Program-made: the position numbers and the translations under genes
Part shown: positions 1 to 64,000 of the stretch, in pieces
Layout of the letters: the number at the start of each line of letters is the position of its first letter
How positions within the stretch are numbered: the first letter of the stretch is position 1
Notes under the pieces: generated by a model
Seen by the model: the letters and a program-made list of their open reading frames with translations, nothing else
Database searches by the model: none
What the model was told of the DNA's origin: nothing
IMG/VR virus record: IMGVR_UViG_3300023179_005186
Coordinates: 124,001 to 188,000 of that record
Strand: one strand, 5' to 3'
DNA: 64,000 nt

Positions 1-3000
1 AATAAATTAGAAGAAATAGATATTTTAAAATATAATTTACTAAAGAAAGAATATAAAATATTAAGTTTAATATTAGCTAATTTACAAATAATAATAATAG
101 AAAATGAAAATATTTTGCTTTATTCAAAAAATCAATCAATGAAATCACTAAATGAATTAATTAAGAAACTAAATGATTTATATAATAAATCATTTTTAGA
201 TATATATAATAAAGATAATGAAAATTTATTAAATAATGAATCAATGTATTCAGAAATAGGTGATATAAAATCAGAGGAAAATAAAACTAATAAATCAGTA
301 GAATCAGTAGAATCATTAGATTCTAATAATTTAGATAAATTACAAAAAGATAATGTTATTTTATCATCTGAAATATTACAAACTGTTAATATATTGGATA
401 CTAAAAATAAATCAAGTCAAGATAATTTAATAAAAAAAAGATTAAATAATAAAGAAGATTTAGAATGTAATTTAAATTTAGAAATTTTAAATGATATTAA
501 AAATATTTATTATCAAGAAGATAAATTTAATAATTATGGAAAGTATTCATATTTAGTAAATTTGATTAAATATAATCCATTTGAAGAAATTAAAAATCAA
601 ATAATACTTTTATCAAAAATAGTTGGTTTTACTTCAATAAAAGATATAATATATTTATCTTTAAATAAAAATGACTTTGTATTTGAAAAAAAAGATAAAT
701 CATTATATGAATTATTATCATCAATATTTATACCATTAGATTTTGATATATTAGATTATACAGAAAAAATAAATATTAATATTTCAAAACTAGAGTCAAC
801 AAATACTATATTATTTAATAGTCAATGTTTAATAAATTTTACAATCAATAATAAATTGTTAAAAATTAAAGGATTTATAAAAAATGATCCACTTAATATT
901 TTTTTGAGAACTTCACAAATTTCAAATAATTTTTTATATTTAAAAAAGTGTAATTTTGAAAAAATAATAAATGAAATTGATAAAGAACCATGTGATTTAA
1001 TTATAACAAGAGATACTTATAATAAATTACAAAAGATTAATAAAGAATTTGCTATAGTATATCTCAAAAATATGACAATTTGTGAAATATTAATATTAGA
1101 TTCAACACAATTTGTTTTAAAATTATATGAAGATTATAATAAATTTAATGAATTAACAAAAATACAATTTGTTAAATTAATTAAAAATTTTACAAAAGAC
1201 TCGAATGAAAATTTATCTAATATGTATAATACTATTAGATTATTATTATTAGGTACTGAAGAAAATTGTTCAGTTGCTAGTTTGTTATTTAATTTATTAA
1301 AAGATAAAAAAAGTACAAATTCAAATGAATATATTGCAAATATAATATATAATCAACTAAGTCATATATGTCAATTAAAACTTAAAAAATCAACATTTAA
1401 TATTAAAAATGAACTTGAAAAACTAAAAAGTATAACAACATCAGATATTGATTTAAAAAAACAGGTATTATTATCAAAAAATATGCCTGATCATATAAAA
1501 AAAATATGTTTAGAAAAATTAGAAGAATTAAAAAATGCAAATAATGAAACATATAAAATAAAAATGTATGTAAATATTTTAGTACAATTTCCATGGCCAT
1601 CAGATTTAGATGATAATATTTTTAGGATTGTTGGATCTGATAAAAAGAAATCAAAAGAATTTTTAGAAAATGTTGAAAATAAATTAAATTTACAAATTTT
1701 TGGTCATAAACTTGCTAAAAATAAAACTTTACAAATATTAGCTAAATTAATATCAGTACAAGGATCTCATATATCACCAATAGCATTGTCAGGACCTCCT
1801 GGTGTTGGTAAAACAAAATTTGCTCAGGTATTAGCTGATTGTCTTGATATACCTTTTGTACAAATCACATTAGGTGGTCAAAATGATGGTGAACTTTTAC
1901 ATGGTCATGGATATACATATTCAGGAGCACAACCTGGTTTAATTGTTAAAAAAATGGTTGATGCGGGATCTGCTCGTTGTATTATGTATTTTGATGAATT
2001 AGATAAATGTGTATCAAAAAATGGTCAAGTTAATGAATTAATGAGTATTTTGATACATTTAACAGATCCAATGACAAATGGTTCATTCCAAGATAGATTT
2101 TTCCAAGAGATTACTTTTCCTCTAAATAAGGTTATTTTTATGTTTAGTTTTAACGATACAAGTAAAATTGATAAGATATTATTAGATAGAATGGAAGTAC
2201 TAGATGTTGAATCATATAGTATTAAAGAAAAAATAATTATTGCAAATGATTATTTACTTAAACAGTTATGTAAAGATGTTGGTTTTGATAATAAATCTAT
2301 AGATTTTAGTGAAGAAGTATTAACAAAAATCATTGAAGATTATACATTTGAACCAGGTGTTCGTTCTCTTAAACGTTCTTTAGAAAATATTTTATTGAAA
2401 TTAAATATTGATAAAATTTATCAAAGAGGTTTATTTGAAACAAATATTGAATATTCTATTGATAATCCTATTAAAATAACATTTAATATTGCTACAGATT
2501 TTCTTGGTGAAACAAAAGTAAATTTTAAATGTATACACAGTAAAGATATGATTGGTGTAGTAAATGGATTATATGCTACTAGTTTATGTAGTGGTGGTAT
2601 TGTTCCTATACAATTAACTGCAAATCATCTAGGTAAAAATTCTAAATTTATATTAAAATTAACAGGTAATCAAAAAAAAATTATGAAAGAATCTATTTTA
2701 TATTCTTTTACAACTGCAATAAATCTTTTAACTGATGATGGTAAAGAACAATTTTTTATAAAATATCCAAATGGTATACATATACACACACCTGAAGCAG
2801 CAACTCCTAAAGATGGACCTAGTGCTGGTGTAGCTTTTACACTAGCATTTTTATCTATTATGTTAGAATTACCTATTGATAGAACAATAGCTTTAACTGG
2901 AGAAATAGATTTATATGGTAATGTAACAAAAATAGGTGGAGTAAAATATAAAGTTCAAGGTGCATTTAAAGCTGGAGTTAAAACAGTTTTTTTACCAATT

Positions 3001-3147
3001 GAAAATAAAGAAGATCTTGAAAAAACACAAAAAGATCTTCCTGAAATATTTACCCCGGATATAAAATGCTTTTTTGTTGAACATGTTTTAGAAGTAGCTG
3101 AAAAAGCATTAATTGGTTGGGATATTAAAAAAATTTTAATTAAATGA
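1..3147 (+). CDS. lon: Lon ATP-dependent protease (5' end runs off the window)
   Basis: Frame is open from base 1. Walker A GPPGVGKT, Walker B YFDELDK, EPGVRSL, catalytic Ser motif TPKDGPSAG, and Lys in GGVKYK. Confidence 0.95.
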   Translation, partial: NKLEEIDILKYNLLKKEYKILSLILANLQIIIIENENILLYSKNQSMKSLNELIKKLNDLYNKSFLDIYNKDNENLLNNESMYSEIGDIKSEENKTNKSVESVESLDSNNLDKLQKDNVILSSEILQTVNILDTKNKSSQDNLIKKRLNNKEDLECNLNLEILNDIKNIYYQEDKFNNYGKYSYLVNLIKYNPFEEIKNQIILLSKIVGFTSIKDIIYLSLNKNDFVFEKKDKSLYELLSSIFIPLDFDILDYTEKININISKLESTNTILFNSQCLINFTINNKLLKIKGFIKNDPLNIFLRTSQISNNFLYLKKCNFEKIINEIDKEPCDLIITRDTYNKLQKINKEFAIVYLKNMTICEILILDSTQFVLKLYEDYNKFNELTKIQFVKLIKNFTKDSNENLSNMYNTIRLLLLGTEENCSVASLLFNLLKDKKSTNSNEYIANIIYNQLSHICQLKLKKSTFNIKNELEKLKSITTSDIDLKKQVLLSKNMPDHIKKICLEKLEELKNANNETYKIKMYVNILVQFPWPSDLDDNIFRIVGSDKKKSKEFLENVENKLNLQIFGHKLAKNKTLQILAKLISVQGSHISPIALSGPPGVGKTKFAQVLADCLDIPFVQITLGGQNDGELLHGHGYTYSGAQPGLIVKKMVDAGSARCIMYFDELDKCVSKNGQVNELMSILIHLTDPMTNGSFQDRFFQEITFPLNKVIFMFSFNDTSKIDKILLDRMEVLDVESYSIKEKIIIANDYLLKQLCKDVGFDNKSIDFSEEVLTKIIEDYTFEPGVRSLKRSLENILLKLNIDKIYQRGLFETNIEYSIDNPIKITFNIATDFLGETKVNFKCIHSKDMIGVVNGLYATSLCSGGIVPIQLTANHLGKNSKFILKLTGNQKKIMKESILYSFTTAINLLTDDGKEQFFIKYPNGIHIHTPEAATPKDGPSAGVAFTLAFLSIMLELPIDRTIALTGEIDLYGNVTKIGGVKYKVQGAFKAGVKTVFLPIENKEDLEKTQKDLPEIFTPDIKCFFVEHVLEVAEKALIGWDIKKILIK

Positions 3148-4410
3148 ATTAAATAATTTAGCATGTTTAATAGTAAATTTTTTTAGTTCATTTATATCAT
3201 TTGGTTTAAATGATTTTTTTTCTAAATCAAATGATATAGATCCAGGACTAGTTAAATTATAATATACTATACCGTCAAATGAATATATACCAAATAGTTC
3301 TTTTGTTAATATTATTTTATAAATATCTTCATCAAATAAAAATCTATATAATTTGTTTGAATATAAAAATATAAAAAGTTTATACATATAAAAATTTATT
3401 GAATAAGCTAACTTTTTATTTTTTCCTTGATTTAATTTTTCAATTAATTTATAATTTTTAAAAATATTATTAGTTTTCATTTTGATATCATTTTTTTCAA
3501 AAATATATTTAAATATTAAAAATATTAAATGATATTCTTCTTTTGGTACTTTATTTTTATAATGTTCAAAATAAAAAAATAAACTACTAAATGGACTCCA
3601 TTTTATTCTTACAGCCCATGGTAATTTATTTTTTATTAAATAATTTGTATAATCAACATTTAAAAAATATTCATCAAATCCATAAATAAAATTTTTATAA
3701 TTTTTATAAATTGAATCTGGTATTTTTCCACCTAAATCTTTAACTTTATTTTTATAGTTTGAAAAAACTTTAAATGGATTTTTTTCCATTTTTTTCATAA
3801 AATCAATTATTACTTTATGATCAGTTTTTTTGTAACCAGAAAAACTAGATGCAACTGAATACGGATTTATATTACCATGATTTAACATTTCTAAATCAAA
3901 AATTATATTTTTTCCTAAATTTCCTCTTTTTAACATATATATTTGATCAAAATTTTTACATTTCAATACATTACTTTTATTAATATCAAAATAATGATAA
4001 TCATCAATATCACATATTATTACTAAATTTGCATCATTATTTTCAAAATCAAATAGTGGAAAAAATCTTAACATTGTTCCAAAAAATCCATAATGAAATT
4101 CTGTATTAGGTATTTGATATTCCTTACACTTATATAAAACCAATTCTATTTTTTCAAGCGAATTTATTCTACTCATTAATTGCGAATCTTTATATACAGA
4201 TTCATCAATAAATAATCTTAACGAAAAATTCATTGGATCTGAAATAACTTTTTCATATAATTTTTCTAAACCATCAATATATAAATTAAAATCCTTATGT
4301 GTCGATATAATAGCTTTAAAAAATGATGATGATACTATATTTTTTTTAATATTTGGATTAAAATTAAATAATGGTTCTAATTTACATATATTATTTGTTA
4401 AATATTCCAT
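3136..4410 (-). CDS. Hypothetical giant-virus protein (GTMLRFFPLFD...ICDID motif, possibly glycosyltransferase-like)
   Basis: 424-aa ORF with a DxD-like motif; function not established. Confidence 0.7.
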   Translation of the reverse strand: MEYLTNNICKLEPLFNFNPNIKKNIVSSSFFKAIISTHKDFNLYIDGLEKLYEKVISDPMNFSLRLFIDESVYKDSQLMSRINSLEKIELVLYKCKEYQIPNTEFHYGFFGTMLRFFPLFDFENNDANLVIICDIDDYHYFDINKSNVLKCKNFDQIYMLKRGNLGKNIIFDLEMLNHGNINPYSVASSFSGYKKTDHKVIIDFMKKMEKNPFKVFSNYKNKVKDLGGKIPDSIYKNYKNFIYGFDEYFLNVDYTNYLIKNKLPWAVRIKWSPFSSLFFYFEHYKNKVPKEEYHLIFLIFKYIFEKNDIKMKTNNIFKNYKLIEKLNQGKNKKLAYSINFYMYKLFIFLYSNKLYRFLFDEDIYKIILTKELFGIYSFDGIVYYNLTSPGSISFDLEKKSFKPNDINELKKFTIKHAKLFNSFN

Positions 4411-4460
4411 TATATTAATTCATTATATTTTAATTAAATTCTAGTTATATAAATATAAAT

Positions 4461-5999
4461 TTATAATTGAGAATATTTAAATTTTAAGTCAGCATAAGTT
4501 TGATTTAATATGAAAAATTCATTATCAATTTCTTTATCTTTATTATTAAATTCAATATTATGTTCTACTATTAATTTATTATTAATAACTAATTCATTTG
4601 TACTATCATCTAATAAACTATATATTTTATTAGCCGATTTACCCATTGTTTTTTCAACATCAATGTTAAATCTTAAAAATTTTGGTTTTAATATTTCTAA
4701 TATTTCAATATCATCTTGGTATTTTTTTATTTCAACACTTAATTTATCACAAATCTTGTCATTTGTTAATATATTTACAAACGGTTCTATCTTTTTAAAA
4801 GCTTTTGCTATTGTTACTTGTGAAACATTAAATTTATCTGCTATAATTTTTTTTTGAATATTTAATCCATTTAAATGAATCATCATATATATAGATCCTG
4901 TAGCTAAACTTAAAGGAGTATGTACTGATGCAATCTGTAATTTTTGAACATTATTTGATATTTGTATAGCTTGTTCTATAAATTCATTTTTAATTTTTAA
5001 TTCTTCACAAAATCTTGTAATAAAATGTTCAGGCTTTGTAAAATTAAATTTATAATCAATCTTTTTTAATTTTGCTAATTTTTGAAATATTTTACATCCT
5101 TTTGTTATTTCTGTATATCTTAATCCAAATAGTTCTGCTATCTCTTTGGGAGATCTTGTTTTATTTTTTTTTCTACATGCATATAAAATACATCCAGCAA
5201 TTACACTAATTCTATTCTTTCCTCTAATAATTATTGCTTTACCACTGTTTTTACCTGATATATGTTTACAATCAGATATATTTTTATACATTATTTTTGC
5301 ATCATCTTCTATACATTTTAAAATATTACCTTCAGCACATTTAGCTTGTATTATTTTGAATACATCATTTAAACTTCTTTCTTTATAAGGCATTACTGTC
5401 CATTTATGAATTGTTTTCATGCGCGATGAACAAGATATTGCTATATTTGTAGATGTTGATGATTGAGGTAATAATGTTGATATATTATGAGAACTTCTAA
5501 TATTATCTTTTTTATTATCATCATTATACTGAGTCCATTCACCATTTGTATCCATTAATGTTGATATTACTTCACCACATTTCTTACAAACAATTATCCC
5601 TTGTGATGTATCTTCAACAACATCATCATCTTTACAACTACAACAATAAAATCTTCTTTTTTCTTGCTTTATATTTAAATCATTATTTTCATATATTAAT
5701 TCAATCAAATCATTATATTTATCAAAATCTTCAATATCAATATTAACATACTCTTTTGTAAATGTTTTTTCTTTATTTTTTAATAAATTTATAGATTTTG
5801 ATATTTTTACTGATTCATATTCAGAATCTGAATCTGATTCTGAATCATCCAATTCTTCTAATTCTTCCAAATTTATAGATTCAATTTCTTCTGATACTAA
5901 TTCTAATTCCTTCAAATCTTCATAAATATCAAATTCATCATCAATTAAATCATCAATTAAATTATCATCAATTGATTTTAATTTATTTTTTTTACTCAT
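4461..5999 (-). CDS. TFIIB: Transcription initiation factor IIB with acidic N-terminal extension
   Basis: Zn ribbon CCSC...VCKKCG followed by EW; cyclin-repeat motifs YACRK, RSPKEIA, TPLSLATG, VSQVTI. Confidence 0.93.
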   Translation of the reverse strand: MSKKNKLKSIDDNLIDDLIDDEFDIYEDLKELELVSEEIESINLEELEELDDSESDSDSEYESVKISKSINLLKNKEKTFTKEYVNIDIEDFDKYNDLIELIYENNDLNIKQEKRRFYCCSCKDDDVVEDTSQGIIVCKKCGEVISTLMDTNGEWTQYNDDNKKDNIRSSHNISTLLPQSSTSTNIAISCSSRMKTIHKWTVMPYKERSLNDVFKIIQAKCAEGNILKCIEDDAKIMYKNISDCKHISGKNSGKAIIIRGKNRISVIAGCILYACRKKNKTRSPKEIAELFGLRYTEITKGCKIFQKLAKLKKIDYKFNFTKPEHFITRFCEELKIKNEFIEQAIQISNNVQKLQIASVHTPLSLATGSIYMMIHLNGLNIQKKIIADKFNVSQVTIAKAFKKIEPFVNILTNDKICDKLSVEIKKYQDDIEILEILKPKFLRFNIDVEKTMGKSANKIYSLLDDSTNELVINNKLIVEHNIEFNNKDKEIDNEFFILNQTYADLKFKYSQL

Positions 6000-6043
6000 C
6001 TTCTATCTTTTATATATATTTATTTTTTTAAATTGAAATAAAA

Positions 6044-6067
6044 TCAATTTTTATATATAAAAATTGA
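6044..6067. promoter_or_regulatory. Back-to-back AAAATTGA early promoters for divergent TFIIB and UDG
   Basis: TCAATTTT at 6044-6051 (minus strand) and AAAATTGA at 6060-6067; this is the Mimiviridae early promoter motif. Confidence 0.8.
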
Positions 6068-6099
6068 TTTTAACTTATAATAGATATTAAGATTGTATA

Positions 6100-6864
6100 A
6101 TGAAAAAATTTAACTTGGTAATAAACAAGAATTGGATAAAAATATTTGATGAAATGGATAAAGATGTATATGAAGAGACAGAAAAAAATTACAATAAGTT
6201 ATTAGATTCAAAAATAAATATTTTTCCTATTTATAAAAATATATTTAATTTTACTAATTATTCAATACCTGATGAAATTAAAGTTGTATGTTTAGGTCAA
6301 GATCCGTATCATGGATTATTTATGAATTTAAAAACAAACTGTTTTAATCCTCAAGCAATGGGATTAGCTTTTTCTGTACCTTCAGAATGTAAAATTCCAC
6401 CTTCATTAGATAATATATATAATAATATGCTTAAATTTGGCCATATAATTAAAAAACCTACTCATGGAAATTTAGATTTTTTTGCTTATCAAGGTGTATT
6501 ATTATTAAATACTAGTTTAAGTGTTGAACAATCTAAACCAAACTCTCATCAGCAATCATGGCTTATGTTTACAGATGAACTATTAAAAATCATATCAAGT
6601 AAATATAAAAACTTAATATTTGTATTATGGGGATCAAGTGCTTATAACAAATTAAAAATTATATTAAATAAAGAATCACATAAATTTATTATTTCTTCAC
6701 ATCCATCACCTCTTTCAGCATATAAACCATTTAAAAATTACAATAGTTTTATTGAAACAGATCATTTTGGATTAATAAATAATTATATTAATGATTTTAA
6801 TGAATTAGAAGAAAATAAAATTAATAATAAATATATACAACCAATTGTGTGGAATATTTATTAA
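6100..6864 (+). CDS. ung: Uracil-DNA glycosylase (family 1)
   Basis: Motifs GQDPYH, GLAFSV, PPSL, GVLLLNT, VLWG and HPSPLS. Confidence 0.96.
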   Translation: MKKFNLVINKNWIKIFDEMDKDVYEETEKNYNKLLDSKINIFPIYKNIFNFTNYSIPDEIKVVCLGQDPYHGLFMNLKTNCFNPQAMGLAFSVPSECKIPPSLDNIYNNMLKFGHIIKKPTHGNLDFFAYQGVLLLNTSLSVEQSKPNSHQQSWLMFTDELLKIISSKYKNLIFVLWGSSAYNKLKIILNKESHKFIISSHPSPLSAYKPFKNYNSFIETDHFGLINNYINDFNELEENKINNKYIQPIVWNIY

Positions 6865-7982
6865 ATTTTATAATTCATTGTATTAAAGATTTCATTTAAT
6901 ATTGTAGTATTACATTCTATATTTGAATTATTTAAATCATTTGAAGATTCATGTACAAATTTTTTTGATATTGATCTTGAATTAATTTTAGATTTTTGTT
7001 TAGAATTATTTTTACTAAATTTTTTTTTATTATTTACATATTTTTCTTGTTTAATTAAATCATTATTTATTTTTTTATTATTATTTACCCATTTTTCATA
7101 ATCTTTTTTATTTAAAAAAATTGATCTATCTGATTCAGTATCATCATTTTTTTTAATAGTTTTAAGTTCTTCAGAAAGATCAATACATTTATTATAATTT
7201 ATTTTTGAACAAGACTTTTTAGATTTTTTATTAGATTTATCATTATCAAAAGGTTTTTTACATAATGCTGTAGTACAAATAATATTAGACTTAGATGAAT
7301 TAGATTTACATTTACTTGAACTTGAACTTGAACTTGAACTTGAACTATGACAATGTTCATGACAAATTTTTATTAGCCATTTTATAAAAATAATAATTTT
7401 TATAAACAAAAATATTACAACTATTTTAAAATATTTCCAAAATATGACTAATAATTTATATATTTCACATAATAATATTTTAAAAAATTTTATAATTAAT
7501 TTAATAATATTACAATCTGATGGACTAGGAGAATTAGATGAACTTGATGAACTAGATGATTCTGAACATTCACTAAAATTATCACAATTATCTAAATTAT
7601 CAAAATTATTATTGGATTTCTTTTTTTTTGAATTAATATTTTTCAATGCTTCTTCAATTAAAGATTTTGAAGCACTGTGAGCTACTTTAGCATTAGAAAT
7701 ATTATTTCTTCTATTATTTATAAATTTTTCAAATTCAATAGTTGTTGAAGTTTCTGATTTTTTTTTTTTTGATAAACTTTCTAATTTTTTATTTACATCA
7801 AATTTTTTAGAAGGTTTATCTATTTGATTACATTCAATATTTTCTTTATCAGAATTAGATGTTTCTGTATTTTCTGAAGATGTTGTATCAATTGTAGTTT
7901 CAGTGAAAATATAAGATTCAGAATCAGTTACATCTTTTTTAATTTTTTTTTTATTTTTTGTAAAGATTTTCTCTAATTTCAT
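6861..7982 (-). CDS. Hypothetical Lys/Ser-rich protein with a central hydrophobic segment
   Basis: 373-aa ORF; poly-Ser tracts flank a TM-like stretch. Confidence 0.7.
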   Translation of the reverse strand: MKLEKIFTKNKKKIKKDVTDSESYIFTETTIDTTSSENTETSNSDKENIECNQIDKPSKKFDVNKKLESLSKKKKSETSTTIEFEKFINNRRNNISNAKVAHSASKSLIEEALKNINSKKKKSNNNFDNLDNCDNFSECSESSSSSSSSNSPSPSDCNIIKLIIKFFKILLCEIYKLLVIFWKYFKIVVIFLFIKIIIFIKWLIKICHEHCHSSSSSSSSSSSKCKSNSSKSNIICTTALCKKPFDNDKSNKKSKKSCSKINYNKCIDLSEELKTIKKNDDTESDRSIFLNKKDYEKWVNNNKKINNDLIKQEKYVNNKKKFSKNNSKQKSKINSRSISKKFVHESSNDLNNSNIECNTTILNEIFNTMNYKI

Positions 7983-8160
7983 ATTGTTTATTTATAATAT
8001 ATATAAGAAAGTTTTTTATAATTGAATAAATAAAATATATATCTATATATTTACCTTTATTGATAAATTAATTTAGTTAGTATTGGATAAAAATTAATTA
8101 TAGAGTGATTAAAAAATTAGTTAAACAAATAGAATATATAATATAATTATATATATACTA

Positions 8161-9174
8161 ATGTTAGAATATATTGCAATATTTTATAACTACTTTAAGT
8201 TATTTATTAGTTTAAGTTTGTTTACTTATATCTTTAAATTTTGTTTTGATACTTGTAATGAAAAAATAACTATAAAAAATAAACATGGAAAAAAAAAGCA
8301 AACTATAAAATCGAGAATAGGCTTAGCTATAACATATTTATTTTTTTGTATTATGTTATATTTTAGTTTAACTCCATATGTATTTTTTACAATTTTTAGT
8401 TTAATTGGCATTGGTACACTTTATGCATTAGATAAATTTGATAAACCAACTGTTAATCAATTATGTGTTTATGATAAAAATAAGTTATTAAGAACAGTAT
8501 GGAAGATTTTGTATACTGTAATTAATATAGTTTTCTATTTATATTCACCAGTTCATAGTATTATGAGTTCTAATTTTACTAATTTATTTGCAAATGCTAA
8601 AAATAAAACAACAAATACAGTTAATAAACATTTATTTTCTGGAATGGGAGAAGGATTAGGTGGAACATTAGGTGGAACATTAGATGGATTAGGTGATATT
8701 ACAACAATGGTTAGTGCTAAAGGAAAAGATCTAGGACAAAATCTTAAAAAAGTAATTCATGAATTAACTTCTGATGATAATAATGATAATAATGATAATA
8801 CACTTTCTTCAATGGGTGATTATATAAATAAAACTGATAATGATAAATCTAAGCAAATTATTAGTCAAAATCAAAAAATGATTATTGAAGAAGAAACGTC
8901 AACTGAAAATATAAAAGAAGTAGAAGTACAGTTAACACAAAATGAAATAGAAGATTTTAATAAATTAAAAAAAATATTAAATTCTGATGTTGTTGAACAA
9001 GAAGAAGAAAATGAAGATGATCAAGACTGTAAAATTGAAAATAATGATATTGATCAAAAAGAAGAGTCAGAAAAACTTTTAAAACTGTTTAAACAAATGA
9101 ATGATATATTCAGTACTACGGAAGAGGAATCTACCATAATTGATAATGTAAATAATACTGAAAAAACAGACTAA
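8161..9174 (+). CDS. Hypothetical membrane protein with acidic C-terminus
   Basis: 337-aa ORF with N-terminal hydrophobic helices and a GGTL tandem repeat. Confidence 0.7.
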   Translation: MLEYIAIFYNYFKLFISLSLFTYIFKFCFDTCNEKITIKNKHGKKKQTIKSRIGLAITYLFFCIMLYFSLTPYVFFTIFSLIGIGTLYALDKFDKPTVNQLCVYDKNKLLRTVWKILYTVINIVFYLYSPVHSIMSSNFTNLFANAKNKTTNTVNKHLFSGMGEGLGGTLGGTLDGLGDITTMVSAKGKDLGQNLKKVIHELTSDDNNDNNDNTLSSMGDYINKTDNDKSKQIISQNQKMIIEEETSTENIKEVEVQLTQNEIEDFNKLKKILNSDVVEQEEENEDDQDCKIENNDIDQKEESEKLLKLFKQMNDIFSTTEEESTIIDNVNNTEKTD

Positions 9175-9298
9175 AACTTTATTAAATTATTAGTTAAAAC
9201 TAATAAAATTTTTTTTTTTTCTAATAGTAATAATTACTAATAATTATTAAAAAAATTGTATTAATTTAAATATAGATTATTATTTATATATATAATCC

Positions 9299-12200
9299 AT
9301 GCAGACTATTGAGCCAAAAGATTCAGAACTAACAAATAATAAAATTTTCGAGCTTTTGGATGCAAGATTTGGCCGCAGATATATTTTATATGAACATCTT
9401 CATAATTCTTACAACGAATTAATTAATCAGATTATTTATTATTTACAAACAAATGATAATATTTTTCAAGAAAACAGAATTGGAGATTTAATATACAGAT
9501 ATCGGTTCAAATATGAAAATCTATTTGTTCGTCCTCCCTTAAATGATAACGGAGATTCACTTATGTATCCTATGGATGCACGTGATAGGAATTTAACTTA
9601 TTCAATTAAAATTTTAGCAAAGATTACGCAACTACAAGAAATTTATGATTTAAATAAAAGTGAAATTATTAGTGTTAAAGTTATAGGAACTCCTGTCGAA
9701 AGAGAAACAGCTGTTATTTTACCTTGTATGGTCCGTTCCAAGTATTGTTCACTTGAAATAAATCGTGACTATAACAAGAAGGATTGTGAATATGATCCTG
9801 GAGGATATTTTATAGTTGGTGGTTCTGAAAAAATAGTTTTATCAATAGAAAGGATGGTAGAAAATAAACCACTTGTGTTTATAAAAAAAGATGCTGGTTT
9901 TATTAATTATTCAGTTAAAGTTAATTCAAGATCTTCAAATCCAAATATTATGATGCAACCAATTGAAATTAGAATAGAAAAAAATTATGATATTAAAATT
10001 AAGGTTCCAATTTTACAGGAAGTATCAGTATTTGTATTAATGAGAGCATTAGGTTTAGAAACTGATAAAGAAATTATCAAATATATTTTATACAATGATA
10101 ATGACATTGATATGTTAAATTTACTTAAAATATCTATAGATCTATCCAAGACTGAAAATAAGAAACTTATATTAACAAAAGAAGATGCTTATTTTAGTTT
10201 AACTAATAAATTACGAGTTGTTAAAAAATTTACTGATAAAGATAAAAAGCTCTTATATGATGAAAAAAAAGAGCATTTGCAACAATTATTAAGTACAGCA
10301 TTTATGCCACATATGAATAATAATCATCATGCTGATATTTTTAAAGCAAAAGCTTATTTTTTAGGTTTAATGGTAAATCGTTTATTAAATGCTTATTTAG
10401 GAAGAACTGAACCTGATGATCGTGATTCATTTGTTAATAAGCGAATCGATATGCCAGGTGAATTAATTTTTGATCTATTTAAGCAATATTATAAAAAAAT
10501 GTTAAATGATTGTAACAAGTTTTTTAATAGAAGATCTGCTTCAAATCATGATAATCCTCTAAATATTATTAATCAAATTAAGCCAACAACTATTGAACAA
10601 AATATTAAATCTGCAATGATGACGGGAAATTGGGGGAAAAAAAAAGGTGTTGCGCAAATGTATCCAAGACTAACTTTTTTACAATCATTATCTTTTCTAC
10701 GTAGAGTTGATCAATCAAGTTCAGAGGCATCTGCTAGTAAATTAACTGGTCCTAGACATTATCATCCATCTCAAGTTGGTTTTTTATGTCTAACAGGTGA
10801 TACAGAAGTGTTGATGTCAGATGGTTCGATAAAGTTAATAAAAGATATTAAAAATGGTGAATCAGTTATTTCGGTTGATAATAAAACTATGACAGAGGTA
10901 TCAACTCCAATTAAAAATTGGTTTAAACAAGATTGTGAAAAATTATTAAAGATAACAACTATTTCTGGTAGAGTTATTAAATGTACTCCAGATCATAAAT
11001 TATTAACTAAAGTTGGTGATAAATATGATTATGTAGAAGTTCAAAATTTAAAACCAAATCAAGATAGTTTAATTACTCGTCATACAGTAAAATATATTCC
11101 TCTAGATAAAACAACTGAAGTTATTATTACTGATGTATTAGAATTATACAAGATTCCATTACTTGAATTAGGATATTTAGACAAGTCTATATCACAAGAA
11201 AAATTAGAAATATTAGCAAGATTAATTGGTTTAAATATTGCAAATGGTCATATAGAAATCAAACCTGATGAAAAATACTATAATTGTGAATTTTTAGTAG
11301 CTGAAGAAAAAGATGCATTAGACTTATTAGATGATATTATGAAATTAGGTTTTGGAACTTCATCAATTAAAAGTGTAAAAAATAATCATATTAAATATAA
11401 AAATGGTAAACATACTATTTATAACACATGGAGTATTATTAAAAATGGTGTATTTGCTTATTTACTAAATTATTTGGGAGCTTTTGATAGAAAAAATCAA
11501 TTAGAATGTAAAATTCCTGATTGGATTATGAATGCAAATAAAAGAATTCAAAGAGAGTTTATAAGTGGTTTTATTGCTGGTAATGGATCTAGATTATTTA
11601 TGAATTTAAATAAAGGTATTTTTAAAATTAATTGTAGTAGATTGTGTCAAGTTTCTTCAAAAGTAAATGTAGTTGACACAATTAAATATTTAGAACAATT
11701 TATTATAATATTTAAACAGTTTAATATTGATTGTTATGTTAGTAAATTAAAAGAAACAGATGATTATGATAAAACACGTTGTGAAATTATCTTTAAACAA
11801 TCTTATGAAAATTTAAATAATTATGCTGATATAATAAACTTTAGATATTGTAATGAAAAAAGAAAAAAATCAGCTTTAACAATTGAATATATAAAATACA
11901 AAAATTATTATAGTGCAAATATTCCTAAAGATAAAAAACTTGGTACTAATCCATGTTTAAGTTATAAAGATTTTATTAAAGAAACGAATATCAATGATGA
12001 AAACTTTTTAATTAAAATAAAGTCGATTGAAGAAATCCCTACAGAACCAGTTTATGATTTTGAGACAATATATGATACACATAGTTTTGTAGCTGGTTCA
12101 CTTTACACTAGTAATTGCCCGGTAGAGTCTCCAGAGCATTCTAACATTGGTTTAGTAAAACATTTAAGTTTAGTTGGATCAATTACAGTAGGATCTCAAG

Positions 12201-15200
12201 ATCAGTCAATATTAATATATAATATGTTAAATGAAAATAAAAACTTTATACATTTAGATAATCATTCTGCGACATACTTGGCTACAATAACAAAAGTATT
12301 TTTAAATGGTGAATGGATTGGTATGACAGATAATCCAGATGATTTATATCAAGAATTACGAACTTTAAAACAGAATGGTATTATTTTAAGAACAAATGGT
12401 ATAACTCTCGATTATACAAGAGGTGAAATAAGAATTTATACAGAGTCTGGGCGTTTATACAGACCGGTATTTACTGTTAAAAATAATAAATTATTAATGA
12501 CGGATAAGATAATTGATGATATTTGCAAGGATTCAAAATTAAAAGGATTAAATAAATTTGATGCATTAATTACTAAATATCCAGAAACAATTGATTATTT
12601 AGATATGGAAGAACAGTTTTATGCATTAGTTGCAGATTATAAAGATAAAGTTTTAGAAATGAAATCTAGAGAATTAAATGTATTTGATGATACAAACGAA
12701 CCTATTATTAATCGTTATGATAAATCAATGATTATGAAATATACTCATTGTGAATTTCATCCAACTGTTATCCTTGGTATTATTGCTGGAAATATTCCTT
12801 TTGCAAATCATAATCAAGGACCAAGAAATATTTTTCAGTATGCACAAGGTAGACAAGCGATGGGTATTTATTCAAGTAATTATCGTGATAGATTGGATAT
12901 TTCATATATTCTTTATCATACACAAAAACCGTTAGTAAATACTAAGATAGCAAAATATGTCCACACAGATATTTTACCTTGTGGTGAAAATGCTGTAGTA
13001 ATGATCGGATGTTATACAGGATATAATCAGGATGATTCTATTATATTTAATCAAACATCTATAGATCGTGGATTATTTAGATCTACATCACTTAAAAAGT
13101 GGAGTTCAAAGATTGAGAAAAATCAATCTACATCACAAGATGATATATTTATGAAACCAGATATTTCAAAACTTACAGGAACAAGACATGCTGTTTATGA
13201 TAAATTAAATGACAAGGGATATGTTCCTGAAGAAACTGTTGTTGAAAATGGAGATGTAATTATTGGAAAAGTAACTCCAATACAACCAGCTCCAGGATCT
13301 AACAAATGTTTTAAAGATTCTTCTGAAATCTATAAATCTCAAGAAACTGCTATAATCGATAAAGTTTTTACGGGAATACATGATTCTGAAGGTTATGAAA
13401 TGATTAAAATTAGAACAAGATCCGAAAGAATTCCAAAGACAGGAGATAAATTTTGTTGTTTTAGCCCAGATCATGACATTTTAACAGAACGTGGTTGGAT
13501 TGGAATAAGTGAAGTAACAAATATGGATAAAGTTGCTTGTTTAAATTATGGAATATTAGAATATAATAATCCAATTCAAGTAATGAATTATGATTATGAA
13601 GGTAAAATGTACTTATTAGATGCATATCAAGTAAATTTAAAAGTAACTCCAAATCACAGAATGTATGTTAAAAAAATAAATTCTGAAAATTATAATATAG
13701 AATTAGCAGAAAATATATTTAATCAGACAAGAATATATAAAAAAAATGCAAATAATTATTTAAATAATGATAAACATCAATTATTAAGTTACTATAATGA
13801 GACTTTAAAAATTAATGTTCACTATCCAACTGGATTTATTCTTAAAAATAATGAAGATATTAATGATATTAAAATATTAGATATTAATGCATGGTTATCA
13901 TTTTTTGGAATATGGATGGCGGAAGGATTTGCTGCTAAAACAGCAAGATCTTTACAAGTAAGTTTTGCCGCTCATAAAAAACGAGTTAAAGATGAGTTAA
14001 CACGTGTTTGTAATATTCTTGGTTATGAAATTAATAAAAAAAAAGATAAATCGTACTCACTAGAAGAAGATATTTGGATAATATCTGATAAAAAGTTGAG
14101 GAAGTATATGGAACCCTTGAGTGTTGGTGCTGTGAATAAATCATTACCAGATTGGGTATGGTATTTAACAAAAGAACAATGTAATTTATTAATTGATGGT
14201 ATGATGTTAGGTGATGGTTATAAAATTAAAGGAACAACTACACGAAGATATGATACATCATCATTAAAATTAGCAAATGATTTTCAAAAACTATGTTTAC
14301 ATGCTGGAATTTGTTGTAATTTAAAACTTAAATATAAAGCTGGTAATGAAACTATTATTAAAACTCCTGGTAGAGAAGGAGAAAAAATAAAATCAACAAG
14401 AGATGCGTATAGATTAACTATTATTTCAAAATCAGAACAAACAGTAAATATTAATAAATTTAATGATTCTTATATTGATTATAAAGGTAAAGTTTATTGT
14501 TGTAGTGTTCCAGGTGAAGGAATAATTTATGTTAGAAGAAACGGGATTCCAATTTGGTGTGGAAACTCGAGACATGGGCGAGTAACTTTTACCCATAACA
14601 GGAGGCTGTGGAATCGTGAGGTTCCAATTCAAGTATTGAATTAACAATACACAGTGTTACCTTCTAGTCGGCAATATCGTCGGGCTAATATTGAATTTTT
14701 CAATATCAAGTGATGATATTGTGGTACGTCAGAGACATCTGATACCTAGGATAGTATAATCATACTATTTGAACAGGCAAGAATTGTGAAAACGGTCAAA
14801 ATCTCAAGAAAACCTTTGAGACAAGACCGTCGGTGTAGTAAAGTCGCGAGGCTTTATGATATCGCGATCGACTGGGTCACAGTTCGGTGAAGTTATAAAT
14901 TAACTTTGCTTAATGTACAGTCAGCCCCCGTGGTGATACGGTGCTACAATGATCAGGATATATTGAAAAGATATTCTAGGGAAGTTGTAGGTTAAACAAG
15001 ATATATATTTACTTGTTTAATGATTAGCGAAAAAGGTACTATCGGTCTAACTTTACATCAATCAGACATGCCCTTTACTAAAGAGGGTATTAGTCCAGAT
15101 TTAATTATTAATCCAAATGCGATCCCGAGTGAAATTCGCTCATGTGGTCTAGCAATAGATTGCAAGTCTCTTATTTATAAAATAAGAGGCAACACTTTCA

Positions 15201-16845
15201 AATTGCGGGAAAGTCGTCAATAAGTATACAAATAAAATTGTCTTAAAAATAAAAATATATTATTAAATAATAAAATGTTAAGAGTGTGCAAAATATGTAA
15301 TATTGAAAAAGATATTAATGAGTTTAGATGCAAACTTGTTAAAACTTAAAAGTAAATGATCCTGAAAAATATAAAGAAATAAAAACTAAACAATCTAATA
15401 GAGACAAAAACTACTATGATAATAATAAAGATAGAGTTAATCAAAGAAATGTTTTAACTGGACAAATATTTCACCATTATTAGCATCTGAAAACAGAAAA
15501 AAAATAATAAAATATATGATACACATATTTTAAGACAAGAATTAAGAGTATACTTATTTAAACAGATTATGGATACCGCATCTATATCTAGCGATATAGA
15601 GTAGCAGGTGGTATAATGGCCATCGGATGGTAAAAACTCCATGATACACGGTGACAATCCGCAACCAAGATTTCCAATAATGGGAATAAGGCTCAGAGAC
15701 TAGACGGAAGTGGGCTTGTTTTATTTTAATAAGACAGGCTTAAGGTATAGTCCACCCCCTAATGAAAGTTAGGGGATTAAGTGAGAATGACGATCGCACA
15801 ATTAATTGAATGTTTAATTGGAAAAGTTGCTGCAATTAAAGGTTTAGAAACAGACGGCACATCTTTTAACCAAATAGATATAGAAACAATAAAAAATGAA
15901 TTAGAAAAATTAGGTTATGAAAAAAATTGTAATGAATACTGTTATAATGGTATGACAGGTCAAAGACTTAAAATACCAATGTTTATTGGTCCTACTTATT
16001 ATCAAAGATTAAAACATCTAACCGCTGATAAAATACATTGTTTAACAGGTGATCATGATGTTTTAACAGAAAATGGATGGATAAATATTCAAAATATAAC
16101 TAAAGAAATAAAAGTTTTAACTTTAAAGTCAGATATAGAATTATATGATTATCCAAATCATGTTTATAAATATGAAGATTTAAATGAAAAAATTCTGTAT
16201 CATGTTAAAAATGAAGATATTGATACAATTATGACTGAAGAACATAGAGTTTATATTAATAATAATTTATTAATTAAAATAAATCAACTTGATCATAAAA
16301 ATAATACAATATATAAATGGTATAATAGAAGTAGTTCATTTAATGTTAATCATACTACTGATATCACTATTTATCAATCTAAAGATAATGTTTATTGTTT
16401 AAGTGTTCCAAGTGAAATATTTTATGTTAGAAGAAATGGTAAAGAGTTTTGGACTGGTAATTCTAGAGCTCGAGGACCAAATACAATGCTTACACATCAA
16501 CCACCAGAAGGTAGATCAAAAGATGGTGGATTACGTTGCGGTGAAATGGAGCGTGATTCAATTATAGCACATGGAATGAGTAAATTCTTAAAAGAAAGAT
16601 TTTTAGATGTTTCTGATGCTTACTCATGTTATGTATGTGATATTTGTGGTTTATTCGCACAGCGTGATAAAAAGAAAGATAACAAAACAGTACCACAAAA
16701 TACAGATATTTACAAATGCATTAATTGTAAGAATAAAACAAAAATTTCAAAGGTAATTATTCCTTATGCATTTAAATTACTAATTCAAGAATTAATGTCA
16801 ATGAACATTGCACCAAGAATTAGAACTAAACAATATAGTTTATAA
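9299..16845 (+). CDS. RPB2: RNA polymerase second-largest subunit; exons 9299-14579, 15030-15130 and 15784-16845; three inteins
   Basis: Motifs [56 protein letters not shown] and [11 protein letters not shown]. Joined exons give 6444 nt (2147 aa); removing 954 aa of inteins leaves 1193 aa, a normal RPB2 size. Confidence 0.95.
10787..12115 (+). mobile_element. Intein 1 in RPB2 (443 aa) with a degenerate LAGLIDADG endonuclease
   Basis: GFL|CLTGDTEV...CTPDH...VYDFET...YTSN|CPVESPE. Both LAGLIDADG-like helices have Asn at the acidic position (NIANG, IAGNG). Confidence 0.93.
13457..14566 (+). mobile_element. Intein 2 in RPB2 (370 aa) with a LAGLIDADG endonuclease
   Basis: GDKFC|CFSPDHD...VTPNH...FFGIWMAEG...[10 protein letters not shown]...WCGN|SRHG. 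Confidence 0.93.
14580..15029 (+). mobile_element. Group I intron 1 in RPB2 (450 nt, ORF-less)
   Basis: Removal restores H-G-Q-K-G-T (ggg c|aa aaa ggt) and the intron ends in G. P1 atgggc/acccat; P7-like gactg...cagtc in atcgactggg / taatgtacagtcag; acggtc/gaccgt stem. Confidence 0.88.
15131..15783 (+). mobile_element. Group I intron 2 in RPB2 (653 nt)
   Basis: Removal restores IPS|RMT. The exon ends in U paired with G15138 (gagt/gctc) and the intron ends in G. Classic P (aaattgcgggaa), Q (aatccgcaacc), R (tcagagacta) and S (aaggtatagtc) elements. Confidence 0.93.
15275..15503 (+). pseudogene. Decayed intron-encoded HNH/Zn-finger homing endonuclease
   Basis: [17 protein letters not shown]...stop (15275-15349) and, in another frame, [18 protein letters not shown] (15450-15503); the central part is missing. 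Confidence 0.7.
16039..16461 (+). mobile_element. Mini-intein 3 in RPB2 (141 aa, no endonuclease)
   Basis: DKIH|[14 protein letters not shown]...MTEEH...VYCLSVP...[11 protein letters not shown]|SRARGP. Confidence 0.93.
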
Positions 16846-16881
16846 GCTTAAATATTAAAGTATAATTTAAAAAATTTTTAT

Positions 16882-16912
16882 ATAAATAATTTATTTAATA
16901 TAAATTATTTAT
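16882..16912 (+). terminator. AT-rich 3' hairpin after RPB2
   Basis: ataaataatttat...ataaattatttat-like inverted repeat; consistent with the mimivirus hairpin polyadenylation rule. Confidence 0.55.
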
Positions 16913-16957
16913 TTAATCCACCCATTAAATAAATTTTATATAACATAATTCTATATT

Positions 16958-17272
16958 ATGACCGGTTGTTCAATTACACCTAAAACTTTTCAAATCGCTG
17001 TTAATACTGTTGCTGATGGTTTATTAGTAGATAAACTTAAAACATTTGTATTAGATATTTTAGTTAAAATTCAAGATCTAATTATATGTGTTACTGGTAT
17101 TGATATTCTTCTACTTTTACAATATTTAACTATTCTAGCTGTTATTGTATGGTTATACAACTTAATTAAAAATGTTGTTGAAACATACCTATGTTGGTTT
17201 AAGTGCAAGCCATCACATAAAAGTTCTACACATTCACATTCAGATAATGATAGTGATTGTGATTGTCATTAA
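16958..17272 (+). CDS. Small membrane protein with His/Cys/Asp-rich tail
   Basis: 104 aa; TM segment followed by CKPSHKSSTHSHSDNDSDCDCH. Confidence 0.7.
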   Translation: MTGCSITPKTFQIAVNTVADGLLVDKLKTFVLDILVKIQDLIICVTGIDILLLLQYLTILAVIVWLYNLIKNVVETYLCWFKCKPSHKSSTHSHSDNDSDCDCH

Positions 17273-17345
17273 TTAATTATTTATTTATATTAGTTCATAT
17301 TCAACTAATATTTTTTTATTTTTTTATTTTTTTATTTTAGATATA

Positions 17346-18062
17346 ATGAAAAAAATATTATCAAAAGAAATATTTTTTAATATAAATAATATTTCACATG
17401 AATATAAAAAAATTGTTAATAACTTTGATAATGTTATTCAATTAAAAGAATGTAAAATTTGTCTTAGTGAAAATTCAGAAAATCAACTAATAAGTCCTTG
17501 TTTATGTAAAGGATCTTTACAATATGTACATATAAATTGTTTAGAATATTATCATTATAAATACAAGAAAGATATTTCTAAGTGTGAAATATGTGGATAT
17601 GAATATCAACAAAAATCTAAATATAATTATCAACTAATTTACAAATTAACATATATTTATTATACAGTAATTTTTATAAATATTTTTACAACAATATTTT
17701 TATTTGACAGTGATATATTTTCTTTTATAATTATTGGATTATTTTTATATTTATTTAAGATTATATTTGAATTTAATAATTTTTATAAATACAATATAGA
17801 TGTATACTTACCAGAAAAATATAATCTAACGGAATCTGATTATAGAATTTTACTTAATATTTATAAAAATCATTTAGTTATTAGTTATATTTTAGTTATA
17901 ATATATAAAGTTTTTATACAAAATAATATAATTTATACATTATTAAATAAAAATATTTATAAAATTTATTATCTTTTAATTAGCTTATTTTTTTTGATTT
18001 ATATAAATAAATTTATAATCTCTAAATCAAAATATTTTATAATTATAGATAGAAATAATTAA
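17346..18062 (+). CDS. RING-variant (MARCH-like) membrane E3 ubiquitin ligase
   Basis: CKIC...SPCLCKGSLQYVHINCL...CEIC (C4HC3) followed by TM helices. Confidence 0.88.
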   Translation: MKKILSKEIFFNINNISHEYKKIVNNFDNVIQLKECKICLSENSENQLISPCLCKGSLQYVHINCLEYYHYKYKKDISKCEICGYEYQQKSKYNYQLIYKLTYIYYTVIFINIFTTIFLFDSDIFSFIIIGLFLYLFKIIFEFNNFYKYNIDVYLPEKYNLTESDYRILLNIYKNHLVISYILVIIYKVFIQNNIIYTLLNKNIYKIYYLLISLFFLIYINKFIISKSKYFIIIDRNN

Positions 18063-18129
18063 ATATTTTTTGTTATTAATTATTTATTACCCAGTAATAA
18101 ATTTAAAATATAATATAATTTTATATATA

Positions 18130-18462
18130 ATGTTTTTAACAGAAGTTTGGGATGGATTATCAGATCTTGCAACATTACCTACAAAAGCATTCACTTTAGC
18201 ATTACAACATGCTATAACAAAACAAGTTGCTTCCTTTTTAGGAGAGTTTCTTGGAATTTTTGGATTAGCTATTGATTGTAACATTTTATTAATTTTAGCA
18301 TTTGTTTTAATTGCTGTCATTGCTTTATGGGTAATTAATTGGGTAATTAGTTTATTTAAACATCATGACCCTTGTGATTCATGTAGTATTGTTGACTGTA
18401 ATGAATCAAGTTGTTGTGATTTCAGTGAAGAATTTGAATGCGATTCTTCTTTATTAGAATAA
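18130..18462 (+). CDS. Small membrane protein with His/Cys/acidic tail
   Basis: ATG at 18130; TM segment followed by HHDPCDSC...CCDF; resembles 16958-17272. Confidence 0.7.
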   Translation: MFLTEVWDGLSDLATLPTKAFTLALQHAITKQVASFLGEFLGIFGLAIDCNILLILAFVLIAVIALWVINWVISLFKHHDPCDSCSIVDCNESSCCDFSEEFECDSSLLE

Positions 18463-18503
18463 TTTTTTAATATCTTACTAAAATAACTATTTAATTTAGT
18501 AAA

Positions 18504-19739
18504 TCAATTTATTTTTACACATTGTGTTAATTTAGGTGGAACTAAAAATTCAAAAATATCAAAAGGTGAGTCAGATTTCTTAATTTTTTTTTCTAAATCT
18601 TTTATTGAATTTTTATCAAGTTTATCTTTTGATATATAATAATAATCTTCTATACTATAATCGTAAAATTTAACTAAAAACCATATATACATAACAGAAT
18701 GAGTTAATCCAGTATATACTATAGACTTTTTAATTTGATCTTTTTCTAATAATCTTCTTAGAAAAAAACAATCCATAAATACACTACCCATTTTTATAAT
18801 AATTAATTGTAATTTATTAGTTTCATTTAAAATATTTTCCCATTGTTTATCATATTCAAAAAAATCAATACCATAACCAATATACTTTGATTTTAATTCC
18901 AATTTATTATTTAAAACAATATCCTTAACTATTAAATCTTGTTGAATATGTGATTTATCTAATGATATATATATATCTGATACTATTTTAATTAAATCTT
19001 TAATATATAATACTAATTTTTCAGATAATTTTATGTAATTTTCTTTAAAATATTTAGTAATATTATTTTTTAATTCTTTATTAGTATATTTATTTAAAAT
19101 TTTATCTAATAATTCTGCAAAACCAAAAGTTAATATTTTATCTAAACTATAATCTTTAGAATCATTATTTTTTTTTAAAGTTATATTAATTAAATCGATT
19201 GATTCATAATTAATTTTTGAATGAAGTGTTAATTCAATATAATTATTTACTAATTCTAATATTAAATTTATTTTTTTTAGTTTTTCAATAATAAATAAAA
19301 TATTATCTAATTTATTACTTTTTAAAATTGAAATTATTTCATCAACAATATTTGTAATATCATATATATAACCATAGTCTCTTACATCTATAAAATGTAA
19401 TCGAATATTTGAATTTGGTTTAGACTGATTTTCAGCATAAATTTTTTTAAATATTTTTTTTGTTTCAGTTATATAATTATCATTTGAATAATATTTGTTC
19501 ATATTGTTAATTTCACTTGGTACTATTTCAAGAAAAAAATCTAATGGAACTTTCGTTTCTTTTAATTCATTATATATATACATGTTCACATCTTTAGCAT
19601 CATATTCTTCACATTTTTTTTGTTTATCAATTGGTACATGATAATCCATTAAAATAATCACCCTTTTATTTTTTTCTTTGTTATATATTTTTATATAATT
19701 AACAGGTCCATTAATAAATATCTCCTTATTATTACTCAT
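18504..19739 (-). CDS. Conserved-type NCLDV hypothetical protein
   Basis: INGPVNY...ILMDYH...DFFLE...DVR...YTGLTH; paralogous pattern to 20171-21238. Confidence 0.75.
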   Translation of the reverse strand: MSNNKEIFINGPVNYIKIYNKEKNKRVIILMDYHVPIDKQKKCEEYDAKDVNMYIYNELKETKVPLDFFLEIVPSEINNMNKYYSNDNYITETKKIFKKIYAENQSKPNSNIRLHFIDVRDYGYIYDITNIVDEIISILKSNKLDNILFIIEKLKKINLILELVNNYIELTLHSKINYESIDLINITLKKNNDSKDYSLDKILTFGFAELLDKILNKYTNKELKNNITKYFKENYIKLSEKLVLYIKDLIKIVSDIYISLDKSHIQQDLIVKDIVLNNKLELKSKYIGYGIDFFEYDKQWENILNETNKLQLIIIKMGSVFMDCFFLRRLLEKDQIKKSIVYTGLTHSVMYIWFLVKFYDYSIEDYYYISKDKLDKNSIKDLEKKIKKSDSPFDIFEFLVPPKLTQCVKIN

Positions 19740-19780
19740 TTTAATAATATTATTTACTATAGAATATTTTATTTAATTCT

Positions 19781-20116
19781 TTAATAATTAAATATTAGAT
19801 TTTTAAATATTATTTTTAAGGACATTACCAAAATTATTATTATTGTTGTTATTACATTAGATATTCCGTAATAATCAGTTATATTATATATGGAATTATA
19901 AAAATTATAAAGATAATCAGAATATACAATTTTATCAGTTTGTTCTTTTTTTTCATTTATATCCAAAAATTTAACTTTATTTTTGTTTAATTTTTTATTT
20001 TCTAAATTATTAATTTGAAAATCTTCTGATTTTATAGAAAACTCATTTGAATGTTCTATTAATTGATTTGTTGAGAAAAAATTTATATCTTTTAAATAAT
20101 TTATTAAACTAGTCAT
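19781..20116 (-). CDS. Hypothetical protein with C-terminal TM segment
   Basis: 111-aa ORF. Confidence 0.55.
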   Translation of the reverse strand: MTSLINYLKDINFFSTNQLIEHSNEFSIKSEDFQINNLENKKLNKNKVKFLDINEKKEQTDKIVYSDYLYNFYNSIYNITDYYGISNVITTIIIILVMSLKIIFKNLIFNY

Positions 20117-20170
20117 TTATATATTAATATATAAATATATTTTTTTATATTAGAGCATGACATATCTATA

Positions 20171-21238
20171 TTATAAATATTTATTATGTACTTCAATACA
20201 ATTTGAATATTTTATATTTGATTTTATTTTATCTATAGTTGTTACACCAATATCATAAATAATTTTATAATCATAATAGTTTGTTAAAATATATTTTATA
20301 TTCATTGCATGAAAAAAACCAGAATTTATTAAAATTATATCACTTTCCAAATAATTAGTTAAGATTATTGTATAAAATTCCATAATACTATTTATTATAT
20401 GATCAAATAAATCTAATACATTATATTCAAATATAGATGTTGAATATGGAAAACCAACATCAACAGAATATTCTAATTTTGTTAAAGTATTTATAAAATC
20501 CTTTATTAATACTTTTTTATTAGGCAATACATATTTTATTAATAATAGTTCAACTGCAGATTTTAATTTTATATAATAATCACTATTTTTAAATACATCA
20601 AAAACTTTCTTAATCCACATTATATTTGTATCAGATTCTGATAAATTTGAATAATCAATTGTTGAATTTAAATTTTTAACCAATTCATTTGATTTGTTTA
20701 ATTTATTTAATAAAGATAATTTATAAAAATCTTCTAAACTAATTAAATTAAATATAAAAAGTATATTTCTAAAATAATTAGGTGTTAAGTAATTTATACT
20801 TTCAAAATAACTATCATTATTATAATTTATAATCATTTCATCTATTGATACATCAAATAAACATAATCTAATATCAATCGGAAATGTTTTACATATTTTT
20901 GTATAATAACATTTTTTTTTAGATTCAGCATAATGTTTTCTAAATTTAATAATATGAGTTGAATCATCCCAAAGACTTAAAATTTTAGTTTCAGATGATA
21001 TTAATGGTTCCTCTAATAAAAACATAATATTTTGATATTTATTTTCTAATTTATGATAAATTTCATCTAAAAAATTTATATTTCCACTACAATATATTTT
21101 ATTAGAATGATCATCAAAAAATAAATATATTTTTTTATTCATTTTTGAATTAAATAAAATTGTTAATCCTATCGCTCCTGATATTTTAGTTATATCAGAT
21201 TTAACAATTTTATATTTTGTTAATAAATTATTATTCAT
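20171..21238 (-). CDS. Hypothetical protein, paralog of 18504-19739
   Basis: ISGAIG...LFFDDH...FLLEE...DIR...SGFFH. Confidence 0.75.
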   Translation of the reverse strand: MNNNLLTKYKIVKSDITKISGAIGLTILFNSKMNKKIYLFFDDHSNKIYCSGNINFLDEIYHKLENKYQNIMFLLEEPLISSETKILSLWDDSTHIIKFRKHYAESKKKCYYTKICKTFPIDIRLCLFDVSIDEMIINYNNDSYFESINYLTPNYFRNILFIFNLISLEDFYKLSLLNKLNKSNELVKNLNSTIDYSNLSESDTNIMWIKKVFDVFKNSDYYIKLKSAVELLLIKYVLPNKKVLIKDFINTLTKLEYSVDVGFPYSTSIFEYNVLDLFDHIINSIMEFYTIILTNYLESDIILINSGFFHAMNIKYILTNYYDYKIIYDIGVTTIDKIKSNIKYSNCIEVHNKYL

Positions 21239-21335
21239 AACTCTTAATATATAAACAATTATATTATTTTTTTATAAATAAATATAAAAAAATTTGTGTA
21301 ATTATATACTTTTATAAATTTATTTCTAATAAATT

Positions 21336-22016
21336 TTATGTTTTTGCCTTGTTATCCTTTGACTTTACAACTAAGCGATAAGCAGTATTTTCAACAGTCA
21401 TAACTGAAGGTCTAATTATTTTTACTATATCTCCTGGTTTCATATTATAATACTTTGCAACTGGATCAGTAGTTCTTATAATCATCATATCTCTTTTTTT
21501 GGCACGATATGCTTGTAAAACATTATCGGTTTCTTCCTTAGATAATACAATGTGTGTAGGTACTAAAACATGTTCTACAATATTAATCATCAAATGATTT
21601 ATTTTAAAAACTTCAGTTTGAGTATCATAACTTTCAATTATATTTTCTGATTTTTGATTTATATCTTGAACAATTAATATTTTATATTCTGTATCATATT
21701 TACTTATAAACTCACCAATTGGTGAGTTTTTATTTACTGAAGTTATTTTATAATCAAATATTTTAACATAAATTTTTTTATTTTTTATTGTTGTGTTATA
21801 ATTGGAATCATTATCTAATTCTATCATATATTCTTGATCATCATTATCATCTTTTATTATTTTTTTAATAATTTTTTCCATTGATTCTTTATTAATTAAA
21901 TATCTATTATGCAATATTTTAATTAAATTTATTTTTACTTCATTTATTTGTTGATAATGACTTTTTTCAATTGGCAATAATTCAGGAATAAATGAATTTA
22001 TATCTATATTTGACAT
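21336..22016 (-). CDS. RPB5: RNA polymerase subunit 5
   Basis: NIVEHVLVPTH...DPVAKYYNMKPGDIVKIIRPS...YRLV. Confidence 0.93.
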   Translation of the reverse strand: MSNIDINSFIPELLPIEKSHYQQINEVKINLIKILHNRYLINKESMEKIIKKIIKDDNDDQEYMIELDNDSNYNTTIKNKKIYVKIFDYKITSVNKNSPIGEFISKYDTEYKILIVQDINQKSENIIESYDTQTEVFKINHLMINIVEHVLVPTHIVLSKEETDNVLQAYRAKKRDMMIIRTTDPVAKYYNMKPGDIVKIIRPSVMTVENTAYRLVVKSKDNKAKT

Positions 22017-22058
22017 TTTATATAATACTATATGTTAAATATATTTTATATATTTAAA

Positions 22059-22101
22059 TCAATTTTTTACTTAACTAATATGACTAGCTAGTAAAAATTG
22101 A
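22059..22101. promoter_or_regulatory. Divergent AAAATTGA promoters (RPB5 and ORF 22138)
   Basis: TCAATTTT at 22059-22066; AAAATTGA at 22094-22101. Confidence 0.75.
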
Positions 22102-22137
22102 TTTTTATTTATAAAAACTAGATATAACCAAGAAATA

Positions 22138-23373
22138 ATGATCATGTTAATACATGAGTTAGAAAAATATTTAATAAAATATATTGAATCTAATGAACCA
22201 AAAATAATATATTTTGGGATCGGAAGTGAATTTTATAATTCAAATAATAAAATAAATTTTTGGAAATCAAATGAAAATCAACAATTTCCTTTATTTTTAC
22301 ATGATTTTAAAGAAAAACATATGGATATACAAATAATTATTATTTTAATTGATATTAATATGAGTTTTACACCATATTTAATAACTGAACCTAATAAATT
22401 TTATTCAAATAGTTGGACAAAAGATGAAGAATATTTAAATATTTTTAGATCTAAACATAAAATAGATGTAATAACCATAAAAGATGAAATTTATTGGGAT
22501 GAATTTGAAAAAGTAAATATTACTGAATTATATAATTTTACAAGATTAATAATTTATTTGAGTGAAATAATTTCAAAATCAGATAACTGTTTATTATTTT
22601 ATCATGAATTTACTGGAAAAAATGTTCATAAATTTGAAAATATGATTAATAATTTTTGTTATAATTTTAATTTTGAAAAAATATGTATTGATATTACAAG
22701 AGGTTCTGATTTTTCATGTTATTTTGACTTGTCAAAACCAGAATCATATCCTATAATAACATATTTTGAAAATAAATTAAAATACATAAATCCAAATATG
22801 TTAAAATTAAAACAAAAAAAAAAAATTTGTACAAAATATAACAAAAATGAATTAAATTATTCAAATATATATTATGATAATGAATTTATATTATATAAAC
22901 AAATTATTCAAGAAAATTTAATAATATTAAAATTATTAAATAATACAATTGTTCCATTTATAAGAATATGTGTAATTGAACCAACATTATTTATTACAAG
23001 AGATATGACTAAATTTATTAAAGAATTTACATATTTAGATTATATACAACAAAATAAAGAAATATCAGAATGTTTAACAAATGCTAAAAAAATTTATTAC
23101 AATATTATTAAATATATTAATAAGAATGATTTTAAATATAAATTAGAATGTAAAATTGATATTAAATTAGATGAAAATTTTAATCAATTAATTAACTGTT
23201 TTTTAGAAAATCTTTATGAAACTATTGATTTAATTATTTTTAAAATTGGTTTAAGTTTTAATATAAAAGAGAATTTAATTTATCAATTATGTTGGAATAT
23301 TAGAAATATTAATGATAAATATAAAATTTCTTCATTAATTCAAAATTATTTTTTAGAAAATAACTTGATATAA
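22138..23373 (+). CDS. Hypothetical protein
   Basis: 411-aa ORF preceded by an early promoter. Confidence 0.75.
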   Translation: MIMLIHELEKYLIKYIESNEPKIIYFGIGSEFYNSNNKINFWKSNENQQFPLFLHDFKEKHMDIQIIIILIDINMSFTPYLITEPNKFYSNSWTKDEEYLNIFRSKHKIDVITIKDEIYWDEFEKVNITELYNFTRLIIYLSEIISKSDNCLLFYHEFTGKNVHKFENMINNFCYNFNFEKICIDITRGSDFSCYFDLSKPESYPIITYFENKLKYINPNMLKLKQKKKICTKYNKNELNYSNIYYDNEFILYKQIIQENLIILKLLNNTIVPFIRICVIEPTLFITRDMTKFIKEFTYLDYIQQNKEISECLTNAKKIYYNIIKYINKNDFKYKLECKIDIKLDENFNQLINCFLENLYETIDLIIFKIGLSFNIKENLIYQLCWNIRNINDKYKISSLIQNYFLENNLI

Positions 23374-23393
23374 ATAATTTACATCTTGAAGAT

Positions 23394-23866
23394 TTAAAAA
23401 TGCCTAACTTCGTAAGCGAGTAAAGTTGCAGACAAAATCTGGCTAACCTAGCAAGCGAGTAAGGTTGCAGACAAAGTCAGGCTAACCTCGCAAGCGAGTA
23501 AAGTTGCAGACAAAGTCAGGCTACCGATTTTTATTATAAAATCTACTTAAAGAAATATTACAAATATATATATTTGTAATGAATAAACCTTTTTAGATTT
23601 GCTATTAATCGATAGCCTGACTTTGTCAGCAACCTGATAAATTAGGCAAATGGTTAGGTTATAAAAAAAAAGTTTATTTTCAATTTTTGATGAAAATGAT
23701 GAACTAAAAAAGATATTACTTATAATGAAAATGATTTACCAGAAGATTTAAGATATTTTACTGAACAAGCTGAACCAGCTAAAATTTAATTATTTACATT
23801 TTGATTATTTTTAATCGATTCATATATAACATATTTTATTTATAAATTCATTTTTATATAAATTAA
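23394..23866 (+). repeat. 473-bp direct repeat, copy 1
   Basis: Identical by eye to 25915-26387 (offset 2521); starts and ends with TTAA. Confidence 0.95.
23404..23523 (+). repeat. Three tandem 39-bp palindromic units (also at 25925-26044)
   Basis: Unit ctaacctcgcaagcgagtaaagttgcagacaaagtcagg; a partial inverted copy lies at 23613-23635. Confidence 0.92.
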
Positions 23867-24558
23867 GTGACATTGAAGCACCAATGATACAAACATTTCT
23901 TGATAGATTTTATAAAAACAGAACTGAAATCCGCATTTTACTTGAACAATATTTATCGCTTTTTGAAAATAATAATGATGAAAACTATTTTGGAATAATT
24001 AATTTAAAGAGTGAGCCTATTAAAATTATAAATAATATTATTAGCGATTTACAATTTATAATTAATCAAAATAGATTGGATATATTATTAGATGATATTA
24101 TAAAGGTGCATAATAATGTTAATATTAAAATACCATGTATGGAAAATTATCTTTATTATGTTATTTTTGAATTACTAAAAAATAGCACTCAAGCTGTTTT
24201 AGATAAAAGTAAAATTGAAAATAACTATAAACCATTTATTAATGTTAACATAAATAGTATTGATAGTAATTATATTCTCATAACAATAGAAGATAATGGT
24301 ATTGGTATAAAAGAAAAAAATATGGAAAAAATATGGTATTATAGTTTTACAACATCATTATTTGATTCTGAAAATATTATTGAAGAGAGTGATTTTAATA
24401 CAATAAGTCCTTTATCAGGTTTGGGATATGGATTACCAATATCTGAAATTTACATAAATTTTTTAAATTCATCTAAAAATAATATAAAAATAAATAGTGT
24501 TTACAAAAAAGGAACGACGGTTTATCTATATGTAAAATGTTATAATGAATATTTATAA
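23867..24558 (+). pseudogene. 5'-truncated pyruvate/branched-chain ketoacid dehydrogenase kinase-like gene (GHKL)
   Basis: IQTFLDRFY..R..IR.L..Q, FELLKNS, IEDNGIGI, YSFTT, LSGLGYGLPIS and GTTVY. The N-terminal helical domain is missing and the frame runs back to the repeat junction. Confidence 0.8.
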
Positions 24559-24582
24559 ATATATAAAGAATTTATTAAATTA

Positions 24583-25719
24583 TTATTTTTCCATCATGTC
24601 TAAATATACATTTATAAGTTCTTTATAATTATTTGCATATAATAATCTTAAAAAATATTTTTCAGGAATATCTATTTTTCTCACTGAACACCATCCAAAA
24701 TATTTTTTAAATAATATTGGATGATAATATCTGAACTCTTCATTTATTTTATATAAAATATTATAAAAATAATCATAATTATTATAAAAAGTAGCTTTAG
24801 TTATTTTTTTATCAATTATTAGTTGATCAATACTTTTACTACTTTTCCTATATTTAAATATATATTGTAAATCTTTTTTATATTCTGGATATAGTTCTCC
24901 ATATTTTTCTATTGCATTTTTGAAAAATATTTCATTTTTATTCATTAGTTTCTTCATACCATTACACCATAAATTATTATTTATCCATGGTGATATCTTT
25001 TTTTTAGATTTAATACAATCTTCTATCATTTTTTCATAACTACTTAATAAACGGTATGTGCAAATAAATATTTCAGTAAAAATATGTTTATCTTTATCTA
25101 TTGAAAACATCTTTTTGTATGGATGTCTTTTATAATTTATACCAAACTTTTCATGAGTAACTTCGCCATAATCTATTGCAACACATTGAATTCCATAAAA
25201 TGGAACTTTGTAATTATTTAATGTAAAATATTTTTTTTTAGTTTTAGTTACCATTATATTTGTACCTACATGTAAATCATTATGAGAATAACCTCCGTTA
25301 TATAATATTAAAATTATTTTTATTATTTGTAATAGTATAGACAATCTTCTTTTTTTTGAAAGATTATATTTAGACTCATATTTATCTAATGTATATTTAC
25401 CACAATAATCCATTAAATATTTAACACATAATTGTGATTTTTTTGTTTTTTCTGTTTTTAATTTATCTGTAATATTTTGATAACAGTCATTATTTATTTC
25501 AAAATTATATAAATTTACAAAAAAACTTTTATCTTCATTATTTAACTTAGATATATAATTAAACAAATCAAGTTCTCTAAATATTTTATTTTTAAAACTT
25601 TTTTTTCTTTCATTGTTTAAAATATGTTCAATTTTTAATGCATATTTTTTATCTTTATATTTTACCAAATATGTTTTACCAAAAGTACCTTCACCTAATT
25701 TTTTTATAATTTTTAACAT
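24583..25719 (-). CDS. Protein kinase-like protein
   Basis: LGEGTFGKTY, ALK, HNDLH...N and IDYG. Confidence 0.85.
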   Translation of the reverse strand: MLKIIKKLGEGTFGKTYLVKYKDKKYALKIEHILNNERKKSFKNKIFRELDLFNYISKLNNEDKSFFVNLYNFEINNDCYQNITDKLKTEKTKKSQLCVKYLMDYCGKYTLDKYESKYNLSKKRRLSILLQIIKIILILYNGGYSHNDLHVGTNIMVTKTKKKYFTLNNYKVPFYGIQCVAIDYGEVTHEKFGINYKRHPYKKMFSIDKDKHIFTEIFICTYRLLSSYEKMIEDCIKSKKKISPWINNNLWCNGMKKLMNKNEIFFKNAIEKYGELYPEYKKDLQYIFKYRKSSKSIDQLIIDKKITKATFYNNYDYFYNILYKINEEFRYYHPILFKKYFGWCSVRKIDIPEKYFLRLLYANNYKELINVYLDMMEK

Positions 25720-25796
25720 ATTATAAAATATAGTTATAATATTTTTATCAAAAAGTATATAAAATATTTTTGATTATAATATATTATAATCAAAAA

Positions 25797-25928
25797 ATGT
25801 CATTTTACCATGAAATTATAGATAATTTATATTTAGGAAGTGTTGAAGCATCAAAAGATGACGACTTTATATACAATAAAAAAATAGATGTTATTGTAAA
25901 TTGTTCAAAAGATCTTAAAAATGCCTAA
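25797..25928 (+). pseudogene. 3'-truncated dual-specificity phosphatase
   Basis: MSFYHEIIDNLYLGS...IDVIVNCSKDL, cut by repeat copy 2; no HCxxGxxR. Confidence 0.75.
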
Positions 25929-26387
25929 CTTCGTAAGCGAGTAAAGTTGCAGACAAAATCTGGCTAACCTAGCAAGCGAGTAAGGTTGCAGACAAAGTCA
26001 GGCTAACCTCGCAAGCGAGTAAAGTTGCAGACAAAGTCAGGCTACCGATTTTTATTATAAAATCTACTTAAAGAAATATTACAAATATATATATTTGTAA
26101 TGAATAAACCTTTTTAGATTTGCTATTAATCGATAGCCTGACTTTGTCAGCAACCTGATAAATTAGGCAAATGGTTAGGTTATAAAAAAAAAGTTTATTT
26201 TCAATTTTTGATGAAAATGATGAACTAAAAAAGATATTACTTATAATGAAAATGATTTACCAGAAGATTTAAGATATTTTACTGAACAAGCTGAACCAGC
26301 TAAAATTTAATTATTTACATTTTGATTATTTTTAATCGATTCATATATAACATATTTTATTTATAAATTCATTTTTATATAAATTAA
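25915..26387 (+). repeat. 473-bp direct repeat, copy 2
   Basis: Identical by eye to 23394-23866. Confidence 0.95.
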
Positions 26388-26407
26388 ATTATATTATATA
26401 AATAATT

Positions 26408-26800
26408 ATATCAGATTACAAACAAAAATATCTTAAATACAAACACAAGTACTTAACATTTAGAAATAATATGTATAAACAAAATTGAGTTTCTAAGGAT
26501 GGAATATATGTATTTTTTATTACTAATAATATAAATAATTGGAACTTATATTTTGAAAAATTTATTTATGTTCTTGTGTGATGTATTTTATGGTTGGTTC
26601 AACTTTAACAAGTATAAATATGTTAAACACTTATAAAACTATATCCAAATGAATTAAATGTTGACACCAATACTTGTAATTTAGTTGCTGTTTTTTCAAA
26701 TAATCTTCCTAGTAAAAACTATAAAGATATTACAGTAGAAAAATTGTAAAACATAAAAAAAGAAATCGAAAAATAAGAATAACCTACAAATTAAAGAAAT
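26408..26800 (+). pseudogene. Decayed tandem paralog of ORF 26938-27639
   Basis: (ATA)SDYKQKYLKYKHKYLT, KDGIYVFF, NTYKT and NTC fragments with stops and frameshifts; 3' limit is approximate. Confidence 0.75.
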
Positions 26801-26937
26801 TAATATTATATCTAATATTAAAAGGTAAAATAACAATAAAAGAACATATAAAGTAAATTAAGAGGGAAAATTATATTATCAATAAATATTTAATTATAAC
26901 AGATTTTTTTATAAAAATAATATATATATAATAAATT

Positions 26938-27639
26938 ATGCCAGATTATGAACAAAAGTATTTTAAATACAAAAATAAGTATTTAACATTAAAAAGTAAT
27001 TTAGAAGCACAAACAGGAGGTAATTATTATATGGATGGATATTATGTTTTCTTCATCTATGATCATGATTATAGTAATCCTGATAATACAGTTGTACCAA
27101 ATGATGACTATAAAAAAGATCAACATTATGGAAGAATAAGCATGGATAATTTTACATCAAAAAAAATAAATAATTGTTCCATGTTTTTTAGAATTAGTGA
27201 TGGTAAGTTAGCATTCAACCGAAATGATTCTTTTAATACTTATAATACAGTTTATCCTAATATATCTAATATATATGCTATTGCACCAAAATTTTCTTCA
27301 CAAGCTGAAAATACGTGTCCTTTTAAATCATTTAGATCATCTCAACTTCCTATTTCATCAAGCATGAATTTTAATTTAGACTTTAATATATTAAAAAGTA
27401 TTATAGATGAAATGAAAACAAATATAGCAGACAAGTCTAATAATTTTAAATCAATTTTAGTAGTTAGAAATACAAATGGTTATGTTCAAGTAAGAGCAAG
27501 GTACAAAGTAGTAGAAGGTACCGTGACACAAACACAGGAAGATAGAACTCATCAAACTACACCTTCTGAAAATACTGCACCTCCTGAAAATATTCCACCT
27601 CCTAAACCAGCAAGACATCAAAATCAAAATCAAAATTAA
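26938..27639 (+). CDS. Hypothetical protein with YxxKYxKYKxKYL..LK N-terminal motif
   Basis: MPDYEQKYFKYKNKYLTLK...QTGG, a leader common in Mimiviridae. Confidence 0.75.
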   Translation: MPDYEQKYFKYKNKYLTLKSNLEAQTGGNYYMDGYYVFFIYDHDYSNPDNTVVPNDDYKKDQHYGRISMDNFTSKKINNCSMFFRISDGKLAFNRNDSFNTYNTVYPNISNIYAIAPKFSSQAENTCPFKSFRSSQLPISSSMNFNLDFNILKSIIDEMKTNIADKSNNFKSILVVRNTNGYVQVRARYKVVEGTVTQTQEDRTHQTTPSENTAPPENIPPPKPARHQNQNQN

Positions 27640-27722
27640 AGAAAAATAAAAATCAAATATTTATTGTTCAATTATAAAAAATTAGCTTTGTACCATATTG
27701 GTGTAAAAAATAATGCTTATAC

Positions 27723-27958
27723 TTATTTATTTAAGATTGATTGAATGCCAAGTGAATAAGCATAAGGAGTATTACCATCAGGACAAGTAGAATCAATATC
27801 AGCATTCCATGTTATAACTCCCAACAAACCTTTATTAACATCAAATGTAGTTGAGTTTAGAGAATCTTCTAAAGAAAGAACTCTTGAGATGTCATCGGGA
27901 ACCAGACATAAGCCCGGAAATCATTTTTGGTTGGATCAACTTTCCAATTATTTAAATA
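27723..27958 (-). pseudogene. C-terminal remnant of a GH18 chitinase-like gene
   Basis: Frameshifted YLNNWKVDPTK / MISGLM / ...KGLLGVITWNADID...DGNTPYAYSLGI*, resembling the GH18 beta7-beta8 GxMxW motif. Confidence 0.55.
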
Positions 27959-28169
27959 ATAGAGTTTGATACAAAATGATACAAAATCATACACACGCAA
28001 ACGTGCAAATTATGATTTTGTTAAGGTGACAATCCTAACTGATTTATTGACAGTTGTCTCATTTTAAATCTTCAAGGTTGTAAAAAGGGTCTTACTCTAA
28101 ATATTTTTTTTAACAAAATTTGAAATTTACTAATAATATTTATAAGTAAATTATTATACATATATAATC

Positions 28170-30545
28170 ATGAGTAAATTATTAATAGTTGAATCTCCTG
28201 GAAAAATAAAAAAAATAACAGAATATTTAGGAAATGATTATATTGTAGCTGCATCAGTTGGACATATTATTGATTTAGATGAAAGATCAATGAGTATTGA
28301 TTTAGAAACTTTTGAACCTCAATATAGAGTTTATCCAAATAAAGTTGATGTTGTTAATAAATTAATAAAACTATCTATTAAAGTTGGAAAAGAAAATGTA
28401 TTTTTAGCTGCCGATGAAGATCGTGAAGGAGAAATGATAGCATGGTCTTGTGCTAAAGAATTAAAATTAAAAAATTCTAAAAGAATTGTTTTTAATTCTA
28501 TAACAGCAAAAGAACTTAAAAATGCTGTTGCAACTCCAAAAGAAATTGATCAAAATTTAGTAAAGGCTCAACAAGCTAGAAGAATTTTAGATAGATTAGC
28601 TGGATATCTAATTAGTCCTATTCTTAAAAAAAATGGTTTTTATGAAGCAAAATCTGCAGGAAGAGTTCAATCTGTTGTAGTAAAAATTGTTGTTGATAAA
28701 GAACGTGAAATAGAAGAATTTTATAAAAAACAAAAATCTACATACTTTTATATCAGTTGTGATATTAATATAAGTGATTATGAATTATCTACAAAATTAG
28801 TTAATAAAAATACTAAAATTGAAATATTAGATAAAGATAATGAAAATTTAGATAATTCTAATAATTTATCTGATGAAGAAACTGATAAAAAATTAAAAAA
28901 TAAAAGAGAAACTAAACAATCTTCAAAAATAAATAATGTTTCAATTAAATCGTATGTTACATTTGATAAATCTGAAGAACAAAATGTTGTTAAATTAATT
29001 AAAGCAATGATGAAAGGTGAATATTCTTTATTAAATAAAACTGAAAAAATTAGAAAAGCAAATGCTCCTCCTCCTTTTACTACTTCTACATTACAACAAT
29101 TAGCTTCACAAAGATTAAATTTAAATGCAAAAGAAACTATGAGTATTGCTCAAAAATTATATGAAGCAGGTCATATAACATATATGAGAACAGATTCAAC
29201 AGCTATATCAGATGAAGCATCAAATTTAATTAAAGATGTTATTAAATCAGAGTATGGATCAGAACATCATGAAAAACATACTTTTGTTAATAAAAAAGCG
29301 AATACTCAAGAAGCTCATGAATGTGTAAGACCAACAAAACCACAATTTGATAACATAGATGCTTCATTTAATGAAAAACGTCTATATAGTATTATTTGGA
29401 AACGTACAATTCAATCACAAATGAAAGCTGCAGAATATCAAAATATTTTGCTTGAAATTCAAATTGATGATAAAAAAAAAATGCTAGAAAATTATAAATT
29501 AGTTGGAACATTAGAGAATTTAATATATGAAGGGTATTTATTAGTTGATAATAAAAAGAAATCTAATCCATTAGATACAAAAAAACTAAAATCTATACAA
29601 TGGATTGATATTTATGGAATTGAAGATACTCAGAAACCACCTACTAGATATAATGATGCTTCATTAATAAATAAAATGGATCCAAAAAATCTTAATATTG
29701 GTAGACCATCGACTTATGCATCATTTATTGAAAAAATACAAGAAAGAAATTATGTAAAAATATGTGATATTGAAGGAAAAAAAATTCAATTAAATAGATA
29801 TAATGCAAATAAATCTGATCTAAAACAAATTAACATGGAAACTAAAGATTTGATTTTAGGAAAAGAAAAGAAAAAATTAGTTCCTACTGAACTTGGTATA
29901 AACGTGACTACATTTTTAGAAAAAAACTTTGAACTATTAATGGATTATAAATTTACAGCAAATATGGAAAAAGAATTAGATGATGTAGCAGAAGGTGAAT
30001 TAAATAATATTAAAATTATAAAAAAATTTTATGAATATATTATTAAATGTCTTAATGAAATTATACCTACTCCAGGTCAAAATCTTTTAACAAATTCTAT
30101 TATTCTAGGTAATTTTAATCAAGAAGATATTAAATTATTAAATGGAAAACATGGAAGATATATTCAATGTGGTAAATTTAATTATAATTTTCTTAAACTT
30201 TTAGAAGAACTTTGTATAAAAGAAAATGAATATGAATCTAAAACTAATTTATTATGTGATAGCATAATTCAAAAAATAAATAATCCTGGGAAACAATGGA
30301 AAATTGGAAAAAATATTTATACACTTGCTAAAGGTCAATTTGGATATTATATAAAAGAAACAAGTTCTTCTAATAAAAAAAATAAAAATTATTCTTTAAA
30401 CTTTATTATTGATAAAATTGCTAAAGAAAATAAAATAGATTTAAAAAATTCTAAATCTATTGATGTAATATTAGATATTATTAATGATCAGCATATTATT
30501 GAAATAACTGAATATTATAAAAATACTAAAAATAATAAAAAATAA
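28170..30545 (+). CDS. topA: DNA topoisomerase IA (bacterial type)
   Basis: LIVESPGK, ADEDREGE, SAGRVQS, GHITYMRTDS (catalytic Tyr), QEAHECVRPT and IGRPSTYA. Confidence 0.96.
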   Translation: MSKLLIVESPGKIKKITEYLGNDYIVAASVGHIIDLDERSMSIDLETFEPQYRVYPNKVDVVNKLIKLSIKVGKENVFLAADEDREGEMIAWSCAKELKLKNSKRIVFNSITAKELKNAVATPKEIDQNLVKAQQARRILDRLAGYLISPILKKNGFYEAKSAGRVQSVVVKIVVDKEREIEEFYKKQKSTYFYISCDINISDYELSTKLVNKNTKIEILDKDNENLDNSNNLSDEETDKKLKNKRETKQSSKINNVSIKSYVTFDKSEEQNVVKLIKAMMKGEYSLLNKTEKIRKANAPPPFTTSTLQQLASQRLNLNAKETMSIAQKLYEAGHITYMRTDSTAISDEASNLIKDVIKSEYGSEHHEKHTFVNKKANTQEAHECVRPTKPQFDNIDASFNEKRLYSIIWKRTIQSQMKAAEYQNILLEIQIDDKKKMLENYKLVGTLENLIYEGYLLVDNKKKSNPLDTKKLKSIQWIDIYGIEDTQKPPTRYNDASLINKMDPKNLNIGRPSTYASFIEKIQERNYVKICDIEGKKIQLNRYNANKSDLKQINMETKDLILGKEKKKLVPTELGINVTTFLEKNFELLMDYKFTANMEKELDDVAEGELNNIKIIKKFYEYIIKCLNEIIPTPGQNLLTNSIILGNFNQEDIKLLNGKHGRYIQCGKFNYNFLKLLEELCIKENEYESKTNLLCDSIIQKINNPGKQWKIGKNIYTLAKGQFGYYIKETSSSNKKNKNYSLNFIIDKIAKENKIDLKNSKSIDVILDIINDQHIIEITEYYKNTKNNKK

Positions 30546-30554
30546 TAAATAAAT

Positions 30555-31316
30555 CTAATTATCACTTATTTCTAATTCAGATAACTTCCATCTTTCAAAT
30601 CCAGAATTTGGAATTGGTCTTTGTATTATTAATGGTATTAATTTATTTTTTAATTCCAATAAAGCAATTTCTTTAGAAGATAAACCCTCTGTATTTTTAA
30701 TCAGTGGTTTAGCTCCATTTGCTAATTGTTTAGCTCTTGTACTTAAAATTCTAACTTTTTCATATTTAAATAATATTGGTTTTGATAATCTTTCTATTTT
30801 ATTTAATTTAAAATCATCATTCATAAATAATTCTTCTAAATCAATATCATCAGTATCTAATAATGCATATTTTGAATAACAATCTTTTTTAATTACCTCT
30901 TCATTATCATCTAACTTATCATCCTCTATATTTTTTTTTGTTTTTCTTTTCTTTTTTTTTAAATTATTTTCATCATTTTCATCATCCTCAACACTATCTA
31001 TATCAGTATCTTCGTCATTTTCTTCTTCTATTTCTTCTTCAATTTCTTCATCTATATTTGTGTCATCAACTTCTAACTCTATTTCATCTTCATCATCTTC
31101 ATTATCTTCTTCATCTTTATTATCATCATCAGCTCCTCCAGAATGAGTGGATTGTTGAGAACTATGTGAATTATTATCATCCGAATATTGATTATTTTTT
31201 TTTAATTTAGTAGTTTGTTTACCACCTCCTTTTAAATTAATATCTGGATTATCTAATAATTTATTGATATTAACATTATTTTTATTTGAATAAAGTGTTT
31301 CTTTTTTTTTAGTCAT
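30555..31316 (-). CDS. RPB6: RNA polymerase subunit 6 with acidic N-terminus
   Basis: KYEKVRILSTRAKQLANGA...IALLEL...IPLIIQRPIPN...ERW; minus-strand AAAATTGA at 31351-31358. Confidence 0.92.
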   Translation of the reverse strand: MTKKKETLYSNKNNVNINKLLDNPDINLKGGGKQTTKLKKNNQYSDDNNSHSSQQSTHSGGADDDNKDEEDNEDDEDEIELEVDDTNIDEEIEEEIEEENDEDTDIDSVEDDENDENNLKKKKRKTKKNIEDDKLDDNEEVIKKDCYSKYALLDTDDIDLEELFMNDDFKLNKIERLSKPILFKYEKVRILSTRAKQLANGAKPLIKNTEGLSSKEIALLELKNKLIPLIIQRPIPNSGFERWKLSELEISDN

Positions 31317-31381
31317 TATTATTATAATAAATAAATATTATATATTAAAATCAATTTTTATATAAAAAACGTTAATAAATT

Positions 31382-32080
31382 TTATTTTTCGATAAATGTA
31401 TTCCAAAATGAATCACATACTGAACAAATATATCTGGTAGAATAAGATCCTTTTTTTCTATAAAATATGGCATTTTTTAATTTTGGTTCTTTATGTGTTG
31501 AACACTTATCGTTAATACAAGTATATTTTTTTGTATTTGGTAAAGTAGGATCATTTTTATAATTTATAAAATTAAAATTATAAAGATCATCTTTTTTTTC
31601 ATCACCTCTTGAAAATATGAACATTTTATCAGGAATAATTTCATAATAACCACATGTCTTACAATAAAAATAACATTCTTTATTTACAACACTATCAGTT
31701 GATTTTGATATTTGACCAATTTCTTTATTTAATTTTTGATTAATTTTATTAATTAAAATAGTTTTTTCTATATTTGATAATTTATTAAAATTTGGATTTT
31801 TTGTTAATTCTTCAAAATTTATTTTTTTAATTTTTTTTTCTTTATCTTCATCATCTGATTCTTCTGAATAATCTATTTTACCACCTAAAATACTTTCAAT
31901 TAATTCATTATTTATATTCATATTTGTATTAATAGTATCAGTATCTGTTTCTTCTGTTGAATTAAAACCAGATGAATTTGAAAAACCATTAGTATCATCA
32001 TATTCATTTTCTTGTCTTTTTTCAAAAGAAATAATATTGTTTGTTATATCCATAAAATTTTGACATATCTTGCAAAACAT
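31382..32080 (-). CDS. RPB9: RNA polymerase subunit 9
   Basis: MFCKICQN...YCKTCGY...DPTLP...CINDKC...YICSVC. Confidence 0.85.
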   Translation of the reverse strand: MFCKICQNFMDITNNIISFEKRQENEYDDTNGFSNSSGFNSTEETDTDTINTNMNINNELIESILGGKIDYSEESDDEDKEKKIKKINFEELTKNPNFNKLSNIEKTILINKINQKLNKEIGQISKSTDSVVNKECYFYCKTCGYYEIIPDKMFIFSRGDEKKDDLYNFNFINYKNDPTLPNTKKYTCINDKCSTHKEPKLKNAIFYRKKGSYSTRYICSVCDSFWNTFIEK

Positions 32081-32262
32081 TTGACTTATATATATTTATA
32101 TATATTATATTATTCTAAATTCATTTTTTTATTAAATATTAAATTTTTTTATCATCTTAAATGCAGTAAAATTATTTTATTACTTTCTAATCTCTTCTTA
32201 ACCTAATTTTTATATTAAAAATTGATTTTAATATAAAATAATTATATAGTATATAGATTAAT

Positions 32263-35200
32263 ATGAGTAATAATATGTACAAAGAAGATGATAAAGACCA
32301 TAAAAAATATAATAATTTTGAAAATCATGGTCTGGAAAATAAAAAATCCGTAATACAACGTATTAACTATTTAAATTTACAAGAATATATTGAAGCGAAT
32401 AAAACTGTTGAGAAAAGTGGTTTAGAAACTCATCAACAATGGGTAGGTGATGCAGTTTCAAGAGAAAATGGAATATTTAATATAAATTTCAAAGTTAACG
32501 ATGATGATTATGAAGAATTTATAAAATTATACATAAAAGAGTGTTTAAAAAATTACGGTAGAATGAACATAATGGAAAAACCTAGAGAAATTGGACCATT
32601 AGTTTTAGATTTTGATTTAAAACAAACTACTTCTCAAAGAAAATTAACATCTAATGAGATTATGCAAGTAATTGAATGTATTAATGATACAATAATGAAA
32701 TATTTTAGTTTTAATGATAATGAGATCTTAGAATCATATATTTTAATGAAAGAAAGACCATTTTATAATAAAAAGAATACTAATTATTCAGATGGATTTC
32801 ATGTGCATTATCCAAAATTATATTTATCAATCGAAGATCGTTTTTTAATATTTGAAGAAAGTAAACAAGAAATTATTAATAAAAATCTATTTAGTGAAGT
32901 ATTTAATGTATTATGTAGTACAGATGATTTTAAAAATAAAAATAGTTCTGATAATGAAACAGAAGAGTTGATTAATGATTATAAAACTTTAGATGAAGAA
33001 AATTTTGATTATGTTAAAAATTTTTATGAACAATTAAGTGAAAAAGAAAAAAACGAAGTTCATGATAGTGTTTTTGATAGTTCACCTATTAAAAAAAATA
33101 AATGGTTCCTTTATGGATCTGGTAAAAATATTGGAGGTAAATTTAATCTTTATGAAGTTAAATATATTTTTGATTACAATGCAGAACTTATTGATGAAAT
33201 TCCAGAAAAAGAAGAATTAATTAACTTATTAGCTATTAGATGGAATTATGAAGTTAAAGTAAAACCTAGAAAAAAATCAGATTATTTAAATGTAATTGAG
33301 TATATTAGAACAAAATATATAAATAAAAATAAAATTAATATGAATCAGGCTTTTTTAAAATCAGATAAAGTTAATATTCAATCTGAAGATATTATTTCAC
33401 TAGATGAAAAATATATGAAAAGTACTAATGTTGAAAATAAATTTAATTATAAAGCTAATGAAAATGAAAATTTTAAAAAAATTAAAGATGAAATAGATAT
33501 TACTAAAAAGCTTGTTAAATTACTTTCTGCTAATAGAGCTTATAACTATAATGATTGGATTGTAGTTGGATGGGCTTTATTTAATATTGATTGTACATTA
33601 CTTAATGAATTTATAGAATTTTCAAAAAAAGCATCTACAAAGTTTAAAATAGGTGAATGTGAAAAGATTTGGAAACAATGTGAAGACCGCAGAGATATAA
33701 ATGGTGAAGGTAATGGTTACACTATTGCATCTCTATATCATTGGGCTAAAGAAGATAATTTTTCTGGATATAAAAACTTGATGTCTGAAAAAATTAATGC
33801 ATTATTAGATAATGGTAATATTAATACTGATTTTGATGTAGCATATATAATTTTTACAATGTATCAATATGAATATGTATGTAGCTCAATATGTAAAAAT
33901 ATATGGTGGCAATTTAAAGATCATAAATGGTCTAGAATTGAAGAAGCATATACACTTAGTAAAAAAATGTCTGAAGAAGTTTGTAGAAAATTTGCAGAAT
34001 TGGCAGCAGATTGTTATTCACAATCGAATAAAGAATCTATTGCTGGTTATAAATCTGATTTATTAAGACAAAAGGCACTTAATATTGGAAAATTAGTTGA
34101 AAGACTTAAAAAAAGTTCTTTTAAACAAACTATTATTAAAGAATGTTCATTGCTTTTTTATTGGGAAAACTTTGAAAAAGAAATGGATCAAAATAATTAT
34201 TTGGTAGGATTTGATGATGGTGTATTTGATTTACAATCTGGTAAGTTTAGAAATGGATATCCAGATGATCTAATCAGTAAAACTGTTGGATATAAATATA
34301 AAAATTATACAATTGATCATCCTATCATAAAAGATATTGAAAAATTTATGAAGTCTATTCAACCAGAAGAAGATATGAAACGTTTTGTACTTTGTTATTG
34401 TGCTTCATTATTTGAGGGTGGTAATAAAGATCAACGATTTATGATTTGGACGGGTTGTGGTTCAAATGGTAAAGGCACTCTTATAAATTTATTAAGTAAA
34501 ACATTGGGTAAATATTATGGTACTGTTCCACCTACATTTTTAACTCAAAAACGTGGTAATAGTTCTCAAGCAACACCAGAACTTGCTGATAAATATGGTA
34601 CAAGATTATTAACAACACAAGAACCTGAAAATACTGATTCAATACATATTGGTTTTATGAAAAATATTACTGGTGGTGATGAAATTATGGCTAGACCCTT
34701 ATATGGTGATCCATTTACTTATGTTCCACAATTTAAATTAGTTATGGCTTGTAATAGATTACCAAATATTCCAGAAGGTGGTGATGGAGGTGTTTGGAGA
34801 CGTATTCGTGTAGTTGATTTTGGACAAAAATTTGTTGATAAACCAAATGCTCCTAATGAACATCCAAAAGATAGAGATTTACCTGAAAAACTTCCTAAAT
34901 GGACGCAAGCTTTTACATGGCTATTATTAAATATTTACTATCCTATATATAAAAAATATAAAGATATAGATGAAATAACTCCAGCAATTGTATTTACTGC
35001 TACTAAGAAATATGAAATGGATACAAATGTTTATATGGAATTTATAAACGAAACCATTGAATTTGATGACTCTGAATCCATAGATAAATCTGATTTATGG
35101 GGATATTTTAAACATTGGCATAGTACTTCTTATGATGGTGTTAAGATACCACATATGAAGAAATTTTATACTTATCTTGATAATAATAATTTTAAAATAA

Positions 35201-35271
35201 AAGGGTCTATAGTTAAAGGTATTAAATTAAAAGCTCAAGAAGAACGTAAATTAGTAAATGATTTAATTTAA
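32263..35271 (+). CDS. D5-like primase-helicase
   Basis: AEP motifs LDFDL and DGFHVHY, PriCT-2 (YNDWIVVGWAL), and SF3 helicase WTGCGSNGKG...ACNRLP...VWRRIRVVDF; AAAATTGA at 32218-32225. Confidence 0.95.
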   Translation: MSNNMYKEDDKDHKKYNNFENHGLENKKSVIQRINYLNLQEYIEANKTVEKSGLETHQQWVGDAVSRENGIFNINFKVNDDDYEEFIKLYIKECLKNYGRMNIMEKPREIGPLVLDFDLKQTTSQRKLTSNEIMQVIECINDTIMKYFSFNDNEILESYILMKERPFYNKKNTNYSDGFHVHYPKLYLSIEDRFLIFEESKQEIINKNLFSEVFNVLCSTDDFKNKNSSDNETEELINDYKTLDEENFDYVKNFYEQLSEKEKNEVHDSVFDSSPIKKNKWFLYGSGKNIGGKFNLYEVKYIFDYNAELIDEIPEKEELINLLAIRWNYEVKVKPRKKSDYLNVIEYIRTKYINKNKINMNQAFLKSDKVNIQSEDIISLDEKYMKSTNVENKFNYKANENENFKKIKDEIDITKKLVKLLSANRAYNYNDWIVVGWALFNIDCTLLNEFIEFSKKASTKFKIGECEKIWKQCEDRRDINGEGNGYTIASLYHWAKEDNFSGYKNLMSEKINALLDNGNINTDFDVAYIIFTMYQYEYVCSSICKNIWWQFKDHKWSRIEEAYTLSKKMSEEVCRKFAELAADCYSQSNKESIAGYKSDLLRQKALNIGKLVERLKKSSFKQTIIKECSLLFYWENFEKEMDQNNYLVGFDDGVFDLQSGKFRNGYPDDLISKTVGYKYKNYTIDHPIIKDIEKFMKSIQPEEDMKRFVLCYCASLFEGGNKDQRFMIWTGCGSNGKGTLINLLSKTLGKYYGTVPPTFLTQKRGNSSQATPELADKYGTRLLTTQEPENTDSIHIGFMKNITGGDEIMARPLYGDPFTYVPQFKLVMACNRLPNIPEGGDGGVWRRIRVVDFGQKFVDKPNAPNEHPKDRDLPEKLPKWTQAFTWLLLNIYYPIYKKYKDIDEITPAIVFTATKKYEMDTNVYMEFINETIEFDDSESIDKSDLWGYFKHWHSTSYDGVKIPHMKKFYTYLDNNNFKIKGSIVKGIKLKAQEERKLVNDLI

Positions 35272-35357
35272 TTATAAAGTTTATATATACATATTTTTTA
35301 ATAAAAATTGAAAATAATGATATATTAAACAGTGTACATTCTTAACTATAATAACCT

Positions 35358-35825
35358 ATGACTATGAAATCTAATACTTTAGATTTAAAACCTTTAAAAC
35401 ATATTAGTAAAATAGAACAATTAGAAAAAAATAATAAAGATTTAATAAATTATGTTAACTTATATATTGATAATATTAATAAACTAATATTAAATAATTC
35501 TTATAATAATGATGATTTTTTAAGTTATCTTAATACTATAAATGTTTATCTGAATAAAACATGTGATGATAATAAACATAATTTACTTATAATTAATCAA
35601 TTTACTGAAAAAATTAATCAATTTTGTAAAAAAAGCATAGAAGATAGTTTAAAAAAATGTAAAAATTTTGATAATATAAATATTTCAAACTCATATTATA
35701 ATTCTTATGGAGAAGTAATTTCTTATGGAGAAGTACCTTATCAAAATCCTTCAGAATGTTGTAATATGTCTAGAAATTCAAATATTAATTATTGTTGTAG
35801 TCCAGATATTGGCCTTGATGGTTAA
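35358..35825 (+). CDS. Hypothetical protein
   Basis: 155-aa ORF; AAAATTGA at 35304-35311. Confidence 0.65.
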   Translation: MTMKSNTLDLKPLKHISKIEQLEKNNKDLINYVNLYIDNINKLILNNSYNNDDFLSYLNTINVYLNKTCDDNKHNLLIINQFTEKINQFCKKSIEDSLKKCKNFDNINISNSYYNSYGEVISYGEVPYQNPSECCNMSRNSNINYCCSPDIGLDG

Positions 35826-35833
35826 ATGAATTA

Positions 35834-37372
35834 TTAAAAATAACGCTCTAACTTATTTATTCTTAACATTTTTTTTATTGATTCTAATATTAAATTATTA
35901 AATTTATTATTTAAATCCAAATCTATATTTTTATCCCAATCATCATATTTTATTATTTTATAAAATCTTAAAATTTTTGATTTATTTATTAAATAATTTT
36001 TTCTTGGTGATTTTATTATTAATTTTAAAATTTTATCATGATTTAATCTTCCCATTTTTTCTATTAATAATTTAATATTTATTAAATCTTTATCATATCT
36101 ATCAATATTGGTATCTTTTTCTACATCTAGTATAACCTTGCCAAATAATAATTCATAAATACTGCATCCTAAAGACCAAATATCACATGTATAATCATAT
36201 TCTAATCCTAAAACTATTTCTGGAGCTCTATAATATCTTGTTTGAATTGTGTGATTTTTAGAACCATATTTTTCTATTAATCCAAAATCTGTTAGTTTAA
36301 TAATTGGATTTTCAAAATAATTCATTATTTCTATTAATTCATCCGATAATTTAATATTTAATTGATTAGAAGTAACACTATTTTTTTGTAATATTGTATC
36401 TTCTTTATTTAAAAAATTATTATCTTTATCCGTTTTTTTAGAAAATTGTTTTTTAGATAAATAATTTAATATATCCTCAGTATGAAATATATCTTTTACT
36501 AAATTATATTCACCTTCATCTGAATTATATGATGAACAATCTGTATCATAATCTGAATCAGAATAATATGAAATTACATCATTTGCAAATAAATTTATTC
36601 TTCTTAAATTAGAACTAGAATCAGAATCAGAACCAGAATCAGAACCAGAATCAGAATCAGAATCAGAATCAGAATTAGTATCAGTACTAGAATCAATTTC
36701 TGATTCATCCATAATATTGTCTTTTAAACCAAACTTTTTTGATAGATCTTTAAGATATTTATAAATTGGATCTGTAATTATATTATAAAAACTATCACTT
36801 TCATAACGTTTTATCTGACCTAATTTTTTTATTTTATCTTGTAATGAATATTTAATTGTCCAAGATAAAATATCATTTTGTAATTTTGTTGTACCCATTA
36901 ATAAATAATTATCTGGCTTAATATCAGTATGTGTATAACCACATTTATGAACAAATTTTAAACTAGAAATCATTGGATTTATAAATTTATAAACTATTTG
37001 TGGATCTAATTTTCTATTAAATTTTTTAAGTATATCATAAAGTGAACCAATTGCTAAATCATAAACTACAACAACATTAATTTTATCATGAATAAAATAA
37101 TCTATCGGATAGTTAATATTATCTGATTTTGTATTATTTAATAATAGAACTTCACTTATTTTTGTTTCTAAAATACCTTGATCATAACTATCATCTAAAT
37201 GTATTTTTAAAGCTCTCATTTTATAATCAAATTTTTTTTTTATTCTTGTAAAATACATTAATTTAGGTACTTCAATACAATACCATACTTCTGCATAAGA
37301 ACCTTCACCTAATTTATATATTTTTATATATAAAGTATCTTTATCAATATTGTATAATATATTTGTATCCAT
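35834..37372 (-). CDS. SRPK-like Ser/Thr kinase with acidic/Ser-Asp spacer
   Basis: LGEGSYAEVW, HTDIKPDN, long insert, DFG, IQTRYYRAPE and DIWSLGC. Confidence 0.9.
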   Translation of the reverse strand: MDTNILYNIDKDTLYIKIYKLGEGSYAEVWYCIEVPKLMYFTRIKKKFDYKMRALKIHLDDSYDQGILETKISEVLLLNNTKSDNINYPIDYFIHDKINVVVVYDLAIGSLYDILKKFNRKLDPQIVYKFINPMISSLKFVHKCGYTHTDIKPDNYLLMGTTKLQNDILSWTIKYSLQDKIKKLGQIKRYESDSFYNIITDPIYKYLKDLSKKFGLKDNIMDESEIDSSTDTNSDSDSDSDSGSDSGSDSDSSSNLRRINLFANDVISYYSDSDYDTDCSSYNSDEGEYNLVKDIFHTEDILNYLSKKQFSKKTDKDNNFLNKEDTILQKNSVTSNQLNIKLSDELIEIMNYFENPIIKLTDFGLIEKYGSKNHTIQTRYYRAPEIVLGLEYDYTCDIWSLGCSIYELLFGKVILDVEKDTNIDRYDKDLINIKLLIEKMGRLNHDKILKLIIKSPRKNYLINKSKILRFYKIIKYDDWDKNIDLDLNNKFNNLILESIKKMLRINKLERYF

Positions 37373-37422
37373 TTTAAATATAATTTAATCTTATTGTTAA
37401 AAATTTAAATATAATTAAAAAA

Positions 37423-37995
37423 CTATTTCTCTAAATTTCTAATTTTTTCTTTTAATTTTTTTATTTTACCATTTAATTCTTTAATTATTTCTTCATATTC
37501 ATCTTTAATTTCTTGAATTGACATCTTTTTATAAAATATTGTTCCCTCTACCTGAACTGACCACTCTACTCCTTCTGCATTTTTTAATATAACAAATTTT
37601 GGTAATCCAGTATTTGATTTTAAATTACCACCCATTCTAAATATCAATTCACCATCTTTTTTTGCAAAATATCTTAAATGTGTTCCTATTAACACATTAC
37701 TTATGTCGTCAACTTTTTTATAATCTTCTAATTTTTTTTCTACATCTTCTTTTGATAAATTATCTGTAAATGTTGATTTTGGTCTCAAAAATCCTTTTTT
37801 CCCTTTTACTTTATTTGAATTTTGTGAATCATTATCTACATCTGTTTTTGATTTCATTTTATTTATATAATTATTAGTTAATGTTTTAACTCCTTGATTT
37901 TTTGTTTTTTTACCTATTGACATTAATACATCATTAATTTCATTTTCATTAAGTTCTTTTGTTTTTTTAGATTTATTTTTTTTATCTTTATCCAT
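37423..37995 (-). CDS. NCLDV hypothetical protein
   Basis: GTHLRYF...FRMGG...WSVQ...IFYKK; minus-strand promoter at 38034-38041. Confidence 0.75.
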   Translation of the reverse strand: MDKDKKNKSKKTKELNENEINDVLMSIGKKTKNQGVKTLTNNYINKMKSKTDVDNDSQNSNKVKGKKGFLRPKSTFTDNLSKEDVEKKLEDYKKVDDISNVLIGTHLRYFAKKDGELIFRMGGNLKSNTGLPKFVILKNAEGVEWSVQVEGTIFYKKMSIQEIKDEYEEIIKELNGKIKKLKEKIRNLEK

Positions 37996-38132
37996 TTATA
38001 TTTTTAATATATTAATATAATATAAATTAATTTTCAATTTTATTCAATTATGTTATTTATAAACTATAATTATTTTTTTTAATAAAAAATAGTAAATTTA
38101 TATAAATATTTATGAATAGTTAATATATTATT

Positions 38133-38942
38133 ATGGAATTAGATTGGTGTTCAGATGAAGACTTAAAAAATACACAATTATTCAATGATAATTCCGTTAT
38201 ATCTTCTAAAAAAAGAAATGAAAAAGAAAAAAACTTGGATGATTTAGATATAGAAAAAGAAATATTACCTGAAGATTGTTTTAATTTAAATATTAAATGC
38301 GATACTTCTTCTCAATTACTATTAATTATGAATTATCTCTCATGTGTATCAAATCATTTAAGAACATTAATTAGAAATAAAAATATTAAAGATTCAAATA
38401 AATTAATTACTAATGAAGAACTTGAAATAATATTAAAATATCAAAAATGGTTAATTGATACAGCTGATAATATTAAAAGTTTTTTTGGTACACCACAAAG
38501 AAAAGATAATAGTTATGATCCAAATAGTATTAAACTATTTAAAACTTCTAGTTATAAGTTTTGTAATTTTAAAGAATCATGTTCTATTCATAAAAATAAA
38601 AATAGAAATTGTGATAAAAATCATTTTGTTTTTGATATGATTATTAATGATATTAAAAAATTATCTGATTCTTTAAATATCATTGGTATTGATAATTTAA
38701 ATTATATTTTAACTAATAAAAATTTAAAAGTTACATGGAATAATAATTCTTATATTATTGAAAGATATGATAATGTAATAAGTTTAGAATCACAAATTCA
38801 CAATCCAGATAATGAATTTATTATTAATAAAAATTTAATATTTAAATCTTTTGATGTTGCTTCGTATGTATTAAATAAAATGTATGAAGAATCTTTATCT
38901 TTTCTTAAATATGGTTTAAATTCATTACAAATTAATATATAA
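38133..38942 (+). CDS. Hypothetical protein (SSYKFC...C...C..H possible Zn site)
   Basis: 269-aa ORF. Confidence 0.7.
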   Translation: MELDWCSDEDLKNTQLFNDNSVISSKKRNEKEKNLDDLDIEKEILPEDCFNLNIKCDTSSQLLLIMNYLSCVSNHLRTLIRNKNIKDSNKLITNEELEIILKYQKWLIDTADNIKSFFGTPQRKDNSYDPNSIKLFKTSSYKFCNFKESCSIHKNKNRNCDKNHFVFDMIINDIKKLSDSLNIIGIDNLNYILTNKNLKVTWNNNSYIIERYDNVISLESQIHNPDNEFIINKNLIFKSFDVASYVLNKMYEESLSFLKYGLNSLQINI

Positions 38943-39890
38943 TTATTCAAATAGTGTTAAAGAACCTGATTTAGAATTTGCATTCATTTCTAAATCTAAA
39001 TAATCCCAATCATGATCAAAATTATAATGTAATTCTTTTTTTGATAGTTCATAATATTTATTACAAAAATCTATTAATTCTTTTTCTAGATTAATTGTTT
39101 CGCTTATATATAATTCATCTATATTTATTTTATTTAATACTTCAAATATATTTTTAATTTTTTCATTTTTAACTGCATTTTCAATATAATTATATTTAGC
39201 TGTAAATAAAATTGGTATTACAGGTTCTTCTCTCAATTTTAACTCTTCTTCTGACTTGAAAATATCTTCCAAAGAATCTTTATTAATAATATATTTTATT
39301 TTTTTCCATGTTTCATAATCACCTTTTGTTCTTGATATATCTGATATAATTTTTTCTCTTTTCTTCTTCTCAAGTTTTTCTAGTTTACTATCTAAAGATT
39401 TTATTTTAAACTCTATTTTTTTTATATTATTTAATTCTAAATTGTATAAATCCATAACTTGTTCACATTTTTTGATCAATTCTTGTTTTTTCTTCTCTTT
39501 TTCATCATTTTGTTTATTATCTTCTATATCTTCTTTTAAAATTATTTCTTTTTTAACTGGTAATACTTTCGAATTTTCTTCTTTAAAAGTTATTGTCATT
39601 TGTTTATTAGTATTTAAGTTACCAATTGAATTTTGTGATACAAATATATAACTTAAATCTAAATTTAAGTTTTTTTTAATACCATCATTAAATTCAAAAA
39701 AATTATTACCATCATAACTTATAATATATTCATATTTAACACCATCATATTTAACAACATATACATTTTCACAATATTCTTTATTTCTTAAATATGTCTT
39801 TTTATATAATTGTGTTAAAATATCAAAATATTCAGTTGATAATGATATTTCTGGAATTAATAGATTTTTGTCAACTAATGTATAATTCAT
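38943..39890 (-). CDS. Hypothetical coiled-coil protein
   Basis: 315-aa ORF. Confidence 0.7.
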   Translation of the reverse strand: MNYTLVDKNLLIPEISLSTEYFDILTQLYKKTYLRNKEYCENVYVVKYDGVKYEYIISYDGNNFFEFNDGIKKNLNLDLSYIFVSQNSIGNLNTNKQMTITFKEENSKVLPVKKEIILKEDIEDNKQNDEKEKKKQELIKKCEQVMDLYNLELNNIKKIEFKIKSLDSKLEKLEKKKREKIISDISRTKGDYETWKKIKYIINKDSLEDIFKSEEELKLREEPVIPILFTAKYNYIENAVKNEKIKNIFEVLNKINIDELYISETINLEKELIDFCNKYYELSKKELHYNFDHDWDYLDLEMNANSKSGSLTLFE

Positions 39891-40006
39891 TTGTTTAATA
39901 ATAAGGTATTATACACATTTTTTTAAATTATTATTTATACATTTTACTAATTTAATTTACTAATAAAATATTTTTATATGATTGTAATATAATAAATAAA
40001 TTATAA

Positions 40007-40768
40007 ATGGGTAGAATTATATCAAATATTATAAAAATATTTTTATTAATAATAATTTTAATAGTGATTTATAATTTTATTATGTCATTTGATCCAGAAA
40101 AAATAAAGCAAGGTTATAAATGTAATTTGGATAAACTTGATATAGATGATTTAGTTATTATAAATAGAAGTCCTGAATATATTAAATATATTAATAAATT
40201 AATTGATGATAAGAGTTTTCTCTTTACAGATGAACAATTAAAAGTACTTAAAAATCCAAATCAATTTTATAATGTTGATAAAGAATCAAAAAATATATCT
40301 AATATATCTAATGAATTTTATGTAACATGCCAAGATGACTTGGATACACCAGTTGGTAAAACTGTTGAATATTTTGAAGATTTAAATGATGAAAAAATAA
40401 CTTCTGAAGATATATTAGAAATTGATTCTAGTAAGGAATATAATAATATTATTAAACAATTTGAAAATAATATTAAAAATACTGTTAAACCAGATTGTGT
40501 TAATAGTTGCGTATTATCTGATCCTAAATATCTTAAAAACTATTATTTAGATTTATATGGTAATAATGTTAAATCTAATCTAATTGATTATTTTGCAGAT
40601 TATTATACTAATATTAATAATAATGAACAAAAAGAATGCATACCAGTTGAAACATTAAAAGGACAAAGTAATTTTATTATACCAGATCAATATAGTATCC
40701 AAAATTATTTTACAAATGCTTATAATGTTGATTGGAGTAGAATTGTCAATCCCAATACTATATTTTAA
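40007..40768 (+). CDS. Hypothetical protein with N-terminal TM anchor
   Basis: 253-aa ORF. Confidence 0.7.
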   Translation: MGRIISNIIKIFLLIIILIVIYNFIMSFDPEKIKQGYKCNLDKLDIDDLVIINRSPEYIKYINKLIDDKSFLFTDEQLKVLKNPNQFYNVDKESKNISNISNEFYVTCQDDLDTPVGKTVEYFEDLNDEKITSEDILEIDSSKEYNNIIKQFENNIKNTVKPDCVNSCVLSDPKYLKNYYLDLYGNNVKSNLIDYFADYYTNINNNEQKECIPVETLKGQSNFIIPDQYSIQNYFTNAYNVDWSRIVNPNTIF

Positions 40769-40833
40769 ATATTTATAAAAAGTTGAAAATAAATAATAAT
40801 AATTTAAAGTTATATATATATATTATTTTAAAA

Positions 40834-41415
40834 ATGTCATTCCCTGTAGTAAATAGCACTAAAGAAGAATTTATTAAATATATTAGTCAATCTAATCTTT
40901 CAGAATCTGATTTTGATAATATTATAAAAACTATAAATGAAAGTTACATTGAATTAGCGCAACAAATTAATTTATTACATGATAAACGAACTGATCTTTT
41001 AATTAAACTTCGTGAAACACATAATGAATATAAAAAAGTTATGGGTCACGGAGAAATTCAACAAATTATAGATGCAGAAAATGATGGTGAAGATTATGAT
41101 GTAGAAAAAATTAAAACAAATAAACGAGGTCGCAAAAAAGAAAATGTAGTTGAGGAAAATATTAACGAGAAAAAAGAAGAGTTAAAACTTGATGAATTAG
41201 AAAAACAAGTATTATCACAAGATTTACCTGAATTTAAAAGTAAAACCAAAAAAATAAAAGAAGTTGAACCAGAAAAAAAACAAGTTGAACTAGAAAAAAA
41301 AGAAGAGGTAAAACTTGAAGTTAAAATTAAAAAGAATAAAGTAAAATCAAAATCAAAAGAAGAAATTAAAGTAGTTGATACAAATGAAAAAAACATTACT
41401 AAAAAAGCAAAATAA
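40834..41415 (+). CDS. Hypothetical Lys/Glu-rich protein
   Basis: First ATG at 40834; KRGRKK motif. Confidence 0.7.
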   Translation: MSFPVVNSTKEEFIKYISQSNLSESDFDNIIKTINESYIELAQQINLLHDKRTDLLIKLRETHNEYKKVMGHGEIQQIIDAENDGEDYDVEKIKTNKRGRKKENVVEENINEKKEELKLDELEKQVLSQDLPEFKSKTKKIKEVEPEKKQVELEKKEEVKLEVKIKKNKVKSKSKEEIKVVDTNEKNITKKAK

Positions 41416-41510
41416 ACATTTTATAAATATATATAAATTTTTATAGTATAAAATTTAATTAAAAAAGTTGATTTTTAAATATTAATAAATTATATTTAAT
41501 ATTTAAATAC

Positions 41511-42149
41511 ATGTTTAATGATGATAATGATGAGAATGATAAAAATATTCGTTATAATAATTTATTAAAAAAATATGAAATTATAAAATTATCTGATGAT
41601 TATGATAATTATGTGAAAATTTATGAAGTTGGTAAGAAAAAAAAAATACATAAAAAATATTTTAAAAAATATTGGTTAAAAATGAATAAAAGATATTTTG
41701 TACCAATATCAACTGATAATAAATATATTAGTATATATAATATTAATCAAATAGAATATTATAGAGATAAACAAAATGGCATTAATATAGATCATTACAA
41801 TAGTATTCAATATCATAATGATTACAGATATCATATTTATAGAGGTTTAAAAATAAATAATGATAAATGTTTACTTTATTACACAAATACTAATTATGAT
41901 TTTTTAAAAGATAGTTATAGTAAATCATTATATACTAATTTATGTCATTCTAATTGGGAAAATAGAAGTCCTAGTGAATTATATGGTTCTACATTAGTTA
42001 ATAATTATGAAAAATATATTGGTGATTCTAAAATAATAGATTTTTTAAATAACATCCAATCTAAAAAAAAAATTAAAAATAGTTATTTTGAAACACAAGA
42101 GGATCATGATCCTTTTTATTTTTTAATTTTATTAGTTTTATACAAGTAA
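41511..42149 (+). CDS. Hypothetical protein
   Basis: 212-aa ORF. Confidence 0.65.
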   Translation: MFNDDNDENDKNIRYNNLLKKYEIIKLSDDYDNYVKIYEVGKKKKIHKKYFKKYWLKMNKRYFVPISTDNKYISIYNINQIEYYRDKQNGINIDHYNSIQYHNDYRYHIYRGLKINNDKCLLYYTNTNYDFLKDSYSKSLYTNLCHSNWENRSPSELYGSTLVNNYEKYIGDSKIIDFLNNIQSKKKIKNSYFETQEDHDPFYFLILLVLYK

Positions 42150-42210
42150 TTATTATTTATAAAAAAATTGATATATTAATATAATATAATTAATTTATTG
42201 TTATTTAAAA

Positions 42211-42507
42211 ATGATATCAGACACAGAGATAATCGATTATTTAAGAGATTTTATTGATAAATTAGAATTAAAAATAATAAATGGAAAAATTATTAATATG
42301 CTAAAATTAGATAATATTGTTATTGAAATTAAAGAAAAAATCTGTGATTATAATAATCATATGATTAGTTGGTATGATGAAGAATATAATGAAGACATTA
42401 AAAAATTTGATAAAACTTTAAATGAATTTAAATCAAAAATTTTTATTTTTAATGATTTATCTTTGGTCTCAGTAAATAATCAAACTATTAATTTAAATTT
42501 TTTATAA
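42211..42507 (+). CDS. Hypothetical protein
   Basis: 98-aa ORF; AAAATTGA at 42164-42171. Confidence 0.6.
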   Translation: MISDTEIIDYLRDFIDKLELKIINGKIINMLKLDNIVIEIKEKICDYNNHMISWYDEEYNEDIKKFDKTLNEFKSKIFIFNDLSLVSVNNQTINLNFL

Positions 42508-42519
42508 TAATAATTTTTA

Positions 42520-42819
42520 TTAAATTATTGAAATTAAATTACTATATCCTCCAATAAATTTACTATTTAAAAAAATTACTGGAAAAGTTTTGTGATTAGT
42601 ATCAAAAGCTAATTCTGGATGTTTTTCTACTAATTGATTTAATACTTTAAAAAAAATATTATAATATTTATCAATTTCATAATACTTAAATGGAATTTTT
42701 TTATCTTCTAAATATTTTATTGTTGCTTTAGAATATCCACAAAATGATAAACCAAAAATTATAAATTTATTATTTTTTTTTTTTATTTTTTTATATAATT
42801 TATCATCTATATTTTCCAT
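42520..42819 (-). CDS. Monothiol glutaredoxin
   Basis: CGYS active site, TFPVIF and IGGYS. Confidence 0.9.
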   Translation of the reverse strand: MENIDDKLYKKIKKKNNKFIIFGLSFCGYSKATIKYLEDKKIPFKYYEIDKYYNIFFKVLNQLVEKHPELAFDTNHKTFPVIFLNSKFIGGYSNLISII

Positions 42820-42869
42820 ATTAAAAAAATTTGATATATATTTATATTACATAATAAATTAATATTAAG

Positions 42870-45131
42870 ATGAATTTAATATATGTATTTGATAATTATT
42901 ATTTTAATATTACAAATACATTTGTTATTAAAAATATTAAAAGATGGATAATATATGAATTACTAAATTTAATAAATAGTAATATATATGAAAATATTAT
43001 TTTAATAAAAACAGGACCAACTATATGTTCATGTAAATTAAATTTAAAAAAAGATAACGTTATTATTAGAATTATTGAAATAATTAATAGTATAATTTAT
43101 AAAAAATATAATACTTATCCTAATATTAATTTAAAAAGAATAATTGATGAATTAAATAATTATTCTGATCAAAATAATAAAATTATTATATTTACTGCTA
43201 TTTATCAACCTGGTTTAACTCAATACAATAAAGAATATCTTAATAAAATTTTAAAAAAATTTAATTCATCTGTTGTTTTTTACAATATTTCAAAATATAA
43301 ATTTTTAAATTTGAACTTTCAAAATATAACAGAAGTATTTATTGATTTTAGAATTAAAGATATTTCAAAATTAATATTACCAATTATTTTTTCAATTGAT
43401 GAAATTGATTTTTCAGATGAATTAAAAAAAGAAACAGAAATTATACTTGTGCAAAATATTTATAATTATTTAGAATTATTAGAGTTTATAAATTATGAAT
43501 TTTTACAAAATGATAAATCTATACAAATTGATGAAAATGATCAAAGAAATCAATTAAATTATAAATTTATATTTTATTATATTTTATTATCAAATAAGTT
43601 AGAAAGAATATTAATAAAAAAAATTAATTATGATGATTTAGAAAATATCATGTTAAAATTTTTAAATATTGATTTAGATAGTTTTGAAATTAATAAAGAA
43701 ATAATTATATTATTAAAAAATTTTAAAAATGTTATAGAAAATATATTTAATAGAAATAAAGATATTTGCCCAATTATAATACCTACTAATCAATTAAATG
43801 AAGAATCATTAAATGTTATATATATATTAGAGTTTTATAAAGAAATTTATTCTAAATTTATTAATTATCATATTGATTCAAATAAAAAAAATTTTAAAAT
43901 ATTAAATGTTAAAACAACTGAAATTTTAATGAAAAATTTAAAATTAATTAATAAAATTAATACAAATGATATTTTAGATAATTCTAAACTGTATATGATG
44001 TCTAATATTACATTAAGTAATTGGTTAGATGAATTTAATGAATTTAATCCATTTGGTATTTTAATTAAATATGATATATCTAAATTTGCTTATAAAGGAT
44101 TAATAGATGAATATTCATCTATAATTTATAATTATCCAGAAATGATAATAAATTCAGTTTCTAATAATTGGGTTAGTCTATATGATTATTATCAAATGAT
44201 TTTAGCAGATGTAAATTATGAAAATGATGAAGAATGTATAAAAAAAAATCATCAATTTAATTTAAATGAATTTATTATTATTGATAATTTAAATGGAGAT
44301 TCTAATGTTATGCTACCAATTTATATTAATAAAAATCACTGGAGATTAGTTAAAAATGTTTGGTCTTATCATATGACTTTTATTAATAATTCATTTGAAT
44401 ATCAGTATAATAAAAAAATGGATAATATATATTATTTGGTTTTACTAAAATGTTTTAATAATTTAAATGATAATACTAAATCTAATAATAATTTATTCAG
44501 ATTATTCATTTGTATTTTAAGAACATGTGCACAGATTAATATTGATAATAAATATATTAATAGCGTTAAAAATGAAAAAGATAAATATTTTAACAAAATA
44601 GTAAATTTTATAAAAATAGAATCAGACAATAAATATTTTAAATTTAAACATGTTTTTATTGATTATTTAATTAGAACTATTCAATTAATTGTTTCTTTTA
44701 ATTCAGATATTCTTACATTAAAAAAAGAACTAGTGTATATTAGAAATATAAAAATTTCTATGTTTATAGAATATAATTTTTCTTCTGACTACTGGAAAAA
44801 TATTAACAATATTTTTAATGATGATAAAGAAAATGAAATTTTAATTTTTAAAAATAAATGTATTGAAAATAATATATCATGGTTTAATTTAGAAAATGAC
44901 ATTATCTCATTGTGTGAATTTGTAAATTTAATATATAAAATAAAAAATTTTAATCAATTTTTAAAATATGTTGACTCTGTAAATGGATGTATACCTGTAG
45001 ATATAGAAGGTTTAATTAATTGTGAAATAATTAAAAATATTTATAATAAATTAGAAAATAATAAAGAATTTAATATAGATTTTTATTTGAAAGAAATTGA
45101 TTTTAATAATTTAATACCTATAGATAATTAA
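42870..45131 (+). CDS. Hypothetical protein
   Basis: 753-aa ORF. Confidence 0.75.
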   Translation: MNLIYVFDNYYFNITNTFVIKNIKRWIIYELLNLINSNIYENIILIKTGPTICSCKLNLKKDNVIIRIIEIINSIIYKKYNTYPNINLKRIIDELNNYSDQNNKIIIFTAIYQPGLTQYNKEYLNKILKKFNSSVVFYNISKYKFLNLNFQNITEVFIDFRIKDISKLILPIIFSIDEIDFSDELKKETEIILVQNIYNYLELLEFINYEFLQNDKSIQIDENDQRNQLNYKFIFYYILLSNKLERILIKKINYDDLENIMLKFLNIDLDSFEINKEIIILLKNFKNVIENIFNRNKDICPIIIPTNQLNEESLNVIYILEFYKEIYSKFINYHIDSNKKNFKILNVKTTEILMKNLKLINKINTNDILDNSKLYMMSNITLSNWLDEFNEFNPFGILIKYDISKFAYKGLIDEYSSIIYNYPEMIINSVSNNWVSLYDYYQMILADVNYENDEECIKKNHQFNLNEFIIIDNLNGDSNVMLPIYINKNHWRLVKNVWSYHMTFINNSFEYQYNKKMDNIYYLVLLKCFNNLNDNTKSNNNLFRLFICILRTCAQINIDNKYINSVKNEKDKYFNKIVNFIKIESDNKYFKFKHVFIDYLIRTIQLIVSFNSDILTLKKELVYIRNIKISMFIEYNFSSDYWKNINNIFNDDKENEILIFKNKCIENNISWFNLENDIISLCEFVNLIYKIKNFNQFLKYVDSVNGCIPVDIEGLINCEIIKNIYNKLENNKEFNIDFYLKEIDFNNLIPIDN

Positions 45132-45179
45132 TCTACCTAAAAAATTGAATAAATAATTAAATATTTAAAATTATAAATT

Positions 45180-47126
45180 ATGAAAATTAAAGATATAATT
45201 ACACAACTAAAAAATGATCCAGAAAATATTATTAATTCTTTGGATCAAACAAATTTAAAAAAATTAATTGATTATCTTCTTGATAAATATCATAATGAAA
45301 ATATATCATTAGTTTCAGATCAATTATTTGATTTTATTAAAGATTATTATGACAAAAAATTTGGAAAAATTAAACAAGTTGGTGCTCCTCTTAAATCAGA
45401 AAATAATAAAATAAAATTACCTTATTATATGGGTAGTTTAGATAAAATTAAACCATCGACCGGAACATTTAATAAATGGATTAATAATTATCCAGGACCA
45501 TATGTAATTTCATATAAATTAGATGGTATCTCAGCATTATTATATAAATCTAATGGTAAAATTCAATTATTTACAAGAGGTAATGGTATCGAAGGTAAAG
45601 ATATTAGTCACTGTATTAATTTAATTGGAATTAATGTATCAAAATTAATTGATGGAGATGCAATACGTGGTGAGTTAATTATAAGCAAAGAAAATTTTAA
45701 AAAAATTGCAGATAAGATGGCAAATGCAAGAAATGCTGTATCAGGTATTATAAATACTAAAAAACCAAATCCTGAAATGTTAAAATTAATTGATTTTGTT
45801 TCATACTGGGTTCTTAATCCAGAATTTAAATGCTCTGATCAACTTAAATATATTGAAAAAAAAGAATTTGTTCCAAGAACAGTTTATTATGAAAATAAAG
45901 AAAAAATAACTATTGATTTATTATCTGAAATGTTAATTAATTCAAGAAAATCTTATAAATATGAAATTGATGGAATTGTTGTTATTGATAATTCAAAATT
46001 TTATGGTCAAGAAATTGGTTCTAATCCAGACTGGGGATTTGCTTTCAAACAAGTTTTAACAGATCAAATTACAGAATCAACAGTTGTAGATGTTATTTGG
46101 GAAATTTCTAAAGATAGATATATTAAACCTAAAATTAAAATTGATACAATTGAACTACTAGGATCTGAAATAACTTTTGCAACAGCTTTTAATGCAAAAT
46201 ATATTGTTGATAATGTGATTGGTCCAGGTGCAATTGTTAAGATAATAAAATCTGGAGATGTTATACCATATATTCAAGAAATTATTAAATCAGCTGATAC
46301 TGGTAAACCAAAAATGCCTAATATGAAATATGAATGGAATGATACAAATGTTGATATTATAGCTGTTGATTTAGATGAAAAAAATATGAATAAAATTATT
46401 GTAAAAAAATTAACATATTTTTTTTCTGAACTTGATATTAGATTTATGGCAGAAGGTACAATTGAAAAATTTGTTAATAATGGATATAATGATTTACCAA
46501 AAATTCTTAAAGCAAAAAAAAATGATTTATACAAAATTGATGGCCTTGGTACAAAATCTATAGATAAAATTTATGAAAGTATTGATTTAGGCTTAACTGG
46601 TAGAAAAATTTATGAAATTATGGCTGCTAGTCAAATTTTTGGAAGAGGTATTGGAACTAAAAAATTTAAACTAATTATTGATGATTATTCTAATATTCTA
46701 GAAATTTATAAAGAAAATGGAAAAGAACATGTTACAAAGTTAATTAATACTATTAACGGATTTGATACAAAAACTACTAATAAAATTGTTGATAATCTAG
46801 ATGCATTTATTGCTTTTTTAAATAATTTAATAAAAATAAAACCTAATTTATTAATTCAAACAAATTCTAAATCTGAACCAACGTTAGCTGATAAAAATAT
46901 ATTAAATCAATTTCAAAATAAAACAATTGTTTTTACTGGTTTTAGAGATAAAGATATCGAAAAAAAATTAGAAAATATTGGTGTTAAAATTACTACTTCA
47001 GTTAGTAATAATACTAATTTTGTTATTGCTTTAGATCCAAATGAAGAATCATCTAAAATTCTTAAAGCTAAAGAATTAAAAATAGAAATTATTTCAAAAG
47101 ATAAATTCTATGAAATTATTAAATAA
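45180..47126 (+). CDS. ligA: NAD-dependent DNA ligase
   Basis: MGSLDK, KLDG adenylation motif, TRGNG, RGE, EIDGIV, AFK, SGDVIP, HhH and C-terminal BRCT (VFTGFR); AAAATTGA at 45141-45148. Confidence 0.95.
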   Translation: MKIKDIITQLKNDPENIINSLDQTNLKKLIDYLLDKYHNENISLVSDQLFDFIKDYYDKKFGKIKQVGAPLKSENNKIKLPYYMGSLDKIKPSTGTFNKWINNYPGPYVISYKLDGISALLYKSNGKIQLFTRGNGIEGKDISHCINLIGINVSKLIDGDAIRGELIISKENFKKIADKMANARNAVSGIINTKKPNPEMLKLIDFVSYWVLNPEFKCSDQLKYIEKKEFVPRTVYYENKEKITIDLLSEMLINSRKSYKYEIDGIVVIDNSKFYGQEIGSNPDWGFAFKQVLTDQITESTVVDVIWEISKDRYIKPKIKIDTIELLGSEITFATAFNAKYIVDNVIGPGAIVKIIKSGDVIPYIQEIIKSADTGKPKMPNMKYEWNDTNVDIIAVDLDEKNMNKIIVKKLTYFFSELDIRFMAEGTIEKFVNNGYNDLPKILKAKKNDLYKIDGLGTKSIDKIYESIDLGLTGRKIYEIMAASQIFGRGIGTKKFKLIIDDYSNILEIYKENGKEHVTKLINTINGFDTKTTNKIVDNLDAFIAFLNNLIKIKPNLLIQTNSKSEPTLADKNILNQFQNKTIVFTGFRDKDIEKKLENIGVKITTSVSNNTNFVIALDPNEESSKILKAKELKIEIISKDKFYEIIK

Positions 47127-47132
47127 AAATTT

Positions 47133-48494
47133 TTATATTGACTTTATTATTTTAATTATATCAGTTGTTGAAATTTCATTAAATCTAGATATGTATTTAT
47201 AATTATTTAATTCGAATGCTCCTGGATACCATTCCTTGTCTTTATTTCCTTTATATTCTTCACCTATGATTACTACATCATATTCACCTTTTTCTATTAA
47301 ATCTTTTGTTATTACTAACGGATAATTTTCTACTATTTCATCTACATATTTACATAATTCGACAGTTTTATATCTAATTTTTTCATTAATAATTGGTTTT
47401 CTTTTATAATTTGCACATACATCATCTCCATGAACTCCAACTATTAATTTTATTGGAACATTAAATGACTCATAAATTTTTTTAAATAATATCATATGTC
47501 CTAAATGACACATATCAAATACTCCACAACAAAATACTCTTAATTTAGTTTCTTTTACTATAAACAGATTTATTTTTAATTCATTTGCAATCCTATTCAT
47601 AATGTTTATAACATAGTTTATTATTATTGGTGTTAGTAATATTGGATTTAATGTAAAAATACAAGGAAAAATACATAATAAATTACTTGATCTTTTTTTA
47701 AAAATTTTAAATGTTATTAATTCTAATAATAAAATTGAATCAACTATGGTTATTGTCCATATAAATTTTGTTGGATATATTATAATTGAAATATACTTTA
47801 TTAAATACCAAACACCTATAAAAAAACCTAATTTAATATTACTAGAATTTGCATTTTTTTCATATATTAATTTTAATAATTTACAAATATTTAATAATAA
47901 TATTCCACCTATAAATAAAAATAAAATATTGTTATTTATTAATATTTTTGGTAATTTTAATCCACATAAAAATACTAGTGATGTTGTTGTTAGAATTAAA
48001 GATACATCTGTTAAACCTTCAAATATAATTTTTCCTTTAATAATTGCCTCATAATGTGGTATCATAAAATGAAAACTTCCTGCTGTTAATAAATAATTTG
48101 ATATATTTTGATCAACTTCAAAATGATACATTAAACAATCGAAAATAATTCCAGCATTTACTAAATCAATTATATGATCTAAATATTCTCCAATTATTGA
48201 TGTATTTTTTATATTTCTAGCATGTATACCATCTATAGCATCAAAATTCATATATAAAAAAACACATATACCCATTATCATATTTGAAGAATAATTTTTA
48301 AAAATATTATAACCAAAAATTACTGATATTAATCCTAATAATGTAATTATATTTGGATGAATATATTTTGGTATCATTTTTTGTACTAATTCCCAAAAAA
48401 ATCTATATCTTTTTGTTAAAAATGTATTGTCTACAGATACATATTTATATTTTTTATAAAAATCTAAATTTTCAATTGATAAATATTTTTTCAT
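47133..48494 (-). CDS. Fusion of choline/ethanolamine phosphotransferase (CDP-alcohol phosphotransferase) and cytidylyltransferase
   Basis: YKYVSVD...PNIITLLG and DAIDGIHAR...SIIGEYLDHIID; C-terminal GVFDMCHLGH, LIVGVH.D, KYVDE and RFNEISTTDII. Confidence 0.9.
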   Translation of the reverse strand: MKKYLSIENLDFYKKYKYVSVDNTFLTKRYRFFWELVQKMIPKYIHPNIITLLGLISVIFGYNIFKNYSSNMIMGICVFLYMNFDAIDGIHARNIKNTSIIGEYLDHIIDLVNAGIIFDCLMYHFEVDQNISNYLLTAGSFHFMIPHYEAIIKGKIIFEGLTDVSLILTTTSLVFLCGLKLPKILINNNILFLFIGGILLLNICKLLKLIYEKNANSSNIKLGFFIGVWYLIKYISIIIYPTKFIWTITIVDSILLLELITFKIFKKRSSNLLCIFPCIFTLNPILLTPIIINYVINIMNRIANELKINLFIVKETKLRVFCCGVFDMCHLGHMILFKKIYESFNVPIKLIVGVHGDDVCANYKRKPIINEKIRYKTVELCKYVDEIVENYPLVITKDLIEKGEYDVVIIGEEYKGNKDKEWYPGAFELNNYKYISRFNEISTTDIIKIIKSI

Positions 48495-48589
48495 TAATAT
48501 TATAACTTTGAAAAAATTTAAATTATTTATATTTATTAAAAAAAAAATATATATAAAATCAAAATAGATATCATTATTTATAATATTGA

Positions 48590-49870
48590 ATGCAAATAGA
48601 TAGTAAAAAACTTACTAATAATTTTAAAAGTTGTATTTTATTAAATGAAAATACAAATAATAATAAATCAGATTTGCAAAATAATAAAGAAAAAAAAAGA
48701 AATGAAAAAAATAAGTTTGATGAATCAAAAGATATTTTAGATCAATCTGAACGAATGCCTGCAAAAAAAATTAAATTTTTTCTTAAAAATTCACAGAATA
48801 TTGATGATGAATCAGAATATACTAATACTCCTAAGGCAAAATTTCATTGTGATAATATATTATGTGATCATAAAAAATATTTTCCTAAATGGTATGAATT
48901 AAATAAAATAAATTTAACAAAAATTAATACATTAGATGATCTTATGAAATTAGCAGAGTATTATCATTGTAGAATGAGAAGAAATTATAATGGTATTGAT
49001 CTTAAAATATTATTTGAAATTACTAATTATCTAAAAGAATTAAATTCAATGATTGGATTAAATATTCTAAAAGAAGAAATTGTTAATATGATTATTTATT
49101 TAATGATTATTAAAAATTCAGATAAAGGTTTAACTCCTGATATGCTTCATGCTGTTGTTACTGGAAGTCCTGGTTGTGGTAAAACAACTTTTATTGAAAT
49201 TGTTGCAAAGATTTATACAAAACTTGGTGTTTTAAAAAAAGGTCATATTGTTAAAGCAAAACGTTCAGAATTAATTGGAAAATATCTAGGTCATACTGCT
49301 GTACAAACTCAACAAAAAATTAATGAGGCAAAAGGTGGAATTTTATTAATTGATGAAGCGTATTCTTTAGGTAATCCCGAAGGTAGAGATTCTTTTTCAA
49401 AAGAATGTATTGATACCTTAAATCAAGCACTTTCTGAAAACAAAGATGACTTTATTTGTATTATTGCTGGATATAAAAATGCATTAGATAGTTCTTTTTT
49501 TAATTATAATGAAGGATTAAGACGAAGATTTCCATTTAGATTTGATATCAAAACTTATACTGCTGAAGAATTAACATTAATATTTATGAAAAAAATTACT
49601 GAACACAATTATTGGATAATTGAATTTAAGAATGAAGAAGTAGAAGAAATAATAAAAAAAAATTTTAAATTATTTGAAAATCAAGGTGGTGATATTGAAT
49701 CACTTTTTTTAAATTTAAAAATTGTTCATAATAAAAGGGTATTTTTATTACCTATTATTGAAAAAAAAAAATTATTAATTATTGATGTAAAAGAATCTAT
49801 TGAAAAATTTATTAAATTAAAAGGTGATTATATCAATAAATATGAAACACCATTTGGATTATACGTTTAA
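48590..49870 (+). CDS. AAA+ ATPase (CbbX/SpoVK-like)
   Basis: GSPGCGKTT, LIGKYLGHT, ILLIDEAYSL, IIAGY and NEGLRRRF. Confidence 0.9.
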   Translation: MQIDSKKLTNNFKSCILLNENTNNNKSDLQNNKEKKRNEKNKFDESKDILDQSERMPAKKIKFFLKNSQNIDDESEYTNTPKAKFHCDNILCDHKKYFPKWYELNKINLTKINTLDDLMKLAEYYHCRMRRNYNGIDLKILFEITNYLKELNSMIGLNILKEEIVNMIIYLMIIKNSDKGLTPDMLHAVVTGSPGCGKTTFIEIVAKIYTKLGVLKKGHIVKAKRSELIGKYLGHTAVQTQQKINEAKGGILLIDEAYSLGNPEGRDSFSKECIDTLNQALSENKDDFICIIAGYKNALDSSFFNYNEGLRRRFPFRFDIKTYTAEELTLIFMKKITEHNYWIIEFKNEEVEEIIKKNFKLFENQGGDIESLFLNLKIVHNKRVFLLPIIEKKKLLIIDVKESIEKFIKLKGDYINKYETPFGLYV

Positions 49871-49899
49871 AAAATTTTTATATAAATAATAAATATAAA

Positions 49900-50282
49900 T
49901 TTGTTCAAAAACTTTCTTTTTACTTTAACTCTAAAGATTCTGAATTTATTGTTAATACACAAAATATTAGTACAAAGCTAAATAATTTAATTCAACAAGT
50001 TATTATTAGAACTCCTATTTATAATAAATGTGGAAAAAAATTGAATATAAAGCTAATAAGTTTCTTCTACAGAAATGCTTGTTAGAATTTATAATACATA
50101 CTTTATTGAAGGAAAAGGAACAATTAATTGGAAATACTCATTTATCAACGATAAACCTAATTTTTTATATCCTGTAGGTGTAATGGCTGAATCAAATATA
50201 GTGTTAGGCACTGGTATTTTTTTAATTTGAAAGGTAGTTACATTATATCCTACTCATGATTTATTAAAAAATGTAAAAATAT
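49900..50282 (+). pseudogene. Degraded ORF abutting element B
   Basis: Frameshifted coding-like segments TPIYNKCGKK and YNTYFIEGKGTINWKYSF...VLGTGIF; limits are approximate. Confidence 0.45.
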
Positions 50283-50284
50283 TA

Positions 50285-50548
50285 CACCCATTTACAAAAA
50301 AATGGGACAGTTTTATTTATGTTTTTTTAAAAATTCATTTGCTCTTAAAAAAGAAAGACCTTTAAAATATAAAAGGAATTATGATTTAGAAAAAGGAGAG
50401 ATAATAAAAGAAATAAAACAAAAGGTGATAACCCCTAACAAAAATGACACTACAAATCAGGGGGTCAAGTATCAACCAAGCCTATAATAGGTGCAATTAT
50501 GCCTTTAATTTACAAATTAAGAGTGTCCCACTTTTTTGTAAATGGGTG
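50285..50548. mobile_element. Element B: 264-bp MITE-like element with TA duplication
   Basis: TA|CACCCATTTACAAAAAAATGGGACA ... TGTCCCACTTTTTTGTAAATGGGTG|TA; TIRs match at 24 of 25 positions. Confidence 0.88.
50424..50523 (+). ncRNA. Candidate structured RNA (omega-RNA-like) abutting the right TIR of element B
   Basis: Stems ggtgata/tatcaacc, acccct/gggggt, gccta/taggt and ttaatt/aattaa. Confidence 0.4.
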
Positions 50549-50614
50549 TAATAAATAATATAAAATTAATATTTTTTAACAAAAAAATTTTTATATAACC
50601 CTTATATATATAAA

Positions 50615-50707
50615 ATGTCAGAATTAGCTAAAAATATATTAATTGGTATCGCTATCTTTTTTGCTATTATTTTTTTATTATATATTATATTAGTGGCAGA
50701 TAAATAA
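50615..50707 (+). CDS. 30-aa single-TM micropeptide (below the ORF-track cutoff)
   Basis: MSELAKNILIGIAIFFAIIFLLYIILVADK*. Confidence 0.5.
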   Translation: MSELAKNILIGIAIFFAIIFLLYIILVADK

Positions 50708-50774
50708 AAAATTTTTTTTAAAATAAAAAATTTTAATAATTTATTTAAATTTTTAATATATATTTTAAATTATA

Positions 50775-51608
50775 ATGTCTAATCCTACAAATAGTTCATC
50801 TAATATTAGTAATAAAAGATGTATAAGTAAATTTTATTTTGGTACAAAAGATTCAAATCCTTTTGTTTACCATAATAAAGATACTGAAAAAAAAAAATCT
50901 ATTAATAAAAAAAGAAAACATAAAAATGATGAATCTGATAATGAAGATGAAGATGAAGAAAGTGATGATCCTTTTACAATAAACAAAATATTTTATGAAA
51001 ATAAAATATTTCTTAAGGAAAATCATTTGTATTTTCATACTAATGTAAATCAAAAATCTTGTGAACTAGTTAAACAATTAATGAGAACTTATAGTTCTAA
51101 ATTTAATAAATTACAAAAAACTCATACTTGTGTTAAATTTGAATGTAAGCCATTGTATATACATATATATTCTCCAGGAGGAGATGTTTATGCAGGTCTT
51201 GCTCTTTATGATTTTATAATACAATATCGTGAACATATTCCTATCTATACAATTGTAGAAGGAATTGCTGCTAGTGCAGCAACATTTATTTCTGTTGCTG
51301 GAACAAAGAGATTTATTACACCAAGTTCATATATGTTAATTCATCAACTTTCCACATTTATGTATGGAAACTTTGAACAATTAAAAGACGAATTTGATAA
51401 TTCAAAAAAACTTATGGATAAAATTATGAATATTTATTCAGAACATACTACTATTACAAAAAAACGTATTCCTAAAATACTTAAGCATGATTTAATTTGG
51501 GATGCTGAAGAATGTGTTCAAAATGGACTTGTTGATAAAATTAAATTAGTCGACTTGTTTAATGATGAAGATAAAGATGATGATCAAGAAGAAAATAATG
51601 AAGAATAA
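50775..51608 (+). CDS. clpP: ClpP-like serine protease
   Basis: IYSPGGDV, GIAASAA (Ser), MLIHQ (His) and HDLIWDAEEC..GLVD (Asp). Confidence 0.9.
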   Translation: MSNPTNSSSNISNKRCISKFYFGTKDSNPFVYHNKDTEKKKSINKKRKHKNDESDNEDEDEESDDPFTINKIFYENKIFLKENHLYFHTNVNQKSCELVKQLMRTYSSKFNKLQKTHTCVKFECKPLYIHIYSPGGDVYAGLALYDFIIQYREHIPIYTIVEGIAASAATFISVAGTKRFITPSSYMLIHQLSTFMYGNFEQLKDEFDNSKKLMDKIMNIYSEHTTITKKRIPKILKHDLIWDAEECVQNGLVDKIKLVDLFNDEDKDDDQEENNEE

Positions 51609-51666
51609 AATTTATTTTTACTTAATATATTAAATATTACATTAAATATAATATATGTTTAATTTA

Positions 51667-51693
51667 GAGCGGTGCGTATTTTAAATGCCGATT
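51667..51693 (+). mobile_element. Solo TIR-like end (element D)
   Basis: TA|GAGCGGTGCGT-ATTTTAAATGCCGATT; same 11-nt spacing to ATTTNAAAYG as the ends of A and C; no partner seen. Confidence 0.5.
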
Positions 51694-51836
51694 TTAATGA
51701 CAAAAAAAATATTTATAACTAGATGAATTTAAGATCATTAATAACATAAAATAGTTTATTATCTATACAGATGATAAATATTTATTAACATATTTTATTT
51801 TAGATGTTAAATAGATGTAATAAATATACTAAATAA

Positions 51837-51886
51837 TCTGGTCTTAAGACCATAAAATTTTAAAAATATTCATAGTTTAAGATGAT
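51837..51886 (+). repeat. 50-bp unit; intact copy of the site interrupted by element C
   Basis: 45/50 identical to 51919-51945 joined to 52505-52527. Confidence 0.85.
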
Positions 51887-51945
51887 ATTTAAGAGGATTT
51901 AGAATTTTTATTTAGATTTCTGGTCTTGAGATGATAAAGTTTTTA

Positions 51946-52502
51946 CACCTTTTCTCATTTGAAACGCCCATTTATAATAAAAAAAATTGAAACACTTTTA
52001 TTATATTGTACTATTATTACATAAAACACATTTATCTGTAAAATGTATGCCGTTGTTAGATATAACGATTATCGTAAAGAACAAGATTTTGAAATCATTG
52101 CAACTACTACTGATGTAGAATATGCTAAAAAAATAGCATTTAATAAAATCAAAGAAAACATACAAAACATGCCTGAATGTAAAAATGACGATGAACTTTA
52201 TAAAATAGAAACATATATTGAAACAGAATATTTCCAACCAATAAATAAAGAAATAATATCTTATAGAATTATCAAAGTAAAAAAGTGTAAAAACAAATTC
52301 AAAAAAATATATCATTATACAACTAAATATGCTGTTGTTGAATTTGCAGTAGGAAATTCTGAAAATTTAGAAGAAATAGATACTTCTCTCATATGTGATG
52401 ATTATATTATTGATGACGATGAATAAAAAGCAAATAAAAATGGAGGGAAACCTCTTTTTTTATTTACTCCCATAATGTGGGCGTTTTAAATGAGAAAATG
52501 TG
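51946..52502. mobile_element. Element C: 557-bp TIR element carrying one cargo gene
   Basis: TA|CACCTTTTCTCATTTGAAACGCCCA ... TGGGCGTTTTAAATGAGAAAATGTG|TA; TIRs match at 23 of 25 positions. Confidence 0.9.
52043..52426 (+). CDS. Hypothetical cargo protein of element C
   Basis: 127 aa; own AAAATTGA at 51983-51990 and a 3' hairpin gagg-gaaa-cctc. Confidence 0.8.
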   Translation: MYAVVRYNDYRKEQDFEIIATTTDVEYAKKIAFNKIKENIQNMPECKNDDELYKIETYIETEYFQPINKEIISYRIIKVKKCKNKFKKIYHYTTKYAVVEFAVGNSENLEEIDTSLICDDYIIDDDE

Positions 52503-52586
52503 TAAAATATTCATAGTTTAAGATGATTTTAATAAGTATAAATTTTTTTTTTAATATAATAAGAATATACAAATATATATAGTATA

Positions 52587-53390
52587 ATGTCTTTTAACAA
52601 TGTACAATCGTTAAATGGTGTAATTAAGCCTCATCGTATAGTAAATGTTAATTCTAATATAAGCAGTAATCCTAATTCTCAACTTGATTATTACAACCAA
52701 CAAATAAATTCAATTGAAACGGATGGATACAAACCTTCAAGTTCTAATGTAGACAAAACATCATTAGAATTAGCATTAAATATATTAGGTATAGAACATA
52801 ATATATTTGAAGGAATGTCTAAACATGAATTTATGCATTATTATGATAATTTTAAAAAACAAAATTCAAATTTAAATCGTTCATTAGCTGCACAAATAGC
52901 TTTAAAATATAAATTAAATAATGTAGTTGAAGTAAATTCAGGTTTATTTCAAAAAAATAATAATTTACAAACCAATAATAATTTTTATCAGCCTGAAAAT
53001 TATCATAACCAAAATATTAATAATTATTTTGTTCAACCAACAAATAATAATTTAAAAAATCAATCAAATGTTTTCCAATATCAAGTACAATCTCAAGAAA
53101 ACGATAAAAATTCTAATACAAATAAAACATTTTTACAACAAACTAATAATAATATTAAAAAAATAACACCAAATTATGAAAGTATGGAATTAAAATCAAA
53201 CTTTAAACCTGTTCAGGTAGGTTTATCTGATACTAATAAATATTTAATTTCTTCGAATACCCCACCGGTTATAGATCAATATTCTAGAGATTTTGATTTA
53301 AATAGTATTATTAATAATTATTCTAATCAAAAAAATATTGGAGTAAAAAAAAATATTGATATTTCATTCAATATTCCAAGAAGAAACTAA
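52587..53390 (+). CDS. Hypothetical Asn/Gln-rich protein
   Basis: 267-aa ORF. Confidence 0.7.
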   Translation: MSFNNVQSLNGVIKPHRIVNVNSNISSNPNSQLDYYNQQINSIETDGYKPSSSNVDKTSLELALNILGIEHNIFEGMSKHEFMHYYDNFKKQNSNLNRSLAAQIALKYKLNNVVEVNSGLFQKNNNLQTNNNFYQPENYHNQNINNYFVQPTNNNLKNQSNVFQYQVQSQENDKNSNTNKTFLQQTNNNIKKITPNYESMELKSNFKPVQVGLSDTNKYLISSNTPPVIDQYSRDFDLNSIINNYSNQKNIGVKKNIDISFNIPRRN

Positions 53391-53453
53391 TAAATATACT
53401 TAATTAAATATTCTAAATAATTTTATAATATAATTTTAATATATAAAAACAAT

Positions 53454-53993
53454 ATGGATTTAAATTTTTCAGTAGGAAGAATTATATTATTAACATATAT
53501 TATAATAGCAAGTGGTTATTGTACAAATTTATTTTCAAATGGATTAAAGAATGCTATTCAAAATAATAAATATGCACAACATATAATTTTAATATTATTA
53601 ATTATGGCTCTAATGATATGTTTTGGTAATCCATTTGGAGTAGAAATAACATCAAATCAGCAAGTTAATATAGTAATAATGAGTTTATTAGTTTATGTAT
53701 GGTTTATAATGACAACTAAATTAGATTTAGCATGGAATATAGGGATTTTAATATTATTAACAATATATTTCTTATATGAAAGTAAACAAATATCTGATTA
53801 TAAAGCAATATCATTAGATCCACAATTAGATTTAAATAAGAAAAAAAATATTTTAGATACTTACATTTCTACTCAAAAATATATTTTGGTAGCAATATTT
53901 GGAGTAACAATTGTTGGTACATTAGTATATGCTAATGAAAAACAAGAACAGTATGGAGGAGGATTTTCAATTAATAAATTTATTTTTAGTTAG
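53454..53993 (+). CDS. Multi-pass membrane protein
   Basis: 179 aa with several TM segments. Confidence 0.75.
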   Translation: MDLNFSVGRIILLTYIIIASGYCTNLFSNGLKNAIQNNKYAQHIILILLIMALMICFGNPFGVEITSNQQVNIVIMSLLVYVWFIMTTKLDLAWNIGILILLTIYFLYESKQISDYKAISLDPQLDLNKKKNILDTYISTQKYILVAIFGVTIVGTLVYANEKQEQYGGGFSINKFIFS

Positions 53994-53996
53994 AAA

Positions 53997-54022
53997 TAAT
54001 TAATTTAATATTAAATTAATTA
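53997..54022. terminator. Perfect 26-bp palindrome between convergent genes
   Basis: taattaatttaatattaaattaatta; fits a shared hairpin polyadenylation signal. Confidence 0.7.
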
Positions 54023-54033
54023 AGTTTATAAAA

Positions 54034-55179
54034 TTACATACCAACATAACCTGCATATTTTGAACTCATTGAAGAAAAAGATTCAACTGGTTGTAATTCT
54101 TGACTTAGATAATCTGTTGCTTTATAATAATATGCATTTTGAGGTGAATTTAAATAATCATCCTGATTAGTATGATTTAAATCATTACAATCAGAAGACA
54201 TCGAATGAGCAAATCCAACAAAATTAGGAGAATAAGGTGCACTATGTGTAGAATTAATTCTAGTAGCGATTGATTCTCTATCCACAGAATCAGATAGTGA
54301 TTTTGATGAAGGACCATCTGATAAATTTGGTATACCAGAAATTTTAGTATTTTCAATATTAAAATTCATTGGTTCATTCAATTGTTTACTTATTTTTTCA
54401 GACATAATTTGATCTAAATATTTTTTTGATTTTTTAACTTTTTTATCTTTTTTAGTTTTTGTTATGCTTGAATTAGATTGTTCAGATTCTGTTGAATTTT
54501 CATCCATATTTTGTTCATCATATGTTTTTAATTTATTATAATAATTAATTATTTTTGGAATATCTTCATGTTTTAAATTAAACTCTGATTTAACAGTAGG
54601 ATAATATTCTAAATCAGGATTAGTATCATCACATGATTCAATGTCACTATGAAATTTACCAATTAAAAATAATATAAGATGTGAATATTTAGAATTATAT
54701 GGATCTTGACTAATTTTAGTACTATTTGCTATATTATCATAAAAAACTTCTAAATTATCAGAAGAATTATATATCATAGCAAAATATTCTACCATTTCTT
54801 TAATTTGAATTTCAGAATAAGTTGTTGGAACATATGATAATACTTTTAAAACACTATCAATAACTTTTATTTTATTAGGATCAGTTAAAAATGGAATTGA
54901 ATAGGTAGAAATAGTTTTAGGAGGAGTAAGATCTTTTGTCATATCAAATCCTTCAAAATAATCATTATCTAATAAATTACTAAAAGTTTCTTTAAAAACA
55001 ACAGTTTCTGATTTATTAAGTTCAGCTCTTTCTTCAGGAGATAATTCTCTTTTAGTAACAAATACAGGTTTACATAATGGTTCATTTTTAGGTACAACAT
55101 ATACATCGTAATTATAAATAAACACAAAAATTATTATTATTATTAAAATTAGTACTATATGTTTATTGGTGAAAATCAT
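54034..55179 (-). CDS. Hypothetical protein with N-terminal TM anchor
   Basis: 381-aa ORF. Confidence 0.7.
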   Translation of the reverse strand: MIFTNKHIVLILIIIIIFVFIYNYDVYVVPKNEPLCKPVFVTKRELSPEERAELNKSETVVFKETFSNLLDNDYFEGFDMTKDLTPPKTISTYSIPFLTDPNKIKVIDSVLKVLSYVPTTYSEIQIKEMVEYFAMIYNSSDNLEVFYDNIANSTKISQDPYNSKYSHLILFLIGKFHSDIESCDDTNPDLEYYPTVKSEFNLKHEDIPKIINYYNKLKTYDEQNMDENSTESEQSNSSITKTKKDKKVKKSKKYLDQIMSEKISKQLNEPMNFNIENTKISGIPNLSDGPSSKSLSDSVDRESIATRINSTHSAPYSPNFVGFAHSMSSDCNDLNHTNQDDYLNSPQNAYYYKATDYLSQELQPVESFSSMSSKYAGYVGM

Positions 55180-55329
55180 TAATTATATAAATGTTATATA
55201 TAAAATTTATAAAAAAACAAAATATTACTATATGAATTTGATAAATAATTGATAATTTTTAGTTTGAAATATAAAATAATTTAAAATTGTTTATAAATTA
55301 TTTTTTTATTGTTTATTAGTATTAATATA

Positions 55330-55752
55330 ATGGATTCTAAAAGTATTATAATAATACTACTTTTAATTTTAATATTTTTAAATATTTGGGATATATACAA
55401 TCGTGATGGTTTTAGTAATATTGGAAGTCAGTATTTTAATGTTGATTATAACACAAGAAAAGTTATGTGTGATGATTTAACAGGAACAAATCCATGTATT
55501 GTTCAAACAGTAAAACCAAATAGAAAAGAAGTATGTACAAAAAAATTAAATTTTATTTCACCAAATGAAAGAATTGGAATGCCAAGTCCTACTCTATCAA
55601 ACAGAAGATTTAAAGATCAGATTTCAATTGATAATGGAATGAGTTTAGATCAAATGGATGATATAGAAGATGAAATGTATAGTGTTGATAATCAACTTTA
55701 TAAAACAGAAAATGAAAATACATTAAGTGATGTTGATGAACAATTATTATAA
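55330..55752 (+). CDS. Hypothetical protein with N-terminal TM anchor
   Basis: ATG at 55330; TM segment followed by DGFS. Confidence 0.65.
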   Translation: MDSKSIIIILLLILIFLNIWDIYNRDGFSNIGSQYFNVDYNTRKVMCDDLTGTNPCIVQTVKPNRKEVCTKKLNFISPNERIGMPSPTLSNRRFKDQISIDNGMSLDQMDDIEDEMYSVDNQLYKTENENTLSDVDEQLL

Positions 55753-55864
55753 AATGTTTAATTTATATAAAAAAAATTTTGCGTTTATTAAAAATATATA
55801 TATAATAATAATTTTTAATATCACCAATAAAAAAATTTTATTATTAAATATATATATATAAATA

Positions 55865-56713
55865 ATGCCTGCAAAAAATTATAGTTGTGAAAACTCAGAA
55901 TCATGCTCATTAATGTCTGTTACTAATTTAAATACTAGTTCTCATTTGAGTTCTGGCTCTGTATGTCCTGATTCAGAATCTGTACATCAACAATCTGCTT
56001 CTGTATGTCCTGATCCTAGTTCAACATGTAATAATTCAAGTTCCTTATGTCCTGACTCAAGTTCTTTATGTCCTGACTCTTGTTCATCTGTAAATAGTTC
56101 TTGTGTTACTTATTCAGATAAAACTTCCTGTTCAATAACTGTTGATGAATCCATTTGTAATAAACCATATACAAATACTTGTAAGAAAATCGATGAATGT
56201 GAAATTGTTGATATTAAAGCATGTGATAAACTTGTTCAGAAATATAATTGTTCAAGAGAAGAATTATTGGCTATTGCTGACATTATCGTTTTATTAAATT
56301 TTATTAAGAGTAAATTAATTGCTGTTAAACCAAATGTTATTTTGAGAAGAACAGAAAATTATACTGTAGATGTTAATATCGCTTGGCTAGAAAGTTTTAT
56401 TGATACATTATTTTGTGTTTTAAGAAAGAATGAAGCATATAAAGTAATAAATGTTAAAGTATGTAAATTAAAGAATGATAGTGATGAAGTTATTTCAAAC
56501 AGAACTTATTTATTAAAAGTAAAGTTTAGTACTAAAAAAGGATGTATTGTTAAAAATATTCCAATTACATTTTATTGGAGTCAATTAACAAATAACTTAT
56601 CAACAGCTTATAACAGTGTTTTAGATATTACAATTAGAAATATTACAAGTGAAATTACTGTTTTAGATGCAGCATCAGTTCGTCCTTTTTTACAAGAAAA
56701 CCCTAAACACTAA
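55865..56713 (+). CDS. Cys/Ser-rich protein with S(V/L)CPD repeats
   Basis: Four S(V/L)CPD units in the N-terminal third. Confidence 0.7.
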   Translation: MPAKNYSCENSESCSLMSVTNLNTSSHLSSGSVCPDSESVHQQSASVCPDPSSTCNNSSSLCPDSSSLCPDSCSSVNSSCVTYSDKTSCSITVDESICNKPYTNTCKKIDECEIVDIKACDKLVQKYNCSREELLAIADIIVLLNFIKSKLIAVKPNVILRRTENYTVDVNIAWLESFIDTLFCVLRKNEAYKVINVKVCKLKNDSDEVISNRTYLLKVKFSTKKGCIVKNIPITFYWSQLTNNLSTAYNSVLDITIRNITSEITVLDAASVRPFLQENPKH

Positions 56714-56795
56714 ATTAATTTTTGAATACTAACTAAATAATTTTAATTATTTAATTAATCTCAATTTAAAAAGAAGTTAATATATAATTAATATA

Positions 56796-57485
56796 ATGAG
56801 TCGAATTTTAAATGGATTGAATATGTCAGAATATGTTGTATTATCACAATTAAAGAAAAAAATGAAAAATTACTTGATTGATATTAATTGTGATAATTTT
56901 AAGCAAAGTAATTTTTCAAAAGGTTTAGTATTAAGTTTAGTGATGATTTTAGAAGAGTTATTAAATGATTCATTAAAACATGTGGTTAAGAATGAAATAA
57001 ATGGATTATATAAAATTAGTCCATTAGTTATTAATACAACAATAAATGAGTATTCCAAATATAATTTTATTTATAAATATTTAAAATCATATAATCAAAT
57101 TGTAAAGTATCATGATTCTGTTTTTTTTAATATTAAAAAAGTTTTAGATAATTTAGAATCAAAACATGGATCAAAATTAATGGTTGAAACTGAAAGTAAA
57201 AATATTTTAAGTTATATAATTTTATCTATTCAGTATGATTTAATAAATTTGACAGTAAATATGGTAAAATATTCCAAAAAGAGAACATTAAGTTCGGTTC
57301 CATTATTATTTAGTATAAAATTTTTAATTCATGAAGATATAAGTTCAAAAATAGAGTTAAAATTAGATAGTATGGAAGATAAGAATATCGAAGTTGAAGA
57401 AGATAAAGAAAAAGATACAGAAGATGAAGAAGTAGTAGAAATAGAGGAAGACGTTGACGTTGATGATGAATTAGAGGAAGATTAA
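56796..57485 (+). CDS. Putative divergent H2A-H2B histone-fold doublet with acidic tail
   Basis: H2A-like SRILNGLNMS..LKKKMKNY, MILEEL and KISP; H2B-like IKKVL and MVKYSKKRTLSS..LLFSIKFLI. Confidence 0.55.
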   Translation: MSRILNGLNMSEYVVLSQLKKKMKNYLIDINCDNFKQSNFSKGLVLSLVMILEELLNDSLKHVVKNEINGLYKISPLVINTTINEYSKYNFIYKYLKSYNQIVKYHDSVFFNIKKVLDNLESKHGSKLMVETESKNILSYIILSIQYDLINLTVNMVKYSKKRTLSSVPLLFSIKFLIHEDISSKIELKLDSMEDKNIEVEEDKEKDTEDEEVVEIEEDVDVDDELEED

Positions 57486-57507
57486 AAATATAATTTAATA
57501 ATTTAGT

Positions 57508-57533
57508 TTAGATATATAATAATATATATCTAA
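57508..57533 (+). terminator. 3' hairpin after ORF 56796
   Basis: ttagatatata-ataa-tatatatctaa. Confidence 0.6.
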
Positions 57534-57539
57534 TTAATA

Positions 57540-59474
57540 ATGAAAAAATTAAAAAAAATAAAAAAAGAGAGTAAACTCAAGACAATAGATAAGAATAAAT
57601 TTTATAGTGCAACAAGTTTAGTAAATTTCATAAGATCAGATTGTATAGTTGATTTAATTGAAACATTAAATAAAAATAATTATATAATAGATTTTGAAGA
57701 TGAATTAAGAATAAAAAAAAGAAATTTAGAAGAGTCATCAAATTCTAATTCTAATTTAAGTAATAACTGTTCTGATCTAATTACAAAAAGAAGAAGAACA
57801 TCATCATTTGATTATATTGTAGATGATGGATATAAATTTGAAGCGAATATAATAATTAAAATAAAAGAAAAATTAATAGAGAATAATGAATTATCAAAAT
57901 TAATAGAATTAAGTGATATTGATATTAATATTAGATATGAAAGAACTTTAAAATTACTTTTAAGTAAATCATATGATATATTATTGGGTAGTATATTAAT
58001 TAATGAATCAAATAAAACATATGGCTATCCAGATTTAATAGTTTCAGGTTATTGGATAAAAAAATATATAATTAATAGTCCAATAAATATAATAGGTGAT
58101 AGAAGCAAATACTATATTATTGATATAAAATCATCATCAATAAATTTGATTGGAGGTGGTGAATATGTGTCATCAGGTTTATTATATGATGGTTATAAAG
58201 CACAAATTTATATATACATACAAGCATTAAATAAAATATTAAAATCAAATATATCAATTGGATTTATATTAGGAAAAAATTATCAATATAGTACAGGTGG
58301 AAATAAAATTAGAATAGATGATCCATTTGATAAACTTGGATTAATAGATTATTCTTATGAAAAAAAGAATGGAAGAGATTTTGAAGATAAAATAATACAA
58401 GCACTTAAATGGAAAGATGATTTAAAAAAAAATTATAATAATTATTCTTTATTGCCGATTGAAAATAATTTATTATTTCCAAATATGAAAAATCCCTATG
58501 ATAAAAATTATAAAAAGATTAAAAAAACTATAGCATTAGCTAATAAAGAAATAACATTATTATGGAATTGTGGATTAAAGAATAGAGAACTAGCATGGTT
58601 AAAAGGAATAAAAAATTATGATAATGAAAATTTATCACCAGATATATTAGGATTTACAAAAAAATCATCAAGATATAATATATTATATTCAATGTTAAAA
58701 ATAAATAGGGAATCAAATGATTTGATAATATTTAACCCAATAAATAATATAAATGAATGGCAAAATAGTGTTTCAAATGAATTTTTTGTAGATTTTGAGA
58801 CATATTCAAATGAGAGGGTGTATGGTGAAGATATATATATGATTGATATTAATACTCAAATAATATATATGATTGGTGTAAATTATTCAAGTAAATTCAA
58901 GTGTTTTATATTAAAATTTAATTATCATGAAGGAATAAAAAATAAAATTAAAATAAAAAAAAATTTAAAATGTAATTATGAATCATATGTATTTTGTGAT
59001 AATGAAAAAGATTTAATAATGCAATTTGTAAAATTTATAAATTCTTTTAATATAAAAAATGATTTATCTATTTACTATAAAAATACAAGATTAATACATT
59101 GGTCAAAAGCTGAACCAATAATATTTAATAAAAAATTAAGAGAATATAAGTTAAACGAATTAATGTATAATTTACCATGGTATGATTTATTAGATATATT
59201 TAAAAATGAGAAATATCCAATTATAATAAAAGGTTGTTTTGGTTTTGGTTTAAAAGAAATAATAAGTAAATTAAATCAGTATGATTTTATAAAATTAAGT
59301 TGGCCAGAATTAGATGATGGTTTATTATCAAGTTTTAAGGCAAGAGATATATACACAGATAAAGTAGAATCTGAAAATAAGGCAATTACAATGATAGATA
59401 TAGTTGAATATAATTATATTGATTGTATAGCTTTAGATATGATATTAAAATGGATTCGTGGTCTTATTGTATAA
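57540..59474 (+). CDS. RecB/PD-(D/E)XK plus RNase H-like (YprB-type) nuclease
   Basis: GYPDLIV...IIDIK...Q...Y, FVDFET, DLL..F..K, FGLKEI and EYNYIDC. Confidence 0.75.
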   Translation: MKKLKKIKKESKLKTIDKNKFYSATSLVNFIRSDCIVDLIETLNKNNYIIDFEDELRIKKRNLEESSNSNSNLSNNCSDLITKRRRTSSFDYIVDDGYKFEANIIIKIKEKLIENNELSKLIELSDIDINIRYERTLKLLLSKSYDILLGSILINESNKTYGYPDLIVSGYWIKKYIINSPINIIGDRSKYYIIDIKSSSINLIGGGEYVSSGLLYDGYKAQIYIYIQALNKILKSNISIGFILGKNYQYSTGGNKIRIDDPFDKLGLIDYSYEKKNGRDFEDKIIQALKWKDDLKKNYNNYSLLPIENNLLFPNMKNPYDKNYKKIKKTIALANKEITLLWNCGLKNRELAWLKGIKNYDNENLSPDILGFTKKSSRYNILYSMLKINRESNDLIIFNPINNINEWQNSVSNEFFVDFETYSNERVYGEDIYMIDINTQIIYMIGVNYSSKFKCFILKFNYHEGIKNKIKIKKNLKCNYESYVFCDNEKDLIMQFVKFINSFNIKNDLSIYYKNTRLIHWSKAEPIIFNKKLREYKLNELMYNLPWYDLLDIFKNEKYPIIIKGCFGFGLKEIISKLNQYDFIKLSWPELDDGLLSSFKARDIYTDKVESENKAITMIDIVEYNYIDCIALDMILKWIRGLIV

Positions 59475-59531
59475 AATAAAAAATTGATTTTTATTTATTA
59501 TAAAATTATTAGTGGAAAATTTACTATAAGA

Positions 59532-61586
59532 ATGATTTCAAATTACAATATATTAACAGAAAATGATGAACAAATTATTCAACCAAAAAATGTAAAGGTT
59601 GAATTAATGAGTCATCAAAAAACGATGGTCTGTAAAATGTTAAAAATAGAAGATTCAGGAGAAATACATATAAATAAATTAATTCTATTAAATGGAAAAT
59701 CTATTACAAAATTTATAATAAAAACAAATTTTGCAGTTTTAGGTGATAAAGTAGGTGCAGGAAAAACATTAATGATATCATCTTTAATAAGTATTAGAAA
59801 AAAAGTTAAAGATCGTGATTTAGATTATGGAGTAAATTCAAATATTGTTTTAAAAATAAATAATAAATTTGAAAAACTAGATACGAATCTAATAGTTGTA
59901 CCACATAAACTTGTACCTCAATGGTCAGAAAATTTTGAAAAAAATATAAGTAATTTAAGCGTTTTAACAATTACAACTAACAAAGATATAGATTCTTTGA
60001 TTAAAACAATAATTGTAAATGATAAAAATATAAAAGAAGTTAATTGTTTTTTTCAATATGAAGAAATAATTCCAGAAAGGATTAATATTTACGATGTAGT
60101 AATAATAGGTGAGACAATGTATAGAAGATTTTATAAATTATGTCAAAATTTTAAATTTAATAGATTAATTATTGATGAAATAGATTCAATAAAATTACCA
60201 AAATTTATGTTATGTAATTTTAATTTTATGTGGTTAATTACTGGTACTCCAACTGGTTTATCAAATCCAAAATCAAATTATTTAACTAATTTTTTCCCAA
60301 GTATATATAATTCAAATTCAGTTTTAAATAATTTTTTTGTTTTTAAAAATGATGATAAATTTATTGAACAATCTATTGTTTTACCTAATCCTAAACGTTT
60401 AAAAATAAAATGTCTTACTCCAAAAGAATTAAATATAATTAAAAATTTAATACCAAGTTCAGTACTCCAGATGATAAATGCGGGTAATTCTGAAGAGGCA
60501 ATAAAAGCTTTAAATTGTAATGTTGATACAAATGATAATATATTACAAGTAATAACAAAAAATATTTTAGATAATATTAAATACAAAGAAATAGAATTAG
60601 AGATTGAAAATAAAAAAGTCTACGATTTGTGTCAGAAAAAAGAACACGAGTCGAAAGTAAAATTAATAGAAAATCAAATATTAAAGTTAGAAGAAAAATA
60701 TGAAGATATTAAAAAGAAGATTTATGAAATAAATGATTCTCATTGTCCTGTATGTATGGGAGAATTAATATCACCAATAATTACAGAATGTTGTAAAAGT
60801 TGTTTTTGTTTTGATTGTTTAGCAGTATCATTAGGTGAATTAAACACAAATAAATGTCTAAATTGTAGACAAATTATTACTAATTCAGATATTCATGTAA
60901 TTTCTGAATATAAAGAAGATTCTAAAATAATAACAAAAAAGTATGATCTAAAAGATAAATTAGATGTTTTAATAGATCTAGTTCAAAATAAACCAGATGG
61001 TAGTTTTATAGTATTTGCAAATTATGTAGAAACATTTGTAAAAATTGAGAAAAAATTAAAAGAATTTGGAATATCTTATCATATTTTAAAAGGACAAGCA
61101 TCAGTAGTTAAAAAAAATATTGATGATTTTAAAGAAAAAAAAGTAAAAGTATTAATGTTAAATGCAGAATACTTTGGAGCAGGTATGAATTTACAAATGA
61201 CAACTGATTTAGTAATGTTTCATAGATTTAGATATGAGATGGAAGAACAAATTATTGGTAGAGCTCAACGTTTAGGACGCACAACACAATTAAATGTTTA
61301 TTATTTATTACATGATAATGAATCAGAAAATATTGATTATAACTTTAATTTTGAAGATCAAGGATCAATTCATTATATAGATTGGCTTAAAAATGATAAA
61401 TTAAATACAAATAATATGACTGATTTAAATGAAGATTATTTAAAAGTTAAAAATAATGAAGAAGAATATTTAATTTATAAAGTACCAGATGATAATGATA
61501 AAGAAATAGATGAAGATTTAGATATTTTTAAAGAAAATATCAAACAATTTAATTTAAATTTTGAAGAATTCGAAATAATAAATTAG
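59532..61586 (+). CDS. SNF2-family helicase with RING finger (RAD5/16-like)
   Basis: LGDKVGAGKT, IIDE, TGTP, RING CPVC..CC..FC..C..CLNCR, GAGMNL and QIIGRAQRLG; ATG at 59532 follows AAAATTGA at 59480-59487. Confidence 0.85.
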   Translation: MISNYNILTENDEQIIQPKNVKVELMSHQKTMVCKMLKIEDSGEIHINKLILLNGKSITKFIIKTNFAVLGDKVGAGKTLMISSLISIRKKVKDRDLDYGVNSNIVLKINNKFEKLDTNLIVVPHKLVPQWSENFEKNISNLSVLTITTNKDIDSLIKTIIVNDKNIKEVNCFFQYEEIIPERINIYDVVIIGETMYRRFYKLCQNFKFNRLIIDEIDSIKLPKFMLCNFNFMWLITGTPTGLSNPKSNYLTNFFPSIYNSNSVLNNFFVFKNDDKFIEQSIVLPNPKRLKIKCLTPKELNIIKNLIPSSVLQMINAGNSEEAIKALNCNVDTNDNILQVITKNILDNIKYKEIELEIENKKVYDLCQKKEHESKVKLIENQILKLEEKYEDIKKKIYEINDSHCPVCMGELISPIITECCKSCFCFDCLAVSLGELNTNKCLNCRQIITNSDIHVISEYKEDSKIITKKYDLKDKLDVLIDLVQNKPDGSFIVFANYVETFVKIEKKLKEFGISYHILKGQASVVKKNIDDFKEKKVKVLMLNAEYFGAGMNLQMTTDLVMFHRFRYEMEEQIIGRAQRLGRTTQLNVYYLLHDNESENIDYNFNFEDQGSIHYIDWLKNDKLNTNNMTDLNEDYLKVKNNEEEYLIYKVPDDNDKEIDEDLDIFKENIKQFNLNFEEFEIIN

Positions 61587-62422
61587 TTCTTATTATCATT
61601 AATAATTTTAGTACTAATCCAATAGATAATAGTTAATTTATTAAATTTGCAAAATAATTCATAATTTGATAATATTTTAGGATCAGATAAATCAAGTTTA
61701 TTAAAAAATATATTTTTAATTTGATTTTTATTTATATTTGATGAAAATGTATCACCAATACATATATAAAATTTATTTTTTTCATAAAATAAAAATATTT
61801 TGTCTTTATTAATAATTTTAGATAATAAATTATAATCTTCGGTTTTATTTATTTTAATTAGTGTATTTTTTTTCATATATATATATTTTTCATTAGAAAA
61901 GTCATCATTTAATTTAAGAACGATATTATAACCATTAAAATCATTAGAAATTATATTTTTATAATTTGAAATAAAATTATCAATACTATTAATAATTAGT
62001 TCTCCTTGTGAATTAATAAATAATTTAGTAAAAATAATTTTTGAATTTAAAAAAGAGCATACAATATTATATATATCAAAATCACCAATATTTATATTTT
62101 TTTGTAATTTTTGGATTAATTTTACAGGTACAGTTTCTAATTGAATATTCGAAGATAAACAATTATTAGGAATTGGTATAACATCTATTTTTGGTATAAT
62201 TTTTTTATTAATAATTTTAGTAGGAATTTCTGAATTATTAACAATTTTAGTATGAAGTTTATATGAAGTTTCTGTTGATTTAATATTAAATTTTTTTTTA
62301 AGTGAATTAACTTTTTTTGCATTAATTGGAATATTGTATTTATTTTTTTTTTTATAAAAAAATAAGTAATAAGATATTCCTATTATTATAATACTGAATA
62401 TTGTATAAAAAAGATTAAACAT
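61583..62422 (-). CDS. Hypothetical protein with N-terminal TM anchor
   Basis: 279-aa ORF. Confidence 0.65.
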   Translation of the reverse strand: MFNLFYTIFSIIIIGISYYLFFYKKKNKYNIPINAKKVNSLKKKFNIKSTETSYKLHTKIVNNSEIPTKIINKKIIPKIDVIPIPNNCLSSNIQLETVPVKLIQKLQKNINIGDFDIYNIVCSFLNSKIIFTKLFINSQGELIINSIDNFISNYKNIISNDFNGYNIVLKLNDDFSNEKYIYMKKNTLIKINKTEDYNLLSKIINKDKIFLFYEKNKFYICIGDTFSSNINKNQIKNIFFNKLDLSDPKILSNYELFCKFNKLTIIYWISTKIINDNKN

Positions 62423-62467
62423 ATATAATTAGATTATATATTTTATTAAGTATAAAAAAAATTAATA

Positions 62468-63184
62468 TTATTCATCAATTGTTAATTTAAAAATACTTTG
62501 CTCATTATTAATTAAAACAAAAGTATCCATAATTGGTTTTACTTCAATAATTTTATTTTGATAATAAATAAAATATGTAAGTAAAAATGAGTTAATTTCT
62601 ATTTTATTATAAGTAAATTTTTTATTAACAGGTATAATTGACTGTGTAAACATATTTGTTGGATTAAAAAATTTAATTGAAGAAATATTTTGACTATTAC
62701 ATATTTTTGTATTTTCTAAAATATTTTTTAATAAAAATTTATATGTATTAAAAGACATTGAATCATTTGTTATTATTAAATTTGTAAAAGTTAAATCTTC
62801 TAAATCTAAAATAAAAGGATTAGGCATAAATATATCTTTGTTTAAAAATACATTATTTTTAACAAATAATTTACTTTCTATATTAACATTATTTTCAAAT
62901 GTAGACTCATTATTAATATGTAAAACTTTAGAAGAATTTAGATGATCTATTTCATTAGTTTTATTAATAATTTTATCTTGTTCATATCCAATAAATACTG
63001 ATCCACCTAAATAAACATTATCTTTTACAGCTAATTCAATTTCTGAATTATTTAAATCATTAACAATATTATAATCTGAATCTTTAAATCCAATAAAATT
63101 TTTTTCATTAAGATTAATATCCGATTTTAAAACTTTAAAGATACCAACGTTACAATCTAAATTTTTAATATTATTCTTACTCAT
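62468..63184 (-). CDS. Hypothetical protein
   Basis: 238-aa ORF. Confidence 0.65.
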   Translation of the reverse strand: MSKNNIKNLDCNVGIFKVLKSDINLNEKNFIGFKDSDYNIVNDLNNSEIELAVKDNVYLGGSVFIGYEQDKIINKTNEIDHLNSSKVLHINNESTFENNVNIESKLFVKNNVFLNKDIFMPNPFILDLEDLTFTNLIITNDSMSFNTYKFLLKNILENTKICNSQNISSIKFFNPTNMFTQSIIPVNKKFTYNKIEINSFLLTYFIYYQNKIIEVKPIMDTFVLINNEQSIFKLTIDE

Positions 63185-63279
63185 CTATTTTAATTTATAT
63201 TCTATTATACAATTCTAAATTATAAATTAAATTTTAATTAAGTATTTTTTATATTATATAATATTATAATAACAGTTGA

Positions 63280-64000
63280 ATGCCTAAAAAAAATTCCAAA
63301 AAATTAAGTAAAAATAATAAAAAGGATTCTAAAAAGAATTCTAAAAAAGATTCTAAAAAGAGTTCAAAAAAAAGTTTAAAAAAAGATTCTAAAAAAGTGA
63401 AATCAATTATAATACCAGCAAAAAAAATATTATCAGAGGAAAAAATAACTTGGAAAGAAGAAGATATTACAAGAAATATTTATTCTGACTTAGAATATAA
63501 ATTGGATCCAATTAAACTAATATACAAATATAAAAATAATAATAGAAAAAATCAATATATTACATATATTTATGTTGGAGAACTAGCTAAAAAATATGAA
63601 AATATTTTAAAAAAAATAGAAAATTTAAATTTGTATGATACCTTAATAATATTAACAAGAGATGAAGAATTAAAATTAATGAATGGTTTTGGTGATTTAT
63701 GGATGACAAAATTTTTTAATATTTATCATATAAGTGCTTTTGTAAATAATTTAGAGTTAAAATCTGTAATGAAAAAAGAATTATTAAAAAAATATGATGA
63801 AGAATGGATAAGAAAATTTATAATAAATTTTAAAAATGAAATAATTTTTAAAAAAATAAATTATTCTTATTCTGATTTAATTAAATTTCAATATAAGATT
63901 AAAATGGGTAAAAAATTAGAAAAAGTTATGTTAGAAAAAGAAGATATTGAAGATATTTCTTTTATTACAAAAGAAAAAGTTATTAATAATAATAATATAT
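63280..64000 (+). CDS. Partial large ORF, possibly early transcription factor large subunit; N-terminal SKK(D/N) repeats
   Basis: Open to the window end. DPIKLIYKYKNNNRKNQYITYIYVG resembles, from memory, the start of the Mimiviridae VETF-L-like protein. Confidence 0.55.
   Translation, partial: MPKKNSKKLSKNNKKDSKKNSKKDSKKSSKKSLKKDSKKVKSIIIPAKKILSEEKITWKEEDITRNIYSDLEYKLDPIKLIYKYKNNNRKNQYITYIYVGELAKKYENILKKIENLNLYDTLIILTRDEELKLMNGFGDLWMTKFFNIYHISAFVNNLELKSVMKKELLKKYDEEWIRKFIINFKNEIIFKKINYSYSDLIKFQYKIKMGKKLEKVMLEKEDIEDISFITKEKVINNNNI

What the first reader, a model, noticed from the sequence alone, without database searches (positions are those of the whole stretch)
9299..16845. RPB2 carries five self-splicing parasites
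Seen: three inteins and two group I introns, four of them within about 3 kb of the catalytic-core coding region. Intein 2 ends only 13 nt before intron 1, and the middle exon is 101 nt. Established: inteins and introns occur in giant-virus polymerases at highly conserved motifs. Inference: this load is unusually dense, and the intein and adjacent intron may co-convert or block each other's homing site.
Basis: partly seen in the sequence, partly recalled or inferred. Interest (0 to 1): 0.6.

Follow-up and report, generated by a model that had tools for sequence, protein, structure and literature searches.

The report
Giant-virus RPB2 with five self-splicing inserts

Summary
RPB2 (9299-16845, +) has three exons, two introns and three in-frame inteins. 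Removing them gives a 1193-aa protein colinear with solved RPB2 structures and with uninterrupted viral homologues.

- **Intron 2** passes Rfam's group I model. It carries the wreck of an HNH endonuclease gene that is intact in a 93%-identical relative.
- **Intron 1** is missed by Rfam. It has the group I P3-P8 pseudoknot core with covariation and a terminal G. Its guide sequence co-varies with the exon at four insertion sites. Its 5' splice site uses a C·A pair in place of U·G.
- **Intein 2** folds as a Hint domain plus a LAGLIDADG endonuclease with both catalytic acids kept.
- **Intein 1** has both catalytic Asp replaced by Asn.
- **Intein 3** is a 141-aa mini-intein paralogous to intein 2.

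Among about 130 related loci, the count of five is high. However, close relatives carry six to eight or more elements, with exons down to about 15 nt. Intein 2 and intron 1 occur in all four presence/absence combinations. They therefore neither depend on nor exclude each other. No spliced RNA was seen; the available RNA-library contigs are unspliced. This is a new member of a known kind (Bodo saltans virus, klosneuviruses, CroV).

The parts
9299..16845 (+). RPB2 (second-largest RNA polymerase subunit) gene: 3 exons, 2 introns, 3 inteins. Predicted mature product 1193 aa.
   Evidence: ORF map and translation. Colinear with solved RPB2 chains. It is the only RPB2 copy in the 315.7-kb contig.
10787..12115 (+). 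Intein 1, 443 aa, inserted at GFL|CPVESPEH (fork region). Hint domain plus a LAGLIDADG domain in which both catalytic Asp are Asn (motifs at 11213-11251 and 11558-11590). The endonuclease is probably dead.
   Evidence: TIGR01445 at 48.3 bits against a cutoff of 24.5; intein-containing RtcB model E = 6.8e-34. RecA/DnaB mini-intein hits. Alignment with 8 allelic inteins shows D kept in L005, L008, L010 and L012, but N in the window and L002; L022 has a mini version.
13457..14566 (+). Intein 2, 370 aa, inserted at GDKFC|SRHG (hybrid-binding region). Hint domain plus a two-motif LAGLIDADG homing endonuclease with the catalytic E and D kept (motifs at 13901-13930 and 14189-14221). It is the only element here with an apparently intact endonuclease.
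   Evidence: AlphaFold2 model with pLDDT 89.2 and pTM 0.88. Foldseek top hits are the TliVMA, PhoVMA, PI-TkoII, PI-SceI and PI-PfuI inteins, with I-DmoI for the nuclease domain. The acidic residues are conserved in all 12 aligned homologues. TIGR01445 gives only 20.2 bits, below the cutoff.
14567..14579 (+). 13-nt extein/exon remnant (S R H G plus the first base of Gln) between intein 2 and intron 1. Its last six bases form the exon strand of P1 of intron 1.
14580..15029 (+). Intron 1, 450 nt, ORF-less, a divergent group I intron.
- Guide sequence: 14591-14596.
- P3: 14781-89 / 14877-85.
- P4: 14792-97 / 14825-30.
- P6: 14839-45 / 14850-56, with a GNRA loop.
- P7: 14870-74 / 14918-22.
- P8: 14886-93 / 14903-10.
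- The last base is G.
- The 5' splice site has C(-1) facing A in place of U·G.
   Evidence: No Rfam hit. Family alignment and RNAalifold: 43 of 95 pairs have compensatory change. Helix counts. P1/guide covariation in 9 orthologues and at 4 insertion sites. A covariance model of its core hits the Rfam-positive intron 2 core at E = 7.8e-4.
15030..15130 (+). Exon 2, 101 nt ([34 protein letters not shown]).
15131..15783 (+). Intron 2, 653 nt, a group I intron.
- P1: GAGU with GCUC at 15138, with a U·G wobble.
- P3: 15193-99 / 15706-12.
- P4: 15203-09 / 15658-64.
- P7: about 15697 / 15748.
- The last base is G.
   Evidence: Rfam RF00028 at 58.1 bits (gathering score 50), E = 7.3e-14. Helix coordinates. 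Orthologues at the same site in L116, L109, L121 and L097.
15275..15604 (+). Remains of an HNH homing-endonuclease gene inside intron 2. Pieces for residues 1-24, 46-81, 195-224 and 212-247 survive. Two deletions (63 nt and 339 nt, the second removing the HNH core) and a frameshift break it.
   Evidence: The intact 247-aa ORF is in the orthologous intron of L116. tblastn and blastn of L116 against the window show 95-97% nt identity in shared parts.
16039..16461 (+). Intein 3, a 141-aa mini-intein with no endonuclease domain, inserted at DKIH|SRARGP. It is paralogous to intein 2.
   Evidence: TIGR01445 at 26.1 bits against a cutoff of 24.5. BLASTP to intein 2 gives E = 3e-11 (N-terminal part) and 8e-9 (C-terminal part), but E = 0.54 to intein 1. 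Full-length (about 350 aa) allelic inteins occur in L005, L012 and L018. Tree.

Best explanation
This is a functional RPB2 gene of an uncultured freshwater mimivirid-like giant virus. Five selfish self-splicing elements have invaded it, each at an invariant catalytic motif.

**How the product is made.** The primary transcript must lose two group I introns by guanosine-initiated self-splicing. The 2147-aa precursor must then lose three inteins by protein splicing. This yields a 1193-aa subunit.

**State of each element in the homing cycle.**
- Intein 2 still has an apparently intact LAGLIDADG endonuclease and may be mobile.
- Intein 1 keeps the endonuclease fold, but both catalytic Asp are Asn.
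- Intein 3 has lost the endonuclease domain and is a paralogue of intein 2 at a look-alike target (DKF.|SRHG versus DKIH|SRARG).
- Intron 2 carries a recently deleted HNH endonuclease gene that is intact in a close relative.
- Intron 1 has no ORF. It belongs to a divergent group I lineage that has colonised at least four RPB2 sites. At this site it uses a C·A pair at the 5' splice site.

**Shown:** the anatomy, the family assignments, endonuclease integrity or decay at sequence and fold level, and presence/absence polymorphism among relatives.

**Inferred:** that all five elements splice in vivo, that intein 2's nuclease is active, and that the elements without an endonuclease persist by vertical descent or by trans-homing or co-conversion.
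For: - **Anatomy and frame closure:**
- **RPB2 colinearity across all junctions:**
- **Uninterrupted homologues:**
- **Single RPB2 copy in the contig:**
- **Inteins:**
- **Intron 2:** Rfam 58.1 bits; HNH pseudogene against the intact L116 ORF.
- **Intron 1:** family alignment, RNAalifold and helix covariation.
  - Guide/exon covariation: G·C to A·U at -2, U·A to C·G at -5, and C·A to U·G at -1, across 9 orthologues and at other sites.
  - A terminal G in all copies.
  - Its covariance model cross-hits Rfam-positive group I cores.
- **Polymorphism among relatives at 80-93% exon identity:** every element is present or absent somewhere.
- **Not an assembly artefact:** RNA-library contigs reproduce the genomic arrangement at 100% identity.
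- **Precedent:** Bodo saltans virus polr2a/polr2b, with RT-PCR-confirmed splicing (PMC5871332).
Against: - No spliced RNA was observed. Contigs from four RNA libraries run unspliced across all four splice sites. One X4 contig ends exactly at 14579, which is only a hint.
- Rfam does not recognise intron 1.
- A C at -1 is very unusual for group I introns.
- Intein 2's N-terminal splicing model is below the curated cutoff (20.2 against 24.5 bits).
- All three inteins lack the usual penultimate His (SN, GN, GN).
- Endonuclease activity is inferred only from conserved residues and a predicted fold.
Confidence: 0.82

Rival explanations
1. Composite cassette. Intein 2's LAGLIDADG nuclease is the single engine. 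Only 13 nt and 101 nt of exon separate intein 2, intron 1 and intron 2. Double-strand-break repair from this allele would therefore co-convert the whole 13457-15783 block. The two introns, which lack a working endonuclease, would hitch-hike, as in trans-homing of the defunct T4 nrdB intron by MobE.
For: - Intein 2 is the only element with intact catalytic residues.
- The spacings are 13 nt and 101 nt.
- There is a positive, uncorrected association of intein and intron at the two adjacent sites (odds ratio 4.9, p = 0.05).
- Precedent for trans-homing: PMC2790892.
Against: - All four occupancy states exist.
- The closest intron 1 (L114) is in an intein-free allele with an identical 26-nt exon stretch.
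- The closest intein 2 relatives (L115, L002) lack the intron.
- The intron is paired with two different intein types, at registers one codon apart, in the window versus L022 and L009.
- Intron 2's orthologues (L116, L097, L109) sit in alleles with neither intein 2 nor intron 1.
Confidence: 0.2
2. The elements are kept because they serve the virus. Their endonucleases would cut the unoccupied RPB2 of competing related viruses during co-infection, while the occupied allele is immune. This is the interference-competition model proposed for Bodo saltans virus.
For: - The hypothesis is stated for BsV polr2a/polr2b (PMC5871332).
- Here, closely related viruses from similar freshwater samples carry empty sites (L116, L097, L089, L004).
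- At least one nuclease looks intact in the window (intein 2). An intact HNH exists in the L116 intron.
Against: - Four of the five elements in the window have no working nuclease.
- Target sites in empty relatives are only about 72-83% identical over 60 nt.
- There is no experimental evidence. Plain selfish persistence at sites where imprecise loss is lethal explains the same data.
Confidence: 0.15
3. The gene is a decaying pseudogene, and some or all inserts no longer splice.
For: - No spliced RNA was seen.
- The contig is only about 28% of a genome, so a second copy cannot be excluded.
- L043 shows that some relatives have two RPB2 copies.
Against: - All exons are open, and all catalytic motifs are intact after in-silico splicing.
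- All intein nucleophiles (Cys1, terminal Asn, +1 Cys/Ser, TxxH block B) and all intron core helices and the terminal G are conserved.
- Exons are 80-93% identical to relatives, while inteins are only 60-69% identical. This is the pattern expected of a constrained host gene.
Confidence: 0.04

Closest known systems
Bodo saltans virus polr2a/polr2b and klosneuvirus/catovirus RNA polymerase genes (Deeg et al. 2018, PMC5871332)
   Same: Mimiviridae-like giant viruses in which the two largest RNA polymerase subunit genes are broken by several group I introns plus inteins. Some introns carry HNH or GIY-YIG endonucleases, and others are ORF-less 'offspring' copies in the same gene. Splicing was shown by RT-PCR in BsV.
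   Different: - This is a different, uncultured freshwater virus.
- BsV's RNA polymerase inteins were described as lacking active endonucleases. Intein 2 here keeps both catalytic acids and a confident LAGLIDADG fold.
- Site-by-site comparison with BsV was not possible, because its sequence was not among the fetched loci.
CroV (Cafeteria roenbergensis virus) RPB2 intein
   Same: L027 is a 617,453-bp IMG/VR record that I take to be CroV, from its length and my own knowledge. It has a mini-intein of about 150 aa at the same GDKF site, ending WIGN|S. It falls in the same intein family.
   Different: CroV has this single element. The window has five, and its site-2 intein is full length and sits one codon further downstream.
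RNA polymerase second-subunit inteins of eukaryotes and NCLDVs (Goodwin et al. 2006, PMC1635734): RPB2-a/b/c, RPC2-a, RPA2-a, viral RPO-a
   Same: - Non-allelic inteins at several highly conserved sites in the fork, hybrid-binding and anchor regions near the active site.
- Viral RPO-a inteins resemble RPB2-b inteins and end in TGN. Intein 3 here ends WTGN and intein 2 ends WCGN.
   Different: Which of their six sites equal the three here could not be checked, because the figure with the flanking residues is not held. In that paper no single gene carried more than one intein.
Trans-homing of the defunct T4 nrdB intron/I-TevIII by the neighbouring MobE endonuclease (Wilson & Edgell 2009, PMC2790892)
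   Same: An element without a working endonuclease is carried along by gene conversion started by a neighbouring endonuclease. This is the mechanistic model for how intron 1, intron 2 and intein 3 could still move.
   Different: Here the neighbour is an intein-borne LAGLIDADG enzyme, nothing has been tested, and natural variation shows the neighbours assort independently.
Endonuclease-bearing inteins PI-SceI, PI-PfuI, PI-TkoII, TliVMA
   Same: Predicted two-domain architecture of intein 2: Hint splicing domain plus a double-motif LAGLIDADG nuclease. Foldseek E = 5e-15 to 2e-9, probability 1.00.
   Different: Sequence identity is only 7-14%. The host gene and insertion site are different. Activity is untested.

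Membership tests
Group I intron (intron 2) | Match to the curated covariance model (Rfam RF00028) above the gathering score | tested here: met
   58.1 bits against 50, E = 7.3e-14 at 15533-15774. The 8.5-kb scan missed it because of filters.
Group I intron (intron 2) | U·G wobble at the 5' splice site within P1, and G as the last intron base | tested here: met
   Exon GAGU pairs with GCUC at 15138. The intron ends in G at 15783.
Group I intron (intron 1) | Match to Rfam RF00028 | tested here: not met
   No hit at E <= 10, even on 296-nt and 1261-nt stretches. A homologue was also negative. This is a weakness of one model, not a defining feature of the class.
Group I intron (intron 1) | Core order P3-P4-P5-P4'-P6-P7-P3'-P8-P7' (P3/P7 pseudoknot), supported by covariation | tested here: met
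   - P3: 41/44 cells paired, 3/9 pairs with double changes.
- P6: 33/35 paired, 5/7 with double changes.
- P8: 39/40 paired, 3/8 with double changes.
- P4 and P7: fully paired but invariant.
- RNAalifold independently finds P3, P6 and P8.
- The core model cross-hits the Rfam-positive intron 2 core at E = 7.8e-4, and other group I cores in relatives.
Group I intron (intron 1) | Internal guide sequence pairing with the 5' exon (P1), and a terminal G | tested here: met
   The guide co-varies with the exon in 9 orthologues and at 4 different insertion sites. All copies end in G.
Group I intron (intron 1) | U·G wobble at the cleavage site | tested here: not met
   C(-1) faces A in the window and in 7 orthologues. 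L009 and L022b have U·G. From my own recollection, not checked here: a C·A pair can replace U·G in the Tetrahymena ribozyme (Doudna, Cormack & Szostak 1989). I therefore read this as a variant, not an exclusion.
Group I intron (both) | Self-splicing with exogenous guanosine | not testable with these tools
   RNA-library contigs show only the unspliced form.
Intein (Hint domain) - inteins 1, 2, 3 | In-frame insert starting with Cys/Ser, ending in Asn/Gln, followed by Cys/Ser/Thr, with block B TxxH. Removal restores the host motif. | tested here: met
   - Intein 1: C...SN|C, block B TPDH.
- Intein 2: C...GN|S, block B TPNH.
- Intein 3: C...GN|S, block B TEEH.
- Host motifs are restored.
Intein (Hint domain) - inteins 1, 2, 3 | Curated N-terminal splicing-region model TIGR01445 above its cutoff of 24.5 bits | tested here: inconclusive
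   Intein 1 scores 48.3 (met), intein 3 scores 26.1 (met) and intein 2 scores 20.2 (below, E = 9e-4). Intein 2 is rescued by the fold match to solved inteins.
Intein | Protein splicing activity | not testable with these tools
   No proteomic or expression data.
LAGLIDADG homing endonuclease (intein 2) | Two LAGLIDADG helices, each ending in a catalytic Asp/Glu, in an alpha-beta-beta-alpha-beta-beta-alpha fold | tested here: met
   The motifs end in ..AEG and ..GDG, and are conserved in 12 of 12 homologues. The model has pLDDT 89. Foldseek hits I-DmoI and endonuclease-bearing inteins.
LAGLIDADG homing endonuclease (intein 1) | Catalytic Asp/Glu at the end of each motif | tested here: not met
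   Both are Asn in the window and in L002. Asp is kept in L005, L008, L010 and L012.
HNH homing endonuclease (ORF in intron 2) | Continuous ORF containing the HNH core | tested here: not met
   The window lacks 63 + 339 nt, including the core, and has a frameshift. The intact 247-aa ORF is in L116, matching phrog_1035 (endonuclease VII) at E = 1.2e-9 and phrog_7091 (HNH endonuclease) at E = 5.9e-4.

The most novel reading that the evidence does not exclude
Intron 1 represents a group I lineage that the Rfam model does not detect.
- It spreads between RPB2 sites by re-tuning its guide sequence.
- At two sites it has replaced the near-universal U·G cleavage-site wobble by an isosteric C·A pair.
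- This freshwater mimivirid clade is a natural population in which all stages of the homing cycle coexist for at least nine RPB2 sites.
- Elements without an endonuclease are kept mobile in trans, either by intein 2's LAGLIDADG enzyme or by the HNH enzyme of L116-type introns.
Probability: 0.3. Interest if true: 0.55.

Novelty: new member of a known kind. Interest (0 to 1): 0.35.

Why it matters
On its own the locus confirms what is known from Bodo saltans virus, klosneuviruses, CroV and mimiviruses. The catalytic core of giant-virus RNA polymerase is a hotspot for inteins and group I introns.

The comparison set adds three things:
- **Polymorphism.** About 130 related loci show each element present, decayed or absent at 80-93% exon identity. 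This gives a ready-made natural experiment on homing cycles, ectopic transposition (intein 2 to intein 3; intron 1 at four sites) and linkage between adjacent elements.
- **Annotation.** Gene callers will report this gene as a 1781-aa ORF plus fragments, and Rfam will miss intron 1.
- **The C·A splice-site pair.** It is a small but testable oddity for ribozyme specialists.

Tried and rejected
- **Rfam on intron 1.** Three scans of the window (8.5 kb, 1.26 kb, 296 nt) and one of a homologue gave no group I hit for intron 1. The 8.5-kb scan also missed intron 2, which scores 58 bits on a shorter stretch. A blank from a long scan therefore means little.
- **RNA evidence.** One run holds 90% of the region's words. 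All laid contigs are unspliced. The two reported joints come from other organisms (short sides, mismatches). Only contigs were available, not raw reads. This neither supports nor refutes splicing.
- **Source of intron 2's AT-rich insert.** tblastx against the first 50 loci gave only low-complexity noise. PHROGs on the short ORF pieces gave nothing. The answer came only from the metagenome relatives.
- **Other copies of intron 1.** BLAST of intron 1 against its own contig found only the copy itself.
- **Early-promoter motif AAAATTGA.** It is not enriched in the window: 33 found against 35 expected.
- **Literature on natural C·A splice sites.** The search found nothing. The precedent is cited from memory only.
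- **Strict dependence or exclusion between intein 2 and intron 1.** Rejected from the 2x2 table.
- **RNAalifold's pairing of CGGUC with GACUG**. I prefer P4 (CGGUC/GACCG) plus P7 (GACUG/CAGUC), because this gives the canonical pseudoknot. All these bases are invariant, so covariation cannot decide.

Full report
**Source and observation.**
The window is bases 124001-188000 of a 315.7-kb IMG/VR giant-virus contig (also Ga0214923_10000006) from a freshwater metagenome. CheckV completeness is about 28%.

In the flagged region a 1781-aa ORF (9299-14644) is followed by short frames and a 354-aa ORF ending at 16845.

| Element | Coordinates | Size |
|---|---|---|
| Exon 1 | 9299-14579 | |
| Intein 1 | 10787-12115 | 443 aa |
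| Intein 2 | 13457-14566 | 370 aa |
| Extein remnant | 14567-14579 | 13 nt |
| Intron 1 | 14580-15029 | 450 nt |
| Exon 2 | 15030-15130 | 101 nt |
| Intron 2 | 15131-15783 | 653 nt |
| Exon 3 | 15784-16845 | |
| Intein 3 | 16039-16461 | 141 aa |

Removing all five elements closes the frame and yields 1193 aa.
- Solved RPB2 chains align colinearly with no residue lost or gained at any junction.
- Several viral homologues align to residues 1-1193 as one uninterrupted piece.
- Only one RPB2 is present in the contig.

**The inteins.**
All three start with Cys, end with Asn, are followed by Cys or Ser, and have a TxxH block B.

*Intein 1.*
- It passes the curated N-terminal splicing model and matches an intein-containing RtcB model over 375 residues.
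- Aligned with eight allelic inteins, its two LAGLIDADG motifs end in Asn. L005, L008, L010 and L012 have the catalytic Asp at these positions. L002 shares the Asn pair, and L022 has a mini version.
- The nuclease is therefore probably dead here.

*Intein 2.*
- It is below the curated sequence cutoff (20.2 against 24.5 bits).
- An AlphaFold2 model built on 12 homologues is confident (pLDDT 89, pTM 0.88).
- Foldseek matches endonuclease-bearing inteins (TliVMA, PI-SceI, PI-PfuI, PI-TkoII), with I-DmoI for the nuclease domain.
- Its catalytic Glu and Asp are conserved in all 12 homologues.

*Intein 3.*
- It is a mini-intein. Allelic full-length versions of about 350 aa occur in L005, L012 and L018.
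- It is significantly similar to intein 2 in both splicing halves, but not to intein 1.
- In a tree, site-3 inteins nest beside the window-type site-2 inteins.
- The two target sites resemble each other (DKF.|SRHG and DKIH|SRARG). This fits an old ectopic jump within the gene.

*Site-2 registers.* Site-2 inteins occur at two registers one codon apart.

**Intron 2.**
- On a 1.26-kb stretch Rfam's group I model scores 58.1 bits against a gathering score of 50.
- The true P3 and P4 5' strands lie near the 5' end (15193-15209), and their partners lie at 15658-15712. The core is therefore split by a long insert.
- The insert is the wreck of an HNH endonuclease gene. L116 has exons 93% identical, and its orthologous intron holds an intact 247-aa ORF with endonuclease VII/HNH family matches.
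- The window copy is 95-97% identical in nucleotides to L116. It lacks 63 nt and 339 nt, including the HNH core, and has a frameshift.
- L097 has a 334-nt ORF-less version at the same site.

**Intron 1.**
Rfam does not see it. Homologues exist in many relatives. The evidence that it is a group I intron is as follows:
- The family alignment folds into a conserved structure, with 43 of 95 pairs showing compensatory change.
- The core has the group I order P3-P4-P5-P4'-P6-P7-P3'-P8-P7'. Covariation supports P3, P6 (GNRA-capped) and P8. P4 and P7 are invariant.
- Its P7 strands (GACUG/CAGUC) and J8/7 resemble those of the Rfam consensus.
- A covariance model built only from intron 1-type cores hits the Rfam-positive core of intron 2 (E = 7.8e-4) and other group I cores inside relatives' RPB2 genes.
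- A guide sequence about 12 nt into the intron pairs with the last six exon bases, and it co-varies with them. The changes are G·C to A·U at -2 (L126, L022) and U·A to C·G at -5 (L063, L009). The guides differ entirely at three other insertion sites: QYA|Q, D|K and RHG|Q.
- All copies end in G.
- At the window's site the exon base at -1 is C and always faces A. L009's intron sits one base upstream and has the canonical U·G.
- I read this as a C·A substitute for the wobble pair. The experimental precedent is from my memory and was not found in the library.

**RNA evidence.**
One freshwater metatranscriptome run holds 90% of the region.
- Its contigs, and those of three other runs, are 100% identical to the genomic arrangement and unspliced across all four splice sites.
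- One contig of another study ends exactly at 14579.
- Contigs drop minor forms, and RNA libraries may carry viral DNA. Splicing is therefore neither shown nor refuted.
- The contigs do show the arrangement is not an assembly artefact of the source contig.

**Is the load unusual?**
I mapped the in-silico mature protein onto 50 IMG/VR loci and 79 metagenome loci. At least nine sites are used, in mature-protein numbering:

| Site (mature numbering) | Flanking motif |
|---|---|
| 496/497 | GFL\|C |
| about 740 | QYA\|QGRQ |
| about 798 | not read out |
| 943/944 | GDKF. |
| 947/948 | SRHG\|QKG |
| about 977-982 | NP.AIPS\|RM |
| 1066/1067 | DKIH\|S |
| about 1080, 1085 | not read out |
| about 1094 | GE\|MERD |

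- Many loci have none to two elements.
- L022 has at least eight, including four introns in about 31 codons.
- L129 has at least six.
- L020 has at least five, with exons of about 15 nt.
- The window's five is high but typical of its immediate lineage.

**Do intein 2 and intron 1 interact?**
- Among 61 classifiable, dereplicated loci the counts are 9 both, 24 intein only, 2 intron only (L114, L121) and 26 neither.
- Fisher p = 0.05, or 0.12 if L120 is added, uncorrected for relatedness.
- L114 carries the closest intron 1 in an intein-free allele, with an identical 26-nt exon stretch.
- The closest intein 2 relatives have no intron.
- The intron is paired with different intein types in different viruses.
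- There is therefore no dependence and no exclusion.
- On established knowledge of double-strand-break repair, homing from this particular allele should carry along anything 13 nt away. Trans-homing by a neighbour's nuclease has precedent in T4 (PMC2790892). This remains inference.

**Comparison with the known.**
- The same picture was described for Bodo saltans virus and noted for klosneuvirus and catovirus: several group I introns plus inteins in both large RNA polymerase subunit genes, some with HNH or GIY-YIG genes and some ORF-less copies (PMC5871332).
- CroV (L027) has a mini-intein at the GDKF site.
- Multiple non-allelic inteins at conserved RNA polymerase sites were catalogued in 2006 (PMC1635734).
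- In the same contig, RPB1 also carries a probable group I intron with a GIY-YIG ORF and an intein-like segment.

**Verdict.**
- This is a new member of a known kind. Modest extras are an intact-looking intein nuclease, a freshly broken HNH gene, a group I lineage that Rfam does not detect and that uses a C·A splice-site pair, and rich presence/absence polymorphism in relatives.

Noticed in passing
Same contig, outside the window: G000:C1:41816-45033 (L054): The RPB1 gene of the same virus also looks invaded.
- A sub-threshold Rfam group I hit (37.6 bits) at contig positions 43316-43533.
- An upstream 303-aa ORF with an I-TevI-like GIY-YIG N-terminal domain.
- An intein-like segment (residues 339-477) at the end of the RPB1 ORF piece.
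   Followed up: partly
L116:1245-2312 (ORF 1390-2133); L121:2093-3187; L097:4838-5171: Orthologues of intron 2 at the same IPS|RM site exist in three states: with an intact 244-247-aa HNH ORF (L116, L121), with a broken one (the window), and ORF-less at 334 nt (L097). This is a complete homing-cycle series among viruses with 85-93% identical exons.
   Followed up: yes
L022:9880-11640 and L020:9440-10720: The 31 codons between DKIH and MERD are split by three or four group I introns into micro-exons of roughly 15-48 nt (for example one coding only PEGRS). This is far smaller than the window's 101-nt exon.
   Followed up: partly
window 13457 and 14566; L009, L020, L022, L014, L017, L027, L042: Homologous inteins at the GDKF site occupy two registers one codon apart: GDKF|C...N|(C/S)SRHG and GDKF(A/C/S)|C...(N/Q)|SRHG. 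Several end in Gln instead of Asn (L002, L003, L011, L015, L018).
   Followed up: partly
L013:9333-10680 and L033:8740-9260: L013 has a group I-like intron immediately upstream of its site-2 intein, inside the GDKF codons. L033 has an intein at IINP|C, four codons upstream of the window's intron 2 site. These are more cases of tightly adjacent elements.
   Followed up: no
window 14258-14579 (RNA run X4, record 15): A 322-nt contig from an RNA library of a different study is 100% identical and ends exactly at the predicted 5' splice site of intron 1. This is compatible with a graph branch between spliced or intron-free and intron-containing forms, but it is not proof.
   Followed up: no
L043:6540-14192: This relative carries two tandem RPB2-like genes (35% and about 27-30% identity to the window's protein), both uninterrupted.
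   Followed up: no
window 9000-17500 against 14560-15820 (Rfam scans): The same 58-bit group I match was lost when 8.5 kb was scanned and was found when 1.26 kb was scanned. Long-stretch Rfam blanks on this AT-rich genome are unreliable.
   Followed up: yes

What the first reader, a model, noticed from the sequence alone, without database searches (positions are those of the whole stretch)
23382..52502. Family of transposase-less TA-TIR elements acting as gene cassettes in a giant virus
Seen: three paired elements (A 23382-28080, B 50285-50548, C 51946-52502) and one solo end (51667) all begin directly after TA, and the paired ones end directly before TA. The outer ~11 nt is element-specific (CAACCTTGAAG, CACCTTTTCTC, GAGCGGTGCGT) and is followed by a shared ATTTNAAAYG core. 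Element B keeps the CAC start and an AAATGGGACA inner end. Contents range from a whole gene to assorted fragments, and all sit between core genes. Established: TA duplication plus short TIRs starting with CA is the Tc1/mariner-IS630 signature. Inference: one trans-acting transposase family mobilises many non-autonomous 'pack' elements that shuttle genes among giant viruses. The core would be the binding site and the outer block would define subfamilies.
Basis: partly seen in the sequence, partly recalled or inferred. Interest (0 to 1): 0.85.

Follow-up and report, generated by a model that had tools for sequence, protein, structure and literature searches.

The report
Mariner-type transposon cassettes in giant virus
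Four short segments of this giant-virus genome are transposase-less relatives of already known cut-and-paste mariner/IS630 transposons that carry the RNA-guided nuclease Fanzor1, and two of them have picked up viral genes, which shows a concrete way genes can be moved between giant viruses.

Summary
A (23382-28080), B (50285-50548), C (51946-52502) and the solo end D (51667) are TA-flanked ends of four related TIR families. Each recurs in other giant-virus contigs, with similarity stopping at the TA.

- **Autonomous relatives.** Full-length relatives of all four families encode a Fanzor1 nuclease. The A, C and D ones also encode a DD34E/DD35E IS630-Tc1/mariner transposase. The B-type transposase lies beside a B end elsewhere on this contig. 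The C family is probably the PGv-1 "Mariner" element of Phaeocystis globosa virus (Bao & Jurka 2013).
- **B** is an internal-deletion MITE.
- **C** is a TIR-promoter-gene-TIR cassette that recurs in an unrelated context.
- **A** is a 4.7-kb insertion absent from two related contigs. It holds 2 kb of captured viral DNA between duplicated element sequence, joined at microhomologies.
- **Wider pattern.** 27 C-type and about eight A/D-type single-ORF elements carry 29 unrelated cargo families.

The family is not transposase-less, the kind is known, and the roles proposed for the core and outer block are untested. Verdict: new variant of a known kind; interest about 0.6.

The parts
23380..23381 (.). 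TA flanking the left end of A (target-site duplication)
   Evidence: The empty site in related contig L242 has a single TA here.
23382..23402 (+). A-type left TIR, degenerate: CATCTTGAAGATTTAAAAATG against family consensus CACCCTTGAAGATTTAAAATG
23414..23523 (+). 39-bp G+C-rich tandem array (2.8 copies) just inside the left TIR. One inverted copy lies at about 23603-23632. A second copy of the array lies at 25935-26044.
   Evidence: Folds strongly (z -8.8). Found only in this contig within IMG/VR.
23389..23874 (+). R1: left-terminal 487 bp of element A. It includes a 59-bp stretch shared with the 286-bp A-type MITE in L197.
23868..25912 (.). X: captured 2.04-kb chunk of viral DNA with genes truncated at both edges
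   Evidence: The native locus, with full-length genes, is in L233 (95% nt) and in L234/L236 (90-93% nt). Junction microhomologies are shown.
23884..24558 (+). C-terminal 224 aa of a PDK/BCKDK-like kinase. The N-terminal ~140 aa are missing.
   Evidence: Pfam BCDHK_Adom3 profile positions 118-160 only, plus HATPase_c. The full 364-aa gene is in L233.
24583..25719 (-). Complete protein-kinase-like gene (378 aa) inside X
   Evidence: 96% aa identity in L233.
25798..25928 (+). N-terminal ~39 codons of a dual-specificity phosphatase gene, fused to element sequence and then a stop
   Evidence: The full 177-aa DSPc gene is in L236. Junction shown.
25909..26395 (+). R2: second copy of the 487-bp left end (99.2% identical), lacking the outermost ~10 nt of the TIR
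26356..26470 (+). Decayed duplicate of the promoter and first codons of the 233-aa ORF
   Evidence: 78% identity to 26889-27000
26938..27639 (+). 233-aa ORF of unknown function inside A
   Evidence: no Pfam match
27700..28000 (-). Frame-broken gene remnant with higher G+C
28053..28080 (-). A-type right TIR: CAACCTTGAAGATTTAAAATGAGACAAC
28081..28098 (.). TA, then 14 nt absent from related contig L242, then a second TA. The true right edge of the insertion is 28080 or 28096.
50285..50548 (+). B: 264-bp internal-deletion MITE of a B-type transposase + Fanzor1 element. TA lies at 50283-50284 and 50549-50550.
50285..50309 (+). B left TIR. It contains an internal hairpin, CCCATTT/AAATGGG.
50316..50351 (-). 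Last 12 codons of the B-type transposase gene, 100% identical to L010 on the same contig
50352..50523 (+). Last ~45 codons and 3' untranslated region of a Fanzor1 gene. This is where Fanzor guide-RNA scaffolds are encoded.
   Evidence: 80% nt identity to L002 over 222 bp. FzB residues 678-693 match. Alignment A1.
50524..50548 (-). B right TIR
51667..51740 (+). D: solo end, the Fanzor-proximal end of a D-type element, preceded by ATTTA
51838..51895 (+). Uninterrupted paralogue of the C target region, with a single TA inside TTTTAAAA
   Evidence: Read. Direct repeat D8. About 82% identity to the two flanks of C.
51946..52502 (+). C: 557-bp non-autonomous C-type (probably PGv-1 family) cassette. 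TA lies at 51944-51945 and 52503-52504.
51983..51990 (+). AAAATTGA early-promoter motif, 60 nt upstream of the cargo ATG, inside C
52043..52426 (+). Cargo gene of C: 127 aa, a member of a widespread giant-virus family of unknown function

Best explanation
The four features are non-autonomous members of four sister families of IS630-Tc1/mariner cut-and-paste transposons that live in Mimiviridae-like giant viruses.

The full-length elements:
- Full-length relatives of the A, C and D types carry 25-28-bp TIRs, an HTH + DD34E/DD35E transposase and a Fanzor1 RNA-guided nuclease.
- The paired B-type elements found carry Fanzor1 and a C2H2 zinc-finger gene. The B-type transposase was seen only beside a single B end.
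- They often carry extra cargo as well.
- They insert at a TA inside TTTAAA (or ATTAAT for B) and duplicate that TA.

How the window copies would move (inferred): they have no transposase, so a cognate transposase must act in trans on their TIRs. A B-type transposase gene is on the same contig. The other types would need a copy elsewhere in the genome or in a co-infecting virus.

How each window copy arose:
- B: internal deletion of a transposase + Fanzor1 element. It keeps both TIRs, the last 12 transposase codons and the 3' end of the Fanzor1 gene.
- C: the interior was replaced by a complete viral gene with its own early promoter. The unit TIR-promoter-ORF-TIR then moved as a whole.
- A: an older element inserted between a 411-aa gene and topoisomerase IA. 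A replication or repair event copied its left 487 bp, switched template at a 9-nt microhomology into a PDK-kinase-phosphatase locus, copied 2 kb, and switched back at a 7-nt microhomology into the TIR core. The result is TIR-R-X-R-Y-TIR.
- D: a one-ended remnant.

Shown here: element anatomy, family membership, TA duplication, the empty site for A, the native source of X, and cassette recurrence. Inferred: trans-mobilisation, the template-switch mechanism, and any role for Fanzor1.
For: Ends and TA:
- Ends read. Recurrence with sharp boundaries and TA flanks.
- Target logos from 161 (C), 36 (A), 14 (B) and 55 (D) distinct flanks.
- Nearly all of the 75 TIR-paired elements listed in fetched loci have TA on both sides.

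Autonomous relatives between the same TIRs:
- L070 and L018 (C), L150 and L166 (D) and L183 (A) carry both a transposase and a Fanzor1. L011 and L002 (B) carry Fanzor1 and a zinc-finger gene but no transposase.
- Pfam DDE_3 and HTH_28. D-D-E columns in alignment A2; the DD34E/DD35E spacing is my residue count on the ORF translations.
- Fanzor1 by match to 8GKH, 9CER and 9CF0, E 1e-24 to 6e-29.
- Over the N-terminal ~60 residues, the PGv-1 Fanzor printed in the supplement of PMC3627910 is about 80% identical by eye to the L018 protein. PGv-1 is described there as 4442 bp with a 29-bp TIR, TA duplication and a Mariner transposase.

B:
- Its left 67 bp (within a 72-bp perfect match that includes 5 flanking nt) are 100% identical to the end of L010, which lies on the same contig at 279497-281376. 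That stretch includes the last 12 codons of an intact 302-aa transposase gene.
- The right 222 bp are 80% identical to the Fanzor 3' end in L002.

C:
- The same cassette, with both TIRs and TA, is in L218 at 88.6% identity with unrelated flanks.
- A right TIR is present in L217 and L086.
- Homologous genes in L210-L216 and L219 lack C TIRs. Only L210 shows a possible remnant of the inner right TIR, abutted by an A-type element.
- The gene family has 130 clusters.
- AAAATTGA lies at -60. The same motif sits at -39 to -60 of 12/50 window ORFs against 1.3 expected, and inside 9/27 C-type cassettes (window C included).

A:
- Related contigs L242 (89% aa) and L238 (81% aa) join the 411-aa gene directly to topoisomerase IA.
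- An independent assembly, L240, reproduces the A structure.
- The native locus of X, with full-length genes, is in L233, L234 and L236.
- Microhomology junctions are shown.
- The 286-bp A-type MITE in L197 matches both ends of A.

Cargo diversity: 29 families in 36 elements.

Multi-copy nature: in the lake metagenomes, depth at the TIRs is 4 to 200 times the backbone depth and contigs break at the TIRs.
Against: - No transposition has been observed.
- No empty-site allele for B or C was found in the four lake runs examined. Those data are assembler contigs, which show presence rather than absence.
- Cognate transposases of the A, C and D types were not shown in this genome.
- Both TIRs of A are degenerate, so A is probably no longer mobile.
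- The L010 element has no detectable second TIR.
- The only full-length A-type transposase found (L183) has Y in place of the second catalytic D.
- The A-right boundary differs by 16 nt from the simplest TA model.
- All relatives are metagenome assemblies, which can switch between repeat copies. One independent assembly diverges from the window exactly at the right end of C.
Confidence: 0.85

Rival explanations
1. The inverted repeats are chance matches or shared promoter/terminator palindromes of a very A+T-rich genome, not mobile-element ends.
For: The 10-nt 'core' alone is at chance frequency. The window holds thousands of low-complexity inverted pairs. One 47-nt inverted pair, at 31323/32207, is simply two divergent AAAATTGA promoters.
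Against: The exact 21-25-nt ends recur in dozens to more than 120 unrelated contigs, with similarity ending at TA. They enclose transposase and Fanzor genes elsewhere. Simulations give 0.34 such pairs against 11 observed.
Confidence: 0.01
2. The 'cassettes' are resident genes that happen to lie between two independent insertions or solo ends, so gene and TIRs do not move together.
For: Solo ends exist (D). Insertions are confined to short intergenic spacers. Homologues of the C cargo gene occur without C TIRs in several contigs. In L210 an A-type element abuts what may be a decayed C end.
Against: The same TIR-gene-TIR unit is found with TA on both sides in unrelated flanks: window C against L218, L020 against L044, L089 against L115. 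Only two TIRs are present, in the outward orientation. The ORF plus promoter fills the element, and the stop codon often abuts the TIR.
Confidence: 0.07
3. The elements belong to another TA/TTAA-targeting superfamily (piggyBac, PIF/Harbinger, or the unclassified TTAN-duplicating Fanzor1 elements of insect viruses) rather than IS630-Tc1/mariner.
For: Flank conservation extends beyond TA, to TTTA|...|TAAA. Insect-virus Fanzor1 elements insert at TTTAN.
Against: The left flank ends TTTA and the right flank begins TAAA, so only TA is a direct repeat. The empty site of a related contig has a single TTTAAA. The enclosed transposases are Pfam DDE_3 with IS630-type HTH domains, with DD34E/35E spacing by my count on the ORF translations aligned in A2.
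Confidence: 0.03
4. Block A is not one element. The PDK-kinase-phosphatase genes are at their native place, and two separate A-type fragments landed on either side with deletions.
For: Only one copy of the kinase gene was detected on the 315-kb contig. The TIRs of A are degenerate.
Against: Two related contigs join the flanking genes directly, so everything between the TIRs is extra. The native locus in L233 and L236 has different neighbours. The R-X-R layout with microhomologies at both junctions fits a single template-switch event.
Confidence: 0.05

Closest known systems
[quoted passage not shown]
   Same: TA duplication, TIRs of about 29 bp, a Mariner/IS630 transposase, a Fanzor1 of about 625 aa, and extra cargo such as a nuclease or methyltransferase. 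Elements share TIRs and the transposase region but swap the rest. Over the N-terminal ~60 residues the C-type Fanzor is about 80% identical to the printed PGv-1 protein (by eye).
   Different: The window copies have no transposase and no Fanzor gene. Those authors described single-copy autonomous elements. They did not describe MITEs, single-gene cassettes or the A, B and D TIR types. The PGv-1 DNA was not on hand, so TIR identity was not tested.
Submariner MITEs of Pandoravirus salinus (Sun et al. 2015, PMC4495683; Zhang et al. 2018, PMC6004678)
   Same: Non-autonomous Tc1/mariner derivatives with TA duplication that colonise a giant-virus genome.
   Different: Submariner's autonomous partner is in the amoeba host, and the MITEs carry no genes. 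Here the partners are viral and carry Fanzor1, and many derivatives carry a gene. The 2018 survey reported MITEs only in Ascoviridae, Polydnaviridae and Pandoraviridae.
Pack-MULEs and other transduplicating DNA transposons of plants (my own knowledge)
   Same: Non-autonomous TIR elements whose interior is captured host DNA, including gene fragments. Capture is attributed to template switching during gap repair, with microhomology at the junctions.
   Different: A different superfamily (Mutator, 9-bp duplication). Plant captures are mostly fragments, whereas many cassettes here hold a complete promoter plus ORF.
Fanzor1-bearing transposons with a guide RNA encoded at the transposon end (SpuFz1; SfAV Fanzor1; PMC10530073 and bioRxiv 10.1101/2023.08.09.552727)
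   Same: The autonomous relatives encode Fanzor1 reading towards one TIR. B keeps about 245 nt of that end, and its TIR is itself a hairpin, as described for the stem next to the guide.
   Different: There is no Fanzor gene in the window. No covariation or RNA evidence for a guide RNA was obtained.
Integron gene cassettes (analogy only; my own knowledge)
   Same: Small mobile units that each carry essentially one gene, with very diverse cargo.
   Different: Integron cassettes use site-specific recombination at attC and are usually promoterless. These units use TIRs with a DDE transposase and often carry their own promoter.

Membership tests
IS630-Tc1/mariner (ITm) superfamily | Duplication of a TA target | tested here: met
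   TA on both sides of A, B and C. TA flanks in 139/143, 52/52 and 15/15 family ends. Related contig L242 has a single TA at the A site.
IS630-Tc1/mariner (ITm) superfamily | Short terminal inverted repeats | tested here: met
   25-28-nt TIRs
IS630-Tc1/mariner (ITm) superfamily | DDE/D transposase with DD34E-type spacing and an N-terminal paired HTH domain | tested here: met
   Met in relatives bearing the same TIRs, and in L010 on the same contig: Pfam DDE_3, HTH_28 and HTH_Tnp_IS630; DD34E/35E by my residue count on the ORF translations aligned in A2. Not present in the window itself.
MITE (miniature inverted-repeat element), applied to B | Small size, TIRs plus target duplication, no functional coding capacity, derived from an autonomous element | tested here: met
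   264 bp. It contains only the 3' stubs of the transposase and Fanzor genes.
MITE, applied to B | High copy number in the host genome | not tested
   Only the window and scattered loci of the 315-kb contig could be read. Exact B TIRs occur at two sites on the contig.
PGv-1 family (Repbase; Bao & Jurka 2013), applied to C | TIR and terminal DNA similar to PGv-1 | not testable with these tools
   The PGv-1 DNA sequence is not held. Only its proteins are printed in the supplement.
PGv-1 family, applied to C | Cognate Fanzor1 and transposase closely related to those of PGv-1 | tested here: inconclusive
   About 80% identity over the N-terminal ~60 residues, by eye, between the printed PGv-1 Fanzor and L018 7225-9099. 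The transposase N-termini are also similar. No computed alignment was made.
Transduplicating (Pack-type) element, applied to A and C | Interior is host (here viral) DNA with a parental copy elsewhere | tested here: met
   A: the native PDK-kinase-DSP locus with full-length genes is in L233, L234 and L236. C: homologous genes without TIRs are in L210-L216 and L219.
Transduplicating (Pack-type) element | The captured unit transposes together with the TIRs | tested here: met
   Met for C: L218 has both TIRs, TA on both sides and unrelated flanks. Not shown for A, for which only one site is known.
Fanzor1 / guide-RNA module | Fanzor1 gene (RuvC with zinc finger) inside the element | tested here: not met
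   There is no Fanzor gene in the window. It is present in autonomous relatives.
Fanzor1 / guide-RNA module | Conserved structured RNA at the Fanzor-proximal end | tested here: inconclusive
   In seven B-type ends the predicted stems show mostly one-sided changes and the covariation term is only -0.91 kcal/mol. There is no Rfam match and no RNA enrichment over B.
piggyBac / PIF-Harbinger | TTAA or TTA/TAA target duplication | tested here: not met
   The flanks read TTTA|...|TAAA, so only TA is repeated directly.

The most novel reading that the evidence does not exclude
Mimiviridae-like viruses of lakes and oceans may share a pool of TIR-promoter-gene-TIR cassettes. A few Fanzor1-bearing mariner/IS630 transposons would mobilise these in trans. 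The pool would then act as a general, integron-like gene-exchange system between giant viruses, fed continuously by template-switch capture of viral genes. Deletion derivatives such as B, which keep only the Fanzor-proximal end, might act as stand-alone guide-RNA genes that recruit Fanzor1 supplied in trans to defend or re-home their own insertion sites.
Probability: 0.3. Interest if true: 0.8.

Novelty: new variant of a known kind. Interest (0 to 1): 0.6.

Why it matters
Giant-virus genomes are mosaics, and the mechanisms that move genes between them are poorly documented.

- **A concrete vehicle.** Here, non-autonomous mariner/IS630 elements carry single complete genes, each with a viral early promoter.
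- **Scale.** 29 unrelated cargo families turned up in a small sample, including several methyltransferases, a CoiA-like nuclease and a hydrolase.
- **Movement.** The same cassette occurs in unrelated genomic contexts.
- **Capture caught in the act.** Element A records a capture event, with the donor locus and both microhomology junctions identified.
- **Link to Fanzor1.** These elements are tied to one of the most abundant Fanzor1 lineages in public metagenomes, with more than 1600 clusters at 90% identity. The biological role of Fanzor1 in transposon maintenance is still open.
- **Practical consequence.** These repeats break metagenomic assemblies of giant viruses. They may also create chimeric joins.

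Tried and rejected
1. The 10-nt core as a statistical signal. It is at chance frequency. With TA-N11 in front there are 5 matches against 1.8 expected, reached by 5 of 100 shuffles. I replaced it with cross-genome boundary evidence.
2. Close relatives in IMG/VR through the ClpP-like neighbour of B, C and D. The best non-self hit was 43% identical, so no empty sites for B or C came from that route.
3. Empty-site alleles in four lake runs. Only assembler contigs are held. No joint coincided with an element edge, and one TIR-to-TIR joint reflects smaller family members.
4. A Fanzor gene next to the L010 transposase on the source contig. The search did not return the contig. This gives no information, because only two N-terminal peptide patterns were used.
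5. A second copy of the captured kinase in IMG/VR. Only the window's own copy was found. The metagenome scan then gave the native locus.
6. Guide-RNA structure in B-type ends. Support was weak and one-sided. There were no Rfam matches in the window.
7. Function of the C cargo protein. The model is confident (pLDDT 84.7) but has no significant structural neighbour in the PDB or BFVD. There was no Pfam match.
8. A name linking the C-type Fanzor to Phaeocystis globosa virus in the protein database. None of the listed hits carries a virus name; the only names given are 'hypothetical protein'.
9. Virophage, transpoviron or polinton ends. Rejected because the TIRs are 25-28 bp, the duplication is TA, and the associated proteins are DDE_3 transposases and Fanzor1.

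Full report
**Source and setting.** The window is positions 124001-188000 of IMGVR_UViG_3300023179_005186, a 315,722-bp lake-metagenome contig with about 20% G+C.
- It encodes hallmark genes of nucleocytoplasmic large DNA viruses: a D5-type primase-helicase, RNA polymerase Rpb5, an NAD-dependent DNA ligase and topoisomerase IA.
- Twelve of 50 ORFs have the Mimiviridae early-promoter octamer AAAATTGA 39-60 nt upstream of the ATG, against 1.3 expected. 'Giant virus, Mimiviridae-like' is therefore justified.
- The same virus, at 99-100% identity, is present in several independent assemblies and in lake runs from 2013 to 2024.

**Checking the observation.**
- B has a 25-nt TIR with one mismatch and C a 25-nt TIR with two. 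The ends of A match over about 21 nt with one substitution and two 1-nt indels. D is a single end. All are bounded by TA.
- A simulation of TA-flanked 21-nt inverted pairs with at least 5 G/C gave a mean of 0.34 against 11 observed.
- The shared 10-nt core by itself is not significant: 11 matches against 13.4 expected.
- The strongest evidence comes from other genomes. In every case similarity stops at the TIR tip next to TA.
- From distinct insertion sites the preferred targets are TTTA| for C (161 sites), A (36) and D (55, with A at -5), and ATTA| for B (14). That is a TA inside a palindromic TTTAAA or ATTAAT.
- The consensus TIRs are A CACCCTTGAAGATTTAAAATGGGACA, B CACCCATTTACAAAAAAATGGGACA, C CACCTTTTCTCATTTAAAACGCCCA and D GAGCGGTGCGTATTTTAAATGCCG. 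A, C and D share ATTT(A/T)AAA(T/C)G at nt 12-21, and A, B and C share the tip CACC. Its functional meaning is untested.

**What the families are.** Where two ends of one type face each other in other contigs, the larger elements carry recognisable transposon genes.
- The full-length A-, C- and D-type elements encode a 338-345-aa protein with Pfam HTH_28 and DDE_3 domains. Counting residues on the ORF translations, aligned in A2, gives DD34E spacing for the C type and DD35E for the D type.
- All four types encode a 620-720-aa protein that matches the solved Fanzor1 structures of Spizellomyces, Guillardia and Parasitella at E 6e-29 to 3e-24. Some carry further genes.
- The paired B-type elements (L011, L002) carry Fanzor1 and a C2H2 zinc-finger gene but no transposase.
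- The literature already describes this kind. Bao & Jurka (2013, PMC3627910) reported PGv-1 of Phaeocystis globosa virus: 4442 bp, a 29-bp TIR, TA duplication, and a Mariner transposase with a GIY-YIG nuclease and a 625-aa Fanzor1. [quoted passage not shown]
- Over the N-terminal ~60 residues, the PGv-1 Fanzor printed in their supplement is about 80% identical by eye to the C-type Fanzor of L018. The C family is therefore very probably the PGv-1 family. I did not compute this alignment.
- The C-type Fanzor1 is extremely abundant, with more than 1600 clusters at 90% identity in public data.

**No transposase or Fanzor gene lies in the window**. About 105 kb away on the same contig, however, L010 holds a B-type end followed by an intact 302-aa HTH + DDE_3 transposase gene with DD35E spacing by my count.

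**Element B.**
- The leftmost 67 bp of B are 100% identical to the L010 end and include the last 12 codons of that transposase gene. The perfect match is 72 bp long and includes 5 flanking nt.
- The remaining ~200 bp are the last codons and 3' untranslated region of a B-type Fanzor1 gene plus the TIR, 80% identical to L002 over 222 bp.
- B is therefore a classic internal-deletion MITE, with its junction at 50351/50352.
- It keeps the region where Fanzor guide-RNA scaffolds are encoded, and its TIR is itself a hairpin (CCCATTT/AAATGGG). Fanzor1 elements of insect viruses have a conserved stem next to the guide, built from the TIR.
- My own test on seven sequences gave only weak, one-sided support for a conserved fold. 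The metatranscriptome run showed no enrichment over B.

**Element C.** Between its TIRs, C holds an AAAATTGA motif 60 nt upstream of a 127-aa ORF. Short hairpin-forming sequences that I read by eye follow the ORF, up to the TIR.
- The protein belongs to a well-conserved family of at least 130 clusters on giant-virus-sized contigs. A confident model has no informative structural neighbour.
- L218 has the same cassette with both TIRs and TA on both sides, 88.6% identical, in unrelated flanks.
- L217 and L086 keep the right TIR.
- L210-L216 and L219 have homologous genes with no C TIRs. In L210 a possible remnant of the inner right TIR is abutted by an A-type element.
- The gene is therefore an ordinary viral gene that became enclosed by C-type ends, and the unit has moved.
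- Next to C in the window, an uninterrupted paralogue of its target (51838-51895) shows a single TA where C sits in the second copy.
- In the RNA run, summed contig depth over the C ORF is 535-692 against 7-12 for neighbouring genes. This is suggestive only, because the family is multi-copy.

**Element A.** The A-type families include 270-300-bp MITEs. One of them (L197, 286 bp) matches both ends of window A.
- Two related contigs place the 411-aa gene (window 22138-23373; 89% and 81% aa identity) directly beside topoisomerase IA, with spacers of 78 and 27 nt.
- L242 reads ataaataattTAaaatattttttt. The window reads ataaataattTA[23382...28080]TAaaaagggtcttactcTAaatatttttttt. The whole 4.7-kb block is therefore an insertion at a TA. 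An unexplained 16 nt remains at its right edge.
- An independent 524-kb assembly reproduces the internal structure.
- Inside, the left 487 bp occur twice at 99.2% identity (23389-23874 and 25909-26395). The second copy lacks the outer ~10 nt of the TIR.
- Between the copies lie the C-terminal 224 aa of a PDK/BCKDK-like kinase, a whole kinase-like gene and the first ~39 codons of a dual-specificity phosphatase.
- Metagenome contigs L233 (95% nt) and L234/L236 (90-93% nt) carry the same three genes contiguous and full length, with other neighbours.
- At both junctions the element sequence and the native sequence share a microhomology: ATAAA(T/C)TAA at one and TTAAAAA at the other.
- The layout TIR-R-X-R-Y-TIR is what a double template switch during replication or gap repair produces. 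That is the mechanism usually invoked for gene capture by DNA transposons. The mechanism is my inference.
- The rest of A holds a decayed duplicate of a gene start, a 233-aa ORF and a broken gene remnant.
- A 3x39-bp G+C-rich array with one inverted copy sits just inside the left TIR. It is unique to this contig in IMG/VR and remains unexplained.

**The wider pattern.** Pairing TIRs in all fetched loci gave 75 listed elements, nearly all with TA on both sides.
- The C type ranges from 76 bp to 4.46 kb. It includes ORF-less MITEs, Fanzor-only elements of 2.2-2.4 kb and two full transposase + Fanzor elements.
- There are 27 C-type single-ORF cassettes of 325-1923 bp, counting window C, plus about eight A- and D-type single-ORF elements.
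- Thirty-six cargo proteins fall into 29 unrelated families. These include three Methyltransf_24 proteins, one FkbM-type methyltransferase, DUF3431, a CoiA-like nuclease, an alpha/beta hydrolase and an LRR protein. Most are unknown.
- Nine of the 27 C-type cassettes carry AAAATTGA 46-62 nt upstream of the cargo ATG inside the element. The stop codon often abuts the TIR.
- Besides C, the cassette pairs L020/L044 and L089/L115 and the MITE pairs L184/L194 and L138/L160 occur in unrelated flanks.

**Limits.**
- All comparisons use metagenome assemblies.
- TIR regions are 4 to 200 times deeper than the viral backbone in the lake runs, and contigs break there.
- One independent assembly is 99.6% identical to the window up to 52507 and then continues into different genes. 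Repeat-mediated misassembly or real rearrangement therefore happens at these elements.
- No empty allele for B or C was found. Cognate transposases of types A, C and D were not shown in this genome. No activity has been demonstrated.

**Verdict.** The elements belong to a known kind: Fanzor1-bearing Mariner/IS630 transposons of Mimiviridae-related viruses. As far as the searched literature shows, three things are new:
- the non-autonomous derivatives in this virus group;
- the abundance and diversity of single-gene, promoter-bearing cassettes;
- a capture event resolved to its donor locus and its junctions.

Noticed in passing
window 9299-16845: The RNA polymerase Rpb2 gene appears as a 1781-aa ORF (9299-14644), then a 1.1-kb gap, then a second 354-aa ORF (15781-16845). 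Pfam hits precomputed for the identical locus L240 show intein/Hint domains in the long ORF and Rpb2_6/7 domains in the short one. A 52-nt stretch near the end of the first ORF is repeated at 73% inside the second (D16). G+C rises to 0.29-0.33 here. This may be a split or partly duplicated gene with an intervening element.
   Followed up: partly
window 52503-52507 against L245 4235-4300: An independent 524-kb assembly of the same virus (ENA NODE_6) is 99.6% identical from 48275 to 52507. It diverges exactly at the right end of element C, into a DnaJ gene instead of the 267-aa ORF. This is either a recombination between C copies or an assembly switch at the repeat.
   Followed up: partly
window 23404-23655 and 25925-26176: A 39-bp G+C-rich tandem array (2.8 copies) plus one inverted copy forms a very stable hairpin (z -8.8). 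It lies just inside the left TIR of A and was found in no other IMG/VR contig. Its function is unknown.
   Followed up: partly
window, 12 ORF upstream regions (for example 22094, 32218, 35304, 45141): The octamer AAAATTGA lies 39-60 nt upstream of 12 of 50 ORFs (1.3 expected). This is the Mimiviridae early-promoter signature, although the octamer's overall count in the window is at chance.
   Followed up: yes
window 31323-31369 and 32207-32253: A 47-nt inverted repeat (83% complementary) flanks the 232-aa gene at 31382-32080. Both arms contain AAAATTGA pointing outwards, so it is probably two divergent promoters rather than a mobile element.
   Followed up: partly
L210 1959-2360: A 402-bp A-type element with TA on both sides carries a 90-aa ORF. 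It abuts what looks like the decayed right end of a C-type cassette, after GGCGTTTTA. If real, this would be a nested insertion at the TTTAAA inside another element's TIR.
   Followed up: partly
L183 2194-3231: The only full-length A-type transposase found has Y in place of the second catalytic aspartate (ILYNAG against ILDNA), so that copy is probably inactive.
   Followed up: no
L238 13413-17245: The D5 primase-helicase of the 81%-related genome is longer than 1392 aa and has a homing-endonuclease/Hint domain, so it contains an intein. The window's copy (32263-35271, 1002 aa) has none.
   Followed up: no
window 52013-52393 in RNA run X2: Summed contig depth over the C cargo gene in a lake metatranscriptome is 535-692, against 7-12 for neighbouring genes. 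In the DNA run X1 it is about 100-200 against about 20. This suggests high expression, but multi-copy relatives confound it.
   Followed up: partly
window 29103-29123 and 33138-33158: A TA-flanked 21-nt inverted pair with 2 mismatches lies inside the topoisomerase and primase genes. It is probably chance and matches none of the TIR families.
   Followed up: no
L018 7225-9099 and database hits: The C-type Fanzor1 has more than 1600 clusters at 90% identity. The top 120 are 88-95% identical and nearly all 622-628 aa long, which suggests a very recent and wide spread of one Fanzor1 lineage among aquatic giant viruses.
   Followed up: no

What the first reader, a model, noticed from the sequence alone, without database searches (positions are those of the whole stretch)
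23394..26387. Exact 473-bp duplication bracketing a 2048-bp fragment cut mid-gene at both ends
Seen: the interior (23867-25914) starts inside a PDK-like gene and ends inside a phosphatase gene. Both junctions fall on TTAA, and the duplication starts within the TIR core of element A. Inference: very recent capture of a distant DNA piece through a circular or template-switch intermediate, which could be how these elements load cargo. An assembly or amplification chimera is equally possible.
Basis: partly seen in the sequence, partly recalled or inferred. Interest (0 to 1): 0.65.

Follow-up and report, generated by a model that had tools for sequence, protein, structure and literature searches.

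The report
Giant-virus transposon captured gene fragments
Inside a 4.7-kb inverted-repeat transposon in a lake giant virus, a 2-kb piece of the virus's phosphatase-kinase-PDK gene cluster was copied in at two 9-base microhomologies, duplicating 473 bp of the transposon: a caught-in-the-act example of how such elements pick up genes.

Summary
23394-23866 and 25915-26387 are identical (473/473). The 2,048 bp between them start inside a PDK-like kinase gene and end 39 codons into a dual-specificity phosphatase gene.

It is probably not an assembly chimera. Logan contigs of the likely source run carry all three junctions listed for it, and repeat depth (36.6) equals flank (19.9) plus insert (17.7). 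The insert sits at roughly flank depth in three further runs.

Relatives give the "before" state. Two (92-97% DNA identity) have the left gene directly followed by topoisomerase IA, so 23382-28080 is an insertion. It is flanked by TA and ends in inverted repeats of a family found in many giant-virus contigs. That family is linked to IS630/Tc1-like DDE_3 transposases.

Other relatives carry the phosphatase-kinase-PDK cluster intact elsewhere. Their homology runs 9 nt into the repeat at both junctions (chance about 6e-4 each). TTAA is simply part of these microhomologies.

Best reading: a two-step microhomology-mediated template switch inside a non-autonomous transposon, the Pack-TIR type of capture. 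The element also holds a chitinase-like gene fragment.

Still open:
- long-read proof of linkage across the repeat
- the donor copy, which is not in the sequence held
- the exact repair pathway

The parts
22138..23373 (+). Left flanking gene L (411 aa, no Pfam family), conserved next to Rpb5 in relatives
   Evidence: The orthologues are 81-89% identical. In L011, L012, L013 and L014 the L gene is followed directly by topoisomerase IA.
23380..23381 (.). TA dinucleotide flanking the left end of the element (putative target-site duplication)
   Evidence: The empty site in L011 has a single TA here. In one search, the ends of every paired family copy, and of the window's element, are flanked by TA.
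23382..28080 (.). 4,699-bp TIR-bounded, transposase-less element inserted between gene L and topoisomerase IA
   Evidence: It is absent from L011/L012 (95-97% DNA identity) and from L013/L014 (92%), where window ~23381 joins ~28099. The inverted 15-nt core CTTGAAGATTTAAAA occurs only at 23385-23399 (+) and 28062-28076 (-) in the 316-kb contig.
23382..23410 (+). Left terminal inverted repeat (family consensus TA|CACCCTTGAAGATTTAAAAtTGcac)
23394..23866 (+). Repeat copy A1 (473 bp): it starts inside the left TIR and holds a GC-rich hairpin followed by an AT-rich tail
   Evidence: exact identity with 25915-26387. The Logan contig of exactly 473 nt has depth 36.6.
23414..23523 (+). 2.8 tandem copies of a 39-nt GC-rich unit. 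Together with an inverted partial copy at about 23608-23650 they form a long imperfect hairpin.
   Evidence: period 39, 92% matches. (DNA fold -46.3 kcal/mol, z = -6.4). The motif was found nowhere else.
23858..23866 (+). Junction 1 microhomology ATAAATTAA, shared by the end of A and the intact PDK gene of relative L006
   Evidence: The null probability of 9 nt or more is 5.9e-4.
23867..25914 (+). Captured segment B (2,048 bp), one contiguous piece of a DSP-kinase-PDK cluster
   Evidence: 97% identical to L006 over 23858-25729. 89% identical to L093 over 23858-24590 and 24579-25923. Single copy by depth, 17.7 against 19.9 for the flank.
23884..24558 (+). 5'-truncated PDK/BCKDK-like kinase ORF (224 aa from an internal Met). 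The HATPase_c domain is kept and most of the N-terminal domain is lost.
24583..25719 (-). Complete Ser/Thr protein kinase gene (378 aa)
   Evidence: 146 homologues were found, at 95%, 85% and lower identity.
25797..25928 (+). Dual-specificity phosphatase stub: 39 native codons, then LKNA and a stop read from A2
25915..25923 (+). Junction 2 microhomology TTAAAAATG, shared by the intact DSP gene (L093) and the left TIR
   Evidence: Protein P0178 continues ...CSKDLKNEY.
25915..26387 (+). Repeat copy A2 (473 bp). It lacks the outer 12 nt of the TIR.
26388..26930 (+). Decayed tandem paralogue of gene R (psi-R). Its promoter-like leader overlaps the last ~30 nt of A.
   Evidence: 26395-26483 against 26925-27013, 78%. 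(26356-26470 against 26889-27000). (weak protein match).
26938..27639 (+). Gene R (233 aa, no Pfam family), cargo of the element
27741..27959 (-). Fragment of the 3' end of a GH18 chitinase-like gene (older capture)
   Evidence: 77% DNA identity over 219 nt, and 68% protein identity, to the 3' end of the 281-aa gene at contig 307843-308685. That gene has the FDGVDFDIE motif.
28052..28080 (-). Right terminal inverted repeat
28081..28082 (.). TA dinucleotide flanking the right end
   Evidence: It is followed by about 17 nt that L011 lacks, so the duplication cannot be read cleanly.
28170..30545 (+). Right flanking gene, bacterial-type DNA topoisomerase IA
   Evidence: Toprim, Topoisom_bac. Adjacent to L in relatives.

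Best explanation
The window comes from a Mimiviridae-like giant virus assembled from lake water (20% GC; a 316-kb contig that CheckV rates 28% complete).

Between gene L and the topoisomerase IA gene lies a 4.7-kb non-autonomous DNA transposon. It is flanked by TA and bounded by ~25-nt inverted repeats. It belongs to a family scattered through giant-virus metagenome contigs and linked to IS630/Tc1-mariner-type DDE_3 transposases, which this virus encodes elsewhere.

Inside the element, a nascent DNA strand had copied the left end as far as 23866. It then left its template at a 9-nt microhomology (ATAAATTAA) and re-primed in the middle of a PDK-like gene in the DSP-kinase-PDK cluster. It copied 2,048 nt through the kinase gene into the phosphatase gene. 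It left again at a second 9-nt microhomology (TTAAAAATG) and re-primed at the left inverted repeat, 473 nt upstream of where it had departed.

The product is A-B-A: a templated insertion flanked by an exact 473-bp duplication of the element's own sequence. This is the Pack-TIR (gap-filling or FoSTeS/MMBIR) way of loading cargo.

Shown:
- the repeat and the truncated genes
- the empty site and the intact donor-type cluster in relatives
- microhomology at both junctions
- the TIR family

Inferred:
- that a single replicative event with two switches made the structure
- that the hairpin in A, or repair after transposon excision, triggered it
- that the transposases act on these ends
For: 1. Exact 473-bp repeat, with B unique in the contig.

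2. The structure is real.
- In the likely source run the Logan contigs are: flank plus 30 nt of A (depth 19.9); A alone (473 nt, depth 36.6); B with 30 nt of A on both sides (2,108 nt, depth 17.7). A therefore equals L plus B, and B has no branch at either end.
- In three other runs, from two other studies, B, L and R contigs have similar low depths. X2 has a 575-nt contig running L-A-B with no differences. X4 has a contig running L into A.
- A second assembly (ENA, a 524-kb contig) is identical over 21000-29000.

3. Empty site. L011/L012 (95-97% identity) and L013/L014 (92%) join L directly to topoisomerase IA.

4. TIRs. The inverted 15-nt core occurs only at the two ends of the insertion. 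The same ends, preceded by TA, bound elements of 58 bp to 4.9 kb in other giant-virus contigs.

5. Link to a transposase.
- In L042 a transposase HTH stub sits just inside the TIR.
- The contig holds a 6,064-bp sister element with a DDE_3 transposase just inside one end.

6. Donor. L006 has an intact 365-aa PDK next to the kinase. L093 has an intact DSP (179 aa), the kinase and PDK (364 aa), and it comes from the same sample as the empty-site contig L013.

7. Homology to the intact genes runs 9 nt into A at both junctions. Simulated chance of 9 nt or more is 5.9e-4 per junction.

8. Other gene fragments lie in this element and in the sister element.

9. The mechanism matches that described for Pack-TIRs (PMC8277862).
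Against: - No single read or contig is shown to bridge the 473-bp repeat as one molecule. De Bruijn contigs prove junction words, not long-range linkage. An L-A-R locus plus a separate A-B circle at equal copy number would give the same graph.
- The donor cluster was not found in this virus. The missing PDK 5' half, the DSP 3' half and the neighbouring genes are absent from the 316-kb contig and from IMG/VR. B is single copy by depth. A purely copying mechanism therefore needs either later loss of the original or a donor in a co-infecting relative.
- No copy of the element without B was found. A's GC-rich motif occurs nowhere else, so the pre-capture state L-A-R is inferred.
- The microhomologies are read from relatives (97% and 89% identical), not from the true donor.
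- The TA duplication is blurred by a ~17-nt indel on the right flank.
- Transposase activity on these ends is untested.
Confidence: 0.68

Rival explanations
1. Assembly artefact. The virus really has L-A-R. A separate 2,521-bp circular or tandemly repeated A-B molecule in the same sample was threaded into the contig by the assembler's loop resolution.
For: A 473-bp exact repeat exceeds what short reads resolve, and the de Bruijn graph of the two cases is identical. All evidence is contig-based. The two assemblies may derive from the same reads.
Against: B, L and R have nearly equal depth in the likely source run (17.7 against 19.9) and comparable depths in three further runs of two other studies. 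A free circle made of two broken genes and one kinase gene, with no replication function, is unlikely to track the virus 1:1 across samples. Even then the A|B and B|A junctions would be real DNA, so a capture event would still have happened.
Confidence: 0.09
2. Campbell-type integration. A circular DNA carrying B plus one A copy formed first, then integrated into the element by homologous recombination within A.
For: The end product A-B-A is exactly what single-crossover integration of an A-B circle gives. The 473-bp direct repeats would also allow the reverse reaction.
Against: The circle would itself need both microhomology junctions (end of A to mid-PDK, mid-DSP to start of A) to be made beforehand. 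It therefore adds steps rather than replacing the template switches. No excess depth of A-B that would suggest a circle pool was seen.
Confidence: 0.12
3. Genomic accordion. A tandem duplication of a larger local segment that once contained A and the whole DSP-kinase-PDK cluster, followed by two or more deletions that trimmed it to A-B-A.
For: Large DNA viruses do amplify and trim segments. The same element already has a tandem psi-R/R pair.
Against: In all four relatives examined the cluster lies in a different neighbourhood (J-protein, LRR, lipase_3, PCNA), never beside L or topoisomerase IA. The L|topoisomerase site is empty in close relatives. This rival needs at least three events while A1 and A2 stay 100% identical.
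Confidence: 0.05
4. TTAA-specific (piggyBac-like) cut-and-paste insertion of B or of A.
For: Both ends of the repeat read TTAA.
Against: TTAA occurs about 22 times per kb here. Neither A nor B has inverted ends at these junctions. Homology to the intact donor genes continues through TTAA for 9 nt at each junction, which is microhomology and not a duplicated target. No piggyBac-type transposase was seen, and the element's own flanks are TA.
Confidence: 0.01

Closest known systems
Pack-TIR / Pack-MULE elements (gene-fragment capture by TIR transposons; gap-filling and FoSTeST models, Tan et al. 2021, PMC8277862)
   Same: Non-transposon sequence lies between transposon ends. The captured pieces are gene fragments with an identifiable parental locus. 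Microhomology lies at the breakpoints. Capture is by template switching at a break or stalled fork within the element.
   Different: The host is a giant virus, not a plant or an animal. The captured piece is large (2 kb with one whole gene, against a median of 224 bp). The return switch landed upstream of the departure point, so 473 bp of the element itself is duplicated around the filler. The parental copy is not seen in the same genome.
Submariner MITEs of Pandoravirus salinus (Tc1/mariner MITEs in a giant virus; PMC4495683, and the survey PMC6004678)
   Same: Non-autonomous Tc1/mariner-type elements with TA flanks and short TIRs residing in a giant-virus genome.
   Different: Submariner copies are small, lack coding capacity, and trace to a transposon of the amoeba host. 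The family here ranges from 58 bp to about 5-6 kb, carries genes and gene fragments, and has DDE_3 transposase genes in the viral contigs themselves.
MMBIR/FoSTeS complex rearrangements (microhomology-mediated break-induced replication; my own knowledge of Lee, Carvalho and Lupski 2007 and Hastings et al. 2009, not read here)
   Same: A templated insertion joined at short microhomologies, with an accompanying duplication, produced by serial template switches of one nascent strand.
   Different: Described in cellular genomes. The polymerase and repair machinery of a viral factory are unknown here. The event is inferred from its product only.
IS630 / Tc1-mariner (ITm) transposons
   Same: TA flanks, short TIRs, and an HTH plus DDE_3 transposase placed just inside one TIR in related copies (L042 stub; the sister element at contig 290429-296492).
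   Different: This copy has no transposase. The TIR sequence family was not found in the literature searched. No transposition has been demonstrated.
Poxvirus-type gene accordions (my own knowledge of Elde et al. 2012, not read here)
   Same: A recent duplication in a large DNA virus created by recombination, flanked by identical repeats and therefore reversible.
   Different: This is not a head-to-tail amplification of a selected gene. The duplicated unit is transposon sequence, and the inserted DNA comes from a distant locus.

Membership tests
Tc1/mariner-IS630 (ITm) superfamily, non-autonomous member | Terminal inverted repeats at both ends | tested here: met
   The ends at 23382-23410 and 28052-28080 share an exact inverted 15-nt core, unique to these two places in 316 kb. 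The family consensus was recovered from more than 20 giant-virus loci.
Tc1/mariner-IS630 (ITm) superfamily, non-autonomous member | TA target-site duplication | tested here: inconclusive
   Both ends are flanked by TA, and the empty site in L011 has one TA. The ends of every paired family copy are flanked by TA. The 950-bp copy in L013 is TA-flanked where the window has a single TA. Small indels beside both sites prevent a clean reading.
Tc1/mariner-IS630 (ITm) superfamily, non-autonomous member | DDE/D transposase of the superfamily, in the element or available in trans | tested here: met
   There is none inside 23382-28080. The same contig encodes two HTH plus DDE_3 proteins, at 279948-280853 and 290510-291481. 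The second sits just inside a TIR of a sister family. The L042 member has a homologous HTH stub beside its TIR. That they act on these ends is not tested.
Tc1/mariner-IS630 (ITm) superfamily, non-autonomous member | Evidence of mobility (presence/absence between close relatives) | tested here: met
   The element is absent at the orthologous site in L011-L014. Conversely, a 950-bp member is present in L013 and absent at window ~18466.
Pack-TIR (captured host sequence inside a TIR element) | Non-transposon sequence flanked by transposon sequence on both sides, with a parental copy elsewhere | tested here: met
   B lies between A1 and A2 inside the TIRs. Parental-type intact clusters are present in L006 and L093. 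The parental copy in this same virus was not found.
Pack-TIR (captured host sequence inside a TIR element) | Microhomology at breakpoints beyond chance | tested here: met
   9 nt at each junction. The simulated probability of 9 nt or more is 5.9e-4.
piggyBac-like TTAA elements | Element with TIRs flanked by duplicated TTAA, and a piggyBac transposase | tested here: not met
   The units bounded by TTAA have no inverted ends. TTAA is inside the microhomologies and is common, about 22 per kb.
PDK/BCKDK mitochondrial-type protein kinase | N-terminal four-helix domain (BCDHK_Adom3) plus HATPase_c | tested here: not met
   Only profile positions 114-160 of 160 of the N-terminal domain remain. HATPase_c is complete. 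Intact orthologues are 364-365 aa. This is a truncated member.
Dual-specificity phosphatase (DSPc) | Catalytic HCxxGxxR(S/T) loop | tested here: not met
   The ORF stops after 43 residues, before the loop. The intact 179-aa orthologue in L093 has HCLAGNQRS. This is an N-terminal stub only.
MMBIR/FoSTeS product | Made by replicative template switching rather than by breakage and ligation | not testable with these tools
   Only the product is seen. The single-copy depth of B neither proves nor excludes copying.

The most novel reading that the evidence does not exclude
Giant viruses of this clade host their own active family of IS630/Tc1-like transposons that behave as Pack-TIR elements. They pick up whole genes and gene fragments by microhomology-guided template switching in the viral factory, and they move them within and between co-infecting viruses. 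Here the transposon would now carry the virus's only copy of a conserved kinase gene. That would make transposon capture a route of gene relocation and exchange, and one source of the mosaic, ORFan-rich gene content of giant viruses.
Probability: 0.35. Interest if true: 0.72.

Novelty: new variant of a known kind. Interest (0 to 1): 0.58.

Why it matters
How giant viruses gain, shuffle and lose genes is an open question. The known mobile elements of Mimiviridae-like viruses are virophages, transpovirons, inteins, introns and a few insertion sequences.

This locus offers three things:
- a defined TIR family, with presence/absence differences between near-identical natural strains
- a link to virus-encoded DDE_3 transposases
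- a fresh capture event whose donor-type locus and empty site both survive in relatives and whose two junctions can be read base by base

That makes the mechanism of cargo loading testable in a virus. The tests are long reads from the same lakes, a search for further filled and empty pairs, and transposition assays with the viral transposase.

It is also a practical warning. Exact repeats of this kind in metagenome-assembled giant-virus genomes can be real biology rather than misassembly.

Tried and rejected
- Search for other copies of A. The GC-rich 39-nt unit was not found elsewhere in the contig, in IMG/VR or in JGI metagenome contigs other than this record. No pre-capture copy of the element was obtained.
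- Search for the missing halves. Pfam BCDHK_Adom3 and DSPc scans of the whole contig found only the fragments in B and one irrelevant weak hit. The PDK N-terminal half of L006 found only 63-64% relatives in IMG/VR. A degenerate DNA pattern for the phosphatase N-terminus found nothing in IMG/VR.
- Search for the donor neighbourhood. Proteins of L006, L007 and L093 have no counterpart in the 316-kb contig apart from B. The lipase_3 neighbour has no orthologue above 79% identity in the protein collection.
- The 524-kb ENA contig could not be searched as a whole. The DNA of the closest phosphatase homologue, P0178, could not be fetched.
- Gene L found no relatives in IMG/VR through the search for related loci. 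The word search was needed.
- Rfam found no family in A or anywhere in the window at gathering thresholds.
- B as a composite of two pieces was considered, because homology to L006 and L007 stops just upstream of the kinase start. It was rejected when L093 showed the divergent DSP-kinase arrangement intact.
- A piggyBac/TTAA reading was rejected (see rival explanations).
- The X2 contig running L-A-B was first taken as proof of linkage. It was then downgraded, because a unitig in a low-coverage graph does not prove that one molecule carries all three parts.
Full report
**Setting.** The window is bases 124001-188000 of a single 315,722-bp record. The record is an IMG/VR virus contig from a lake-water metagenome. 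It is classed as linear, and CheckV rates it 28% complete. GC content is 20%. The gene content is that of a Mimiviridae-like giant virus: Rpb5, Rpb6, RPB2 with an intein and a group I intron, bacterial-type topoisomerase IA, and DUF5847. It is a virus of protists, not of animals or crops.

**The observation.** Bases 23394-23866 and 25915-26387 are identical at 473 of 473 positions, and the identity stops exactly there.
- The 2,048 bp between them (B, 23867-25914) are unique in the contig. The repeat (A) occurs only twice.
- B opens in the middle of a PDK/BCKDK-like gene. The ORF keeps only positions 114-160 of Pfam BCDHK_Adom3 plus a whole HATPase_c domain. Intact relatives are 364-365 aa.
- B then holds a complete 378-aa Ser/Thr kinase gene on the minus strand.
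- B closes 39 codons into a dual-specificity phosphatase gene. This stub is 88% identical to the start of an intact 179-aa DSPc protein that carries the catalytic loop.

**Real or artefact?** Only Logan contigs, not raw reads, were available.
- In the run that is probably the source (X1), the graph decomposes as expected for a true repeat:
  - a 6,114-nt contig ends 30 nt into A (depth 19.9)
  - a contig of exactly 473 nt is A (depth 36.6)
  - a 2,108-nt contig is B with 30 nt of A on each side (depth 17.7)
- The L|A, A|B and B|A junction words therefore exist in reads. B has no other neighbour than A. The depth of A equals L plus B.
- In three further runs, from two other studies, B is present without differences, at depths like those of the flanks. 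X2 has a 575-nt contig reading L-A-B. X4 has a contig reading L into A.
- A second assembly (ENA, a 524,495-bp contig) is identical over 21000-29000. It may rest on the same reads.
- Caveat: de Bruijn contigs prove junctions, not linkage across 473 bp. An L-A-R locus plus an A-B circle at equal copy number would give the same graph.
- Near 1:1 depth in four runs makes that unlikely. I put the artefact at about 0.09.

**What the surroundings show.** Word searches with the kinase and with gene L gave close relatives whose contigs could be fetched.
- L011/L012 (95-97% DNA identity) and L013/L014 (92%) run from gene L straight into topoisomerase IA. Window position ~23381 is joined to ~28099. The interval 23382-28080 is therefore an insertion of 4,699 bp.
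- The two ends of the insertion carry the same 15-nt core, CTTGAAGATTTAAAA, in inverted orientation. These are its only exact occurrences in 316 kb. Each end is flanked by TA.
- A scan of IMG/VR with the core returned 74 loci. Many are chance hits in phage genes.
- More than 20 giant-virus loci share a longer consensus, TA|CACCCTTGAAGATTTAAAAtTGcac. Several hold inverted pairs bounding units of 58 bp, 111 bp, 240 bp, 300 bp, 410 bp, 1.1 kb, 1.35 kb and 4.9 kb.
- The 1.35-kb unit (L040) carries a T5orf172/MUG113-type ORF. The 4.9-kb unit (L042/L069) carries a 1,392-aa ResIII helicase protein.
- The 4.9-kb unit also has, just inside one TIR, a 96-aa stub homologous to the HTH of IS630/Tc1-like transposases.
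- L013 carries a 950-bp member, TA-flanked, at a place where the window has none. Presence/absence therefore goes both ways between close strains.
- The contig itself encodes two HTH plus DDE_3 transposases, at 279948-280853 and 290510-291481.
- The second lies just inside one end of a 6,064-bp element (290429-296492). That element is bounded by a sister TIR, TA|CACCTTTGCACATTTAAAA, at both ends. It carries 5'-truncated eIF2-gamma-like and GNAT ORFs.
- The island in the window is therefore a non-autonomous member of a Tc1/mariner-IS630-like family that lives in these viruses.

**Where B came from.**
- L006 (97% DNA identity over window 23858-25729) has the kinase next to an intact 365-aa PDK, in a neighbourhood of J-protein, LRR and lipase_3 genes.
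- L093 comes from the same sample as the empty-site contig L013. It has DSP (179 aa, intact), kinase and PDK (364 aa, intact) near lipase_3 and PCNA.
- L093 aligns at 89% to window 23858-24590 and 24579-25923.
- B is therefore one contiguous piece of a DSP-kinase-PDK cluster that sits elsewhere in relatives.
- I had suspected that B was a composite, because L006 and L007 carry a J-protein gene instead of the phosphatase upstream of the kinase. L093 removed that doubt.

**The junctions.** Homology to the intact genes does not stop at the edges of B. It runs 9 nt into A on both sides.
- At A1|B, the last 9 nt of A (ATAAATTAA) equal the PDK sequence of L006. L093 matches 8 of the 9.
- At B|A2, the first 9 nt of A (TTAAAAATG, inside the left TIR) equal the phosphatase sequence of L093. 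The protein of the closest homologue continues ...DLKNEY.
- In 400,000 random pairings of positions in this contig, 9 nt or more of shared sequence at a breakpoint occurred with frequency 5.9e-4. Two such junctions are far beyond chance.
It is not a target-site signature.

**Mechanism.** The simplest history is one replicative event with two template switches.
- A 3' end copying the element from its left end disengaged after 23866.
- It annealed by 9 nt in the PDK gene of the cluster and copied 2,048 nt.
- It disengaged in the phosphatase gene and annealed by 9 nt at the left TIR, 473 nt upstream of its point of departure.
- It then copied A again and went on into the rest of the element.
- This gives a templated insertion flanked by a duplication of exactly the sequence between the re-entry and departure points. 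That is what is seen.
[quoted passage not shown] More generally it corresponds to MMBIR/FoSTeS (my own knowledge).

What triggered the event is inferred.
- A holds 2.8 tandem copies of a GC-rich 39-nt unit and an inverted partial copy. Together they fold into a long hairpin (z = -6.4). This is a plausible site of fork stalling.
- Repair of a double-strand break after excision of the element is the other obvious trigger.

The same element also holds two older features:
- a 219-nt fragment of the 3' end of a GH18-like gene, 77% identical to the gene at contig 307843-308685
- a decayed tandem copy of its cargo gene R

**Open points.**
- B is single copy by depth. Neither the missing halves nor the donor neighbourhood are in the 316-kb contig, in IMG/VR or in the protein collection.
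- There are three possibilities: the original cluster was lost after the capture; B was copied from a co-infecting relative; or the event moved rather than copied the segment. About 70% of the genome is not in hand, so I cannot decide.
- If the original is gone, the transposon now carries the virus's only copy of a kinase that is conserved in many relatives (146 homologues). That might also explain why the unstable A-B-A arrangement persists.
- The truncated PDK ORF keeps an internal start. It sits behind the last ~30 nt of A, which resemble the leader of gene R. Whether it is expressed is unknown.
- The identity of A1 and A2, and the absence of differences in runs dated 2013 to 2018, show that the event is young but older than 2013.

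**Comparison and novelty.**
- MITEs of the Tc1/mariner type are known in Pandoravirus (PMC4495683; survey PMC6004678). Pack-type capture is known in plants and animals (PMC8277862).
- Searches of the paper library for such elements in Mimiviridae or Nucleocytoviricota, or for IS630-type elements with cargo in them, found nothing. That is not proof of absence.
- I therefore rate this a new variant of a known kind. The mechanism is known. The host, the TIR family and the self-duplication around the filler are new.
- Interest 0.58. It is not a new principle. It is an unusually clean, datable and testable case of how giant-virus genomes are reshuffled.

Noticed in passing
contig G000:C1:290429-296492 (outside the window; locus L097 530-6593): A 6,064-bp element bounded by TA|CACCTTTGCACATTTAAAA in inverted orientation. 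A 338-aa HTH plus DDE_3 transposase lies just inside one end. Its cargo includes a 5'-truncated eIF2-gamma-like ORF, a truncated GNAT ORF and a 664-aa ORF with no family. It is the likely autonomous cousin of the element in the finding.
   Followed up: partly
contig G000:C1:279948-280853 (outside the window; locus L098): A second DDE_3 transposase gene, 93% identical to the one in relative L013. A TA|CACCCATTTACAAAAAAATGGGAC motif follows its 3' end in both viruses. No second end was found.
   Followed up: partly
window 9296-16845: The RPB2 gene is interrupted twice. One interruption is an intein (Hint/Intein_splicing, residues ~497-934). The other is a ~1.1-kb GC-richer insert that ends in a group I intron (Rfam RF00028 at 15533-15774, 58 bits) and holds a LAGLIDADG-like ORF fused in frame to exon 1. 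The first whole-window Rfam run at gathering threshold missed the intron.
   Followed up: partly
window ~18466-18469 against L013 4384-5333: Relative L013 has a 950-bp TA-flanked member of the same TIR family here, carrying a 233-aa repeat protein. The window has the empty site.
   Followed up: partly
contig G000:C1:65820-66480 (outside the window): Another GC-rich block in this AT-rich genome, with tandem units (GTGTGGAGCAG...) followed by inverted CTCCAAGTTGGAGCA repeats. In style it resembles the hairpin in A. Not examined.
   Followed up: no
window 28083-28099: About 17 nt (AAAAGGGTCTTACTCT...) lie between the right TA of the element and the sequence shared with L011. Their origin is unknown: a lineage-specific indel, a footprint, or a remnant of an older element end.
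   Followed up: no
locus L093 1146-2873: The relative that keeps the intact DSP-kinase-PDK cluster has a 575-aa TnpB/Fanzor-like gene (OrfB_IS605, Cas12f1-like_TNB) about 4 kb away.
   Followed up: no

What the first reader, a model, noticed from the sequence alone, without database searches (positions are those of the whole stretch)
23404..23660. 39-bp double-hairpin tandem array inserted into a TIR
Seen: three GC-rich units, each with ctcg-caag-cgag and gac-aaa-gtc hairpin-type motifs, split what reads AAATGCCGATT in the solo end D (here aaatgc[array]ccgatt). About 90 bp downstream an inverted unit keeps both flanks (ctaacc...aggttgctgacaaagtcaggcta on the minus strand) but has a different middle. 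A minus-strand AAAATTGA at 23680-23687 points into it. Inference: a REP-like micro-element with a constant frame and variable core, possibly transcribed or processed by an HUH-type enzyme.
Basis: partly seen in the sequence, partly recalled or inferred. Interest (0 to 1): 0.6.

Follow-up and report, generated by a model that had tools for sequence, protein, structure and literature searches.

The report
Hairpin micro-insert inside a giant-virus transposon end
The three GC-rich 39-bp repeats are copies of a small, precisely bounded insert that sits at one fixed site in the terminal inverted repeat of a DNA transposon family common in giant viruses; this is a new variant of the hairpin "micro-parasites" known from mitochondria and bacteria, with no function shown for the virus.

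Summary
Window 23404-23524 carries 3 tandem 39-bp units (about 48% GC in a 20% GC genome). An inverted variant unit lies at 23613-23657.

New facts:
- The whole structure lies in a perfect 473-bp direct repeat, 23394-23866 = 25915-26387. This repeat flanks a 5'-truncated PDK-like kinase gene, a Ser/Thr kinase gene and a phosphatase-like fragment.
It is present in at least 119 IMG/VR giant-virus contigs, none of which carries the unit.
- The single 43-nt unit is a clean indel at TGC^CGA of that TIR. It is filled in 5 other metagenome contigs and empty in many near-identical copies and in "solo end D".
- Units are 43/43 identical between contigs whose flanks are unrelated.
- A 35-nt relative interrupts a methyltransferase ORF at a similar site.
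- In this 316-kb contig the motif occurs only at this duplicated locus.

Best reading: a rare, site-specific, hairpin-forming micro-element nested in a transposon TIR. It was expanded to three copies by slippage, then copied by a microhomology-mediated segmental duplication.

The CRISPR-like "variable core" idea is not supported. No Y1 HUH transposase domain was found in the 316-kb contig, and transcription is unresolved.

The parts
23378..23403 (+). Outer 26 nt of the left terminal inverted repeat of an IS630/Tc1-like MITE. It ends in ...AAAATGC, the 5' side of the insertion site.
   Evidence: Matches the 25-nt TIR found in 134 copies on 119 IMG/VR giant-virus loci. The same TIR lies 50-65 nt upstream of DDE_3+HTH transposase ORFs.
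23404..23524 (+). Nested insert: three tandem 39-nt units (23404-23442, 23443-23481, 23482-23520) plus a terminal CTAC. A single unit elsewhere is 43 nt.
   Evidence: Empty-site alignments A4 and A5. The units differ from the 43-nt consensus at 2-5 positions, several of them in stem positions.
23525..23612 (+). Internal MITE sequence between the two unit-bearing ends. It includes a perfect 24-nt AT palindrome at 23557-23580.
   Evidence: Homologous to the 277-bp MITE in L037 and the 151-bp MITE in L050 (alignment A2).
23613..23657 (-). Single inverted unit at the mirror-image site of the right TIR. The second hairpin is intact (CTGAC/GTCAG) and the first hairpin is replaced by AT-rich sequence. 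The outer 25 nt of the right TIR are missing beyond it.
23680..23687 (-). AAAATTGA (Mimiviridae-type early promoter octamer) pointing toward the inverted unit. No ORF lies downstream.
   Evidence: 130 copies in the genome. 42 lie within 120 nt upstream of ORFs, against 1-7 for control octamers. The rest are at background level.
23394..23866 (+). Copy 1 of the perfect 473-bp direct repeat R. It contains most of the left TIR, the array, the MITE interior, the inverted unit and 209 nt beyond.
   Evidence: In the source run R is a separate 473-nt contig at about twice the depth of its neighbour (table 8).
25915..26387 (+). Copy 2 of R, 100% identical (array at 25925-26045, inverted unit at 26134-26178). 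It lacks the outer 16 nt of the TIR. Its junctions share 5-nt (AAGAT) and 7-nt (AAATTAA) microhomologies with copy 1's flanks.
23867..24558 (+). 5'-truncated PDK/BCKDK-like kinase gene (ORF from 23884). Homology starts at about residue 134 of the full-length 355-364 aa relatives, exactly at the end of R.
   Evidence: Pfam BCDHK_Adom3 positions 118-160 only, plus HATPase_c. Full-length homologues in L013 and L015. tblastn.
24583..25719 (-). Ser/Thr protein kinase-like gene between the two R copies.
   Evidence: Pfam Pkinase hit, E 1.4e-05, below the curated cut-off.
25797..25914 (+). 39-codon N-terminal fragment of a dual-specificity-phosphatase-like gene, cut off by R copy 2.
   Evidence: The only Pfam hit is DSPc positions 1-31 of 133, E 0.065, which is weak. 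Sequence.
27995..28088 (-). Right half of another MITE of the same family, with its TIR at 28060-28088 and no unit. It marks the right edge of a roughly 6-kb lineage-specific island (about 22080-28110).
   Evidence: The relative L145 has Rpb5 and the topoisomerase gene 175 bp apart with nothing in between.
51672..51720 (+). 'Solo end D': a TIR remnant with the uninterrupted site AAATGC|CGATTTTA and a downstream flank like that of L007.

Best explanation
The unit is a short selfish insert: 43 nt when single, with a 39-nt period in tandem. It is about 50% GC, and a conserved hairpin fold is predicted for its 3' half.

It enters DNA at a specific short site (TGC^CGA, more loosely TKC^CRA), in one orientation and without a target duplication. 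In this lineage its usual landing site is nucleotide 22/23 of the terminal inverted repeat of an IS630/Tc1-like transposon/MITE that is widespread in giant viruses. It is therefore a parasite nested in a parasite.

Proposed history in the window's virus:
1. Both ends of one MITE were hit.
2. The left insert expanded to three copies by slippage or unequal exchange on its CTA(A/C)C termini.
3. The copies began to decay.
4. A 473-bp block containing everything was copied 2.5 kb away by a microhomology-mediated rearrangement. That event left truncated kinase and phosphatase-like genes.

Shown: the precise indel, the fixed site and orientation, identical units in unrelated flanks, the tandem and duplicated state, and the identity of the host transposon.

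Inferred: that the unit moves by itself, the enzyme that moves it (unknown), slippage as the origin of the array, and the absence of any benefit to the virus.
For: (1) Clean 43-nt presence/absence. L007 differs from L057, L066, L036 and L095 by this indel, with about 140 nt of otherwise near-identical flank (A4). A second, diverged TIR subfamily is filled in L004, L005 and L010. It is empty in this genome at 296497 and in 3 of the 4 copies in L015 (A5). Window 51683 is also empty.

(2) None of 134 TIR copies in about 1.04 Mb of IMG/VR giant-virus loci has a unit. Only the 14 copies whose TIR continues with CCGA offer the site.

(3) Units are 43/43 identical among L003, L004+ and L007, while their 60-nt flanks are only 55-70% alike.

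(4) A 35-nt relative sharing the second hairpin sits inside a Methyltransf_24 ORF in L009 and L011. An uninterrupted paralogue lies next door (A1). The unit is 35/35 identical between the two contigs, while the flanks are 78% alike (192/247).

(5) Hairpin 2 pairs in 92% of cells. It shows one compensatory T-A to A-T switch: 5 versus 3 of 10 distinct sequences.

(6) Host element: a 25-nt TIR; nine inverted pairs 109-1362 bp apart, with TA flanks in the seven examined; adjacent DDE_3+HTH transposase ORFs.

(7) The array and both repeat copies are reproduced in other runs and in another assembly.
Against: - The family is small. There are 8 units at one duplicated locus in 316 kb, plus 7 other metagenome contigs. 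None was found in IMG/VR or in 185,579 prokaryote genomes beyond chance hits.
- No mobilising enzyme is identified.
- Single units do not fold significantly better than shuffles (z -0.3 to -1.7).
- The covariation rests on one base pair.
- All main-type units sit in one kind of host sequence. Inheritance with MITE lineages, followed by precise loss, cannot be formally excluded.
- The collection scans were exact-match only, so diverged units would be missed.
Confidence: 0.6

Rival explanations
1. Passive passenger. The 43 nt arose once as an indel in one MITE copy. It spread only because that MITE transposed, or by gene conversion between TIR copies. The unit has no mobility of its own.
For: All main-type units lie at the same TIR position. 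Unit subtype b goes with one TIR subfamily (L004-, L005, L010). Elements with both ends filled (the window, L004) could reflect conversion between the two ends.
Against: - Filled and empty states occur within two diverged TIR subfamilies.
- Identical units sit in flanks that share only about 22 nt upstream and CGA downstream. That is too little homology for precise conversion.
- A relative lies in a methyltransferase ORF with no TIR around it.
Confidence: 0.2
2. Exapted structural signal. The unit, or the long hairpin it makes with its inverted partner, serves the virus or the transposon. One candidate role is the palindromic 3'-end-formation signal of Mimiviridae-type transcripts (the 'hairpin rule') for the ORF ending at 23373. 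Another is a protein-binding site.
For: - The RNA fold of 23374-23665 has an MFE of -88.8 kcal/mol, z -7.9, and 0 of 200 shuffles fold as well.
- It starts 5 nt after the stop codon of ORF 22138-23373.
- The unit sequence is more conserved than its flanks.
- An RNA-library contig covers 25915-26095.
Against: - Any MITE gives such a hairpin without the unit.
- The window's own units carry stem-breaking changes.
- Most copies of the transposon lack the unit.
- The close relative L145 has no such element at this locus.
- The RNA evidence is contigs only, with no strand or end information.
Confidence: 0.1
3. Tolerated coding interruption. At least the 35-nt version is removed from the message or hopped over by the ribosome, as in T4 gene 60 or the mitochondrial 'byps'. 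Genes carrying it would then stay functional.
For: - The methyltransferase half downstream of the insert shows dN/dS of about 0.18 between L009 and L011 (dS 0.92). The upstream half shows 0.51.
- In L011 the last sense codon TGG is followed at once by TAG and a hairpin. The insert ends in GGG just before the resuming codon (read).
Against: - The L009 copy also has a 2-nt frameshift upstream and an intact paralogue beside it, which fits a pseudogene.
- Recent independent insertion would give the same dN/dS.
- The take-off and landing triplets differ.
- No RNA or protein data exist.
- The window's copies are non-coding.
Confidence: 0.06
4. Repeat-spacer immunity array (CRISPR- or MIMIVIRE-like) with a constant frame and variable cores copied from invaders.
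For: The inverted unit keeps its frame but has a different middle.
Against: - The units abut with no spacers.
- The three cores differ by 1-3 point changes.
- Other variants are mutated or shortened first hairpins.
- There is one locus per genome.
- No core matches anything else in 1.58 Mb of held giant-virus DNA.
Confidence: 0.02

Closest known systems
Mobile G+C clusters of yeast mitochondrial DNA, and the double-hairpin / repetitive hairpin-forming elements of fungal and sponge mitochondria
   Same: - Short (30-60 nt) GC-rich hairpin-forming inserts in a very AT-rich genome.
- They occur as single elements and as tandem arrays.
- They lie mostly between genes and occasionally inside them.
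- They are associated with rearrangements.
   Basis: general knowledge, plus PMC2800124 and the titles it cites (Weiller 1989, 1991; Dieckmann & Gandy 1987).
   Different: - The host is a giant-virus genome, not an organelle.
- Copy number is very low.
- The landing site lies inside the TIR of another transposon.
Bacterial REP/BIME elements and IS200/IS605-derived PATEs (mobilised by Y1 HUH transposases)
   Same: - No TIR and no target duplication.
- Fixed orientation next to a short specific sequence.
- Hairpins near the ends.
- The reverse strand starts with GTAG followed by a hairpin, as REPs do.
- Inverted pairs occur.
   Different: - No Y1 transposase domain in 316 kb.
- Few copies.
- Smaller than known PATEs.
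- The mechanism was not tested.
- The resemblance is partly recalled from memory.
MITEs in giant viruses (Pandoravirus 'submariner', Pithovirus M1/M2; PMC4495683, PMC6004678, PMC10664404)
   Same: The host element of the unit is a MITE/transposon with TIRs, TA flanks and a DDE transposase partner, living in giant-virus genomes.
   Different: - The unit itself has no TIRs or TSD and is 5-10 times shorter than a MITE.
- A search of the paper library for a 17-nt core of the host TIR (CTTGAAGATTTAAAATG) found nothing.
Rickettsia palindromic elements
   Same: Hairpin-forming repeats that can lie inside protein-coding genes.
   Different: RPEs are 100-150 bp and insert in frame. The 35-nt unit here breaks the frame and brings a stop codon.

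Membership tests
MITE / IS630-Tc1-mariner transposon (applies to the host element, not the unit) | Terminal inverted repeats | tested here: met
   The 25-nt TIR is conserved in 134 copies. Nine inverted pairs lie 109-1362 bp apart. In the window the left TIR is at 23378-23403, and the right outer TIR is deleted.
MITE / IS630-Tc1-mariner transposon (applies to the host element, not the unit) | TA target-site duplication | tested here: inconclusive
   All 7 pairs examined read TA|CACC...GGTG|TA. TA is invariant in every copy, so it cannot be separated from the TIR itself.
MITE / IS630-Tc1-mariner transposon (applies to the host element, not the unit) | Autonomous partner with a DDE transposase | tested here: met
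   ORFs that start 50-65 nt inside the TIR carry DDE_3 plus HTH domains (L033 E 2.9e-14; this genome at L136:1336-2352, E 2.2e-15)..
MITE (applied to the 39/43-nt unit itself) | Own TIRs and target-site duplication | tested here: not met
   The unit ends are CTAAC... and ...GGCTAC. Empty and filled sites show no duplicated target (A4, A5, A1).
REP / RAYT system | Imperfect palindrome preceded by a conserved GTAG | tested here: met
   The reverse strand of every unit begins GTAGCC, followed by the 5-bp stem and 3-nt loop hairpin. The defining feature itself is taken from memory.
REP / RAYT system | Tens to hundreds of intergenic copies per genome | tested here: not met
   Eight units, all inside the two copies of one 473-bp repeat.
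REP / RAYT system | Cognate Y1 HUH transposase gene | tested here: not met
   PF01797 gives no match at E<=1 in the 316-kb contig. The contig is about 28% complete and the virus is at least 524 kb, so the gene may lie elsewhere or in the host.
IS200/IS605-type PATE | Insertion 3' of a fixed tetra- or pentanucleotide, one orientation, no TSD | tested here: met
   (A/T)TGC^ or ACGC^ (that is, GC^) precedes every unit and C(G/A)A follows it. This holds in the TIR contexts and in the methyltransferase ORF.
IS200/IS605-type PATE | Single-strand excision and integration by TnpA | not testable with these tools
   Needs biochemistry. A TnpB/Fanzor-like ORF exists at genome 296105, but no TnpA was found.
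Mitochondrial-type GC cluster / double-hairpin element | Short GC-rich hairpin element in an AT-rich genome, found single and in tandem | tested here: met
   The array islands are 48% GC against 20.2% for the genome. Single units occur in 7 contigs and a 3-unit array here. Hairpin 2 is conserved; hairpin 1 is present only in one subtype.
Mitochondrial-type GC cluster / double-hairpin element | Many dispersed copies within one genome | tested here: not met
   One duplicated locus only.
CRISPR / MIMIVIRE-like array | Repeats separated by unique invader-derived spacers | tested here: not met
   The units are contiguous and the cores are near-identical.

The most novel reading that the evidence does not exclude
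The unit is an active, trans-mobilised, site-specific micro-transposon of giant viruses. It preys on the TIR of another transposon, making it a hyperparasite. It may move by a single-strand (HUH/IS200-like) route. Its 35-nt form may be tolerated inside genes because it is spliced out or translationally bypassed.
Probability: 0.15. Interest if true: 0.8.

Novelty: new variant of a known kind. Interest (0 to 1): 0.55.

Why it matters
Giant-virus genomes are known to carry transposons and MITEs. I know of no report of mitochondria- or REP-style hairpin micro-inserts in them, and my paper searches found none.

This case gives a defined 35-43-nt element with clear empty and filled sites and a short target. 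It also has a host transposon family that is itself abundant in lake giant viruses: at least 119 IMG/VR contigs, and roughly 10-30 times the surrounding depth at the TIR in each run laid.

It offers a tractable system for three questions. How do such micro-elements move? Do they disable their host transposon? The insert splits the TIR at nt 22/23. Do they seed rearrangements? Here the boundaries of the duplicated block and the deleted TIR lie at or near the element.

If the element is only a passive indel, the finding is a minor annotation detail.

Tried and rejected
- Rfam: no family matches the unit-bearing loci, including the window's own copy L008 (E<=1). The whole window at gathering thresholds also gave nothing. 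That fast scan missed a group I intron which a local scan found, so only the E-value scan counts.
- Unit searches in IMG/VR with three patterns gave only chance hits in unrelated GC-richer phage contigs.
- One chance hit in the prokaryote genome collection. A bacterial REP origin is therefore not supported.
- nhmmer profile of the unit against 1.58 Mb of held DNA: no further copies.
- Word search with the ORF that starts in the 35-nt unit (L011:1374-1583) found only itself.
- Searching the records behind L003, L004, L007, L009 and L011 for PF01797 failed because those records are not held.
- The ORF upstream of the array (22138-23373) has no Pfam family and no IMG/VR relative.
- The missing 5' part of the PDK-like gene is not elsewhere in the 316-kb contig. 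No DSPc gene reaches the cut-off in the contig.
- A literature search for a 17-nt core of the TIR found no paper. A search on IS630, Mimiviridae and transposase listed four papers whose titles and abstracts do not concern this family; I did not read them.
- Reading the flanks of the unit as remnants of the methyltransferase gene was considered and dropped once the flanks proved to be the transposon TIR.
- Assembly artefact was rejected.

Full report
WHAT IS THERE

The window belongs to a single 315,722-bp contig with 20.2% GC. IMG/VR classes it as a virus record, about 28% complete by CheckV. Genes around the finding are typical of large Mimiviridae-like viruses:
- Rpb5, topoisomerase IA and Rpb6;
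- the octamer AAAATTGA is enriched upstream of ORFs, with 42 of 130 copies within 120 nt of an ORF start against 1-7 for control octamers.

At 23404-23524 there are three head-to-tail 39-nt units plus a terminal CTAC. They are about 48% GC. A further unit lies inverted at 23613-23657. It has the same 5' CTAACC and the same 3' half but a different, AT-rich middle.

THE LOCUS IS DUPLICATED

The array, the spacer, the inverted unit and 209 nt beyond form a 473-bp block, 23394-23866. It recurs with 100% identity at 25915-26387. Between the copies lie three things:
- A PDK/BCKDK-like kinase gene whose first ~133 codons are missing. Homology to the full-length 355-364 aa relatives in L013 and L015 starts at the very end of the block.
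- A Ser/Thr kinase-like gene.
- A 39-codon start of a phosphatase-like ORF, cut by the second copy.

The junctions show 5-nt and 7-nt microhomologies. This fits a template-switch or illegitimate-recombination event.

The structure is real. In the probable source run the block is a separate 473-nt contig at about twice the neighbouring depth. Contigs from two other studies span 23331-23905 and 23060-23791 without a difference. A 524,495-bp ENA contig is identical over this region and carries both copies. I could not establish whether that ENA assembly rests on different reads.

A relative with 82% topoisomerase identity (L145) has Rpb5 and the topoisomerase gene 175 bp apart. Window ~22080-28110 is therefore a lineage-specific ~6-kb island.

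WHAT THE FLANKS ARE

The sequence just upstream of the array (23378-23403) is the end of a transposon.
- Nine copies form inverted pairs 109-1362 bp apart, and the seven pairs examined read TA|CACC...GGTG|TA.
- Many copies are followed after 50-65 nt by an ORF with HTH and DDE_3 domains, that is, an IS630/Tc1-like transposase.
- This genome has two such transposase genes and further TIR copies.
- The window's element aligns with short MITEs in L037 and L050 (A2).

The right outer TIR of the window's MITE is missing beyond the inverted unit.

THE UNIT IS A PRECISE NESTED INSERT

An exact-pattern scan of JGI metagenomes found the unit in seven contigs other than the window's own, as single copies.
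- L007 comes from the same metagenome. Its element is identical to L057 and nearly so to L066, L036 and L095 over about 140 nt, except for a clean 43-nt gap between ...AAAATGC and CGATTTT... (A4).
- A second, diverged TIR subfamily is filled in L004, L005 and L010. It is empty in this genome (296497) and in 3 of the 4 copies in L015 (A5).
- Window 51683 ('solo end D') is another empty site.
- None of the 134 IMG/VR TIR copies carries a unit. Only the 14 whose TIR continues with CCGA offer the site.
- Units are 43/43 identical in L003, L004+ and L007, although the surrounding 60 nt are 55-70% alike.
- In the window and in L004, both ends of one element are filled, in mirror orientation.

A RELATIVE INSIDE A GENE

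In L009 and L011 a 35-nt version has the same second hairpin and a shorter first part. It interrupts a Methyltransf_24 ORF between ...SW and QILKP..., breaking the frame and bringing a stop codon. L009 also holds an uninterrupted paralogue that defines the empty site (A1). The site resembles the TIR site: TKC^CRA.

The 35 nt are identical in the two contigs, although the flanks are 78% alike. At 78% identity, 35 of 35 matches have a chance of about 2e-4 (my calculation).

The gene half downstream of the insert shows dN/dS of about 0.18, and the upstream half 0.51. There are two possible readings. The insert may have arrived recently and separately in both lineages. Alternatively it may be tolerated. 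The L009 copy also has a 2-nt frameshift, which favours inactivation.

STRUCTURE

The 3' half of the unit can form a 9-bp interrupted hairpin.
- It pairs in 92% of cells and shows one compensatory T-A to A-T change.
- The 4-bp first hairpin exists only in the main subtype.
- Single units are not more stable than shuffled sequence (z -0.3 to -1.7).
- The window's own units carry stem-breaking changes, as expected for decaying copies.
- The whole MITE with its units folds into a long hairpin (z -7.9). Any inverted-repeat element would do that.

INTERPRETATION

The simplest account of these facts is a rare, site- and orientation-specific micro-element that lands in the TIR of a common giant-virus transposon. 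The facts are a precise indel, a fixed site in unrelated contexts, units identical in unrelated flanks, no TSD and no TIR.

Two features then need separate explanations. The 39-nt period (43 minus the shared CTA-C) fits slippage between the similar unit termini rather than repeated insertion. The duplication of the 473-bp block is a separate, later event.

Rivals are given in their own section: a passive passenger, an exapted hairpin signal, a bypassed or spliced coding insert, and an immunity array. The first cannot be excluded. The last is contradicted.

- No Y1 HUH transposase domain is found in 316 kb.
- A TnpB/Fanzor-like ORF and DDE transposases are present, but nothing ties them to the unit.
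- The minus-strand AAAATTGA has no gene behind it and may be background.
- An RNA-library contig covers the array, but contigs cannot show strand, ends or freedom from DNA.

COMPARISON AND NOVELTY

In behaviour the unit is closest to the mobile GC clusters and double-hairpin elements of AT-rich mitochondrial genomes and to bacterial REP/PATE elements. It fails the copy-number criterion of all of these, and the enzyme criterion of the bacterial ones.

Giant-virus MITEs are known, but the unit is not a MITE. I found no paper containing a 17-nt core of the host TIR.

I rate it a new variant of a known kind, of moderate interest.

LIMITS

- The collection scans need exact words, so diverged units are invisible.
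- The metagenome scan could be run only once.

Noticed in passing
In the lake runs the bin that holds the TIR end has roughly 10-30 times the depth of its neighbours. I found no paper containing a 17-nt core of the TIR.
   Followed up: partly
G000:C1:290423-296497 (outside the window) and L015:56-5007: A pair of inverted TIRs of the same family encloses both a DDE_3 transposase gene and a 664-667 aa TnpB/Fanzor-like ORF. This suggests a composite transposon that carries an RNA-guided-nuclease homologue.
   Followed up: no
L016-L134, about 35-75 nt inside the TIR: The MITE interior has a short hairpin between CAAGGTT and GTGTAAATT. Its stem sequence changes in a compensatory way between copies (for example GCCT..AGGC, GCTT..AAGC, GACT..AGTC, GGGG..CCCC). 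Seen by eye in the listing and not quantified.
   Followed up: no
window 50280-50553: A 274-bp element with 39-nt inverted arms that are 90% complementary. Its ends begin TATTACACCC, like the TIR family above. It is probably another MITE.
   Followed up: no
window 51940-51975 and 51660-51672: A further TIR-like end (TTTTACACCTTTT...AAACGCC) lies 260 nt from solo end D. The GC-rich motif GAGCGGTGCGT beside D recurs in L004:1183-1200 on the same (+) strand as in the window, and as the flank of a TIR in L021.
   Followed up: no
window 15533-15774: A group I intron (Rfam RF00028, 58.1 bits, E 1.3e-13) lies inside a run of GC-rich blocks at 14.5-15.8 kb. The whole-window scan at gathering thresholds missed it.
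   Followed up: partly
G000:C1:65821-65976 and 66385-66481 (outside the window): A second GC-rich (51-54%) repeat array, built of GTGTGGAGCAGT-like units, with hairpin-like repeats (TTGCTCCAAGTTGGAGCAA) nearby.
   Followed up: no
window 26400-26470: A decayed copy of the first ~20 codons of ORF 26938-27639 lies just after the second copy of the 473-bp repeat. Window 27741-27959 has a 77% identical paralogue at genome 307855-308071.
   Followed up: no
L005:2425-2435: An 11-nt extra piece (CCTAACGTGTG) inside the TIR, 7 nt upstream of the unit. It starts with the unit's own first six bases.
   Followed up: no
L007:1877-1900 (minus strand): A ubiquitin-like ORF on the opposite strand loses its last ~11 codons where the MITE fragment begins, and ends at a stop codon supplied by the element. 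The ORF on the other side also stops inside the TIR.
   Followed up: no
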